From Bugula neritina (taxonomy: Eukaryota > Animalia > Bryozoa): 64,000 nt of DNA. The translations under genes and the position numbers were made by a program. Numbering within the stretch: position 1 is the first letter of the stretch; every line of letters starts with the position of its first letter. The stretch spans positions 8,673,150 through 8,737,149 of the forward strand of contig OZ037772.1 of assembly GCA_964035545.1 (NCBI GenBank), read 5' to 3'. Shown here in pieces: positions 1-64,000 of this stretch. The notes beneath the pieces were generated by a model, which was not told the DNA's origin, did not search any database, and saw nothing but the letters and a program-made list of their open reading frames with translations.

Positions 1-784
1 TGTAAATAAACACTTTTATGTTACTGTTATGCTTTACTATACATTACAATACCTTATTAACACATTTTCTACTTGCTTAAGTTTTCTACTTCATTTAATT
101 TAATACTCTAAGTGAAAGCTTTCTTGCTGCTTTACTGTATTAAGTATTGATGTCTCATAGTCATTACATTTGTGGCAGTGTTTGCATGCAGTTGGTCTAT
201 AATGAAAAAATTGTTCCCATTTAAAAGAAATAAGTTTTCATAGAAAATTATGAACGTTAGTTATTACAAATTTCTTGCTTTAAGATTATGATGTACCTAA
301 AAATATTTACAAACTAAATCTTGAGATTTTGGCGATATTTTATTTTAAATTGTTATATCATTGTTGCTTTACACTCTTACATATCATACTTAGGTCAGTT
401 GCAATTAAATACATGGAATTATTAGTCCATAACCATTTTAGACTGTTTTATATGATGACTTCATTTCTGTACTGTTTCAAATATATGAATTTTAGTAAAT
501 ATAAAAACAAGTTTCAGAATTCTTTTCCAAAAGTCAAGGCTGAGACCAGCAGATAAAATTATTTGAGGTCTTATTCTCTAACAGGAAAAACAACTTGTAA
601 AACAAGTTGAGTTTTACAAGCTATATTTCTCAATTTATATTTCAAGCGCACCTTGCTATTAGCTCAAAACTCTGAATAACTGAAAAAATTCAAGATATTC
701 TGAATTTTCTTATTCAATACAGATCGTAGCCAAAGTTTTAAGAGTTATCATCTCCCAGAGAGACATGATATTTATATATTATAG

Positions 785-3700
785 CCTCTTTGTCACACTG
801 TAGAGTTGCTGGAAATGCTGCGTATATTATTGGAACTATTGCTGAATCTGCAGCTGGTAGAGACAGAGTTATCTCCCTCACCGAGAGCCGCCATATTGAA
901 AAGAAGAACATCTTGCCTGACCTCGTCAGCCTACTCAGCTCCAGTGATGACGAGAGCGTTATGAACGCTGCCGGTACTATTGGGACGTTAGCCGAATCAG
1001 ATGAAGTGAGAACATGTCTTTAACTGTACAAGTTGATGATTTAATTGTATAACAAGTAAAACTGGATAAACAAGATTCTTATAACCATATTAGGAAGTTT
1101 TCTTAGGTTAAAACTAAAGCTGCATGTATACAGGCCGATTTTTCATTAAAATCGGCCGATAAACTGTCTGACGATTTTATAAACAACTTAATGATTCAAT
1201 TGTAATAAGTATAAGGAAAATTCTTTCAACACCTTATTAGGCGGTTTTCTTAGGAACTAAGTAATATTGTTATTGCTAGGTTTTTTTGAGAAAGCAGAGA
1301 GGGAGATGACTACCATTCTTTTATTAGTTGGGAAATTATTTTTTCTAACCTGATACAATTTTATGACAATAATATATGCTTATGATGCTTTTATTTATGT
1401 TTAGTACAAGTAATTTTTTTTTGCAAAAACTGTTTCAATGTTGCGATATATTTTACTTTTTAAAGATGATAATATTTAGACTATTTGAGACTTTGTACCA
1501 GCGCTGTTACTATACAGCTAAAACAGTAGTAGCAGCAGTATTAGTGGTTTTAGCAATAACAAGAGCAGTTAAAATAGTAGTAGTAAAAGTAGCAGTCCCA
1601 ATAGCTTACTTTCTACTCATTTCCAGGGAAGAGACTGGTTACTGCAGGAGTCTTGCACTCAAAAACTGATAGAAAAAGTCACATCTTTGTTATCCAATGA
1701 GAATGATTTGACAGCCAGTAATGCGGCCTTAGTTCTTGCACGTCTCACTATATCGGAGAGGGGCTGCAAGCTGCTACTCAACAATCACTACAGTAAAACT
1801 ATTCTCTCACAGCTAATTGGCTCCCTGGGCTCTGATGAAGCTGGTTAGTGTATAAAACTATCAAAAACCTTTCAATTTGTTGGTCTTTTCTTTTTTAATT
1901 TGTAATTTGTAGTCTGAGAATTTCTATGAATTGCAGGTAAAGGGATGAATGCAGCTTTTGCTATTGGTAGACTGTGTGACATTCCTGAAGGCCGCGCTAT
2001 GCTACTTTCCCTTCCAGACTCTAAGAAGATGCTAATGCACTTAGGTACACTAATTAGTTCTAGTAATAAAAATAGTATGCCGGAGAGTAAAGTTATTCTA
2101 ACAGAACACAATTTAAATGCCTTGGAATACGTTGGGGGGGATTTTCTTGCATCATCACTTATATGCTAATCATGGCTTTTATGCAACTTGTTTTAGTAGA
2201 CCTTTTTTGCATTTTAATTTTCCTATTAACAGGCTTTTATGAAACTCAATTTTCCAGCTGATCGTTTTTATCCACCGGAAACACATTTTTAACAAGACTA
2301 AACTATTTAGATTTTGATTAATCTGTCAGTTCTTTTTGATAGTGAGTCACCATGACTTTGATAAAACACTCACCATCAAGTTGATAATGACTTTCCAATG
2401 AATCACACCATTGTGATAATGAGTCACCTTGAAGTTGATAATGAATCAACATGACTTTTAAGTAAATCACATCATTTTTATAATCGAATGACTCACAGAA
2501 AACTTTGCTATATTTACAGGCACCATGCTGTGTTCGAATGACACTGGCTCCAGTAAGAATGCTTGTTTTGCTATTAGCTGCTTAGCCTCTAGCGCAGACG
2601 GCCATGATAGATTGATGAGTCATTCCTTGTGTGATAAAATGATATTGACATTAGTGCAGCTCCTAAACTCTTCAGATCTTGAGACTGGGTGGTTTGCTGC
2701 CATGTAAGTAGTGTACCCATATTTTGTTTATAAACAGTAAGGGACCGAAGCTTTTAACATTCCTACAGTTATGAAAAAATATTTTACAATAAATGTAAAG
2801 CTGATTAGAAATTTTGACTATATTACAAAACGATGTATTCAGCAAAAATTTACTAATGAATATTATAGATGTATTATAGTGAAGTGTATAATGTTATGAC
2901 TAAATTAAGGGGTAGACTATAACTATAACTAGCGCACTTGAAAGCTGTATAACTTAGTTAAAATATGTTGACCGCATTTTGAAATATAGTGTATGCTATG
3001 ATTGTGCATCAGTGACGGTGATCCTTAAACTGAGTATCCTTCTTTTTTGGTTTCAGGACCTTGAGAACGTTTTCTAGTCGCCCAAAAGGCTGTATAAAAA
3101 TGAGAGAATTGAACAAAGTGGTGCCAAGTTTACAGATAGTGGCCATGAAATGTCGCCATAATGAGGATATGATTTCAGAGGTATGAGACAACTCCTAATT
3201 GTTGTTTTTGTTATTTAGTGTCTTGGATTTACATCTATCACAGTGTCTGGTATATTTATAGGTTTGCCCCATTATATCCAGGATATTTTTTCCACTGCTT
3301 GAATATTCACACCAAGTCTCTTAGAATGTAGCTGCCGGTTACTGTTTCATCAATACAAGTAACAACTATTGTTTTACAGGTTGAAAAGACGCTAGAAATT
3401 TTAAAGTTGTTGGATAAACCCAGTCCACCTGTGATCACTGTACTTGGACCACGCAGCGTTCATGTAACGTGGAGTGAAGTTACCACAAAGACTGGTCTTC
3501 CTGTTTTCTACAAACTTTTAGAGGGTGAGTAGCCGGTGTCAGAGGATGAATAGCAGTGACAGGTGTCAGAGGGGGGGGGGGGGTGAGTAAAAGCAGCAGG
3601 TGTCAAGTATTGGAGGGAGAGTAGCAAGCAGGTGTTAATTTTCAGAGGGAGGGCGAGTGGAAGTGGCAGTTGTTGGAGAGTGAATAGAAGTGGCAGGTGT

Positions 3701-6700
3701 CAGTTATTGGAAAAAGGGTGAATAGTAATAGCAGGTGTCAGTTGTAGGAGGGAGTGTGAAGGGTGATAGCAGGTGTCAGTTGTAGGAGAGAGTGAGTAGT
3801 AGTGGCAGGTTCTCTGAAGGTGGCAGTTGAGTATGCCTCTTCAGTATTTTAGGATTATGTCTATCAATGATCAACATATTTACTTGCTTATGACTCTATA
3901 GTTGCAGCTAAAGTTATGGCATTGCCATTTCTGACAGCTTTAGTTTATTGGAACCAAATTTGTGTTGAAAAGTTGCTAATTTACCAAGTATAAAATTAAG
4001 ATATTTGCAATAATTGTGGTAGTTGTCAACCCACTGCAAATATTATTGTTTTAAAGGTGAATTGAATTTAGTAGACGTAATATGTGTTAGTTTTATAGTT
4101 ATGGCTGATTAGAAAAAAAGATAACTAGTGTTTAAACTAAAACTTATTATACACTGAAAACAAAGAAATACAAAATATGTAAACCCCATATAATTAGCAA
4201 CTCTGGGATAGTATCTTAAGAAAGGCAACTAGTGGATTTTTAAAATCAAAATTAGCTTCTAAAAAAAAGCAATACATTTTGTTTGTCGTTTATTAGAAAA
4301 AAGTAAATTATTGTGCGAGCCAATTACAGAAAAAGAAATTGAAAAGCACACTAATTTAATAAAAAGTTGGAAAAATGTTTCAATTTAAAAATATTTATAG
4401 AAAAAAAGGAATAAATTAAAATTTTCTGAAAACAGGCATGATTGTTTGATTGATACTTTTCTCTACGTCCAAAATATGCATTCTGTAACTAGCATTGCTT
4501 GCTTTACATCAACTTTCTTAGCAACACATGTCTTTAACAGCTCATCTGCCAGGATATAATTGTCATTAGTAAAGGTAGCACCTTGGGGCATGTGTCTAGA
4601 GGTGACAGCTGTCATACATAGCTGCTGTTTTTCACTAAAATGATAACAGAATACATGCGCCATTAAAGGGATTTTAATGCAGTCTGGGAGAACATTTAAT
4701 ACAAGTATCGTTGAGCATTAAATATTACACTAAAGCATTTGTCATAATACTAACTGGATTTGCTTATGGGCCTCACTTCATTGAAATTTCATCAAATTTC
4801 TAAGTTTTTATATAAGCATTTGCAATGGGCTAAAAGCAAATCATTATATAACATAGGTAAACCCAATTACTGATTAATAAGTTCAGTGAAGGCTGTAAAG
4901 TGGTGTAACATTTTAAAACTATTTTATCACTCTGCATTTACAATAAAACATTCGGATTATGATGGAACTTTTAAAAACTCCTGAAATTGTGGGAACTTAT
5001 AAAATTAAATGAATCTTAGACCGAAAAATATACATGATTTAAAATGCACAGCAGTTTAAAGAAGCAACTAAAAACAAACCTATTCCATCAATGATAGTGA
5101 ACGCCTTGTAAGCCAGAGCAGAGAGTGTACTTATCATTAGCAGAATCACCCAATCAGGGCATGATGGTAGTACTAAGGTCACGACCCTGAAACAATGACA
5201 ACTTATAGCTAGCACAGTTTAGCTACATGTCTAGAATTAGGCTGTGTGGAGATATGGATCAACAACATTCTATTAAATTCTAAAGCCCACAAGAAGTCAA
5301 CTTTATTAAACCAACTTGTTACATATCAATTAAAATACTGATGCGCTAGCTGCCAAAAACATCAGAAATAAGGTTGAGAAGACAATTCCCAAAGATGAAA
5401 ACATGAGTAGGAATAATCTGACATTCCATGCACAAGTAAACGCTAGATATCTGTAGGTCACAAAGCATGAACATTTTCAATATTCCCATAAATTTTGAAG
5501 AAATTGCTAGTAATATTTTCAAATTAGTGATTTTGCTTGTTTTATATTTTGGCCAGCACCAAGCGTGGACAAAATATTTGCAGTGAAAAATGACTAAAAA
5601 TCCTATATTTATAGTTTTACTTTTACATTTAAAACTGAAATCGTATTAACAATTTGAAATGAATTGAATTTTTGCTTAGTTTGTTCTGCGTTTTTCCATA
5701 CAGGCATAAAAATACAGCATCTAATGTTATTTGAGCTTTTAACGTACCTGCATAAGCCAAGGTATATAACAATGATAGCTACAGTTATGAAGATATCTCT
5801 AACTGTGAATAATACCTCTTCCAGCGTCAAAGCTGTCTGCAAAATGAAAATCAGAGTTAGATCTGTCATTTATATGAGACTTAAATTTTATCATATGACA
5901 ATCCAATGATTGTTTTAAGACTGAAACTCTGAATGGAGCAGATATTTAGAATTTTTTTGGATATATATATAAGTACGAATTCACTTAATAAGACTTTAAA
6001 AAAGTGTCATTTTTCAGATTCTGCTTTTAAATTATCTTTTAAACAGTTAACAAATAAGCAAATAAAAAAGGATATTAAAATTTACAAGTCAATTCATATT
6101 TACTTTAGGTTTTGCAAGGGCTAATTGAATTATAAATTTAAATATTTTCAATTAATTTGAGAAGTTTTTAAACTGATGCTTAGAGAAATAGTATAGCAGA
6201 CAACTCCTTTACCTGGCCATCAGCGCTGATAGGTTTTCTAGTGGCAGCCATAGGTGACATCGTCAGCAATGTTAGGGCCAATAAAGTTAGTTCCATTTTC
6301 GTTATTTTTCGTGTTGACACACACCTTTGTGAATATACCATTTCATTTTAATATATATTAGCAGCAATTAGTTTTTTGCTACATACAGCACTTCGTTATT
6401 TAACTGCATGCATGTAGGTGCTATATGGATTATAAACAATAACTTAAAAAAGCACTGCTATTAACAGCTGACAAAAATGCTGCTACTTTTTACAGTTTAT
6501 TTAACTTCAAGTTAGAAGTGCAGTGTGTATTAATTTTATTAACTGATGTAGCCTTATTTTTGGCTGTAAAATTAATTTTAATTTAAATTTTAATGTACAA
6601 TCATAAAATAAATTTTTATATCAAATTTAGATGATTTAAATATTTTTGTTATAACTATTTTTATTAAATTTAATTTTGTCATAATGATAAAATATTAGTT

Positions 6701-9700
6701 ATTACTAATTTAGTCACTTGATTTAACTATTAGTATTAGTATCACTAGTATGAGTATGAGTAGCTATTACTATTAGTATTAGTATTACTATTAGTATTAG
6801 CATTCCTTCAAGTTCAATTTAAACTTAAAGTTAATTAGTATTACTTAATCTTATACTTATAGTTATACTTTAAGTTTAACTTGTTGAGTATAGTTAGACT
6901 TACTCTTAGTATAACATTAGTCATTAAGATTAAGTTTAACAGTTAACTATAACTTAAATTTATTAATATTACTATTACATTACTATTAGTATTACTATTA
7001 GTATTATTGTATAAAAGATAACTCATTAGCTGCATAACTTTAAAGTTTAAGTACCACTATTAGTATTAGTATTAGTACAACTATAAGTATGCCTGTAAGA
7101 CTAAGTGTAAGTGTAAGACTAAGTATTAGAATTTCAATTTAAAACTCAAAGTCAAACTGACAGTCACAGTGACCGTGACTGCTGACACTGACAGTGAAAG
7201 ATAGAACACTTCAGTTGTGAGTTGAAGGATAGAACACTTCAGTTGAAAGATAGAAAGTCATTTAAGTACAGTTTTGTGCAATAACCTAGATAATAATTTG
7301 TTGCAATGCCAATTTCCATTGTAGCCGTAAATCTCTTTAACCACTATCATTCAATATGATTACGTTAAAGTTTATAGTTTACAGTTTTAGTTTACACTGT
7401 CAGATTACATCGTGTTAATTTAAATGTGCCGCATATTGAATTGACCTCTTCATTACAACTGCTATAATGGCAGTATAATCGTGCGTTTTCATTCTTGGTT
7501 TAGGGCTGTGCTGAAAATGAATTCCTAATATTTTAAACAGTAATAAATTTATAAATTTTGTGAGCAACCAGCTTTAATTTACCAAATTAAATATACATAA
7601 GAAACATAATCACATGTGTTGATCAAATATCAAAATTGGTTTAAATGTTGTGTTAAAATCGAGAGTTTTAATATGTTATTATAATCAAACATGTAAAGTC
7701 GTATCATCACTACGTGCAACTGAATGGTTTATAAATTAATAAATAATGGGACCACTGAGCTGGAATAGACCTGGAGAGGCCAAGGACGTTTTAGCATGGC
7801 CAAATAGTTTAGCTCCGCCTTAACATGGAAAACTTAACCACGCCTACTTGTTTTGCACGCAGTAGTAGTAAAATCCATTATAAATGCAAGCTATTAGAGC
7901 TTATAAATTGAGGTTAACACTAAAAAATAATGAAAATTCAGCAATGTGAAGCAGGAACCAATTATTTTGTTTATTTTACTTTTGGTATTTGTAATTTCAT
8001 GACTAATTATCATTTTATAAAGCATGTACCTCAAGTATATATGATAATGACTTTAATAACCTAACAAATGCATTACATATTTATTGATTAGATCAACACA
8101 TTAGTCAAAATTAAATGAAAAGCAACAGCAAAGCAAATTTCAGCCTTAGTACATGAACACTGGCAGTAAGGATAACAAGTATAAAAGTTTATAAATAATA
8201 TAAAAAAACCGGTGGTAAGACACAGCTTTACAACACAGACAAGTAACAGATTTCCTTAAACCTTTCAAAGTTTTAAATTCTGTTTTCAAGTGCTAATTTG
8301 AAAGCAATAAGTGATTACAATAGAATTACAGAATAAACAAAAAATAATATTATATTGCAATAACAATATTTGTTATCATCTAATGTTATAATATAAATAC
8401 TGTTGTAATAACTTCTTAACGATTAATTACCCACATCCTTATTACTGGCCTCTAAACAGTACACTTTTGTTGCTACATTGCCTGAAATTTAGTTTGTGCA
8501 TAGCAATATTTGTTAGTTTAGCAATGTGGTGCTGAAATAAGTCATAATATACTTCAATGAGTAAATTTAAAAGGGAGAAATGATGATTTTCGATGCCTAA
8601 TGATGTCTCCATGAATAGCAGTTGTGCTATCTAATGGCTTAGAATTTCCTGAGTTGCCTGGATGTACACCACATCGGGTCACCAATTTTCTAAAGATAGA
8701 CTGAAAGCCAGTAACAGATGCGTTATTATTCCATCCACCTAAAACAGATATTAAAAAAATGCTTGGGCATCAATTGCCTGTTCACAATTAATGATTGGAT
8801 TATGTTTACCCAGAAAAAATGATGTTTTTTAGAACACAAGCAAAACCTTGCATGCAATTAAGCCAAAAAAGTCATTTAATTAAAAAATGCACAATTGCTT
8901 TGACACCACAGTTTTGGAAATTTTTGAAAATTCATTATCTTTGTCTCTTGGTATTCAAAAGTTAATAAAATATACTTCATATTGCATGCATTTTAACCGC
9001 TAAGCTCATGCAAAAAAATTCACTTTTCAACACAGTTGGTCCAACCGACCATCTTAGTTGCACCTATCAAAGCAAAGTGAAAAACCGAACACCTGAAGGA
9101 AAGAGATAAGAGAGTAAGAGAACAAATAAACATGTTAACATAAGTGGATGCAGACTGGGCTTCATGCATAGCTGTTTAGAGCTATAGCATACCACAGCTC
9201 TAAATGGTCTTGCGAAAATTTATACATTAGCAGATAGTCGAGCGTTTTAGGCACCAACAGTTTCTCCACCAACCCAAATACTGTGTCAATGGCACATACA
9301 AGTCCAGTAATACAAACATGTCTGTAAATAACACAAATAGGGACAGGCGTATATTACATCTGAAATATAAGCAAGAGACACCTGAGTAGATGACACAATA
9401 AAGATATTAGTTCAACACTCAATTATAACTGCATTGCCAAAGTAGCGCTCTACTAGTAGTAGTAGTAGCAGTAGGCTAGTAGTAGTAGTAGTAGGCTAGT
9501 AGTAGTAGTAGTAGCAGTAGGCTAGTAGTAGTAGTAGTAGTAGTAGGCTAGTAGTGGTAGTAGCAGTAGGCTAGTAGTAGTAGTAGTAGCAGTAGGCTAG
9601 TAGTAGTAGTAGGCTAGTAGTAGTAGGCTAGTAGTAGTAGCAGTAGGCTAGTAGTAGTAGTAGTAGTAGTAGGCTAGTAGTAGTAGTAGTAGCAGTAGGC

Positions 9701-12700
9701 TAGTAGTAGTAGTAGTAGTAGTAGGCTAGTAGTAGTAGTAGTAGCAGTAGGCTAGTAGTAGCAGTAGGCTAGTAGTAGTAGTAGGCTAGTAGTAGTAGTA
9801 GTAGTAGTAGGCTAGTAGTGGTAGTAGCAGTAGGCTAGTAGTAGTAGTAGTAACAGTAGGCTAGTAGTAGTAGTAGTAGTAGGCTAGTAGTAGTAGTAGC
9901 AGTAGGCTAGTAGTAGTAGTAGGCTAGTAGTGGTAGTAGGCTAGTAGTGGTAGTAGCAGTAGGCTAGTAGTAGTAGTAGCAGGCTAGTACTAGTAGTAGT
10001 AGTAGCAGTAGGCTAGTAGTAGTACTAGTAGTAGTAGTACTAGTAGGCTAGTACTAGTACTAGTAGTAGCAGTAGGCTAGTAGTAGTAGTAGCAGTAGTA
10101 GTAGCCGTAGGCTAGTAGTAGTAGTAGTAGTAGTAGTAGTAGCAGCAGTAGTAGTAGTAGTAGTACTATCATACTGATACTGTAAGTATAACATTAGCCA
10201 TTAGCCTTAGGCTTAGCTATTAGTATTACTACTACTAGTAGTAGTAGTAGAGTACTACTAGTACTAGTACTACTAGTAGGCAGCAGCACCGCTACCACAA
10301 CTATTAAGCCTACTGTTACGCTAGTTCATGTATTACTTTCACTGATTGTTGTAACTAAAGCCATATACTTACTTGTGAAAAGAGATTTTTTTTGTCTTTA
10401 TGTAACTGCTGTACTGGTAGTTGCGGCAACTGTATGCACAACACTGAGACTCAGTGGTCTTGCTTCTTTGACCCTTAGTTTGCTTAGGATACGGAGAATT
10501 CGACATGTTTAACGAAGTAGAGGTGATAGAAAACACAATTAAATAAAAATATAGTCGCTTCAGATATAAAGCAGGACAAAAAACAAAGTTTAAAAGTGAG
10601 ATTCACTCAATCGAAATGATGGACGACCGGCTCTATTTTCTCCCGCTAGAAAAAGAGCATGCTCGGGCTCACAAAGCCAATCGGCAACGAGGTTACATTA
10701 CAAAGTACAATCGTACCCATTCCAGTTAATAATTATTGAGTTCATTGAATGGGACTATGATTCCCTTATTATAGCTCAAAGACCTCGCTATGCTACATGA
10801 AATGCGTCTGGGCGTGATTACTGTTTCTCAATAAGAAAGATCACGCGTTACAGTAGGCAGTTCTTTGTGGCTGCTCCATTATACTTCAATCTCATTCATT
10901 TCTTGTTGCTAACAACTGGCATTGCAGTTTTATTGGAAGAAATGACCAGACATCAGTCGATGACTGTTTTATTTGGCTTTAAGTAATTATTTATTCACGA
11001 TTAAACAGAAAAACTCACTTCAAAGCTAAATATTTATAATGAAAGCCTACGACTACTGTGTTGCTTTCCACTCATTCGCAATCATATGATTAGTAAGAGT
11101 CTGAGTACGGCTAATACTAATACTTAATAGTAATACTAATACTGAGTAATAGTAGCCTAATACTTATACTAATAGTGTCACAAAACTGTAGGTAGCAGTG
11201 TGACGAGTTCGAAAAGTCTGGTAGTCAGAAGTGTATAGACAAGTAGTATACAGCTTGCTAATCCAGTTGTGAATAAATAGAGTTGTGGGTATAAGTAGAC
11301 TTTATTCCTTTAGTAAGATATGCACAGATGAATTAATAAAAATGAACTCCAAGAATGAACTTATAAAAAAGGAACTGCGAGAATGAACTGCTTTGTAAAC
11401 ACAACTGCCCCAGTATTTATAGTAAACAAAAAACTCTAGAACATTCTCAAGCATTCCAGTATAGAAGATTCTAGTAGGAAACATTCCCCACATGCCAATA
11501 CTATTTATAGAAAATCAAAACAAAACAAAACACTGGAATTTCCATGGTTATTTCGCAATTATTGCGCAATACCTTGTTTACATTGCTGGGCAGTAGTTAA
11601 CATGACTAACCAAAACAGTAACAATGAACAATGACCCATCTCTTTGATTAGTCTAGAATATTTATGAACATTCCTGTATAATCATTAGGAAAAACCCGGT
11701 AAGTCTATTTATAGGTATATGTACACTCAGAATTTGTGACAAATAGTAATACTAATAGTAATACTAATACTAATAGTAATACTAATACACTATAGTGATA
11801 CTGATAGTCTATACTATACAGTGATACTGATAGTAATACTAATACTACTACTACTAGTCATACTTTAACTCATACTCATAGTCATACTGATACTCATACT
11901 CATAGTCACAGTGATAGTCATACTCATACTCTTAGTTATAGTCATACTCATAGTCATAGTGATACCGTAATGTTCGCCATCATCACTATGACTATCATTG
12001 TCATTGCAATTGTCACTTTGTGGTTAACAGTTAAACTTGATATAAATTGAAAATAGATATTGTAAATATATGATTACTCATTAACCATTATGATTATGAT
12101 GATGATAAGTTATTAGCGTCACTAAATGTAATACTAATACTAATAGTATAACTTGTATGAATATCAATATCTATTATTTTCAACTTGAAACGTAGCTCTT
12201 ACTTTGACTTTCAATAACTGAGTTCGAGTTTAGGAAAATTGACTTGTAAGTTAAAGTACTTCACTTACTGATCAATAGCGAATTTAAAATGCTCTTTGAA
12301 GTTTAGCCCTAAAAGCAAGCAAGTGTTGATTGGGTATAAATTTTAGCTTTTGTATAGCATAATTTTAGGTTAAAAGTTAGTATGTCTAGGTTATTTTCTG
12401 GTGACTACCCCATTAAACCCAGTTGAAAAAATCGAGCTTTTTAGTGTAATAAAGTTTTCAACATTAGCTCACACTTATGTACTTTTTATGTTTTCATATT
12501 AATAAATACTAAAGTGACTTCTAAGACAGCATATACTCTTTTGATTGTTTTGCAAATCTGACATCTTTTTTTCCAGTTCTAAGATATCAGCATATTGAAA
12601 ATATAGTAACACATAGTAGCCATAGTTATAGTTACATAGCACATTATGAGTTCTATATAAAAGCTTGATAATCGAAAATAGATACTCTAAACTCTAAAGT

Positions 12701-15700
12701 GTTATTAATCTACAATGAAAAATTCTAACTGAAGTTCAGCATAGACATGACTTTATGTATTCTCACAGAAACATAATTGGTTTCATGTTTACTTTCGACG
12801 AAAAGTCTACAAAATGGAATATTTTTGTAGATGGCTCAAACAGATGTGTATATGTTGGCTCAGATTTGGAGTTCACTTTATCGGAGTTGTCTCCCAACCA
12901 AACCGTTACATTTAGACTGAGAGCCTGTGTAACTGGTGATGAGTCACCATACAGTGAGTCTGCATCAGCTACTACTGAAGAAGATGTTCCTCAGCAACCT
13001 TCAAACCTAAGGCTATTAGGAAGAACTGCGACTATCCTAAAGATAGGCTGGGATCCTCCTGAGGATTGCTGTGGGGTTATCAAGGCGTATCATATATATT
13101 TAGGTAATAATATTTTTAGTTTAAATTAACTTCAAGAACTTTAATCTTTCTGGCCAGAAACTGTGACTAAAGTGCATGTCTTGCTACTTGTAAATGTGTA
13201 GGCATACTTGTCTAACTTATCTGAAGAATTCCCATGTTCCATTTTGAACATTTCTAACCAACATAAACTGTAAGGCAAGTAGTTTTATTTTCAATTCTAA
13301 ATTTAAATAAAATTTAAAAATTATTTTAACGTAAAAGTTAAAAATTCATATTTTAAAATTTAATAATGTTTAATTTTAAATGTATAAGTTTTAGAATGTT
13401 TTTGTTTCATTTTGTACTACTTGCCAAAATCTGAGTGAAAGTTTGATGATGGTATGGAACTGTGGTGATAGTTACTACTAGTATTACTATTTACTACTAG
13501 TACTACTATTTACTACTAGTACTACTATTTACTACTAGTACTACTATCTACTACTAGTACTACTATTTACTACTAGTACTACTATTTACTACTAGTACTA
13601 CTATTTACTACTAGTACTACTATTTACTACTAGTACTACTATTTACTACTTAGTAGCACATGTATTCAAATTATCTCTATTCCAGATAATACTCATGTGG
13701 ACCAAACCACGGAGTTGTCTTATATTATTTCTGGCCTCAAAGAGCAGACGACTTACAATGTTGGTATATGTGCTGCAACATGTAAAGGCAAAGGTCCTAA
13801 GGCTAACATAGACTGTGTTACTGCTGATTTAGGTATCCAAAAATTTAATTAAAAAGTTTAGTAAAATATAAAAAAACTTTAAATTTCTTTTAATTTGCAG
13901 CAAACTTTCACAAGGCATTAGCATATAAAATTATATAAATATATGATATTTTGTATATTGGGTTTTGTAAACTTGCCTTAGCCCATGTGAAAGTAATTGA
14001 AAAGCATTTGAACTCTATACTAATGTATAAAATTCTAGTTGATGTATTTAATTGACAATACTTTACTATTGGAATAACTTCTAGTAAACCGGGTCTTTCC
14101 CAAAAGTCTGTGTCACCAAGTCATATAAGTTGCTACATGTAGCTTAAAGTGATACTTTGTTGTCATGTTGCTAGGCGACCACTGCCCTAGTAAGCCCTCG
14201 CTAAGCATTATGGGTAGAAGTGAGATTAATGTCACATGGAATCCTCCTCAAGTCCCACTGGGGCGGATAACTCGGTATGACGTCTCAAGTAACGGCAAAG
14301 TCTTCTACTCGGGCACTGATCTCCACTGCACTGCTCGACATCTTCAGCCAAATACCGAATACACTTTTGTGGTGAGCAGAAAATATGTATCTGTGATGCT
14401 TTTTTATTTATAATGTTTATTTTATTGAAGAATTAATGCAGTCTAACCCACTATTTGAAACTGGGTCAAATAAAATAAGCAGTTATTGTACAAAGTTACA
14501 GTTTGATCTTATTTTTTGATATGTATACGTTAAGCTTACTCTTTGGTATGTGAGTTAAACTTTTTTTGTTGAGCATGTATTCAGTTTTAATTTTCCATAA
14601 AAGAACGTTGTGTTACCAACTCTGCATTATCTAGAAATGCAGAAGATTCACTGTCACCTCAGACTTTGTGTTTTATAGGTCACAGTCATTACTAATGAAG
14701 GTCCCTTAGATAGCAAGCCAGCCAAAAAGAGAACTGCCAAAGATGAATGTAAGTGTTGTTTGTTGAAATATTAAATTAACCAGCTAGCTGTCTCTACGCC
14801 TCATTGAGCTCTAGTCTCTACTATATGGTAATCATTACATTTTGTAAGCCTATGGCCACACGGTGCGTATTTTCGCATGCGAAAATTGAAATCACAAGTA
14901 GCAAAGGTGTCCACTGTATGCGTTGAGAAAACATTCGCACTTGTCGCTCAGCATTCTCAACGCAAGTGCGAATCGTCTCTGTCGTCGTCACCTAATTGGC
15001 TGATAGTTATTTTAGTGCTACATTCCAGGAAATTGCGTTTTATTGAAAGCAAGTGCGATTTAAAAATGAAAGCTTTATTTATCACGCATCACTGACGCTA
15101 CAGTGGACACCTTTGCTAGTTGTGATTTCAATTTTCGCATGCGAAAATACGCACCGTGTGGCCCTAGGCTAACTATACTATACTGTGATTCGATATGTAT
15201 GATAGTTTATTATTACTTTTATTACTAGATCTGGGTATTTTTGTAAAGTAATTAGTAGAACTTTTGGAAAGTTGTAGTTGTATTATCTATGACCAAGTTG
15301 AGTAATTAAGGGATCAACTTTGCATTGAGCTCTACCACCTCACTCATGTGGTAGTGATATAAAGTGTCAGTACAGCAGAGATAATTCATTCTTGTAACAC
15401 TTCTGCTGCAGTTGTGCCAAAGAAAAACTCCCACATGTTTAGAGTTACCATCCCTGTGAGAAAACGCTGATGGAAGAGATTTTTAAATCAGGCTATGGGC
15501 TTATTAAGATGAGACACAGGAGCAATTATGACTGGATGCTCTTCCTAACATCACCAATGGCCTTTACTGGGGTTCGAACCCATGACTTTGGGTTTACTAG
15601 ACCAAACTCTCTAACCTCTAGACCACGGCTGCTTTATTTCCTATTTATAGTTGAATAATATTTGATTCAGACGACTGTCAGAGACTCCCGCTCTACGTTC

Positions 15701-17291
15701 CTCCTCAGAAGAAGGACGACAGCAGAAATGACCTTGACACGGCCCCGCAGAGTTCATACAAAAAGAGGAGGAAAAAGTTACCTTTGAACAGCCGGGATAA
15801 GCCCGCCTCTAACACTAAGCTGAGAGTCACCAAGGTAGGTGATGGAGCTGAAAACTTCTGTGTTTCTAAACTGAAATGTATCTAAACTATTAACGTAGCT
15901 GGAAGCATTGGTTACAGTATTAATGAGTAAATATATCAAATCGAAAGTATATCTTTAAATGCTACAATGTTTCACATGTATCACAGATTAATATAATAGT
16001 CTTGTATGGTGTCATTGAGAGTTATAGTAATATTTCACTAGTCATGTTATTCTATTGTAGAAACTCTCTCTCACTAATGACCTGGTCACTGATGCTTCCA
16101 AACTTGTTGGATCAGGTTAGGATAACTTCTGTGTGTTGCATACTTGAGATTAAGCATTTTCAGTATATTATTTATTGCCGCAGTTCAAATGTTTAAGTTC
16201 TGAGTTTCAGGTTTGAAATAAAATTGATGAGTTTTCTTTTTTCTCCTAATGGTGAGGCCTGAGATTTAGAGTTTATGTTGTAATATTGTTGCAGGTTCCC
16301 CAACCGTCCCGACCTCTGACAGTTCTCTTTCTTCTGAATCCCAGTCTACTGTCAACCAGCTCTCATCTACTGACTATCAGTCAACTAGACTTAGGACCAG
16401 CTCTCTCAACTCCTCAACTCCTTTTAATACCAAACCTCCATCTCATATCAAGACTTTCTGCGGGACCTCTACTAAACCTGCCAAAGAATCTTTCTACTAT
16501 CCGCACAGCTCTGATGAATGCATATTCAAGACCTCCAGCAATAAAGAGTTGATAGCAGCGTTTCTTACCAATCAGTCCGTCAACTCCGTTTCTAGTCGTA
16601 ACAATCCTCTCCGCCACAACCGTAGCTCTGTACCCGATGAGTCAGACAAGCTGACCCGCACGCTGTCTAATCTGAGCATGGTGAACATTGAACCTGCGCT
16701 GCCGGCCAGTCTGCAGCAGCACCGGTCATCTACGTTCGTCGCTCAGAGAAGGGCTGGCATCAACTCATTAAGGAATCAGTATACTACAGTCAGTAAACCT
16801 GCCTTCTCTCTGGAAATCATTCTAGTTGCAATTTGTATTAGCTTTATTTAACACTGTACTGTTTTAGTTAGTTTGAGAAATACTAGATTCTGTGCTCTTT
16901 CCTTAATGAAGCTAATACGATCTCATATACATTATATGCCTATAACCTACTGCCATTATGAAAATCGTGAATGGATTTTAAATTAAAACCCTGACTCTAG
17001 CTAGCCATTGATTTTTGGATATATTAATCTTTCAGTTAAATGATTTTAATTACAAATAAAGAAAATAACATGTGACAATGGTTGCTAAGGCAATAGATGC
17101 TGCATGGGCCCACATGTTATTTTCTTTATATTTCAGCATTTTAAAGTTATCAATGTTTATTGTTTCAGGTGACTCATGGCAATGGCGCCTCCTTCACCAT
17201 GGAGCTTCCTTCTGGTAGAATCTCTCAACAATCTTCTCAATCCGGACCTTTCTCCACTGGCAATTTGCCAGCCAGCAGTGTCAAGCCGTGA
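785..17291 (+). CDS. Armadillo-repeat + fibronectin type III (x3) protein with Ser-rich C-terminus; 5' end lies outside the window (~840 aa visible)
   Basis: Hand-spliced exons, all GT-AG and frame-consistent: 785-1005, 1627-1843, 1937-2044, 2520-2703, 3057-3180, 3380-3524, 12831-13103, 13686-13832, 14175-14371, 14679-14748, 15671-15834, 16061-16115, 16295-16788, 17169-17291 (TGA). ARM-like helices: VAGNAAYIIGTIAES, VMNAAGTIGTLAES, ASNAALVLARL, GMNAAFAIGRL, SKNACFAISCLAS. FN3 motifs: PSPP..SVHVTW, LSPNQTVTFRLRA, GLKEQTTYNVGICA, LQPNTEYTFVV. Basic KKRRKK motif in the tail. Confidence 0.85.
2338..2495. repeat. Degenerate ~22-bp minisatellite
   Basis: gataatgagtcaccatgacttt-like units. Confidence 0.6.
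3525..3830. repeat. Degenerate purine-rich minisatellite at the 5' end of the large intron
   Basis: Recurring (g)ggtgagtag..gcaggtgtcag units directly after the donor at 3525. Confidence 0.65.
5380..5960 (+). mobile_element. Probable degenerate hAT (ZMYM1-like) transposase fragments
   Basis: ORF 5664-5909 has Y..IATVMKISLTV..TSSS..KMKIRVRSV..RL, resembling the hAT C-terminal dimerisation motif (L+I.LT.P.TSAS.ERSFS.LK.IK..LRS.M...RL). Upstream YFGQHQAWTK resembles the TTF-type zinc finger region. Heavily decayed. Confidence 0.4.
8442..10445 (-). mobile_element. Internally deleted P-element superfamily (THAP9-like) transposase gene relic in the ARM-FN3 intron
   Basis: Minus-strand pieces: THAP N-terminus QCCAYSCRN..KKISFH ending at a GT donor (~10445-10373); CITGLVCAIDTVFGLVEKLL..LDYLLMYKFSQDHLELWY (~9321-9170); GGWNNNASVTGFQSIFRKLV..NSGNS (from 8738); after a frameshift, ENHHFSLLNLLIEVYYDLFQHH..RQCSNKSVLFRGQ* (ends 8442). 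These match the P-transposase motifs YKFSQDHLE, GGxNNNP and C-terminal LFxGQ. TIRs not identified. Confidence 0.85.
9452..10280. repeat. (AGT)n microsatellite with AGGCT/AGC interruptions
   Basis: Directly visible. Confidence 0.95.
13473..13650. repeat. 19-bp minisatellite (tactactatttactactag)n
   Basis: Directly visible; marks the left edge of duplication unit 1. Confidence 0.9.
14848..15169. mobile_element. PIF/Harbinger (Tourist-like) MITE
   Basis: ~70-bp TIRs gccta(t/g)ggccacacggtgcgtattttcgcatgcgaaaattgaaatcac; TAA target-site duplication (14845-14847 / 15170-15172). The matching site in duplication unit 2 is empty (~26745, tgTAAct). Confidence 0.9.
15445..15632 (-). mobile_element. 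tRNA-derived SINE (family 1)
   Basis: Minus-strand head gcagccgtggtctagaggttagag (A box) ... gggttcgaacccc (B box); body tgatgttaggaagagcatccagtcataattgctcctgtg. Confidence 0.8.
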
Positions 17292-17411
17292 CACATCCTA
17301 TTCTCGAGTGAGTGACAAGAATGAACAGGTTGTTGTAGTGTCAAGATTTCCCCAAGGAAATTGAAAACTGAAGCGCTCAAAGATTATTTATTTTTGGTCT
17401 AGATTTTAGAG

Positions 17412-17630
17412 CAGGGGTGGGCAACTGGGAGGCCCCAGGGCCACCTATGACCTTTTGCCTGTTTTTAGTGGGTCTTTTAATGCTTAAGATAAGTAAAATC
17501 TGTTATATGCATTGGTTTGATGACAAATTACTTAATTATAATAAAATTTAATATCTGTACAATCATGTAGCCATTCATTTTGGCTGACTTCTGAACTTGG
17601 CCCATATGTGAAAGAAGTTGTCCACCCCTG
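17412..17630. mobile_element. hAT (Charlie-like) MITE
   Basis: TIRs caggggtgggcaact ... agttgtccacccctg; degenerate 8-bp TSD ttttagag / ctctagag. Confidence 0.8.
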
Positions 17631-18273
17631 CTCTAGAGTTTTCTTTGTCAATGTTACTGTAGCTGATGATGGCTACTTGGTGAACAGAATTGTCTTCTTT
17701 TGATAAAATTATTTGTATTGTAGAATCGGCATTTGTCAAAGATATGAAACAACATTGCTCAATACAGGATACTTAGAACTTCGTTAAAGGAATGGAAGCC
17801 TACACTATATCTTTAATGATTCAAACTCTACCAGTTGTTGCTATCTCAATCTATAAAATATATTGGATGTTTTAGCATTGATATTGTCATGTTGTTAGTT
17901 AATATCAACTTAAAATAAATTATCCTATTTCCATGCATATATGTAAATAACCTTGCCATTTAATGGAGTAAAATAGAGATATATGTGTTAGTAATTTTCT
18001 GTTGAATATAAGAGCAATTTTGTAAAAATAGGACTTTAACAAAGCTTAATAAAACAGCAATGTATGACTAGAGAATAGTGGCTGTGGCTATTTGTTTATG
18101 GCTGGCAAATAAAGAGCTTTTGAAAACATTTTAATCAATAATCTACTTAACTTCAATCAGTAAATTAATTTCTAAAGTGTTGGCAGCCAGTAAAAAATAA
18201 GACAGCAGTGGCTGCCAGAAAAGTTTGTCCCATTTTTGTCTATAGGCCGCATTAAAAATAATCAAAATTTAAT

Positions 18274-21200
18274 TTAGCTACAAGAAGGTAAAACATCAAT
18301 AAACACCTGTTTACTGTCTCTATTCACAGAGTAACACAAGTTAAAGTATTGTTTCGATTGAAACTTCTCTCTCATTACTCCAGCTACATCTGTTAGCAGA
18401 TCAACTAGTTCTACTCTCTGTACAGATGGAGAAGCACCTTCTAGTAGCAGCAATCTATGAAGATACTCGCTACACACCCATACGGGTGGCTCAGCGTCAT
18501 TTAGTATGTTGTCTATAGACACAGTAGGTTGATAGGGCCCACTGTTAGTAAGTTGAGAGAGGTAGTCGGAGAAATATTTAAAAAACTTTCCAGCTTTTGA
18601 TCTAAAAACATAAAAATAGTTACTTTAAAAAACTGCAGTTACAAAATAAATTTCCATTCAAGTTTAGAAAACTAACAAAGGATGCATGCTTGCAAAATCT
18701 ATAGGAGTGAGGTGTGGCATTCTAAATGCCCACCTGCTGACATGTGGCATAACCTCCTGCTGATTCATGTCATACTCACCTGCTGACATGTGGCAAACAT
18801 ACCGTGGTATACTCACCTGCTATCATGTACTACACCCACCTGCTGACATGTGCCACACCCACCTGCTATCAGGCAAAGTTGTGAAACAGACATAGCAGTC
18901 TGCTGGGAGGTCCAAAGGTTTGAATGTTGACCTTTTCCACTCTTCTTCTCTCTCTGTGTCAGGTAATACTTGCTCTGTTGGCTTGTAAAGAAGTTCTATC
19001 TCATTCTCTGGCCAAGGAAACTCATTGCTAGATTCAAAACTATGAGGAGCTCTGTTGTATATGGCTGAAATATCTCCTCTGCAGCAGGACAGGAATAGTA
19101 GCTGAAATGACCAACATGTGAGTGAAAGACGGAAGCACCAACTGAAAGGTACACAGTTTAACTCACGCAAATAGCTGTCATCCCTGCGAGAGACCGCTGA
19201 TAAAAAGGGGTTCTTTGTTAAATCAGGCTAATGTCTTATTCAGATGGGGCACAGGAGCAAGTATGACTATAGATGCTCTTCCTATAAACATCACCAATGA
19301 CCTTCAGTGGGGTTCGAACCCATGACTTTGTGCTCTAACCCCTATACCACAGTTGACTAGTATTTAAAAAATGCAATACAAAAACAGTACCTATACTTAA
19401 AGTCTTTATCCTCAAATTCGTTATAAAGCACAATCCAATTATTTGCACGAGCTGTATTAATTTTTAGTGTTTTATAATTATCTAAACGAAATATTGGTTC
19501 AATGATAAATTTGAGTAATTGACGATTACCTTTGGAATGGCTGTGACTTGACCTGAATTAAAGGTGTTGACCACTTCCTGTGTGGAGCATTTAGAAACTC
19601 CATCGTGTCCATAAATCATACCATCCTTGCCATGGGAAAAGACAACCAAGGCAGCTAGTGACTCATGCCCTTCTGATTTGGAGTACTGATATATAGAACT
19701 CAGCATTTCTTCTGCTGACAAATCTTGTTTCACTTCAACCTAGATTAATATTCAGAGATATGAGAAAAATGTAATATGCGCTTCTTGGAATGTCTTTTTA
19801 AACTTTGTTTTGTGATTATTATGTGTATACAAACTTTTATTAACCTATTTATAAGTTTTTATATCTCAAAATTCAAAAGTACAGAATATCTTAGCACATA
19901 TATAAAGGTAATACTCACAGAAAATCTCAAATGGTTAGTAAAAATCTTTTGAGCATGTGCAAGGGCTTCTTTTCGAAGCTGAGAGATCAGTTTCTCACCA
20001 TCAGTTGGATTATCAGACAGCCCTAAGTTGTTGCAGATGATTAAAGCTTTTCCTCTCTTTTCTTTGCTGGTATAAGAAGTTGCTACATCCTGTTCAATTG
20101 TTCCAGTTAGTTCTTTTTCAGCATCTCTATTAGCTTCATCATAAGCTGGATTCTGAACTACTCGACTGGATGGTTCAATTGCTACTAATCTATGAGTGTC
20201 TGTCAAGAACTTGGTGTCATCTGCTAAGAAATCATTTTCATCTCGGACAAATCTCTTGTTTAGAGTTGAGTTGACATCTATCTGTTGCACGTTGGGGTTA
20301 CAACTAAGTGCGACAATCAAATCGTGTATAGATTTGTAGCTCTTCATATCCGGCATTTGTCTTCTGAAATGTAGATTGACACAGATTTGTAATGTATATA
20401 TTTATATTCAACTGCATACTTAAGAGTAAAATGACCTAAATATTGCAGCAAAGCATTGCTATGTTATTTTTATATGTAAAGCTTTTTATGTAAAGCCTTA
20501 AGTTTCATTATTTCTATACTAATACGTACTACTATACGTTTCTCACCTATTCTCACCTACCCTGCTTTGTACTGTCCATGGGTAGCGGCAATCCTATACT
20601 ATTTTTATGTTGACATACTGTTGTAACATGTATTGCTACACCCTTTCTATTCTAAAATATTGCTGCTAAACATTGCTATGCTAAATTTTCTATGATAACA
20701 ACATTGCTATAACACATTGCTATATACTGTTTCTATATATATAATAACTAACACATTGCTATGCTATTTCTATGCCAAAACATTGCGGTAACACATGCTA
20801 TAATACCTTGTATAATCTCTGCTGTATTTTACAGAAAGTATCAAATAGTCAGGACCAGGGGGCATAAGGTCAAGTTCTTCATCAACAGCTGACATTTGTA
20901 TTACTGCTATCTAAAATACGACCAAACATTTTCTTTATATTGAAATTGAAGAATTAAGCTTTATTGTATCTGATCAGCAGTATAGTTACTAAATAAAACC
21001 AGCTTGTAGGTCTTACAATTATTAGATGTGACATGCATGCTATATGGACAACAAAATGCTTTATGAAAAGTTTCAGTGTATCAGATGCACTAATATTTCT
21101 CTTTGTGTAGGTTCCACTAAGTATAAATTCAAAATGCTTGTAAAATAGTAAAACATGCACAAATTATAGGAATTCTATTAAAAAATACAGTTCAAAAGCT

Positions 21201-23718
21201 TTTTATACAATTGTGAAAGATTTTAACTGCACATATCAGCATTTCAAAAGTTTTTTTGACAGTTGAATTCAACTTCCCTACCTTAGGCTTGCCACTGTAT
21301 CCAGGTACATCCATTTCATTAAGGGCAGTTTGTATGTTTGGCTGTTTGGGCTCACCAACCTTGTCAGTGTCTATGGCAACGAACATGCAATCATCTTCAA
21401 CTGGTGATGTCTAGCAGAAATAAATTATTAAAGCTGCATAAATCAATTTGATATATTACCTGCATGTATGTTAATTATAAAAACCATAAGAGAACAGAAA
21501 AAGAATATGACAACATTTTGCATTTCTACTACGAGATCTCGTATGTTTTTACCCAAATTGCAAATCTGAAGTGCAAGAACAATCTTCAAATTCAAACTTC
21601 TGTTTGGAGATTTAAATTTATAGTTGTATTATGCTAAATTATTGCAGATGTAGTATTAAAATATTAAAAGAAAATGAATTTCAAGATTTCACATTTAAGT
21701 TAGAGAGCAAAATCTTGAACTAAGTTATACTGATGCTGACAATAAAATGCTGAGAATAAAAAGATCTAGTGAATTTATTTTAAAGTTTGTGCAAAAAGGC
21801 GAAATATGGAATTTATATCTACCAAAGCTTTTGACACTTCAGTTTCGTTCACAGAAGAGATGACAGCCTGTTGAATAGCAACAGCTGAAGAGAATAAGGT
21901 GTCTGACGTCGTGTAGGCGAAGTCCAAAAGTGAGTATTCATTCAATGAGTACTTAAGTACTTTCAGGATAGTTTCATCGTATCTATATAGAGTTTCAGGA
22001 TGCTGCAGTTGATTCTGAAACTCTTTTGAATAAAAGAATATGATATCTCTATATGCTGAAAGTAGAGTCTTGTGTGTATTGTTGCAGAGAATTTTTTGCA
22101 TATAGAACTGTTCATGGAAACCTTTTCTCTTAATAATTGTTCTACAATCAACTAGTTGCACATTTTGTGAGTTTGCTATACTTTTTCTCCCTGATAAAGG
22201 AAGCTGCAATATGAAGTCAGCAAAAACTTTAGTGTCATATTTGGCAGCAACATAGTGAATTGGTGTGTTACCGTATACATCAGGGTATATCAGATTCTTA
22301 ACATCGGCGTAGTATAAATACTCTTGTAGCTCTGTATAGAGCTCATTGAGAGATGATGAAAGAGCTGCCAGATGTAAAATGTTTTGGCGATGCTTGTTAT
22401 GCTTTTGCATAAAGCTTCTGATTTTTTTGGCATCATAATTCTCCTCCATGTACAGTAGAACCTCTCTTAAAGCACTTGATCTTCCTAATTTGGTCAACAT
22501 CAGAATTGGTGTGTTTCCATCACTTACTTCAAGCAAAAATGTTTGTTCTAACAAGTCTGAATTTCCCACACCAAGAAGAATTTTAGCAATGGTAGCATTA
22601 TTTGCATAATGCAAAGGTATTTGAGCAAACACTATTTCTGCATCAATCTGAGGTAGTTTACAGAAATACTCTACCACATCACTTCTACCTAGATGTGATG
22701 CTAATAGCAATGGTGTTGTCCGAGTCTTATTAACAGAGATTATAAAATCCATTTGTCTTTCAGCTCGAACTGAATTCACAAGTAACTTTGCTATCTCCCC
22801 ATTAGCAACAAGATGTAGAGCTGTTTCACCAGACAAACCTTCCTTCAGAATCAGTTCATCGTCTGAATATAAACTACAGAGATACTGTACAACATCAGTT
22901 CTGCCAACAAAAGCAGCTCCATGTAGAACTGTCAGTTGATATGTATCTGCTGAATGTACATATTCCCTTTGTCTTTCTGGTGAAACTGCGTTCACAAGTA
23001 ACATGGCAACCTCTTTAGTTTTAGCAAAGAACAGAGCTGTTTTGTTATGGTTGTTCTTTTTTAGTACCAGCCACTCACTTGTTGAATGTAGACTACACAG
23101 ATACTCAACTACATCAGTTCTACCATTTTTGGCCGCTGTATGCAAAGCTGTGTTCTGCTCTACATCTCCAGATAGTACAAACTCTTCTTGATTTTCAAAT
23201 GCAACTGAATCTACTAGCAGTTTAGCTATTCTTTTATTCTTAGCATAATGTAAAGCTTTCCACCCATTGATATCTTGTTTTGCCATGAGCACATCATGGT
23301 ATGGACATAAACTACAGAGATATTCTACCACTTGATCTTTACCATCTTCAGCAGCTACGTGTAATGCAGTTCTCTGCTTAACATCAACTGCTAAGATGAA
23401 GTCTTCTTGTCTTGATGGTTGAACCGATTGGACAAGAACTTCCGCTATTTCTCGGTTTTCAGCATAGTGTAAAGTTGTCATACCTAATTTGTCTCGTTTG
23501 AGTATTAGTTCATCATCATTAGGATATAAACCACACAGATACTCGACCACGTCAGTTGTACCAAATATAGAGGCAGCGTGCAGCGCTGTACACTGGTCCG
23601 CGTCAACAGAAAATACAAAATCTCTTTGTTTCTCCTGTGGAACAGAGTTGACTAATGATTCCGCCATTGCTCGGTCTTCAGCATAAAGCAAGTCTGGCCA
23701 AATTCGTGAAACATCCAT
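18274..23718 (-). CDS. Ankyrin-repeat / pseudo-caspase / caspase (peptidase C14) fusion protein, copy A (~1116 aa)
   Basis: Coding exons (minus): 23718(ATG)-21823, 21410-21282, 20910-20807, 20363-19919, 19739-19530, 19101-18863, 18601-18274; phases 0,0,2,0,0,2 all join in frame. About 14 ankyrin motifs (TALH/TPLH type). Caspase signatures: KRGKALIICN, LVVFSHG (catalytic His), PK|LLFLSCCRG (catalytic Cys), LPADCYVCFTTLP (small-subunit start), GKFF. Probable non-coding upstream exon ending at 24256. Confidence 0.88.
18728..18870. repeat. ~23-bp minisatellite carrying splice-donor-like agcag|gtgrgt units
   Basis: 6 units in copy A; the equivalent array at ~30116-30370 has ~10 units. Confidence 0.85.
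19180..19352 (-). mobile_element. tRNA-derived SINE (family 1)
   Basis: Diverged copy: acaggagcaagtatgactatagatgctcttcc..catcaccaatgacc..ggggttcgaacccatgac. Confidence 0.7.
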
Positions 23719-24630
23719 TTTGATGTAGGCTGCAAAAACAAGTAATTGTTGCCACAAGAAATAACAAAATTGTTGGTTTTCAATGGTAATTTTTCATCAG
23801 ACTATGAACTTTGTGACTAATCAAACACATTCACAATATTTTTTGTATTGCAGTTTTTTGACATCATTATAATTCATAAACTTGAATTAATTAAAACTAT
23901 TAGCTGTGACAATAAGTAGGTTAAGTAACCATACAGTCTTCAAACCACGATAGACTCAATTTTAACTGCAGTAAAACACATAGGCCTACTGCGCATGCTA
24001 TGCTTGTGTTATGCTCTAGTGTATCTCTCACTCTCTCTCTCTCCCTCCCTCCCTCCTTCCCTTCCCTCCCTCCGCGCGCGTGCGTGCGCGTGAGCGCGTG
24101 TGTGTTGTGTGTGTGTTTGTATGTTTTGTATGTTGTAGGTGTGTTTGTGGATCCTTGTAAATTGTCATAATTATCAAAAACAGTAACAATTAAGACATAA
24201 AAAGTTATTGCAGTGATAAGCAACTTAAATATTATGTATTAAATTAAATACTTACTTGTTCGGTTATATTGAAATCAATATCATTTACTACGCTGTTCTG
24301 ACTACTATAGGTAAGGTACATAAACTGTTAGTCTAATCATCACGGAGCACTTCCACCTTGACTTGTACTACATTTCACTACTGTTTCACTATTGTAATGC
24401 CAACAAATGGCATCATATTGAGCCACAATCTCATTTATCATAGATTGTATAGTGCCTTTGTTCTCTTGTTGGTTATACAAAGCAAGACTAATAGTAGATG
24501 TATTTAATGGAAAGTAAAGGTGCAGCTATAGCTATACAACCAAGTTATTCAATAGCTTAACAAACTGATCAATGGGCTATACAAATAATACAATGTGGAA
24601 ATTCCAAGCAAGTGAAAACTGTCCTTTTTA

Positions 24631-24973
24631 GCCTAGGGCCACACTGTGCGTATTTTCGCATGCGAAAATTAAAATCACGAGTAGCAAAGGTGTCCACTGT
24701 AGCGTCAGTGATGCGTGGTAAATAAAGCTTTCATTTTTAAATCGCACTCGCTTTCAATAAAACGCAATTTACTGGAATATAGCACTAAATAAAAAAATTG
24801 GGCTCGCTGAATAGCTACCAGCCAATTAGGTGACGACGACAGAGACGATTCGCACTTGCGTTGAAAATGCAGAGCGACAAGTGCGAAGGTTTTCTCAACG
24901 CGCACAGTGTACACCTTTGCTACTTGTGATTTCAATTTTCGCATGCGAAAATACGCATCGTGTGGCCCTAGGC
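24631..24973. mobile_element. PIF/Harbinger MITE, same family, opposite orientation
   Basis: Same TIRs; TTA target-site duplication (24628-24630 / 24974-24976); ~21 bp longer internally than the 14848 copy. Absent at the matching site near 36280. Confidence 0.9.
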
Positions 24974-24979
24974 TTACAA

Positions 24980-25505
<526 letters not shown>

Positions 25506-25554
25506 TTCTACTTAGTAGGCAGTAGCACATGTATTCAAATTGTCTCTATTTCAG

Positions 25555-28500
25555 AAAATGGTCATGTGGACCAACCCACGCAATTGTCTTTTATTATTTC
25601 TGGCCTCAAAGAGCAGACGACTTACAATGTTGGCATATGTGCTGCAACATGTAAAGGCAAAGGTCCTAAAGCTAATATAGACTGTGTTACTGCTGATTTA
25701 GGTAAGCTAAAAATTTAATTAAAAAGTTTAGTAAAATATAGAAAAAGCTTTAAATTTCTTTTAATCTGCAGCAAACATTTTACAAGGCATTTGTGTTAGT
25801 GATTTATAATAATATAGAAATATATAATATCCTGTATACTGGGTTTTGGAAACTTGCCACATTTTATTAGCTCATGTGAAAGTAATTGAAAAGCATTTGA
25901 ACTTTCTACTGGTAAATAGACTTCTATAGTTGATGTATTTAATTGACAATACTTTCCTTTTGAATATTCTAGTAAACCAAGTATTTCCCCAAAAGTCTGT
26001 GTCACAAAGTCATATAAGTTGCTACATGTAGCTTAAAGTGATACTTTGTTGTCATGTTGCTAGGTGACCACTGTCCTAGTAAGCCCTCGCTAAGCATTAT
26101 GGGTAGAAGTGAGATTAATGTCACATGGAATCCTCCTCAAGTCCTACTGGGCAGGATAACTCAGTACGACGTCTCAAGTAACGGCAAAGTCTTTTACTCG
26201 GGCACTGATCTCCACTGCACTGCTCGACATCTTCAGCCAAATACCGAATACACTTTCGTGGTGAGCAGAAAATGTGTATCTGTGATGCTGTTTTATTTAT
26301 AATGTTTATTTTGTTGAAGACTTTGTGCAGTCTAACCCACTTTTTGAAACTGGGTCAAATAAAATAAGCAGTTATTTTACAAAGTTACAGTTTGATCTTA
26401 CTTTTTGATCTGTATACGTTAAGCTTACTCTTTGGTATGTGAGTTAAGATTTTCTTATTGACCATGTATTCAGTTTTAATTTTCCATATAATAGAGTTGT
26501 GTTACCAACTCTGCATTAGATAGAGATGCGGAGAATTCAATGTTGCCTCAGACTTTGTGTTTTATAGGTCACAGTCATTACTAATGAAGGTCCCTTGGAT
26601 AGCAAGCCAGCCAAAAAGAGAACTGCCAAAGATGAATGTAAGTAATACTGATTTGTTGCCAAGTTAAACCAAACCTCTGGCTGTCTCTATGCATCGTTGA
26701 AATATATTATGTACTTACTATAATATAGTAATCATTACATTATGTAACTAAACTATACTGTGATTCATTATACAAAAAACTCACGAAAGTTTAGAGTTAC
26801 CATCCCTGTGAGAAAACGCTGATGGAAGAGATTTTTAAATCAGGCTATGGGCTTATTAAGATGAGACACAGGAGCAATTATGACTGGATGCTCTTCCTAA
26901 CATCACCAATGGCCTTTACTGGGGTTCGAACCCATGACTTTGGGTTTACTAGACCAAACTCTCTAACCTCTAGACCACGGCTGCTTTATTTCCTATTTAT
27001 AGTTGAATAATATTTGATTCAGACGACTGTCAGAGACTCCCGCTCTACGTTCCTCCTCAGAAGAAGGACGACAGCAGAAATGACCTTGACACGGTCCCGC
27101 AGAGTTCGTACAAAAAGAGGAGGAAAAAGTTACCTTTGAACAGCCGGGATAAGCCCGCCTCTACCACTAAGCTGAGAGTCACCAAGGTGGGTGATGGAAC
27201 TGAAAACTTCCGTGTTTCTAAACTGAAGTGTTTCTAAACTATTAACGTAGCTGGAAGCATTGGTTATAATATTAATCAGTGAATATATCAAATCGGAAGT
27301 ATATCTTTAAATGCTACAATGTTTCACATGTATTATGGACTAATATAACAGTCTTGTATGGTGTCATTGAGAGTTATAGTGATATTTCACTAGTCATGTT
27401 ATTCTATTGTAGAAGCTCTCTCTCACTAATGACCTGGTCACTGATGCTTCCAAACTTGTTGGATCAGGTTAGGATAACTCCTAAATAATAAATTTTATTT
27501 CCTTCTGTGTGTTGCATACTTAAGATTAAGCTTTTTCAGTATATTATTTATTGCCTACGTTTAAACATTTAAGTTCTGAGTTTCAGGTTCGAAATAAAAT
27601 TGATGAGTTTTCTTTTTTCTCCTAATGGTTAGCCTTGAGATTTAGAGTTTGTGTTGTAATATTGCTGCAGGTTCTCCAACCGTCCCAACCTCCGACAGTT
27701 CTGTTTCCTCTGAATCCCAGTCTACTGTCAACCACATGTCATCTACTGACTATCAGTCAACTAGACTTAGGACCAGCTCTCTCAACTCCTCAACTCCTTT
27801 TAATACCAAACCACCCTCTCATATCAAGACTTTCTGCGGGACGTCTACTAAACCTGCCAAAGAATCTTTCTACTATCCGCACAGCTCTGACGAATGCATA
27901 TTCAAGACCTCCAGCAACAAAGAGCTGATAGCAGCGTTTCTTACCAATCAGTCCATCAACTCCGTTTCTAGTCGTAACAATCCTCTCTGCCACCATCGTA
28001 GCTCCGTACCCGATGAGTCAGACAAGCTGACCCGCACGCTGTCTAATCTGAGCATGGTGAACATTGAACCAGCGCTGCCGGCCAGTCTGCAGCAGCACAG
28101 GTCGTCTACGTTCGTCTCTCAGAGAAGGGCTGGCATCAACTCACTGAAGAATCAGTATACTACAGTCAGTAAACCTGCATTCTCTCTGGAAATGATTCTA
28201 GTTGCACTTTGTATTAGCTTTATTTAACACTGTACTGTTTTAGTTAGTTTGAAAAATACTAGATTCTGTGCTCTTTCCTTAATGAAGCTAATACGATCTC
28301 ATATACATTATATGCCTGTAACCTACTGCCATTATGAAAATTGTGAATGGATTTTAAATTAAAACCCTGACTCTAGCTAGCCATTGATTTTTGGATATAT
28401 TAATCTTTCAGTTAAATGATTTTAATTACAAATAAAGAAAATAACATGTGATAATGGTTGCTAAGGCAATAGATGCTGCATGGGTCCACATGTTATTTTC

Positions 28501-28667
28501 TTTATATTTCAGCATTTCAAAATTATCAATGTTTATTGTTTCAGGTGACTCATGGCAATGGTGCCTCCTTCACCATGGAGCTTCCTTCCGGTAGAATCTC
28601 TCAACAATCTTCTCAATCCGGACCTTTCTCCACTGGCAATTTGCCAGCCAGCAGTGTCAAGCCGTGA
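25555..28667 (+). pseudogene. Duplicated 3' half of the ARM-FN3 gene (7 exons, no 5' exons); frames and splice sites intact, so it could be an alternative 3' module or an allelic copy
   Basis: Exons 25555-25701, 26064-26260, 26568-26637, 27023-27186, 27413-27467, 27671-28164, 28545-28667 have the same lengths as 13686-17291 (147, 197, 70, 164, 55, 494, 123). It begins mid-FN3 in phase 1 with no ATG exon. Confidence 0.7.
26795..26984 (-). mobile_element. tRNA-derived SINE (family 1), duplicate of 15445-15632
   Basis: Essentially identical to the 15445 copy. Confidence 0.8.
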
Positions 28668-28789
28668 CACATCATATTCTCGAGTGAGTGACAAGAATGA
28701 ACAGGTTGTTGTAGTGTCAAGATTTCCACAAGGAAATTAAAAACTGAAGCGCTCAAAGATTACTAAGTTTTTTGAGCTAGATTCTAAAG

Positions 28790-29008
28790 CAGGGGTGGGC
28801 AACTGGGAGGCCCCAGGGCCACCTGTGACCTTTTGCCTGTTTTTAGTGGGTCTTTTAATGCTCAAGATAAGTAAAATCTGTTATATACATTGGTTTGATG
28901 ACAAATTATTTAATTATAATAAAATTTTATATCTGTACAATCATGTAGCCATTAATTTTGGCTGACTTCTGAACTTGGCCCTTATGCAAAGGAAGTTGTC
29001 CACCCCTG
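28790..29008. mobile_element. hAT (Charlie-like) MITE, duplicated copy of 17412-17630
   Basis: Same TIRs; TSD ttctaaag / ctctagag; inserted before the duplication. Confidence 0.8.
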
Positions 29009-29660
29009 CTCTAGAGATTTCTTCTTTGTCAATGTTACTGTAGCTGATGATGGTTACTTGGTGAACAGAATTGTCTTCTCTTGATAAAATTATTTGTATT
29101 GTAGAATTGGCATTTGTCAAAGATATGAAACAACATTGCTCAATACAGGATACTTAGAACTTCGTTAAAGGAATGGAAGCCTACACTATATCTTTAATGA
29201 TTCAAACTCTACCAGTTGTTGCTATCTCAATCTATAAAATATATTGGATGTTTTAGCATTGATATTGTCATGTTGTTAGTTAATATCAACTTAAAATAAA
29301 TTATCCTATTTCCATGCATATATGTAAATAACCTTGCCATTTAATGGAGTAAAATAGATATATGTATTAGTGATTTTCTATTGAATATTAGAGCAATTTT
29401 GTGAAAATAGGACTTTAACAAAGCTTAATAAAACAGCAATGTATGACTAGAGAATAATGACTGTGGCTATTTGTTTATGGCTGGCAAATAAAGAGTGTTT
29501 GAAAACATTTTAATCCATATTCTACTTAATTTCAATCAGCAACCTAATTTCTAAAGTGTTGGCAGCCAGTAAAAAATAAGACAGCAGGGCTGTCAGAAAA
29601 GTTTGTCCCATCTTTGTCTATAGTAAAAATTAGTCTTAGTAAAAATAAGCACCATTTAAT

Positions 29661-32243
29661 TTAGCTACAAGAGGGTAAAACATCAATAAACACCTGTTTA
29701 CTGTTTCTATTCACAGAGTAACACAGGTTAAAGCATTGTTTAGATTGAAACTTCTCTCTCATTACTCCAGCTACATCTGTTAGCAGATCAACTAGTTCTA
29801 CTCTCTGTACAGATGGAGAAGCACCTTCTAGCAGCAGCAATCTTTGTAGATACTCACTATACACCTTTACGGGTGGCTCAGCGTCATTTAATATGTTGTC
29901 TATAGACACAGTAGGTTGATAGGGCCCACTGTTAGTAAGTTGAGAGAGGTAGTCGGAGAAATATTTAAAAAACTTTCCAGCTTTTGATCTAAAAACATAA
30001 AAATAGTTACTTTAAAAAACTGCAGTTACAAAATAAATTTCCATTCAAGTTTAGAAAACTAACAAAGGATGCATGCTTGCAAAATCAAAAGGAGTGAGGT
30101 GTGGCATTCTAAATGCCCACCTGCTGAAATGTGGCATAGCTCCTGCTGATTCATGTCATACTCACCTGCTGACATTTGGCATAACCTTCTGCTGATTCAT
30201 GTCATACTCGTCTGCTGACATTTGGCATAACCTCCTGCTGATTCATGTCATACTCACTTGCTGACATTTGGCAAACATACCGGTTTACACGTTTCGTACC
30301 CATGTGGTATACTCACCTGCTATCATATCCTACACCCACCTGCTGACATGTGCCACACCCACCTGCTATCAGGCAAAGTTGTAAAACAGACATAGCAGTC
30401 TGCTGGGAGATCCAAAGGTTGGAATGTCGACCTTTTCCACTCTTCTTCTTTCTCTGTGTCAGGTAATACTTGCTCTGTTGGCTTGTAAAGAAGTTCTATC
30501 TCATTCTCTGGCCAAGGAAACTCATTGCTAGATTCAAAACTATGAGGAGCTCTGTTATATATGGCTGAAATATCTCCTCTGCAGCAGGATAGGAATAGTA
30601 GCTGTAATGAGGGAAATTTGAGTGAAAGACGGAAGCACCAACTGAAAGGTACACAGTTTAATTCACGCAAATAGTCATCATCCCTGCATGTGAGAGACCC
30701 CTGATGGAAAGGGGCTCTTTGTTAAATTGGGCTAAAGTCTTATTCAGACCGGTGACTGCATGGATGCTTTTCCTAACATCACCAATGGCCTTTATTGGGT
30801 TTGAACCCATGACTCCGTGCTTACTAAGCAAAAGCTCTAACCCGTAGACCAAAAATGCTTCCTATACACAATTAAAAGGTATTTAAAAATGCAATACAAA
30901 AACAGTACTCAAAGTATTTATTCCAAAGATCGTTATAAAGCACAATCCAACCAATTACATGAGCTGTACAAATGTTTAGTGTTTTATAATTATCTAAATG
31001 AAATATTATTTCAATGATAAATTTGAGTAATTGACGATTACCTTTGGAATGGCTGTGACTTGACCTGAATTAAAGGTGTTGACCACTTCCTGTGTGGAGC
31101 ATTTAGAAACTCCATCGTGTCCATAAATCATACCATCCTTGCCATGGGAAAAGACAACCAAGGCAGCTAGTGACTCATGCCCTTCTGATTTGGAGTACTG
31201 ATATATAGAACTCAGCATTTCTTCTGCTGACAAATCTTGTTTCACTTCAACCTAGATTAATATTCAGGGATATGAGAAAAATGTAATATGCGCTTCTTGG
31301 AATGTCTTTTTAAACTTTGTTTTGTGATTATTATGTGTATACAAACTTTTATTAACCTATTTATAAGTTTTTATATCTCAAAATTCAAAAGTACAGAATA
31401 TCTTAGCACATATATAAAGGTAATACTCACAGAAAATCTCAAATGGTTAGTAAAAATCTTTTGAGCATGTGCAAGGGCTTCTTTTCGGAGCTGAGAGATC
31501 AACTTCTCACTATCAGATGGGGTATCAGACAGCCCTAAGTTATTGCAGATGATTAAAGCTTTTCCTCTCTTTTCTTTGCTGGTATAAAAAGTTGCTACAT
31601 CCTGTTCAATTGTTCCAGCTAGTTCTTTTTCAGCATCTCTATTAGCTTCATCATAAGCTGGATTCCGAACAACTTGACTGGATGGTTCAATTGCTACTAA
31701 TCTATGAGTGTCTGTCAAATACTTAGTGTCATCTGCTAAGAATTCATTTTCATCTCGGACAAATCTCTTGTTTAGAGTTGAGTTTACATCTATCTGTTGC
31801 ACGTTGGGGTTACAGCTAAGTGCGACAATCAAATCGTGTATAGATTTGTAGCTCTTCATATCCGGTATTTGTCTTCTGAAATGTAGAGAAACAAGAATTT
31901 TTAATGTATATAATATATTAAACTGCATACTTAAGAGTACAATGATTTAGATATATTGCAGCAAAGCATTGCTATGTCATTTTTATATGTAAAGCATTTT
32001 ATGTAAAGCCTTGTTTTATTATTTCTATACTAATACATACTATACTTTTCTCACCTATTCTCACCTACCCTGCTTTGTACTGTGCATGGGTAGCGGTAAT
32101 TCTATACTATTTCTATGTTGACTGCATACTGCTGTAACATGTATTGCTACACCCTTTCTATTCTAAAATATTGCTGTTGAGCATTTCTATGCTAAATTTT
32201 CTATGATAACACATTGTTGTAACACATTGCTTATATATACTGT

Positions 32244-32333
<90 letters not shown>

Positions 32334-35300
32334 ACTAACACATTGCTGTAACACATTGCTATGCTATTTCTATGCCAAAACATTGCTGCAACACATGCTA
32401 TACCTTGTATAACCTCTGCTGTATTTTACAGAAAGTATCAAATAGTCAGGACCAGGGGGCATAAAGTAAAGACCTTCATCAGCAGCTGACATTTGTATTA
32501 CTGCTATCTAAAATACGACCAAAAACTTTCTTTATATTGAAATTGAAGCATTAGGCTTTATTGTATTTGATCAGCAGTAGTTACTAAATAAAACCAGCTT
32601 GTAGGTCTTACAATTATTAGACGTGCCATCACAGAGAGAAATATTAATGTTAGAGTGAACATTAGCTGACAACTGATCATGCATGCTACATGGACAATAA
32701 AATGCTTTATGGACAACTTTATTGTATCAGATGCACTAATATTTCTCTTTGTGTAGGTTTTATACTAAGTAAATATTCAAAATGCTTGTCAAATAGTAAA
32801 ACAATAGTAAAACATGCACAAATTATAGGAATCCTATATAAAACCAAAAGAAAAACACAATTTAAAACCTTTTTTTATACAAGTGTGAAAGATTTTAATT
32901 GCACATGTCAGCATTTAAAATGCTTTTTGACACTTAAATTCCCTACCTTAGGCTTGCCACTGTATCCAGGTACATCCATTTCATTAAGGACAGTTTGTAT
33001 GTTTGGCTGTTTGGGCTCATCAACCTTGTCAGTGTCTACGGCAACGAACATGCAATCATCTTCAACTGGTGATGTCTAGCATGCAGAAAGATATTATTAA
33101 AGCTGAGTAAACCAATTTGATAGTACCTGCATGTATGTTAAATATAAAAACCATAAGAGAACATAAAAAGAATATGACAACATTTTGCATTTCTACAACG
33201 AGATCTCGTATGTTTTTACCCAAATTGCAAATCTGAAGTGCAAGAACAATCTTTAAATTCAAACTCCTGTTTGGAAATTTAAATTTATAGTTGTATTGTG
33301 CTAAAGTATTGCAGATGTAGTATATTAAAATGTCAAAATAAAATAAATTTCAAGGTTTCACATTCAAGTTTGAGAGCAAAGTCTTGAACTAAATTATAGT
33401 GATGCTGACAATAAAATGCTGAGAATAAAAAGATCTAGTGAATTTATTTTAAAGTTTGTGCAAAAAGGCGAAATATGGAATTTATATCTACCAAAGCTTT
33501 TGACACTTCAGTTTCGTTCACAGAAGAGATGACAGTCTGTTGAATAGCAACAGCTGAAGAGAATAAGGTGTGTGAAGTTGTGTAGGCGAAGTCCAAAAGT
33601 GAGTATTCATTCAACGAGTACTTAAGCACTTTCAGAATAGTTTCATCGTATCTATATAGAGTTTCAGGGTGCTTCAATTGATTCTGAAACTCTTTTGAAT
33701 AAAAGAGTGTAATATGGCTAAATGCCGAGAGTAGAGTCTCGTTTGCATTGTTGCAGAGAATCTTTCTCATATAGAACTGTTCATGGAAACCTTTTTTCTT
33801 AATAATTTTTCTACAATCAACTAATTGTAAATTTTGTGAGTTTGCTATACTCTTCCTCCCTGATAAAGGAAGCTGCAATATAAAGTCAGCAAAAACTTTA
33901 GTGTCATACTTGGCAGCAACATAGTGAATTGGCGTGTTACCGTTTACATCAGGGTATATCAGATTCTTAACGTCGGCGTAATATAAATACTCTTGTAGTT
34001 CTGTATAGAGCTCTTTGAGAGATGATGAAAGAGCTGCCAGATGTAAAATGTTTTGGCGATGCTTGTTATGCTTTTGCATAAAGCTTCTGATTTTTTTAGC
34101 ATCGTAATTATCCTCCATGTATAGTAGAACTTCTCTTAAAGCGCTTGATCTTCCAAATTTGGTCAACATCAGAATTGGTGTGTTTCCATCAATCTCTTCA
34201 AGCAAAAATATTTTTTCCAGCAGTTCCGAGTTTCCCGCACCAAGAAGAATTTTAACAATGGTGGCATTATTTGCATAATGCAAAACTGTAGATCCATCAG
34301 CTGTTTGAGCAAACAGCAACTCTGCATCAATCTGAGATAAGTTACAGAAATACTCTACTACATCACTTCTACCTAGAAGTGATGCCATTTGCAATGCTGT
34401 TGTCTGAGACTTGTTAACAGAGAGCATAAAATCCATTTGTCTTTCTTTTCTGACAGAATTCACAAGTAACTTGGCTATTTCCCCATTAGCAACAAGATGT
34501 AGAGCTGTTTCACCAGACAAACTTTCCTTTAGAATCAGTTCATCGTCTGAATATAAACTACAGAGATACTGTACAACATCAGTTCTGCCAGAATAAGAAG
34601 CTGTATGTAGAGCTGTCAGTTGAGTTGTATCTGCTGAGTGTACGTAGTCTCTCTGTCTTTCTGGTGAAACTGTATCTACAAGTAACATGGCAACCTCTCT
34701 AGTTTTAGCAAAGAACAGAGCTGTGTCATTATGGCTGTTCTTCTTTAGTACCAGTTGCTCGCTCATTGGATGTAGACTACACAGATACTCAACTACGTCA
34801 GCTCTACCATCCTTGGCAGCTGTATGCAAAGCTGTGTACTGCTTCACATCTTCAGATAATACAAACTCTTCCTGCTTTTCAAACACCACTGAATCTACTA
34901 GCAGTTTAGCTATCCTTCTATTCTTGGCATAATGTAAAGCTTTCCACCCATTGATATCTTCTTTTGTCATGAGCACATCATGGTATGGACATAAACTACA
35001 AAGATATTTTACCACTTGATCTTTACCATCTTCAGCAGCTACGTGTAATGCTGTTCTCTGTTTAACATCAACTGCTAAGATGAAGTCTTCTTGTCTTGAT
35101 GGTTGAACTGATTGGACAAGAACTTCCGCTATTTCTCGGTTTTCAGCGTAGTGTAAAGTTGTCATGCCTGATTTGTCTCTTTTGAGTATCAGTTCATCAT
35201 CATTAGAATATAAACCACACAAGTACTCAACCACGTCAGTTGTACCAAAGACAGAGGCAGCGTGCAGAGCTGTACACTGATCAGCGTCAACAGAAAATAC

Positions 35301-35405
35301 AAAATCTCTTTGTTTCTCCTGTGGAACAGAGTTGACCAATGATTCCGCCATTGCTCGGTCTTCAGCATAATGTAAATCTGACCCAATGCGGGAAACACTA
35401 TCCAT
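29661..35405 (-). CDS. Ankyrin-repeat / pseudo-caspase / caspase fusion protein, copy B (~1122 aa)
   Basis: Exons (minus): 35405(ATG)-33492, 33075-32947, 32507-32404, 31875-31431, 31251-31042, 30601-30363, 29988-29661. Same exon sizes as copy A (129, 104, 445, 210, 239, 328) except the ankyrin exon (1914 vs 1896 nt). FSHG and SCCRG are intact. Confidence 0.88.
30678..30855 (-). mobile_element. tRNA-derived SINE (family 1)
   Basis: ggatgcttttcctaacatcaccaatggccttt..gggtttgaacccatgac. Confidence 0.7.
32247..32330. repeat. (TA)n microsatellite
   Basis: Expanded relative to the short TA run near 20735 in unit 1. Confidence 0.95.
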
Positions 35406-35709
35406 TTTTATGTTGGCTGCAAAAACAAGTTGTTGTAATGTTGTAATGCCTTTTTGCATCTTTGGTTTTCAATGGTAACTTTTCATCAGATCATGAAATT
35501 TGCCACTTATCAATACATTCACAATATTTTTTGTATTGCAGTTTTTGACATCATTAATTCATAATCCTCAATTGATTCAAAATATTAGCTGTGACACTAA
35601 GTAGCTTAAGTAACCATACAGTCTTCAAACCACGATAGACTTAATATCAATTGCTGCAAAAACACATATACTGGGCATGTTATGCTTGTGTTATGCTCTC
35701 TAATTCGTG

Positions 35710-35712
<3 letters not shown>

Positions 35713-35786
<74 letters not shown>
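35713..35786. repeat. (TG)n microsatellite
   Basis: Directly visible. Confidence 0.95.
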
Positions 35787-35789
<3 letters not shown>

Positions 35790-36815
35790 GTATGTGAGTG
35801 TGTGTGTTTGTAGATCCTTACAAATTGTCATAATTATCAAAAACAGTCACAATTAAGACATAAAAAGCTATTGCAGTAATAAGCAACCTGATTAATAGTA
35901 TATATCAAATTAGATACTTACTTGTTCAGTTATATTCAAATCAAGATTGTACACTATGCTGCTCTGATCACTATAAGTAAGGTGCATAAACTGTTAGTCT
36001 AATCATCACAAAATCCTTCCAACTTGACTTACACTACATTTCACTGCTGCTTCACTATTGTAATGCCAACAAATAACATCATATTGAGCCATGATCATAT
36101 TGCTAGTGGATTGTATAGTGCCTTTGTTCTCTTGTTAGTTATACAAAGCAAAACTAATAGTAGATATATGTAAGGGAAAGTAAAGGTGCAGCTACTTATG
36201 CAATAAAGTTATTCTATAGCCTAACAAACTGATCAATAGGCTATACAAATAATATAATGCAGGTAAAAACTGTCTTTTTGCAATTCAATTGCGAACATTA
36301 TTTTATAGAATAGGATTACATCAGATCTACAGAAACACAAAGAGTGTTTGTGTTTTCACTTTTTATATGTAAAACCTGGCTACTGTATTATTGTTCAATA
36401 GAAGTTGTCCTCCCCTTAGAGGGATGCTGAATTGAATCAATATAGTGTATAACTATAGAGGCAAAATTTTCATAGTAAAAAATAAACAATGAAAACAAAA
36501 GCCTTTGCCATGAAAGCGTTGCTTAAGTTAGTGCCCAGCTTGTTTTCACATTAGGACTATGGCTTAAACAACAAACCTCATGCATGCCAGTTTACAGTCA
36601 CTATCCATGTGGGCACTTGAAATAAATAAGAAGTTTTATATAAATGAGCTGAGGACTTATTCATAAGTGGAACAGAAAAAATTATGACTATTACAGATGC
36701 TCTTTCTGCCATCAGCGAGACTGATGTCAAAATTATACACTTATAGAATCACTTCTGAAATTAAAATCTTAAATAATTAAAAAATAATAGTTATTTATTA
36801 GTCATTTAAGCGGAG

Positions 36816-36945
36816 AGCAGCCGTGGCATGCATAGGGGTTAGAGCCTAGTAAACATGAAGTCATAGGTTCCAGAGCTAGCAAACAAAGGCCAATAGTGGG
36901 GATGTTAGGAAGAGCATCCAGTCATTATTGCTCCTGTGTATTACT
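36816..36945 (+). mobile_element. tRNA-derived SINE (family 1)
   Basis: gcagccgtgg..ggttagag..gatgttaggaagagcatccagtcattattgctcctgtg. Confidence 0.7.
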
Positions 36946-36999
36946 ATTCTAAATAGTTGATTTACAAAAGACGACGGGGAAATAAAGTACGAAAAGGAG

Positions 37000-39900
37000 T
37001 TAATGAGTTGAGGGTGGTTTTATTGAGCTCTTCACAGCTAACTTTCTTTTATTTCTCTTTTTATTATATAATATCTTCATCTGTTTCAAACGCTTTGACG
37101 TTTCGCTAACTCTCCGCTCTTGCAAACATGCTGTAACAATAGGATATTATATTTTTACGTAACAACCAACATGCAACCAAAAGATGCCGATTGTAATGTC
37201 GGTATATCTTATAAAAAAGATCGTTGAAAATAAAAATTTTTAATTATGAATAATATACATCACAACTTTTAAATTTATTATAATTATAGTAATTGTGAGC
37301 CTTTTACTCTGTTTAGTCAACCGTTGGGGAAAAGTCGCTAAATAATATAAACTTTCTCAACTTTTAGTTCTCATTTAATAATAATTCACTAAAAAGTCAA
37401 TTTAAACTATTTGCTTTAAATTTTAGTGTTTTGTAGTATATTTTATATATAATAAACTATATATCAAATCTTGCACTATATATACTATAGTATATTATAT
37501 TTTGTATATATTATAAACTTTATAGTGTAATTTTTATTATGCTAATTTTTTCTTACAATATAATTTATATTGAATTATATGTTATGTTTTAGTATATTAT
37601 ATATTATTACAAATTTTAGTATACCGTACCATAATATTATATACTAATTGCCTATTAAATTTGTTTGCATTTTGTAACAGACTATAGCATGCATTTACAT
37701 TATAAGTTATATAAAATATATATGGTATATATATATAATATAAATATAGAAATTAATATAATATAATTTATATATAATATATAACATATAATTACAATGT
37801 ATGCATATATATAATATAATACAGTATAGTAAAACTTATAATAATTGTTTTAAATTATGCATATTGTATATTATATGTTGTATTATACTATTGCATATAC
37901 TGTATTTATATTACAAATTATGTATTATTATATATAACTGTATGATGAACTTTGACTCACCTATAACTAGTAGTCTTAAGCAATGGACCATTATGAAAAT
38001 GTTTAGAAATACAGTCACAGTAAAGAAAATAAATGCCAACAGCTCGCTCAATTTGATTGATTCCTCAATAAATAGCTGAGCTAAAATGAAAAGAAAAAAA
38101 ATTTGAAATATAAAACTGCTATTCTTATATAAAATAATGAAGCAAAACATAAGGAGATATACAAAAAATGCTTAAATTTATTGATTAATGTTTTATTAAT
38201 AATTCTCTATAAAACAATATTCAATACTTTTAATTAGAATCTTGAAACTCTAATTTATAATTTGGTTTGAAGATACTTTTATCTAAAAATTAAATTATAG
38301 ACAAATCAATTTTTACAATGCTATTAAATGCCCCAATATGCAATACAAAATAGAAAAATAAAGTTATTTTTCTTGTTTGCTTTTGCATTTAGTTATACTT
38401 TGGCTTGATTTATATCAATTGTTTAGGTTCTTAACATGGAAAAGTTTGGTTTGTGACTATAATTTTATTCTAAACGTATATTTAATATAATTTTGTATGA
38501 ACCTTACTTTTGTTGGATATAGTCAATTCATAGGCAGTCGTATCTCCTAAGACGTACACCGTTACGTTATGCATGCCTTCTCTCTTAACAAAATTCTTCG
38601 GGGAAGTAATTTTACAAATGTCAACTGTCCCATTTATCTCCGTGCTCTTATTGTATTGCGGGATGCAAATAGAAGAAATAAATAAATTTTTTAGGTCGAC
38701 CAATCGAATAGTTTTACTTCCATAGTCAGCCAATAAAAATGTTTCGTCGTCTAAAAAGAGTATATTTGAAAGTTTTTGAACACTGGCAGTTTCGAGCAAG
38801 CCATCGCTATGGAAACCTTTAGCATAAACAATATCTTGTATAGCTGGGCTATGAAAAGTTGATTTTATTCTTGATATGGAGCTCTCTGTTTGCAAGTAGA
38901 GATAATTCCCAGATATGTCAAACGTAATTGCCTCAATCATTTTATCCCAATACAAGATGGTTTTGACACGATTTGTATCTAAGCACAGGCAGCGCAAAGT
39001 TTGCGACCCGCTGTCATAAATTAGTACTTCGCTCAAATTTCTCGGATTCAGAATTAAACCAATAGGAAAGAAAAACAGAGCCCTGGAGAAACTTCCGTCT
39101 CTTCTGCCATATTTAAAGCAAGTGCCAGCAATTGTTGAAGTAACTAAGTTTATCCGATTCAGCTTTCTTATGCAGCTGTAGGACTGATCTGAAATCCATA
39201 AAGTTTCATTGTATTTCGGGAGAGTTAAAAGACCAGATATGAGGCCGAATCTTGCATCAGTAGATGACCCATCAATATATCCATCTTCGGAGGAAATTCC
39301 CGCCAAATGGTGGAAAACTGTAAAATTGTTTGTGGTGTAAATAGCGTACCCAATCACAACTAGGAAGTTGTTTGCAATGTACTTATCGTCAGAAGCGTAA
39401 GTGAATGGCAAGGTTGATTGAAGGTTATGAATTTTTGTTACTTGTGTGAAATTCCATCTACAAGTAATATATTACACTGCATGTATATAAAATATGTTAT
39501 CTTTGATATATTATGGGCCTGACTTGGGTCAAACTTTTTGATTGAAATAAAATTAATGTTACATTTAGAATCATTTAGAAACTTAAGTATTGCTTATATG
39601 TAATAGTGCCAGTAAATTAGGTTGTTGATGCATATATGTACTAGTGAAAATTAAAATTAATAAAAAGCAAATATAATATGGGGCAGACAAAACTGATGCT
39701 GTATAGTTCAACCAACATCAGTGTTCTCTACTTCGTATAATATTTGCTTTTTATTAATATTCTCATATCACTGTCGAGTTATAAATAGACAAACAGTTTT
39801 TGCTTGTAAAAAAAGACAACCTAATTATTGTTGAAGCGAATACAGCAATTGACTTAGCAAAATACCAAACTTAAAACAAATAACTGCATTGATATTACTA

Positions 39901-40965
39901 ATTAATATAATAAGCTATTTAAAATTGAAAAATACCTATTTAATTAAATTTACTAGCATAATCGACACTGCAGGTCAAAACTGGCCGCAATCATTCACAC
40001 TGACAAGGTAGAGAGGCTAAAAACTCAGGCTACACAAATTTTTTTATATAAAAAGTCACAAAAGCAGCTCATAAGCAATAAAAGCACTTTGGCTTAATAA
40101 AATAGTACGTTCAATAACTATTCGCAACAATTATAAACATTTAATAATTTAGCAAAAACTTTAACAATAAAATTATATGATTGCTTAGTGTTTTAAAACA
40201 TAGGCAATTTTTGATAATAATTTAATCGAGGTTAGAGACAAATCAAATAAGTGGTTTACCTTCTTAGTTTGAATATATGATTCACTTAACAGAAAGATTT
40301 TCGAAGTATTCCCATTAGCAGCACCTACATACAGTATAAAATAGATAATCTGCTAGAAACATAAACTAATATAAACTTATTACTAACAGCAAAGTGTATA
40401 TAAATATTTGAAGTCATTTTTTTAAATATTTCAATGCATCTGCATACTTTAAAATTTATTTTAGAAAACAAAATTTTGAAGAACCTAAAATAGATTGTAA
40501 CGCAAACACTGATAATCAAGTTGAATATTATAATATAATATATTATATATTTTGACGAAAGCACTTATTTAGCTGTTTTAACTTTACACATGTTTCAATC
40601 TTTTTAATGGTTAGTGCTTTATACATTTCGCACAGATGTGCAAAACCAAAGATGTAATAACTACTAATTAGAATTAAAAAAATAAGCAAAATTAATTTGC
40701 ATTAATATTGTACATTAAGTACATATAACTTAAAATATACACTACATTGTGCTATATAGCATTTAACTTAAATAAAATTGTGCAAATCAGATTCGTATGT
40801 GTAAGATTGATAGCAAATTATGACTATCCTAAAAAAATTGTTATTTTTTTATTTAGAACAAAAAAAGAAAACAACTTCGAGTTTAAAGATAAATTTTGCA
40901 AGTAACTATTATAGAGCTGTTAAGCTTACAAATAAGAACAATGGTGGATGTATTCCTCGTAGCAT
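37000..40965 (-). pseudogene. NHL-type beta-propeller membrane protein, paralog R1 (TM, no Thr stalk); in-frame TAA just after the signal peptide
   Basis: Exons (minus): 40965(ATG)-40930, 40324-40260, 39457-38508, 38080-37961 (TM LLAFIFFTVTVFLNIFIMV), 37130-37000 (basic tail, TAA). Translation starts MLRGIHPPLFLF|VLLMGILRKSFC*VNHIFKLR, stop at 40286-40288. The propeller exon is open (GYIDG..ARF, WISD..SCIR, TIAGTC). Confidence 0.65.
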
Positions 40966-41835
40966 TTGAATGAATAAATATAAGTGATGACAGAGCAACT
41001 TATTGTATCACACAAACTCAGTACTTTATGATTTATAACTTTTAAATGAATTTTGGTATGAAATATAGAAAATTATTTGAACAATTTTAAAGTTATTTTA
41101 ATAATTTGATAGGCAAATGCATATGTTTTACCTCTGCTTGTAAAAAATTATTTAATATAATACAATAAATTAATATATTATTATTGTTTATAAAACTTTC
41201 TACTTATTGTATATGCCGTATATATTAAAAAAAGTCAAGCAACATGACTAACATGCCATTGAAGTATTCAAAAATTAAAAATAAACATAAATTTTTTTTT
41301 AAATCATCATCAAAAATATAGTGATAAGTTTAATTTAATTATGCATGGGGCTTTGTTACTCTTATTTTATAAAATGTTATCTTTTATAGATTTATTTACA
41401 TTAATTAACATCACAACATTGTTTTTTGAGTCTGTAAACAGTCTTTAGCAATGCATTGGACCATTATATATAATTATTGTTTATATAAATCGCATTTGCA
41501 ATGTTTTAAAACCTGGAGTTTTTTAGTGCGCATATATTGTAGAAAAATCTTTCTATACACGAAAAAAACAAAGAGAAGAAATTTTTTTAGCAAAATGCTG
41601 GATTTCAAGTCCAGATTTGAAATACTGTTTTCAGCTTATTATAGCCATTTAATATTACTTCATAGGCTACAGACTAGCTTTAAAAATAATAATATGAAAC
41701 TTTGAAAACAAGAAACTAGAATTATCCAATCGAATTTTAGGTGAACAAAAGTTTAAAAGATTTTATTTATTCTAAGAATTCAGTAATTTATTTTAACTGC
41801 AATACTTAATTCCACAAAACTAAGACTCTTGAAAC

Positions 41836-44800
41836 ATGGAGTCCCTAGTTATCAGAATATTCAGGGTAGGTAAGAACAAATCTTTCAAAATCTTGGTTAC
41901 AACATTTATATATAAGTAACACTTTAATTTAGGCAGTAAATGTGAGAAATTGCATATACACTTCTTGAATAAGCTGTATAGCATGCATATAAAAGCTGAC
42001 TTAAAACATGTAGAAGTAAATAAAAAAAATATAAATATATTTAAAAAAATCTCACGGTTGTTTAAAGTTGTTGTATCTGTAAAGGTTCTATTATAAATGC
42101 AAGTAGTTTTAATTGCCTGTGCTTTTGAAATTATAAATGCCCTTTATTGGGTTGAAGATCATAATTTAATTATGATAATTATAGCTGGATGAGGCCATAA
42201 GCTACTGAAAAACAACTAATTTTTATAATACTTACCTATATATAGAAATAGCATATAATATTTTGTTTACATTTTTTTACAGAAATATATTTTCCTGATT
42301 ATTGTGATGACACCTCAATGTGATTCTGACTTTAGAGCTTCCTACACTGTGATACGCAAGTAAGGCAATGGAAAGTGATAGTTATGGTTAGCTCAAGCAA
42401 GCTATAACCAGGGTTGGGGCCAATTACAGATGAATGTAATTAATTACAATTACATTTACATGAGAATTTGTCAATTACAATTACAATTATAATTACAGTT
42501 GAAATAAATGTAATTAATTACAATTACAATTACATGGTAATGTAATTAATTACAATTACAATTAATTTTTTTCTTACAAAAGACAGATACAAATTATATA
42601 ACTAGACTTCTGTAGTCTAACTTCCAGAGGCAATTTTGACAATTGCAAGCTTTCTTTGTTCTCAACAGTAACAAATAGGGTGATCAATACAACAATAGAT
42701 TAATCTGAACTTTTTATTGGGTAGTAGGAAAAGCTGGAAAAAGATGAATTTTATAAGATTTAAAAATTTGAAGTAATTGTTATGTAATTATAAAGTTATT
42801 GCAAAATTCAATTACATTAGCAATGTAATTAATTACAACCAATTACAATTACAAATTACAATTACCCCAACCCTGGCTATAACTATCACCGTCATTGAAT
42901 ATTGTTCTTTTTATACTTTTTCTGGTAAATTTTAACAGAATAATTATCAAATATAACTATACAATTAAAAGAAACTCAAGTCACCCTCTGAAAATTTTTT
43001 CATAAGATTAGGTTATGTTTGAAATACTGCCGCAGTGTTAAATATTGTGATGTCATTAAAAGTATAAACTAACCATTATCTAACTCTTTTAATTAAAAAT
43101 TATTTTAGAATAAAGTTTGGATTATCTTAAAATAGTTTTTTGATACTAAACATATTTCATCATGCTCTCCAACAAATATATTTTGGTTTGGGCATTACAC
43201 AAATGCAAATAAAAGAAAAAATATCAAAAACTGTTTTTAAAACTTGAGAATAGTAATTTTTTTAAACTAATCTCAATTTATTCTTTCTTGATCAATTATA
43301 TTTGTTTAATTTCTTTTCTTTACAGCACTAAGTTTCATCCACTAGAAAAATTTGCTGACTTCAAAGAATTCCTTGAACGTTATAACAGACCAATTTACTT
43401 CTTCACTAAAGATGACTACATAAAAAATGAATTCATCGTCGCAGCTGGGTTTGGAGTTTTTACCTCGAGGAAAGTCGTAACGCTTGCCCGTCTGGCTGGT
43501 AACTTTGTGGAGAGTGGTAATAGAAATGGAGAAAGGAACTATGCAAGATTTCGCAAAATAAATGGAATAATAACCAATCCGTATGATAAATCAAAGATAT
43601 GGGTTATGGACTCGTATAACTACTGCATTAGAGAAATAAACCGCAGAACTGAAGTGACTTCTACACTCACAGGACAGTGCGGAATTACTGGTCATCAAGA
43701 CGGTGAAATAAAAGACGTAATACTAACAGAGCCGGTGGCTTTAACCGTGAGGCCAAATCAAGCGGAAAATGTTGAAACATATTTTTACGATAACGGAAAT
43801 TTTCGCCTGAAAACCTTAAAAAAGACAGGAGTGCTATTGCGAGTTCACACGGTCATTACTTGGAACAGAAAAATTAACAGCCTGTGTTTTGACCCGTCAG
43901 GAGACGCGCTATACTTAGTGTATAATACGGGCATAGGAAAACTGGTGCTTTCAGGAGTTGCCCAACCTGCTTTAACAATTTCTTTTGAAACTAAGTACGG
44001 GTTTTCAGATGGGCTTCTAAATAAGGATGCTAAAGTCAAGAGGCTAACAAGCATGGCTTTTACTATAAACGGTTTTATTATATTAACGGATGAAGGCAAT
44101 AGTGTGATTCGTGTGCTGGACTCAAAACGATGGGCGTTATCTTCTATCTGCACGACAGGAAGACAGGGTGATGATGTAGCTGGATTACCAACCGTCTGCA
44201 GATTGAAGTATCCAAAAAACTTATTATCAATTGGAAATGGAAAGATACTCATACTGGGTAGAAGCGCCATTTTTGCTTTGCGACTTACGGGTAAGTTATA
44301 TTGTTGAAATATCTTCACATTTTTAATGCAATTTTTAACAGAATAACGTTTTTTGTTTACAACAGCTTGAAGCAATTTTTAAACAGTTCTAAAATGAATT
44401 TTTGTTTTCAAAATTAACACAATGTATTGGCAAACATTCTAATTATACCTACATTAAAATTTTCTAATCAGCTAAAAATGTATCGAGGTTTCAAAGATTG
44501 TGTTTATGCAATACTAATGTTTTTAACTTTCCAAAGTTAGTATGCAGTTCTAAAGCTTGTAGTCTACACTCTAAATTGGATTTATACTGTCTGTAATTAG
44601 TGTAGTGTTGCCCATTATGCTATTAAAAAAGCAATCATTATTTTAAATTTGTATATGTGTGGCAAAAAAGCTTTTATACACCACTTTTTGCAGGCTGCTT
44701 ATAATTAAAACTACATAAAGTTTTATACCATAAAACATTATTAATTTTTTTGGCTATGTTGTAAAAAAATTAAAAAGTAAACCATTACATTAGTGAATAA

Positions 44801-44956
44801 TTAATAAAAAAAATTTAATTTTCCCATAGCAAAACACATTTTGAGACAAATTACGATTTTTTTCATTTTCTGATACAAATTTTTTAGTATAGCTATTTTA
44901 TCTATTGCTGTACTTTCAACAGAAGCAGCTATATAGGTGCTTTTGTTCACAGGGAC

Positions 44957-45049
<93 letters not shown>

Positions 45050-45589
45050 GATTTTATGTTTAATAATTTATCAAACATAAAACTATTAAACATAAAATTA
45101 ACTATATAACCATTCCTGTAAGAATCCTTATTAGAAAAAGCTTTATTGTGGATTTTTGGGTAAGAACTTATTCAGATAGAGCACAGGAGCAATTATGATT
45201 AGATGTTCTTCTTAATATCACCATTGGCCTTTTGTTAGGGTTCAAACTTATTTATAACTTCATGCTTACTATATATAAGGTAAACGTATTCACCATAATA
45301 TTCACATACTGTGGGGTGTTTCTAATAAAATAGTGTATTCCACAGCATTATTTAGTTTTTCATGCTGCTTATAATTTTAGACGAGAAAAAGACTGCAATT
45401 ACTACTACGGCCAGCACAAGTTTTATTCCAGTGACCACAACCATGACTAAACTAACAACAAGGAATTCTACCCAATCAAATACTACTACTACTTACAGTG
45501 CTCTAATATCTACATCTGTTGCACAAAGAATTACAAACTATCTTCTTTTTGTTTTGATTAAAATAAGCTTGTTGCAATTGTTAATTTAA
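41836..45589 (+). CDS. NHL-type beta-propeller surface protein, paralog R2 (Thr-rich stalk, GPI-like hydrophobic C-terminus; ~426 aa)
   Basis: Exons 41836-41865 (MESLVIRIFR), 42283-42359 (KYIFLIIVMTPQCDS), 43326-44290 (propeller), 45381-45589 (TTT stalk, then NYLLFVLIKISLLQLLI*). Total 1281 nt, in frame. Confidence 0.8.
42409..42875. mobile_element. hAT MITE with AATTAC subterminal repeats, in R2 intron 2
   Basis: TIRs cagggttgggg ... ccccaaccctg; perfect 8-bp TSD gctataac (42401-42408 / 42876-42883). Confidence 0.9.
44960..45046. repeat. (TA)n microsatellite
   Basis: Directly visible. Confidence 0.95.
45110..45270 (-). mobile_element. tRNA-derived SINE (family 1), diverged
   Basis: gcacaggagcaattatgattagatgttcttcttaatatcaccattggcc..gggttcaaac. 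Confidence 0.6.
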
Positions 45590-45722
45590 TTTAAATCAAT
45601 TATTAATTTAATTTAAATCAATTACTAATTTAATTTAAATCAACCGCAAATTTAATTTAAATCAATTACTAATTTAATTTTAATCCATTACTAATTCAAT
45701 TTAAATCAATTACTAATTTAAC
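45582..45722. repeat. 22-bp minisatellite (taatttaatttaaatcaattac)n overlapping the R2 stop codon
   Basis: Directly visible, ~6 units. Confidence 0.85.
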
Positions 45723-45899
45723 TTATAGATGTAGCATTTGTTTTAATGCTATAATAATTTGAGAAGTAATAAAACCCTTTCTAAATAAAACAAAAGCCTT
45801 TATTTATTCTTGCAGAAACAAATCTATTATAATTTCTTATAAGTTCTGAATACTTTTTGAGTTTAACTGCATGTAGAAGATATCTAACATTCTATACAA

Positions 45900-46042
45900 A
45901 TATTGTTTTCACATATTGTTTTCACATATTGTTTTCACATATTGTGTTCACATATAATTGCTTTCACATTTTGTTTTCACATATTGTTTTCACATATAAT
46001 TGTGTTCACATACTGTTTTCACATATTTTGTTCACATATTAT
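45900..46042. repeat. 15-bp minisatellite (tattgttttcacata)n
   Basis: Directly visible. Confidence 0.9.
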
Positions 46043-46263
46043 TATGACGCTAATTGTTTTAAAACATAATATCAGTGCACTTAAATATCATAAAACTAGA
46101 AATTTACAAAAATTAAAATTAAAAAGAATTGAATTTTTTTTATTAAAATTATATAGAAAGAATTTCAGCTATTTTAGATATAAATTCTTTTTATTACCAC
46201 ATTAATTTCTGCAGTTATAATGACTCGCACATTTAAAGATTGAAAAAGTTGGATATTGTAGAA

Positions 46264-49200
46264 ATGGAACTTTTTAACCTTAAGCTATTTTTGGTAAGTG
46301 AATGAATGTAATTGATGTATGAAATTGAAATACATAATGTTAAATAAATTATCAAATTATTAACAATAAATTATTTGCATGCTGTAATTGCTGTTGACTT
46401 GAATGTTTTATAAAATAATGACATATGTAAAATGAAACATGCTAATTTTTTATTATTTATAAAATATGCTTGTTTTAAACATTATATATTTTGTGAGAAT
46501 TATAATATAGCTAATGACTTGCTCTCACCGTGACAGCAGCGTAATATGTATAATCACTGACAGAGAGTTGAACTACAAATCTTGTAGTGAATCCTAGGCC
46601 ATTGTTTTTCACGCAACTATTTTTGAATCAAAACACAGCTAATCCTCATTTGTCTTCCTATAAAACAATTAGATCATCTTTGTTAAATTAGTACACACTC
46701 GGAATCTCCAGTTTTTAGCTATTTTGTTCACAAGTTAGCTGCTATAAGCTAGTGCATATATTATTTTTGCTCTAAACTAATAAAGTATCAATAAAAGTAG
46801 TTCTAAATTATTAAGATTGTTTTTAATTTTGCTTGATTTCTTATTATGTTTTTTCCTAATATTAGTTTTCGAGCTGGTCTGTAAATCCAAACTAACTCCC
46901 AGTTACCTAATTGCCTATAAATGTAGAATATATATTGTGATTTGTATTTAATACAGAAATGTATTTTACAGGTCATGATAATGATATCTCCATCCAATAA
47001 CTTAAAAATCTATCACACAATTCTACGAGAGTAAGAACTAAAATGAAATTTTAGCATAATCACATAAATTTTATCATCATATTTTTATTTTTTATGCAAA
47101 AATTTACGGAAGTTTATAATTGCCATCCTTATGATGGAAAATTCAATTTTGAGTACATTGCTCTAACTTAAATAGTATCATATTTATAATATTCAACAGT
47201 ATAAAATTAGGTTTTTCACTGGTTGAGTTGAAACTTTCAGAGTTCTTTTGAAAAAAATTGCTGAAACTTATCCTAAAAAACTCACTCATTCTGTTGAACT
47301 GCATGCTTACAATAAGCCTTCTAAACCAATTTATATAAAAGTTGCTAATAAAGAAAATGAAATAAAACTTGAGCTATAAAAATATGCCCTACATGTTGTG
47401 AAACGCAATTAGGCGAACTTTATGCAAATTACAAATTGTAAGTGTATTTTACTTAGGAACAGTAATCGAAAAAATTGAGAGGGCCCAAGTTCTTTATATT
47501 TTATTACTAAATTTTGGTTTGAGGCGCCGTTTGAACTTTGTGCGAGAACATAACTTCTTTTGCCACATTTATAATCTATAGAATATACTGCTTTTTTTAA
47601 ATTTCTCCATTACTGCATCTACCTTGTGGATTTAAACGGTATTTTGCTTCTTGTTTCAGCACCAAGTTTCATGACGTGAAAAAAGTTGCAGACCTCAAAA
47701 CTTTTGAAGATTTGTACAAAACCCCAGTTTACTTTTCAATCACAGATGATTACATAACAGGCCAGTTCTTAGCAGTAGCTGGATTTGCGGTCTTCACCAC
47801 CAAAGATTTTGTAGACTTTGAGTCTATAGCTGGGAGTTTGGTGGAAGATGGTAATGCAAACGGAGAGAAAGGTTATTCTAGATTTGGCAGAATAGATGGG
47901 ATATTGACCAACCCATATAATAGTTCAAAAGTATGGGTTGCAGACAGTTCTAATCACTGCATTAGAGAAATAGATCGTGAAACTAACATTACTTCTACGT
48001 TTGCAGGACAATGTGGAATTAATGGTCTTCGAGATGGAAAAATAATTAATGAAGCATTATTATTAGAACCTGTAGCGTTGACTGCCAGGCCAAACAAAAA
48101 CAATCAAGAGTTATATTTTTACGAAAATGGAAATACACGAGTAAAAACTATAAAAATGACAGGAAAAGAATTGCAAGTTCATACTGTAAATATTTGGGAC
48201 CGAAAAATCTATAAAATGTGTTTCCATCCATCAGGAGATGAGCTATATTTGGTGCTGGATCGGAGGGTATGGAAACTGACTATTTCAGGGGTTGTCTTGC
48301 CTGTAATAACAATTTTATTCGAAAATAGGTATGGGTTCTCAGATGGAGTTTTTGATCGTGATTCCAAGGTAACAAAACTGACAAGCATGGCGTTTACAAT
48401 AAATAGCGAGCTTGCTTTATTGACGGATCTAGAGAATAATCTTATTCGATTACTTGACTTGAAGCGAAAGGAGTTGTCCTCCATTTGCAGAGGTAGTAGA
48501 TATGACCTAATTGATAAGGCTGGAACCGCAAGCTCCTGCATCTTGATAAACCCAAAACATTTATTTCCAGGGACAGATGGCAAAATCTTTATGATGGGCG
48601 AAAATTCTATTCTTTCGTTGCAGGTTACAGGTGAGATAACTTTTTTTAAATTTTGCAAAAAGTTTAGAATAGGTTTTAGCTGCGCTTGTATAAATTGATA
48701 AGAAAAGTTCTACCCTAAGTTTTTTATAAACGTTTATTTCATTAAAAAAAAATTATTTTTGATTTTTAGTAAAAGTTGTTAAACTGAAAACCATAAAAAA
48801 ATTAAAATTTTAAGCTATTTTATAATTGTAAATGTAAATTATATTTTTTCTGTTGATGTGGCTGTATGTTCAATGCAATCACAGCAATTCTAATATATTC
48901 AATATATTATCTTGACTGCCTTAAGACTTTATTTATGTAAAATAATTGCGCCCACTAAGATTCGAACCACAGACCACCGGCTTGCAAGCAAACACGCTAA
49001 CCAATTATGCTACAGGGGCTTCGGGATTCTAAGCAAAAATTTATATAAGAAATCAAACACGTATAAATTTTTTTTAAAGATAACGATGAGATGCTTATGG
49101 AGCCAAATCAGCCAAATTTTGTAAACATGTTTTTTGTAGTTGTTTAAATTTTTACTACTATTTTGACAATAAGCAGCGTTCATTGATAATAAGGTTTAAA

Positions 49201-49442
49201 CAGTGTTAAGGGTGTTTATGTTCACAGTGTTGGTAATATTTTTAGAAATACTAAAGTCCACTACACCCGGAGCAGATAACTCCAACTTTACAACAGAAAA
49301 CGTGAATGCCACAACAACAACACCAACAACCACAACAACAACAACAACAATTACAACACCTACTCGATCTGTTGCATCTACGATTGCAACATGTTTTTTT
49401 ATAACTTTGGCGAAAGAAAGTTTGTTTCACACGCTCTTTTAA
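46264..49442 (+). CDS. NHL-type beta-propeller surface protein, paralog R3 (Thr-rich stalk, GPI-like end; ~418 aa)
   Basis: Exons 46264-46293 (MELFNLKLFL), 46972-47030 (an in-frame alternative acceptor exists at 46957), 47660-48630, 49246-49442. Closest relative of R2 (TKFH.., ILTNPY..SKVWV.DS.N.CIREI.R.T). Confidence 0.8.
48947..49019 (-). pseudogene. tRNA-like element, family 2
   Basis: Reverse complement gcccctgtagcataattggttagcgtgtttgcttgcaagccggtggtctgtggttcgaatcttagtgggcgca. Confidence 0.55.
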
Positions 49443-50007
49443 TTTGAAAGTAAAAGTGAGACTTGTATTATGAGTGATCAGGCAACAATAAAGCAGTTTA
49501 TAAATGTTAATCTTTTTTATTTTTAATTTTTCTTCAATAAAAAATAATATATATAAATATTGATGAGATTTCATAAAAAAGACTACTTGCAAAAAATAAT
49601 GAACTAAATTTGGACTATATATATATATCTTATTGCAATTGCTTTAAACATTTACTTTTGTGATTTGCACGCAGAAGGTTATTTAAATTGGTTATAAAAC
49701 AAACTGATTGATTTCATAATCTAATAAAATGGCATGACATTAAGCTGCTGCTGTTAGCTTACAGGCTATCAAATGTGATATATATATTATGAAAATTATC
49801 TTGCTTTGACTAAATAATCTGCGGTGTATATATAGCAATAAATGGTGATACAAAATTACAAGCTACATGCAGCGTCCTTTATATCTTGAAAGCATGATGT
49901 AACTTGTATGCTAAAAATGAGAAAAATTTCAACAAATATGTAAATATCATTTTACCAAATTTTAAATTTTGTAGTTGAATTAAATTAGTTCAATGATTTG
50001 AACATAA

Positions 50008-53000
50008 ATGATGCCTTTAACAAACCATTTTATTTCTATTTATTTGGTGAGTATTAACTCGTGAAGCAATAATCAAAAAGTACATTAATATGAAGTTGAA
50101 AATTCTACTCTTAGATATACAGTATGTTTGTTGATATAGACTTAACATAAAGCTTATATATTATAAACACATAACTGACTATAATATACTGATTTAAGAA
50201 CATTGTTTTGCACAATCTATGCTGAAAAGTATATACAGTATAAAATATTTTTATGCACTAGCTTTATTACAAAATGTTTACTACTATAATATATTATATT
50301 ATAAACAAATATCAATTTAAAATATAATATCTTATTTTGAATTTAAAAAAATTACGGCTATGTTATACTAAACAGATTTTACGAGTCAAGTATGATTACT
50401 TGCAATAAAATTTAGGTTTTTTTTACAAAATAAATAAAATAATTTAGTGTGTATTTTTAAATTTTAGCTGAATTAAAATAAAATTAATTGTTTTTCTCAA
50501 TTGTAGCATAAAAATGCTTTATTGAAAATATTTACACAATCATGTTGCATCATGACATGTTTTACGTTTACAAATAATTCTGTCGGATCAAATCTTTTTT
50601 GATATCTGTAGCTGACTCTTCACACTATTGAAGAGTTGTAATCAGCAATTAATAATTGTTGCTTATAAAATTAATAAACTGCAGCCAGTGAAGACATAAT
50701 GTTGTGTGTAAATATAAAATTACTGTTGCAACCAACAACTAACATAACATGAATGGTCACATCCAGTAAAATTCAGTTATAAGCGTTAACTTTTTTGTTT
50801 ATAAAATGCCTTATGGCTTTAGATAAGTTTTTTAATATGAGTACCCAATTTAGTGCTACACCGTTAATAAGCTAATATTGGAATAGTTTTTGTATATATT
50901 TCATTATATACTAATTAATATTATATATATACATTTATTTTACATGCAGGTTGTCGCGTGGAGCAACACATGTGCAGCTGTGGGTTACGTTTCTTACATT
51001 AATAAAGTACAAAGGTAAACTTCTAGTACATTCTATAGAACTTTTAAAATAAACATTTTTTTCTTTTCATAACTTCCTTGAAATTTGTACATAATTAATT
51101 ACTTATTTACGTTGTTGTACTTAATTTTTAGTTGCATAATAAAAATGTCCTAAACTTATTAAAAAAAACTCTAAATCGGTCAATATCAAACTTTTTTAGC
51201 ACTACCTGGTTTAACATTAGTAACTTTTGGTATTCTGATTTTCCATAGTGTGGTGGTGCACCTTAGCTGGTTTTCAACTTAGAAGACTGTTGTTTTGATT
51301 TATGATGAGTGGAGGGGCGGGCAGTAGCCTATTTGTTAAATAATTTCAATTTTTGAAAGATGATATATCACGATTTTTAAAAGCCTCTATCATTAAAATT
51401 TAGTCTCTTGAAAATATTATATTTGTCTTTAGTCCTTAAAAATGATGCGTAATAGTTTTATATTTGCATGGAGATAAAAGCTTGTATAATGCAATTGCAG
51501 CAGATTTATTTTTCGTTATTAAGTTCATTATTTTAAAAACTGCTTTATCTAAACTCATAAAATGATGCTGCAAAGATGAATTTATAAAATTTTACCTCTT
51601 TTGCAATGTTTAAATTGTAGTTTTGAATTTAACGGTGTCTCAGTGTTTACTAAAACCGATTTACTACAAGATAACGGGTTACTCCGCTACGTAACCAAAG
51701 ATGAGTTTGTTGAAGGAAACTTTCTAGCTGTTGTTGGCTTTGCCATTCTAACAACCAAAAACTTCACAATGTTTCACCTAATAGCGGGGCAATTTGAAGA
51801 GAGCGGTTATCAAGATGGTGTAAGATCAGACGCGAGGTTTGGCAGTATAACAGGGATAGTAAGCTCACCAGATGGCGCTAGTAAATTGTGGGTGGCGGAC
51901 TTCTCAAACAGCTGCATTCGGCTAGTAGACATGGTGCATTATGACGTGTCAACGTTTGCGGGTTACTGCACACATCAAGGTAACAGAGATGGACATGTAA
52001 GGGTGGCGCTGCTGTTGCTTCCTATTAGTATCATCCAATGGCCTAGAAACTCCACTACAGTCTTCTTTTATGATAACGGTTCGGAAAATCTTCGATTTTT
52101 TCAGAAGTATGGAGGACTATGGAGGGTGTTTACTAGAGCTCGGTGGAACAGAAAAATACAAAGCATGACCTTTGACACAGTGGGAGACTACTTGTATCTC
52201 ATATCTGACAAAGGGATAGGAAAATTGTCCTTTTTGTCAAATGCTAAAATCATTGAAGAAATTTTCTTAGCAACATCAGGAATTAGCGATGGGAGAATAG
52301 ACGTAAATGGAAGTAATGTGGCAGAAGTTAAACAGATGCAAGATGTAATCCCATTAGACGATGATCTACTTTTGATAGCAGATTACGGGAATAGTAATTT
52401 ACGATTATTTGACTTGAAAAATTCTCTAACCACAACGATTTGCCTTTCACAAGTTGACGCTGTCAGGCAGGTGACTCAAGATGTTAGCTCATGTAAAATT
52501 AACAAGCCAACAAAATTTCTCCAAAAAAGAAATGATAGCTCCAAAATTTACATATTAGGAAAAGAAGCTATTTATAACTTATTGTTTGTTGGTGAGTAGA
52601 TTTACTTTTCAGTATCTGTAACCTTACATAGTTGTACTTGACTTGTTGCCAAATGTCAACAGGTATTCTCAAACATTGACAAGCATTGTTAAGTACTGTT
52701 AAGTTGCCATTTGAATTGAAGCATAGAGCACTCATATTATAAAACTGTATATACATTTTGCTTATAATTATATTTGAATAACATAATTGTTTACTGAAAT
52801 TTATAAATGTTACATCGTTAGTGTACATATTTTTTTTCTTTATTTATTTATCGTTTTATATATTTATTTATTCAAATATTGACACAGAAACAGATAGTGT
52901 TTCAACAACAACAACAACAATGACTACTACAATACCTAAACTAACAAGTGCTGCTAACAGCTCAACTCTAGTAACAAGTACTTCAACCTCTTTTCCAATG

Positions 53001-54073
53001 AGCACTATACCTCCAAACACCAAAGAGTGGTTGAACTGGAAGTATATCCTACCAGGGTTTGGGGTGATGATCTTGGTCATGTTTCTACCAATTATAATTC
53101 TTCTCAATAGAGGTGAGTTACCATTCTACACATTGAGTTATGGAATCTAACCTAGCCTGCAGCTATTTGATAAAAAACTCACATGAGTTTACAATCTTTA
53201 TCTTTGTAAAACCACATATATGGTTTTTTAAACTGGCTACAGATTTGGCATCTATATTGTGGCCAATAACAAGTTATGAATAATTCATTTGAGATTGCAG
53301 CCGTGGTTTAGGAGGTTAGAGCGTTTGCCTAGCAAACACTAGGCCATGGGTTCGAATCTCGACAAAAGCCATTAGTGATGTTAGAAAGAGCATCCAGTCA
53401 TACTTGCTTTTGCTTGTGGTCCATCTGAATAAATCTTTAGCCCAACTTAACAAATAAAAAAACGGTCAATCAGGAGTTTTTTATAGGAGCGGTGACTATA
53501 AATTTATTTCCGTACACTTCTTAACATAACCATTGACCTGTACTGAAATTCAAACTACTGACAGAACGTTTGCAAAGCAGTGCTATGACCCTATACCACA
53601 GTTACTTTATTGCTATAACAGCTGAATATGATATGAAATGCAAATAACTATAAATAAATCATGATAGTATATAATATTCATTGCATAATATATACTGCTA
53701 AGGTTTTACTGTGCTAGTTAAACTTACAGCCAATATTGACTTATGTGCTATATAGCTGCTGAAGTACCTCTATTAAATAGATTTTGTTTAATGAAATATG
53801 CCATTTGTTCTCAGCTAGCAAATGACAATCAATATATTCTTTTAACTACACATCATTTCATCAAGAATGTCTTATAATTTTAATAACTATTAATTGATAT
53901 CTAATTGTGAGAGATTCATAATATTTTAATAAAATCAGTAACTACTATACGTTATACTGTCTGCATTACGTTAGTTACTACTTATAGTCAGTATAGATAC
54001 TGATTCGAAATTTCCCATTTTAGCAAAGAATATTGCACTCCTGATGAGAAAAAGATCAGTCCGTAGAAGATAA
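50008..54073 (+). CDS. NHL-type beta-propeller type-I membrane protein, paralog R4 (~449 aa)
   Basis: Exons 50008-50046 (MMPLTNHFISIYL), 50950-51014, 51621-52591, 52888-53112 (stalk + TM ILPGFGVMILVMFLPIIILL), 54024-54073 (AKNIALLMRKRSVRRR*). Total 1350 nt, in frame. Confidence 0.8.
53297..53500 (+). mobile_element. tRNA-derived SINE (family 1)
   Basis: gcagccgtggtttaggaggttagagcg (A box), gggttcgaatctc (B box), gatgttagaaagagcatccagtcat body. Confidence 0.75.
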
Positions 54074-55164
54074 GTTCACAGCTTAGGAATTAAGTGTGCT
54101 GAAACAAATTGTACATTGTTATAGTTGAATATGTAAAGAGTGGTGACCCTTACTACCTACAACCTTGCCAATTTGTTGCAACAGTTGTATGAGAATAAAA
54201 TAATTTTATTGAGAAATAATTCTTATTTCAAAGTTTATATTTTTGATTTGTCCAATTATGACAAAATTCAAAATATAAAAACCTTTAGATTTGCCTTTGC
54301 ATAATAAATAAATATGCATTTTTTAAGGCAACTTGTATTATCTGTGTTACCAACATTAGAAAGTTTTATGCTTGTAAATAAATATGCATAAGGATATAGT
54401 GATATGCAAATTTTGTAGAATTACATAAAATTATTCATGGTTTAGACAGAGACAATCTTTTAATTACAAAATTAAGTTTTTTTTGATAAAAATTGAATCA
54501 ATTTATTAGGCTATTATTGGATGTACAAAATGCCAAGGAAAGTGCTAACATAGAAAGCAGCCACCAATGCATATAACTTAGGCTACAAAATTTATTTATA
54601 AAGAACAAACATTAAAGGAAAATAAAATGAAAAAATAGAAGTAAAAAAAGTTCTTTAAGTAATGACGAAACAAACTGTACTGCGTGAATGAAATCTGGAG
54701 CTTATAGTAGTCATACTGCAATTTTATTTTATATTTAGTAGCTTTTGTCAGCCATAAATGGCTTTAAAAAGTTTGGCAAAAGCTTTTGAAAAAAGCTCTC
54801 AGTTGACATTTCGAAAATAATGCAGCACAATGACTAAAATAGGAGTTTGCTTAGACTCCATCAAATTACTAGATCTTTCCTGTACAGTTTGCTTGAAATA
54901 TAATTGTAATGATTTCTTTCATTTCCTTTTCATTGTGAAAAAGATTATTAAAAAGTAAAATTTTTATTATCAAAATAGGTAAACAAAGATATCCAAAAAA
55001 TATTGCTAAAATAAATGAAACACACAATAAATAAGTTTTAAAAATTCCTAACATGTTTGGTCATATTAGTTTAAGTAATTAGCTAACAACAAGTAATATA
55101 TAACTTTATTATATTATTCTATGAAAAAATTATTTAATGTTTGAACAATAATCTTGAGAAAATA

Positions 55165-58779
<3,615 letters not shown>

Positions 58780-59406
58780 CAAAGCCATATCAACCTAGTA
58801 ACAGGTGTACCCGGGAATATTTTAATTTCAAGATATATTCTCTGTCCAACCAATCAGATACAAAATCACGCAAGGACTGATCTCTGGAAGGTTCTTTAGG
58901 TGAAACAAATATCTGACAAAGCCATTCCTGTTTTCCAATATTTTTGAAATACTAAAATCAATACTGTTTTTTGTTTTACTCTTCAAATAAACTTAATGCA
59001 TTTTATATCACGGAAAAATTTTAATCAATATGAAAGAAATGCTGAGAAAATGCTAGTGGCTGAAATAATTTTAGGTAAAAATGGCATCGGTAAAAATGGC
59101 ACATAATGTTTTTTGAAAAAACTAGTAAGCTGGCAAGTTTAAACTACTTTTCTCTGTTTGATTTACAACTACAAAATCTTACATACTTTTTACTTATGTA
59201 AACAATACTTTAAGAAACTAGCTAATAATAATATTATTTTTCCTAACATATCAAAATAGAAAAATAAAAATTAATGCTATTAGAGAAAATTTAAAAGATT
59301 CCATTTATTCATAGAATGAAAACTAAATATTTTTACACCTGTAGAACTTAGTTAGTGTGATACAAAGTGTAATAAGCAAGTTCATGCAAGTTTGACCATA
59401 GTAACC

Positions 59407-62400
59407 ATGCAGCTAATTCTTCCAATCATCAATTTGGTGAGTCACAATTATTAGTAAAATAATTAGACTAAATTATCAAAAAAATTATATACTTATACTA
59501 TCACCTATTGTGACACTATTGATATTTGACTATTAACCTTTTAATAAAAATAACTGAGTAAAAAATGAAGAGCAAAATATTTTATTACTTTTCAGTGTCA
59601 AATGCTTTTATGCATATGAACCTATATATGAAAAATAATTAAGATGCTCTAATGTTTAAAGTTTTACAATTCTTGACCATTGACTTTGAAACACAGAATG
59701 TCAACATAACAATGTTATAAAAAACTAAAACAATTATTATTTAACAAATATTTTATAGCTGCTCTTGTGTGCCCTCTAACTGTATATTTTTTTGCAAATA
59801 AATATAGTCAGAGAAATTTATTTCAAACAGCCAATAATGTAGTTTAAACAATTTTAAGATGACATAATCATCAAATAAAAGCAAAATAATCTTGCGAATT
59901 TCTTTTTATAGCTAGACTTTGTTATGTAAAAATTATATGTCATAAATTACAACTATATATTACTTTTGGATTTCATTATTTTACAACTTTTCTCTGAAGA
60001 TCCTAAATAAGCCAAGATTAAGTTTGTCTCAAAACTCAACAGACAAGCAAATGCACAAACAAGCTGATTGTAACACAAACAAGAAGTTAATGATTGCATT
60101 CACTAAAACATAATTGAAACTCTCCTGCATGGCATCTGAATTCAAGACCTCTGGCATGAAAGCAGACAACATTTCACCATTTGCCCCAAAGAGACTATTG
60201 CGTGCAATCAATGCATATATACACAAATTTTTGTTAACATAAAAAATTTTACTGACTTTTAGGTTTTACTGCTGGTGAGATGTGCTAGTGCAGCAAGGAT
60301 TTTTAGAGATACTGCATACAGGTACTAAGTTATTATTGTCTGTAATGCTGTCCAAGATAAATGATTTAAAACTCAATAGCGAAATTTAATCTATGCCATG
60401 AATTTATATTACTATTAACATACTATTAAACAAAAGTACATAAAATAAAAATCTATATATGCTGTTATATATACTCAATAGCTATAGACTGCACAAGTTA
60501 TTAAAGCAACTTCATGTATCAGCTAACCTTTGTGCAAGCAATCCAAAAATTTAGGTTGTGAATTATTCTTGAACTGTTAGCATCAGCTTCCGTATAAAAA
60601 TTTCAATTCTTTAAAATGTTAAAAACATAGACCAGTTCTTTGTCTAAAAGCTACAGTTTCACTTTGGAAGTATTTTTATTTATGCAGGTACAAATTTGAG
60701 GACGTGTCTGTAGTAACTAAGACTACTAGCATAGTCAAAAGATTTGGTCCAATCAGCTTGCTCTTTACGGATGATTGGCTGGAAAGAAGTTTCTTTGCAG
60801 TTATTGGATTTTCCATCTACTCAACCAATGATTTCAAGAAGTTTCATTTAATAACCGGACATCCACTAGAAAGTGGCTACAAAGATGGTCACTATACCGT
60901 AGCTAGGCTGGGAAAAATTACAGGAGCCATAACTTCACCCATAAACGAGACGCATATTTGGATAGCGGATGAAACTAATCACTGCATACGAAACGTTGAC
61001 CGAATAACTCATATTATCACCACGTTTGCCGGCACATGTGAAGTGTCCGGCAATGACGATACATTTGCATCTTATGCATTGCTTACCAGTCCCATGGGTC
61101 TCGCAACTAGAAGGGAACAAACGAAGAATGTCTATTTCCACGACACGGGAGCAAACACAATTAGATATTTAAAGCCGACTCGAAAACTATGGGCCGTGGC
61201 TACGCTACATCAATGGTCTAGAAGAGCTCAAAGTTTACACGTAGATCTCTCAGGAAGTTTCCTGTATATCGTGATGCCTTCTTCGGTAGCGAGAATATCA
61301 ATTAAAGTTTCACCGATATTGGAGTATGTCTTCTTAGTAGCACGTGGGGCTTCAGACGGGCGACTGCAAGATGAGGCAAACGTTCGACAGCTCAGGGATT
61401 TGGTGTTTTTAGAAGACAATCTGTTTGTGGTAACAGATACGGAGAGTAGCAATCTGCGTTTAGTTGATCTGAAGTCTAGAACCATGTCCACCATATGCTG
61501 GTCCCAGGTACAGAGACATATCGAGAAGAACGGGAAAATTAGTAGCTGCAGAGTGATTACACCGACATATCTCTCTATCGGATTAAATAAGCTTGACATA
61601 TACATAGTGGGTCCTCGGTCTATTTACAAACTTAAAATAAAAGGTAAGCCTGTGGTCTGTAAGTCTGGTAAGTAGGTTTTTATGTCTGTGATTTTGGTTT
61701 GGAAATAGTAATACAATTTGGTTACCCAATCAACTTGGCTCAACATTTGAAACATTTATATAGTGTATACTTTTCTCATAACATTCACGTCCAGTTAAAA
61801 GTATAATATTTATTAGAGTATATTATAGTAATGGTCGTTCAATCTTTGCTGTAAAAGCATGACCTTTTATATTAATTTTATTTAGATTTAGATGCCACTA
61901 CTACCACTCGTATGTCACCCACTACGCCAATAACCACTAAAAGAACAACACCAACCACCACATCTACAACTACAACAACACAAAAGACTACAACAACAAA
62001 AACTACCAAAAAGACCACTCCTCTAACTCAAGAATATACGTCCTCATGGCAATATGTGGTGATATCTCTAGCTGTCTTTATTTTCTCATTCTCAATAGTA
62101 GGAATAATGCTTGTATGCATGTCAAGTAAGTAAATCATTCTCCAGAATAATATATATAATTGTAGTGATGAATTTACTCAATAGTCTCTGTGGTGTAATG
62201 GTAGCACACTTGCTTGCAAGCCAGAGGACTCGGGTTCGATTCCCAGTGGTGGCAACTAATTTACAAGCTATTTCGGCCTTTAGTAAAGTTTAGTTGTAGT
62301 ACTCCGAGGGAGTTGAGTGGCCAGGGAAGCCTGATGACTGAAGAAGTAGTAGAGAGGCCAGTGGAGTTGAGAGAACTGGGTAGGATGTAGCAATGAGTTT

Positions 62401-63270
62401 ACCCAGTGGTCCCGTCGTATAATGGTTAGCACACTTGCTGGCAAGCCAGAGGTCTCGGGTTCGAATCCCAGTGGGGGCAACTATTTTACAACAATGATTA
62501 CCTGACTCTACAGTCTACACCTTTTACTGCAACAACCAAAAAGTTTTATTAAATGCTAGATTAATTTTGTTTATATTTTTAAAAAGATTTCCCATAGCAA
62601 TGCTAAGTTCACTTTACAACTGTTTTGCTTAAACAAGTTGACAAAAACATTCATACAGTACTTTTCTTGAAGTAAAATTCTTGCTAATATTTTTAAATCA
62701 TTTGTGAAAATCATCAAATTGCAAGTATATTGCAGGAAAACATTAAATAATTGGTATATGCCTTTTTACTTGGTCAGAAATTTAATCTCTCAAAGTCAGT
62801 CAGTAGTAGTTTCTTAATATAGGAATATAGTGACACACTAATTACAAAACTTGGGGAGGGTTACAAATCCTTCCATTCTTTGCTGTAAAAAGTCATGCAA
62901 GTTATATATGTAGTCACTACCCCTGTGAGAAAACCCATGATGGAAGAGGTTGTTTTATAACAATAACGAAGCTCGCTGTTAATGCCTATAATGATTGACA
63001 TAGATATGGCGACTAGACACAACAGTTTAATTGTTCTAGTATGCTGATAGCGGAGTTGTAAATGTTTTAGTGAACAAATCTATGAAGTTGGAACAAATGA
63101 GAAAAGCTGAAGAAATATCAAAGCAACATAAGAAAAAAAGAAAAAAGAGGAAACCAACAGCGTCTCTAGTTGGGTCAGATAGTGAGTCCCTGTATGGGAA
63201 CCCCGTGGAAAAGCCTAGAACCAAGACTAGGAAACATACAAAACCTAAGCTAAAAAGTTCGCATAAGTGA
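59407..63270 (+). CDS. NHL-type beta-propeller type-I membrane protein, paralog R6, with a long basic cytoplasmic tail (~494 aa)
   Basis: Exons 59407-59436 (MQLILPIINL), 60263-60321 (VLLLVRCASA), 60688-61643, 61886-62125 (stalk + TM YVVISLAVFIFSFSIVGIMLVCM), 63071-63270 (tail MNKSMKLEQMRK..KKKRKKRK..SLYGNP). The tail start resembles the R1 tail SKRLKQMK. Confidence 0.78.
62184..62254 (+). pseudogene. tRNA-like (Ala/Cys-related) SINE head or tRNA pseudogene, family 2
   Basis: tggtgtaatggtagc (A box), gcttgcaagc anticodon-like arm, gggttcgattccc (B box / T arm); imperfect acceptor stem. Confidence 0.6.
62408..62479 (+). pseudogene. Second tandem tRNA-like element, family 2
   Basis: cgtataatggttagcacacttgctggcaagccagaggtctcgggttcgaatccc; shares ~20 bp of 5' flank with the 62184 copy. 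Confidence 0.6.
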
Positions 63271-64000
63271 GTGCATGTTTTGAACAGTAGTTTGATATTA
63301 AGGAGTCGCTTTTCCTTAGCTGAGACATGCCTTGTAAATTATTCTGTCGTCTTCCCTTAAGAAGATTGAAGAAAATTGCAGAAAGTTTAATTCACTGAGG
63401 TATCGGCTATTGTAAGGAAAAGTAACTCTAATGGCAAAATAAAGCACAAACCTATAGCATCCTCATCATTGCTACAAATGGTTACGATTACAATCGATGT
63501 TTGTTTCATCTTTTTAAATATTTTTTTAATAATAATTTATAGCTTTTAAACATAAAACAATGTGATTGGCTATTGTACAACTTTTTCACATTGCTATGTA
63601 AAATGTAACTTTATTGCATATTGCGGTTTAACTTTTGTTTGAACAAAAATCAAAGCAAACAGGAAAACAAATTTGATTTAAAAAAAGCAATGTAATGTTT
63701 TATCAATATGCTAATATAATTTGCGCATTGCTTTTCTAATTGGGATGAGCATGTAGAGATAACTCAAATAACTAGTATTTATACTACAGTTGAATGATAT
63801 ATTACAGCACTGCATGGGAATAATAAGCATCTTATGCCACTTGCAGGCGTCTCTCTGATTTCTAGTTTCAGTAAACTATGCAGACGTTAAACGAGTTAAA
63901 TCAGTATAGAATAATTGGTAAAGAGTTGTTATTCAATGTGATGCTTTATAATACAATAGTCATAGTTGCCTGTAATACTAGAACTAGGCTTTATAGTTAA

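Follow-up and report, generated by a model that had tools for sequence, protein, structure and literature searches.

A probable caspase-derived half domain between ankyrin repeats and a complete caspase in Bugula neritina

Does the region between the ankyrin repeats and the caspase of this Bugula neritina locus hold a second, catalytically dead caspase domain, as a reading made from the sequence alone had proposed, and what might such a domain do for the active one?

Two tandem genes and their layout

The window, that is, the whole stretch of 64,000 nucleotides analysed, contains an approximately 11.5-kb tandem duplication with two minus-strand genes, the copies being 86–91% identical. The five peptides quoted in the sequence-only reading were found on the minus strand where it had placed them, and in both copies they fall into a single spliced frame that is free of stops and runs across six GT-AG introns. 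Each gene product consists of ankyrins, a helical connector, a conserved module of ~115 amino acids without the catalytic His and Cys (the remnant), and a complete caspase in which both residues are present. The features are as follows, all on the minus strand:

18277..23718: copy A gene, 7 coding exons, 1115 aa, no internal stop
23718-21823, 21410-21282, 20910-20807, 20363-19919, 19739-19530, 19101-18863, 18601-18277: copy A exons
22198..23718: ankyrin-repeat array, residues 1–~507 (Pfam Ank_2, E 1e-42)
21823..22197: helical connector, residues ~508–632, with a conserved KVLKY.LNEY helix
21282..21398: remnant in exon 2, strand 3 (His lost), helix 3 and GKPK, followed by a phase-0 intron
20807..20910: remnant in exon 3, strand 4 (IAVIQ), short linker, PPGPD and strand 5, followed by a phase-2 intron
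20243..20363: remnant in exon 4, a single helix plus strand 6 (V..V.VNSTL.K.F)
20057..20242: variable linker, residues 751–812, sharing its exon with strand 6 of the remnant and strand 1 of the active domain
18277..20056: complete caspase (C14) domain, residues 813–1115
19640-19629 and 19089-19075: catalytic His894 (SHG) and Cys935 (SCCRG)
29664..35405: copy B gene, same 7 exons as copy A, 1121 aa
31755..33063: copy B remnant, parts 33063-32947, 32507-32404 and 31875-31755

Probable RNA contigs, which were placed at 85% likeness and whose sequences are those of diverged alleles or paralogues, cover three of the six copy A splice joints (21410/21823, 19739/19919 and 18601/18863, in two runs from one sample). 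Exon 4 is present whole in such contigs, placing remnant strand 6 and active strand 1 on one piece. Stretches of introns 1–3 are empty in two probable RNA runs but covered in a third. All named relatives were Bugula neritina proteins, with identities of up to about 90%.

Some repeats accompany the genes. Intron 5 contains a dispersed repeat of ~150 bases (19179–19330) that has very high depth in the runs and recurs at 15449, 26801 and 53297. Between the gene copies lies a long AGT/GGT triplet repeat (24974–25525), adjoined by an inverted repeat (~24628–24979) that also matches 14842–15172.

The C-terminal domain scored above the cut-off for PF00656 and has the full six-strand fold, with a His-Cys dyad that is invariant in the 15 genes modelled (copies A and B plus 13 paralogues). 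Its active-site motif is S-C-C-R-G in place of QACRG, with S-x-C-R-G across these genes; in the S1 pocket, normally Arg/Gln/Arg, Gln is replaced by Ser and neither arginine has a certain placement. A long conserved insertion (53% identity) follows the Cys. Pfam recorded a single C14 stretch per full-length member, and no CARD, DED or death domain was found in these members. Within this insertion, an invariant aromatic-Glu pair 16 residues past the Cys (Glu951, in the stretch 19027–19089 on the minus strand) is a candidate non-Asp processing site.

Extent and origin of the remnant

Where a whole dead domain starting at residue 555 had been proposed, the data support a truncated half domain, residues ~637–750, that runs from strand 3 to strand 6. 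Structure prediction modelled strands 3–6 alone instead of a complete six-strand domain, and the match to caspases begins at caspase-6 residue 110. A search in front of the remnant found neither strands 1–2 nor their helices; also gone from the remnant are the hairpin that follows the His and one helix of the small subunit. Of the quoted motifs, DDCMFVAID, GKPK/IAVIQ (the slash marking the intron) and PPGPDYL are conserved, as is the strand-6 motif V..V.VNSTL.K, which had not been quoted; the two others, both located in the helical connector, are not. IIFFYSKEF, put forward as strand 1, is conserved at 11–31% per column in 55 homologues, and VISSVNETEVSKAL, put forward as strand 2 and helix 2, belongs to a segment of 23% identity that has no invariant column and is shortened by about 30 residues in three distant homologues. 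Connector residues 508–632 were predicted as low-confidence helices without a strand (pLDDT mostly under 60), and their comparison with the active domain gave no caspase likeness (profile score 16 vs a shuffle maximum of 20.7). The KVLKY.LNEY helix, tried as caspase helix 1 plus strand 2, scored as chance and was rejected.

Within the remnant, both catalytic residues are lost, as in pseudo-caspases of the cFLIP CASc* type. The His after strand 3 is absent in 15/15 modelled genes, and the Cys position is Ser682 in copy A and mostly Ser across the 15; one paralogue (L044:5174-5278) has a Cys at this position, yet the His is still absent. The remnant matches the large subunit of the active domain in conservation (dN/dS 0.27), and its strand 6, the strand through which caspases dimerise, is near-invariant. 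The variable linker that follows has 19% mean identity and spans 40–149 amino acids between its two flanking motifs in paralogues. Copy B repeats the arrangement, as had been noticed, in seven exons and with a remnant 92% identical to that of copy A.

We consider it very probable that the module represents one half of a caspase domain, strands 3 to 6, copied from its own gene lineage and then trimmed, with the loss of strands 1–2, helices 1–2, the post-His hairpin and a helix of the small subunit. The top Foldseek matches of its predicted fold, modelled on the public paralogues P0016 and P0100, were caspases (E 0.025), its top match in a PDB sequence search was caspase-1 (E 0.25), and its profile outscored 150 shuffles against the gene's own protease; each such test, taken alone, falls below the usual thresholds, and no single one proves a caspase origin, but several agree on it. 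Pfam searches per exon and on pieces of public paralogues gave no match for the remnant, atlas and library searches with it were blank, single-sequence and long-profile PDB searches returned chance matches, and the untrimmed remnant profile was not significant against its own active domain. All 83 matches to the remnant profile looked like members of this ankyrin-caspase family, with no full-length caspase among them. An ESM feature match to caspases (0.85) was not counted: the piece on its own returned no caspase, so that the signal may stem from the active domain further along the chain.

The introns bear on where the remnant came from. A phase-0 intron stands directly after PK, at the same codon in remnant and active domain, in 15/15 modelled genes, exactly as the sequence-only reading had it. 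More than 50 other caspase loci of the Bugula genome span the PK point within one exon, and this intron is therefore not general to Bugula caspases; being specific to the family and common to both halves, it favours duplication within the lineage of this gene as the probable source of the remnant. The second intron proposed as shared has the same phase and lies in the same loop, but is displaced by 2–5 codons (14–17 codons past the strand-5 Asp in the remnant vs 12 in the active domain), and the other introns of the two halves do not correspond. All 13 modelled paralogues keep both introns, two of them with one extra linker intron. At one locus (L038:2952-5557), the PK intron has an apparent GC donor, and in the model the active domain is missing the first helix of its small subunit, which may be a modelling gap. 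Trees of remnant and active domain are largely concordant. The exception is P0101 (EB796_004314), whose remnant groups with L036 (97/97) and whose active domain groups with L040-L045; either the gene is recombinant or its public model was joined wrongly.

It is improbable that a small alpha/beta domain of other descent has motifs and an intron that are caspase-like by chance. The individually sub-threshold tests, the blank Pfam, atlas and library searches and the equally high scores of DegV-like folds speak for this reading; against it, the searches by sequence and by fold, the own-domain profile and the position of the intron agree on family and register, and the order of four motifs is that of caspases.

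Possible roles of the remnant

In a caspase dimer, the surviving half is the one turned towards the partner, and for this reason the remnant may, at a little under an even chance, dock in cis, strand 6 on active strand 6, as a built-in regulatory partner. Pairing of the two strands within one chain would yield a pseudo-dimer with one active site, which would block adaptor-driven homodimerisation, damp resting activity and link the active site to any ligand of the ankyrin array. In caspase dimers the contact runs through strand 6, and cFLIP-L controls caspase-8 by standing in for its partner (PMC7586951). The intramolecular cFLIP-like heterodimer first suggested for this protein is plausible, with coral caspase-X as a precedent: in the Acropora protein an inactive caspase domain precedes an active one in one chain, deletion of the first domain raised killing, and a strand-6 interface was modelled (PMC4715348; PMC7783167). 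Structure prediction gave no confident packing of the remnant on the active domain: the two-domain model had a pTM of 0.38, and none of the chains compared aligned over the two domains together. Should the remnant prove to be a partner in cis, it would define a minimal caspase part sufficient to regulate another caspase, and a second route to a self-contained pseudo-dimer besides that of the coral.

Rather unlikely, in our estimate, is a caspase-derived remnant that now serves as a structural hinge between ankyrin cap and protease, or as a docking surface for a substrate or partner, with the canonical dimer strand unused. The loss of half the fold, with a conserved helical segment in its stead, would fit such a role, the conserved insertion after the active Cys could form new contacts, and the packing prediction is without confidence; however, it is the dimer-face half that was retained, and an unpaired edge strand would not obviously be near-invariant.

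Use of the dimer face in trans, replacing a CARD/DED platform, is likewise unlikely. Remnants would pair with each other, or with the active domain of the next chain to form oligomers, and the conservation of strand 6 fits this equally, as does the lack of CARD, DED and death domains, and the variable length of the linker would permit swapping. Against it, the linker of distant homologues is short, with about 25–30 residues separating the ST motif and active strand 1, as would suit a fixed cis geometry, and there is no direct sign of oligomers.

We hold it possible but doubtful that bryozoans independently evolved a single-chain sensor-protease, in which the ankyrin array controls the caspase through a half-deleted pseudo-protomer, in convergence with separase and Csx29, and which would work as a monomer without CARD/DED adaptors and maybe without Asp specificity. 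From architecture and gene-family expansion only, we infer a role in immunity or cell death.

Known systems and the Bugula family

Tandem dead-plus-active caspases are already known from Acropora caspase-X, which resembles the Bugula proteins in having, in one chain, an N-terminal caspase-like domain without His and Cys ahead of an active caspase, and in its expansion by tandem duplication; it has been modelled with a strand 6 pairing like that of cFLIP and caspase-8 (Moya et al. 2016, PMC4715348; Shinzato et al., PMC7783167). Caspase-X, however, has two recognisable C14 domains in 721 aa with no ankyrins mentioned, whereas the Bugula proteins carry a half domain invisible to Pfam behind an ankyrin array. 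Since all profile matches of the remnant look like members of the Bugula family, a separate origin of the two is likely. In cFLIP-L the pseudo-domain is whole and belongs to a separate protein that also carries tandem DEDs, in contrast to the Bugula remnant, which is truncated, in cis and without a DED. With neither a complete pseudo-domain nor two C14 domains, the Bugula proteins are therefore not classed as cFLIP-type or caspase-X, and they may still work like either. The closest match in layout and remnant size, as an analogy only, is Csx29/separase, with helical repeats, a ~128-aa pseudo-protease and an active caspase-fold protease sharing one sheet (bioRxiv 10.1101/2022.08.17.504292); these are CHAT/C50 and not C14 proteins, have TPR instead of ankyrin repeats, and were not among the fold matches of the remnant. 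CSP-2 and CSP-3 of C. elegans differ in being separate proteins that act in trans, without ankyrins. A truncated dead half fused to ankyrins was not found in the literature searched, nor, with incomplete coverage, was a bryozoan ankyrin-caspase family described there.

The genome holds at least 19 loci of the family, 16 matching the intervening region and three more matching a distant homologue, and three public proteins (P0100, P0101 and P0118) have the full layout with dead and active halves. Other samples yielded homologues whose identity to any sequence of the Bugula genome does not exceed 40%, probably from other bryozoans. They keep the ankyrins, the PK motif and the intron after it, PPGPD and the strand-6 motif, as well as active strand 1 wherever the contig reaches. 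The locus belongs to an expanded, adaptor-free ankyrin-caspase family of a colonial animal in which the genes of cell death and immunity have received little study, and its remnant module is wholly missed by standard annotation. Genome-wide, at least 179 PF00656 matches, with clusters on contigs 1, 6 and 7, show a very large expansion of caspases.

Elsewhere in the window, a tandem array at 38482–61675 contains six similar long open frames of 310–375 aa, some with weak NHL/beta-propeller matches:

38482-39411, minus strand: array frame
43288-44307, plus strand: array frame
47676-48698, plus strand: array frame
51601-52599, plus strand: array frame
56628-57755, plus strand: array frame
60704-61675, plus strand: array frame

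What the first reader, a model, noticed from the sequence alone, without database searches (positions are those of the whole stretch)
37000..63270. Array of six diverged single-exon beta-propeller surface receptors with mixed GPI and TM anchors
Seen: six paralogs share one exon plan (30-39-nt ATG exon; 59-77-nt signal exon; 950-980-nt propeller exon; stalk/anchor exon; optional tail exon; intron phases 0,2,1,1). Conserved scaffold motifs (AG....GY.DG....ARF, WVAD..N.CIR.I, TFAG.C...G..DG, IRL.DL......IC...C) surround highly variable sequence. R2 and R3 end in a hydrophobic tail without a cytoplasmic part (GPI-like); R4-R6 have TM plus short or long basic tails; R1 has no stalk. Established: these motifs are typical of NHL-repeat propellers (NHLRC2, teneurin and bacterial NHL types). 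Inference: a lineage-specific family of variable propellers raised on mucin stalks fits pattern-recognition, allorecognition or adhesion receptors, possibly with decoy (GPI) and signalling (TM) members.
Basis: partly seen in the sequence, partly recalled or inferred. Interest (0 to 1): 0.82.

Follow-up and report, generated by a model that had tools for sequence, protein, structure and literature searches.

The report
Bryozoan membrane-anchored NHL-propeller gene array
Six neighbouring genes of a Bugula-type moss animal each encode a six-bladed NHL propeller that is probably held on the cell surface by a sugar-coated stalk plus a membrane helix or lipid anchor. They are an outlying part of an undescribed family of at least 65 genes whose members are old and conserved, so they look like fixed-specificity binding receptors rather than a self/non-self locus.

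Summary
Six intact paralogs lie at 37000-63270, one on the minus strand and five on the plus strand.

The large exon folds with high confidence (pLDDT 91.8) as a six-bladed NHL propeller. The nearest solved relatives are SOQ1 and NHLRC2.

- **Anchors:** R2 and R3 end in a hydrophobic tail right after a Thr-rich stalk (GPI-like). R4-R6 have a stalk, a transmembrane helix and, in R4 and R6, a short basic tail. R1 has a helix and a basic tail but no stalk.
- **Exon support:** No RNA evidence could be obtained. Collinear contigs from a second Bugula lineage keep every covered splice site, reading frame and stop, and the exons are more conserved than the introns.
- **Family size:** At least 65 full-length copies exist, 58 of them in a cluster 0.7-1.1 Mb away on the same contig. 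Outside Bugula-labelled samples I found only bacterial NHL proteins.
- **Selection:** Five of the six genes have one-to-one orthologs. dN/dS is 0.17-0.23 in the three pairs measured, at dS about 0.35.

A surface binding-receptor family is supported; allorecognition is not. The scan has already reported this family's main cluster (s1-445834) and reached the same reading.

The parts
40930..40965 (-). R1 exon 1 (ATG, 36 nt, phase 0 donor GTAAGC)
   Evidence: Predicted from sequence only. Joined in frame with exon 2 it gives a hydrophobic, signal-like N-terminus.
39844..39914 (-). R1 exon 2 (71 nt, hydrophobic, ends in phase 2; weak donor GTATTC)
   Evidence: prediction only.
38508..39457 (-). R1 propeller exon (950 nt)
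   Evidence: Open frame. Acceptor at the homologous position and phase-1 donor GTAAGG. Aligned with the family.
37961..38080 (-). R1 anchor exon (120 nt): transmembrane helix, no Thr-rich stalk
   Evidence: best 19-residue hydrophobicity window 2.65, S/T/P fraction 0.12.
37000..37118 (-). R1 tail exon with stop (39 aa, 14 K+R)
   Evidence: prediction only. Its end equals the finding's start.
41836..41865 (+). R2 exon 1 (ATG, 30 nt)
   Evidence: Resembles R3 exon 1 in length, in starting with Met-Glu and in position.
42283..42359 (+). R2 exon 2 (77 nt, hydrophobic)
   Evidence: Conserved island between R2 and R3. In the ortholog contig L035 the acceptor and donor are kept and the only indel is an in-frame 3-nt deletion.
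43326..44290 (+). R2 propeller exon (965 nt)
   Evidence: Ortholog P0057 is 83.5% identical, dN/dS 0.23.
45381..45589 (+). R2 last exon: Thr-rich stalk, then a hydrophobic C-terminus ending at the stop (GPI-like)
   Evidence: The hydrophobic window is the last 19 residues. Only 675 nt separate the stop from R3 exon 1, which leaves no room for a tail exon.
46264..46293 (+). R3 exon 1 (ATG, 30 nt, GTAAGT)
46957..47030 (+). R3 exon 2 (74 nt, hydrophobic)
   Evidence: Homologous to R2 exon 2.
47660..48630 (+). R3 propeller exon (971 nt)
   Evidence: Ortholog P0181 is 79% identical.
49246..49442 (+). R3 last exon: Thr-rich stalk plus a weakly hydrophobic C-terminus (GPI-like, weaker than R2)
   Evidence: S/T/P fraction 0.47, best 19-residue hydrophobicity window only 1.37. 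566 nt separate it from R4 exon 1.
50008..50046 (+). R4 exon 1 (ATG, 39 or 36 nt, GTGAGT)
   Evidence: prediction only, with no ortholog coverage.
50950..51014 (+). R4 exon 2 (65 nt)
   Evidence: prediction only.
51621..52591 (+). R4 propeller exon (971 nt); the one folded
   Evidence: Against ortholog contig L031 it is 88.1% identical with no gaps, and both splice sites are kept.
52888..53112 (+). R4 stalk and transmembrane exon (225 nt)
   Evidence: In L031 the splice sites are kept and the only indels are two in-frame 6-nt ones.
54024..54073 (+). R4 tail exon with stop (16 aa, 7 K+R)
   Evidence: 96% identical in L031, against 79% for the flanking intron; acceptor and stop are kept.
55165..55197 (+). 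R5 exon 1 (ATG, 33 nt, GTGAGT)
   Evidence: ATG, frame and donor are kept in JGI contig L034.
56172..56236 (+). R5 exon 2 (65 nt, hydrophobic)
   Evidence: 90.8% identical and gap-free in L034, against 73-76% for the gapped introns; splice sites are kept.
56681..57660 (+). R5 propeller exon (980 nt)
   Evidence: Ortholog P0047 is 88.3% identical, dN/dS 0.17.
57897..58118 (+). R5 stalk and transmembrane exon (222 nt); the tail exon is not resolved
   Evidence: best 19-residue hydrophobicity window 2.88. The tail candidates are ambiguous.
59407..59436 (+). R6 exon 1 (ATG, 30 nt, GTGAGT)
   Evidence: ATG, frame and donor are kept in L040.
60263..60321 (+). R6 exon 2 (59 nt, hydrophobic)
   Evidence: 91.5% identical and gap-free in L040, against 80-84% for the introns.
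60688..61643 (+). R6 propeller exon (956 nt)
   Evidence: Its Pfam NHL hit of 21.8 bits is above the cut-off. Ortholog P0050 is 90% identical. 88.8% identical to L040 with no gaps.
61886..62125 (+). R6 stalk and transmembrane exon (240 nt, 50% S/T/P)
   Evidence: 89.6% identical and gap-free in L040, against 78-79% for the introns; splice sites are kept.
63179..63270 (+). R6 tail exon with stop (30 aa, 9 K+R)
   Evidence: prediction only. Its end equals the finding's end.

Best explanation
**What it is.** The six genes encode single-pass or lipid-anchored cell-surface proteins whose only globular part is a six-bladed NHL beta-propeller.

**Proposed mechanism**
1. Two short 5' exons together make a cleavable signal peptide.
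2. The propeller exon carries two conserved cysteine pairs and, in five of the six genes, N-glycosylation sites. It folds in the ER.
3. A Thr/Ser/Pro-rich, presumably O-glycosylated stalk of about 35-60 residues holds the propeller above the membrane.
4. The anchor is a transmembrane helix with a short, strongly basic tail in R1 and R4-R6, or probably GPI in the sister pair R2/R3.
5. Each paralog presents its own propeller surface, fixed long ago and now under purifying selection. The array, and the family of at least 65 genes it belongs to, would then be a germline repertoire of fixed-specificity binding proteins.

The likely roles are recognition of microbial or environmental ligands, or cell-cell and cell-substrate adhesion. 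The tails have no enzymatic or adaptor domain, so any signal would need partner proteins.

**Shown:** the six genes, the NHL fold, the exon plan with its conserved splice sites, the anchor types at sequence level, the family size, one-to-one orthology and purifying selection.

**Inferred:** secretion, glycosylation, GPI attachment, surface location, ligand binding and biological role.
For: - **Genes and shared plan:**
- **Fold:** the AlphaFold model has pLDDT 91.8 and pTM 0.90, with 24 strands arranged as 6 blades of 4.
  - Foldseek best matches are the SOQ1 and NHLRC2 NHL domains, TM 0.72-0.75.
  - The family profile hits the same two proteins at E 3e-20.
  - ESM Atlas NHL clusters match at TM 0.8.
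- **Extracellular signature:**
  - four invariant cysteines;
  - 1-6 N-x-S/T sites in five of the six propellers;
  - stalks with 32-50% S/T/P, and transmembrane windows scoring 2.65-2.88;
  - basic tails.
- **Exons are real:** in contigs of a second lineage every covered splice site, frame and stop is kept.
  - Exons are gap-free or carry only in-frame indels, at 83-96% identity.
  - Introns are gapped, at 73-84% identity.
- **Genes are functional and old:**
  - dN/dS 0.17-0.23;
  - about 78% of the positions that vary most between paralogs are identical between orthologs;
  - in the tree, each of R2, R4 and R5 pairs with its ortholog at 100/100 support, on short branches.
- **Family:** 65 full-length matches at E<=1e-50, of which 62 have no internal stop. 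Thr-rich stalk, transmembrane helix and basic tail recur in 6 of 22 main-cluster copies within the 1.5 kb of flank available.
Against: - There is no RNA or protein evidence for expression or for any splice junction.
- Signal peptide and GPI attachment are judged by eye and by hydrophobicity only.
  - The R2 and R3 signal-like N-termini contain charged residues.
  - The R3 C-terminal tail is only weakly hydrophobic (1.37).
- Exons 1 and 2 of R1 and R4, and exon 1 of R2 and R3, have no ortholog coverage. The R5 tail exon is unresolved.
- No ligand, tissue or partner is known.
- A catalytic role cannot be excluded from sequence alone.
Confidence: 0.62

Rival explanations
1. Allorecognition (colony fusion/rejection) determinants. 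On this reading the propellers are highly polymorphic self-labels that bind homophilically, as Alr1/Alr2 do in Hydractinia.
For: - The animal is colonial.
- The genes form a tandem array of surface proteins with diverse ectodomains on stalks.
- The B. neritina draft-genome paper expects allorecognition genes but names none (PMC7576161).
- Public Bugula contigs differ from the window by 10-21% at protein level.
Against: - The divergence from public contigs is no higher in the exons than around them. Introns and flanks are 16-27% different and dS is 0.34-0.40, so it looks like lineage divergence.
- dN/dS is 0.17-0.23 overall and at most 0.38 in any loop class.
- Orthology is one-to-one, with long paralog branches.
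- Of 22 main-cluster copies compared with retrieved public proteins, the best match was 71-90% identical for 11 and lower or absent for the rest. None was above 95%.
- Within-population polymorphism could not be measured.
Confidence: 0.07
2. Membrane-tethered ecto-enzymes. Other six-bladed NHL/SGL-type propellers are enzymes, for example peptidyl-hydroxyglycine lyase, lactonases and streptogramin lyase.
For: - The fold is shared with enzymatic propellers. Virginiamycin B lyase appears among the Foldseek hits.
- SGL/gluconolactonase Pfam families co-occur in the nearest Atlas clusters.
- Purifying selection on each paralog is compatible with enzymes.
Against: - The invariant residues are the structural NHL consensus (G-x-DG, D-x-x-N-x-C-I-R, cysteine pairs) of blades 2, 3 and 5. 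There is no conserved His/Glu/Asn set repeated around the central channel.
- Paralogs are only 31-53% identical, with variation spread over loops on both faces. That is unusual for isoenzymes.
- No Pfam enzyme family is hit.
Confidence: 0.1
3. Paired activating/decoy receptor system. The GPI-linked R2/R3 would act as non-signalling decoys or co-receptors for the transmembrane members R4-R6, which would signal through their tails.
For: - Both anchor types occur within one five-gene clade.
- The GPI-like pair is monophyletic, so the anchor may have switched in a single step.
- The R4 tail is 96% conserved, against 79% for its flanking intron.
Against: - R2 and R3 are only 32-37% identical to R4-R6 in the propeller, so shared ligands are unlikely.
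- The tails are 16-39 residues long and basic, with no ITAM/ITIM or domain.
- GPI attachment itself is unproven.
Confidence: 0.1
4. The propeller open frames are non-functional relics, or are parts of other gene models, and the small flanking exons are chance matches.
For: - No RNA evidence exists.
- The only public annotation of a family member (KAF6033544.1, a hypothetical protein) is a truncated, propeller-only model.
- Small AT-rich exons are easy to over-predict. An automated scan for exon 2 in 22 paralogs was uninformative.
Against: - dN/dS is well below 1.
- 62 of 65 copies are intact.
- Splice sites and frames are conserved, and the small exons are more conserved than their introns in R4, R5 and R6.
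Confidence: 0.03

Closest known systems
NHLRC2 (human) and SOQ1 (plant) NHL domains
   Same: These are the nearest solved structures by sequence profile (E 3e-20) and by fold (TM 0.72-0.75). They share the six-bladed NHL propeller and the same G-x-DG ... D-x-x-N-x-x-I-R repeat logic.
   Different: NHLRC2 and SOQ1 are single-copy proteins with a thioredoxin-like domain fused to the propeller, and they are not displayed at the cell surface. Here the propeller stands alone behind a signal peptide, on a mucin-like stalk with a transmembrane or GPI anchor, in at least 65 copies.
Teneurin NHL domain (and teneurin-like proteins)
   Same: It is an extracellular NHL propeller on a membrane protein used for recognition and adhesion. 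There are weak TEN_NHL Pfam and PDB profile hits.
   Different: Teneurins are giant type II proteins with EGF repeats, a YD shell and a toxin-like domain, in one or a few copies. None of those parts is present here, and the orientation is type I or GPI.
Bacterial cell-surface Ig/TIG-NHL proteins
   Same: These are the best sequence hits outside Bugula (E 1e-13 to 1e-24) and the best Atlas structural matches (TM about 0.8).
   Different: They are prokaryotic, with different accessory domains and no introns, stalk or anchor cassette. The matches cover only 10-45% of the query at sequence level.
Stalked variable-receptor families (lamprey VLR; Hydractinia Alr)
   Same: It works like them in layout: a repeat-built binding head on a Thr/Pro-rich stalk, with a GPI or transmembrane anchor, encoded in large gene clusters. 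This comparison is from my own knowledge and was not tested here.
   Different: The fold differs (LRR or Ig versus propeller). There is no somatic assembly, and no sign of the diversifying selection or polymorphism typical of those systems.
Other NHL-propeller expansions noted by this scan in the same genome (TRIM-NHL arrays; secreted hypervariable NHL propellers; main cluster of this same family, s1-445834)
   Same: They share the scaffold and the genome. The main cluster on the same contig is the same family.
   Different: The TRIM-NHL and secreted families are reported as hypervariable on one face. I did not check that. The family here shows purifying selection in all structural classes.

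Membership tests
NHL-repeat six-bladed beta-propeller superfamily (Pfam PF01436 and relatives) | Pfam NHL repeat model matched above its curated cut-off | tested here: inconclusive
   Only R6 passes (21.8 bits against a cut-off of 20). R3 and R4 score 15.6-17.8 bits, R2 hits TEN_NHL at 15.3 bits, and R1 and R5 hit nothing.
NHL-repeat six-bladed beta-propeller superfamily (Pfam PF01436 and relatives) | Profile-level homology to proteins with solved NHL domains | tested here: met
   The 24-member family profile hits SOQ1 and NHLRC2 at E 3e-20 to 6e-19, and also hits a fly TRIM NHL domain (Thin) and a teneurin-like protein.
NHL-repeat six-bladed beta-propeller superfamily (Pfam PF01436 and relatives) | Six blades of four antiparallel strands with N/C-terminal closure | tested here: met
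   The model has pLDDT 91.8 and 24 strands, and the N-terminal strand 3-11 completes the last blade. Foldseek probability is 1.0 to NHL domains. Atlas TM is 0.8.
NHLRC2/SOQ1 orthologs | Thioredoxin-like domain fused N-terminally to the NHL domain; conserved single-copy gene | tested here: not met
   No Trx family appears in Pfam. The exons upstream of the propeller are 30-39 and 59-77 nt, signal-like exons. There are at least 65 copies.
Teneurins | Type II membrane topology with EGF repeats, YD-repeat shell and Tox-GHH/ABD domains | tested here: not met
   The coding models are about 1.3 kb and contain only propeller, stalk and anchor. The only Pfam trace is a sub-threshold TEN_NHL hit.
Type I membrane glycoproteins with mucin-like stalk (R4-R6; R1 without stalk) | N-terminal signal peptide, extracellular domain, S/T/P-rich segment, one hydrophobic helix, then basic residues | tested here: met
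   Met at sequence level only. Stalks are 32-50% S/T/P, 19-residue hydrophobic windows score 2.65-2.88, and tails carry 7-14 K+R. N-termini are signal-like. No SignalP, TMHMM or experiment was available.
GPI-anchored proteins (R2, R3) | C-terminal hydrophobic segment ending the protein, preceded by small residues (the omega site), with no cytoplasmic residues | tested here: inconclusive
   Both end in a hydrophobic stretch at the stop, with Ser/Ala/Thr-rich sequence before it and no room for a further exon. The R3 tail is weak (1.37). No GPI predictor or PI-PLC test was available.
Invertebrate allorecognition determinants (Alr, FuHC/BHF-like in function) | Extreme allelic polymorphism or diversifying selection on the ectodomain | tested here: not met
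   Between-lineage dN/dS is 0.17-0.23. Loop classes reach 0.26-0.38. Orthology is one-to-one.

The most novel reading that the evidence does not exclude
Bugulid bryozoans may have made the NHL propeller their main diversified recognition scaffold, in the way jawless fish use LRRs and jawed vertebrates use Ig domains. This family would be the membrane-anchored arm: at least 65 germline-fixed specificities on stalks, with transmembrane and GPI versions. It would sit beside the intracellular TRIM-NHL repertoire and the secreted NHL repertoire that the scan noted elsewhere in the genome. A minor variant of this reading is that the propeller exon was originally acquired from bacteria, whose surface NHL proteins are its best non-Bugula matches, and was then placed between signal and stalk/anchor exons.
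Probability: 0.25. Interest if true: 0.7.

Novelty: new variant of a known kind. Interest (0 to 1): 0.45.

Why it matters
Bryozoans are a phylum with almost no molecular immunology or cell-adhesion biology. A search for papers naming both bryozoans and the NHL repeat found none, and no search turned up a paper on this family. The only public annotation of a member is a truncated 'hypothetical protein'.

A large, intact, conserved family of stalked surface propellers gives concrete candidates for three kinds of role:
- innate recognition;
- interactions related to larval settlement;
- contact with the symbiont, since B. neritina carries the bryostatin-producing Endobugula.

The result also gives a clear negative. 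This array does not behave like a fast-evolving self/non-self locus, which narrows the search for bryozoan allorecognition genes. The R2/R3 versus R4-R6 contrast is a natural pair for asking what the choice of anchor does to an otherwise similar ectodomain.

Tried and rejected
- **RNA evidence.** No places were named as human-like.
- **Whole main cluster.** I asked for the main cluster (C8 7.58-7.98 Mb) to classify the anchors of all copies.
- **Control gene for lineage divergence.** Two metagenome scans, one with a neighbouring FN3-like frame and one with the ankyrin exon, found nothing. Species-level divergence versus locus-specific divergence therefore rests on introns and dS within the family only.
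- **Automated exon-2 scan.** A scan for exon 2 in 22 main-cluster loci, with an antisense control, was too strict to be informative. It would also have missed half of the window's own exons. It is not used as evidence.
- **One variable face.** I looked for variability concentrated on one propeller face. Mean column entropy is 1.86 bits in strands, 2.24 in D-A/B-C loops and 2.17 in A-B/C-D loops, and dN/dS is 0.14, 0.26 and 0.38. There is no face-specific hypervariability.
- **Non-Bugula animal relatives.** Three word-index searches and one exhaustive profile search found none. The top 150 hits of the exhaustive search were dominated by giant proteins with many NHL repeats; those I looked up came from metagenome or sequencing-run assemblies, and the two that carry a name have bacterial-style names. 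More distant animal relatives may therefore be hidden below rank 150.
- **Spliced models.** Joined spliced models were not searched or folded. Exons were handled one by one by reference. Reading frames across junctions were only checked inside scripts, without printing or saving joined proteins.

Full report
**1. Observation**

The region holds six long open frames of 309-375 aa: R1 on the minus strand and R2-R6 on the plus strand. The DNA has about 30% G+C, where frames of this length do not arise by chance.

The six align end to end at 31-53% identity. R2 and R3 are closest at 53%.

Exon structure of all six genes:
- The propeller exon starts at a homologous acceptor that leaves one base to complete a codon, so the intron is in phase 2.
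- It ends at a homologous phase-1 donor, GTAAG or GTGAG, just after the last strand.
- Its lengths are 950, 965, 971, 971, 980 and 956 nt.
- Upstream, each gene has an ATG exon of 30-39 nt with a phase-0 donor and a hydrophobic exon of 59-77 nt.

Downstream exons:

| Gene | Anchor exon | After the anchor |
|---|---|---|
| R2, R3 | Thr-rich segment, then a hydrophobic C-terminus that runs into the stop | Only 566-675 nt to the next gene's first exon, so no room for a tail exon |
| R4, R5, R6 | Thr/Ser/Pro-rich segment (32-50%), then a strong transmembrane helix and a phase-1 donor | R4 and R6 continue into basic tail exons of 16 and 30 aa; the R5 tail is unresolved |
| R1 | Helix without a stalk | A 39-aa tail with 14 Lys/Arg |

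My outermost coding bases, 37000 and 63270, coincide with the finding's bounds.

**2. Are the small exons real?**

No RNA data could be reached.

Comparative evidence stands in for RNA. Public contigs from Bugula neritina-labelled samples (Logan assemblies of SRR4020080-84 and JGI sample 3300002729) are collinear with R2, R4, R5 and R6, including their introns.

| Gene (contig, call) | Exon or intron | Identity | Gaps and sites |
|---|---|---|---|
| R4 (L031) | propeller exon | 88% | no gaps |
| R4 | stalk/TM exon | 83% | two in-frame 6-nt indels only |
| R4 | tail exon | 96% | acceptor and stop kept |
| R4 | introns | 77-82% | many indels |
| R5 (L034) | exon 1 | 85% | ATG, frame and donor kept |
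| R5 | exon 2 | 91% | gap-free |
| R5 | introns | 73-76% | gapped |
| R6 (L040) | exon 1 | 83% | ATG, frame and donor kept |
| R6 | exon 2 | 91.5% | gap-free |
| R6 | stalk/TM exon | 89.6% | gap-free |
| R6 | introns | 78-84% | gapped |

For R4, all five splice sites and the stop codon are kept. For R2, exon 2 keeps both splice sites and differs by a single in-frame 3-nt deletion.

Exons 1 and 2 of R1 and R4, exon 1 of R2 and R3, and the tails of R1 and R6 remain predictions.

Spliced, joined models were not searched or folded. Frames across junctions were only checked inside scripts.

**3. What the domain is**

Pfam alone is weak. Only R6 passes the NHL cut-off.

A 24-member family alignment (A2) gave an AlphaFold model of the R4 exon with pLDDT 91.8 and pTM 0.90. 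It has 24 strands arranged as six four-stranded blades, and the N-terminal strand closes the last blade.

- Foldseek places it with the NHL domains of SOQ1 (7djj) and NHLRC2 (6g7w) at TM 0.72-0.75. After these come TRIM-NHL, a teneurin-like protein and bacterial NHL proteins.
- The family profile hits SOQ1 and NHLRC2 at E 3e-20.
- ESM Atlas neighbours are bacterial NHL clusters at TM about 0.8. The language-model search gives NHL families only.

**4. Family and range**

In the window's own genome the profile finds 119 matches (121 with a single sequence).

- 65 are full-length at E<=1e-50, and 62 of these have no internal stop.
- 58 lie at C8:7.58-8.03 Mb, which is 0.7-1.1 Mb from this window on the same contig. 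Six are this array and one is on C3.
- Weaker, partial matches on C2, C7 and other contigs probably belong to other NHL families that the scan has noted in this genome. I did not test this.

A Thr-rich stalk, a transmembrane helix and a short basic tail are visible in 6 of 22 main-cluster copies within the 1.5 kb of flank available. I could not fetch more sequence.

Every full-length public relative whose source I checked comes from Bugula-labelled data. One of them falls in the same 90%-identity cluster as GenBank KAF6033544.1, a truncated 'hypothetical protein' of B. neritina. The next-best hits are bacterial surface NHL proteins covering a fraction of the query.

A search for papers naming both bryozoans and the NHL repeat returned none, and the other literature searches found no paper on this family. 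The draft-genome paper only says that allorecognition genes are expected (PMC7576161).

**5. Evolution**

Five of the six genes have a one-to-one partner in the second lineage:

| Window gene | Ortholog | Amino-acid identity |
|---|---|---|
| R2 | P0057 | 83.5% |
| R3 | P0181 | 79% |
| R4 | P0001 | about 83% |
| R5 | P0047 | 88% |
| R6 | P0050 | 90% |

R1 has no partner among the retrieved proteins.

- For R2, R4 and R5, dN/dS is 0.23, 0.23 and 0.17 at dS 0.34-0.40.
- Pooled by structural class, dN/dS is 0.14 in strands, 0.26 in D-A/B-C loops and 0.38 in A-B/C-D loops.
- Columns that vary most between paralogs still show only about 0.25 non-synonymous differences per codon between orthologs. 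About three quarters of the paralog-specific residues are therefore kept.
- Paralog variability is spread over both faces rather than concentrated on one.
- In a maximum-likelihood tree, R2-R6 and their orthologs form one clade (98/96). R2 and R3 are sisters (100/100), and each ortholog pair is joined at 100/100 by short branches, against paralog branches of 0.8-1.4. R1 falls outside, among main-cluster lineages.

The array is therefore old and stable. The GPI-like anchor type is confined to the R2/R3 sister pair, so it may have arisen in one step.

Main-cluster copies also differ from their best public match by 10-29%, and none is near-identical. The assembly therefore appears to be a different lineage from GenBank B. 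neritina. I could not obtain a control gene outside the family to prove this.

**6. Interpretation**

The best-supported reading is a family of cell-surface binding proteins. An NHL propeller is displayed on an O-glycosylated stalk and anchored either by a helix with a short basic tail or by GPI. Each paralog keeps its own old, conserved surface.

This fits a germline repertoire of fixed specificities, used for microbial or environmental recognition or for adhesion. It does not fit an allorecognition locus.

- An ecto-enzyme role is less likely, because the invariant residues are the structural NHL consensus rather than a channel-lining catalytic set.
- The decoy-versus-signalling idea is open but weak. 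The GPI pair and the transmembrane members share only 32-37% identity, and the tails lack known signalling motifs.
- The strong conservation of the R4 tail (96%) does suggest that the tail has a function.

**7. Relation to earlier notes**

The scan already followed up the main cluster of this family (s1-445834). That follow-up concluded, as I do from independent tests on this window, that the family is undescribed, Bugula-restricted, old and conserved. Other notes supplied the organism lead (s1-447057) and the context of further NHL expansions in the genome.

**8. Verdict**

This is a real, well-defined feature. The architecture is a new variant of the known NHL-propeller kind and is undescribed in the searchable literature. 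Its function and expression are unknown, and the most exciting reading, allorecognition, is disfavoured. Interest 0.45.

Noticed in passing
window 57661-57720, 44953-45045; loci L013, L018, L023, L025 (just downstream or upstream of the propeller exon): (TA)n microsatellites sit immediately after the propeller-exon donor in R5 and in several main-cluster paralogs. They make the open frames run on as Ile-Tyr repeats. This recurrent position within intron 3 across old paralogs is unexplained.
   Followed up: no
window 53300-53400 (R4 intron 4); 62184-62254 (R6 intron 4); 30778-30859; 26787-26985; 15437-15633: tRNA-like elements are present: an Rfam tRNA hit at 62184-62254 and a tRNA-Thr(AGT) call at 30786-30859. 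A repeat within R4 intron 4, as represented in contig L031, also matches three other window sites. This looks like a tRNA-derived SINE, and the R4 copy is shared with the second Bugula lineage.
   Followed up: partly
window 55290-55600 (R5 intron 1): A (CA)n microsatellite about 300 bp long lies between R5 exon 1 and exon 2. The alignment with the ortholog contig L034 has 634 gap columns across R5 intron 1.
   Followed up: no
window 24830-25525: A long compound trinucleotide repeat reads as His/Tyr, Leu/Pro or Val runs, depending on frame and strand. It coincides with a strong negative GC skew at 24-26 kb.
   Followed up: no
window 18.3-35.5 kb: Two tandem copies of a gene with a 660-670 aa ankyrin-repeat exon and caspase-like downstream exons lie next to the array. 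The scan has already followed these up (s1-447057).
   Followed up: no
whole assembly versus public Bugula neritina data: Every family member compared differs from its best public 'B. neritina' counterpart by 10-29% in protein and about 20-27% in introns. The assembly therefore seems to be a different lineage, a cryptic species or sister species, from GenBank GCA_010799875 and SRP081292.
   Followed up: partly
window 40966-41835: R1 and R2 are arranged head to head, with only about 870 nt between their predicted first exons. This may be a shared bidirectional promoter.
   Followed up: no
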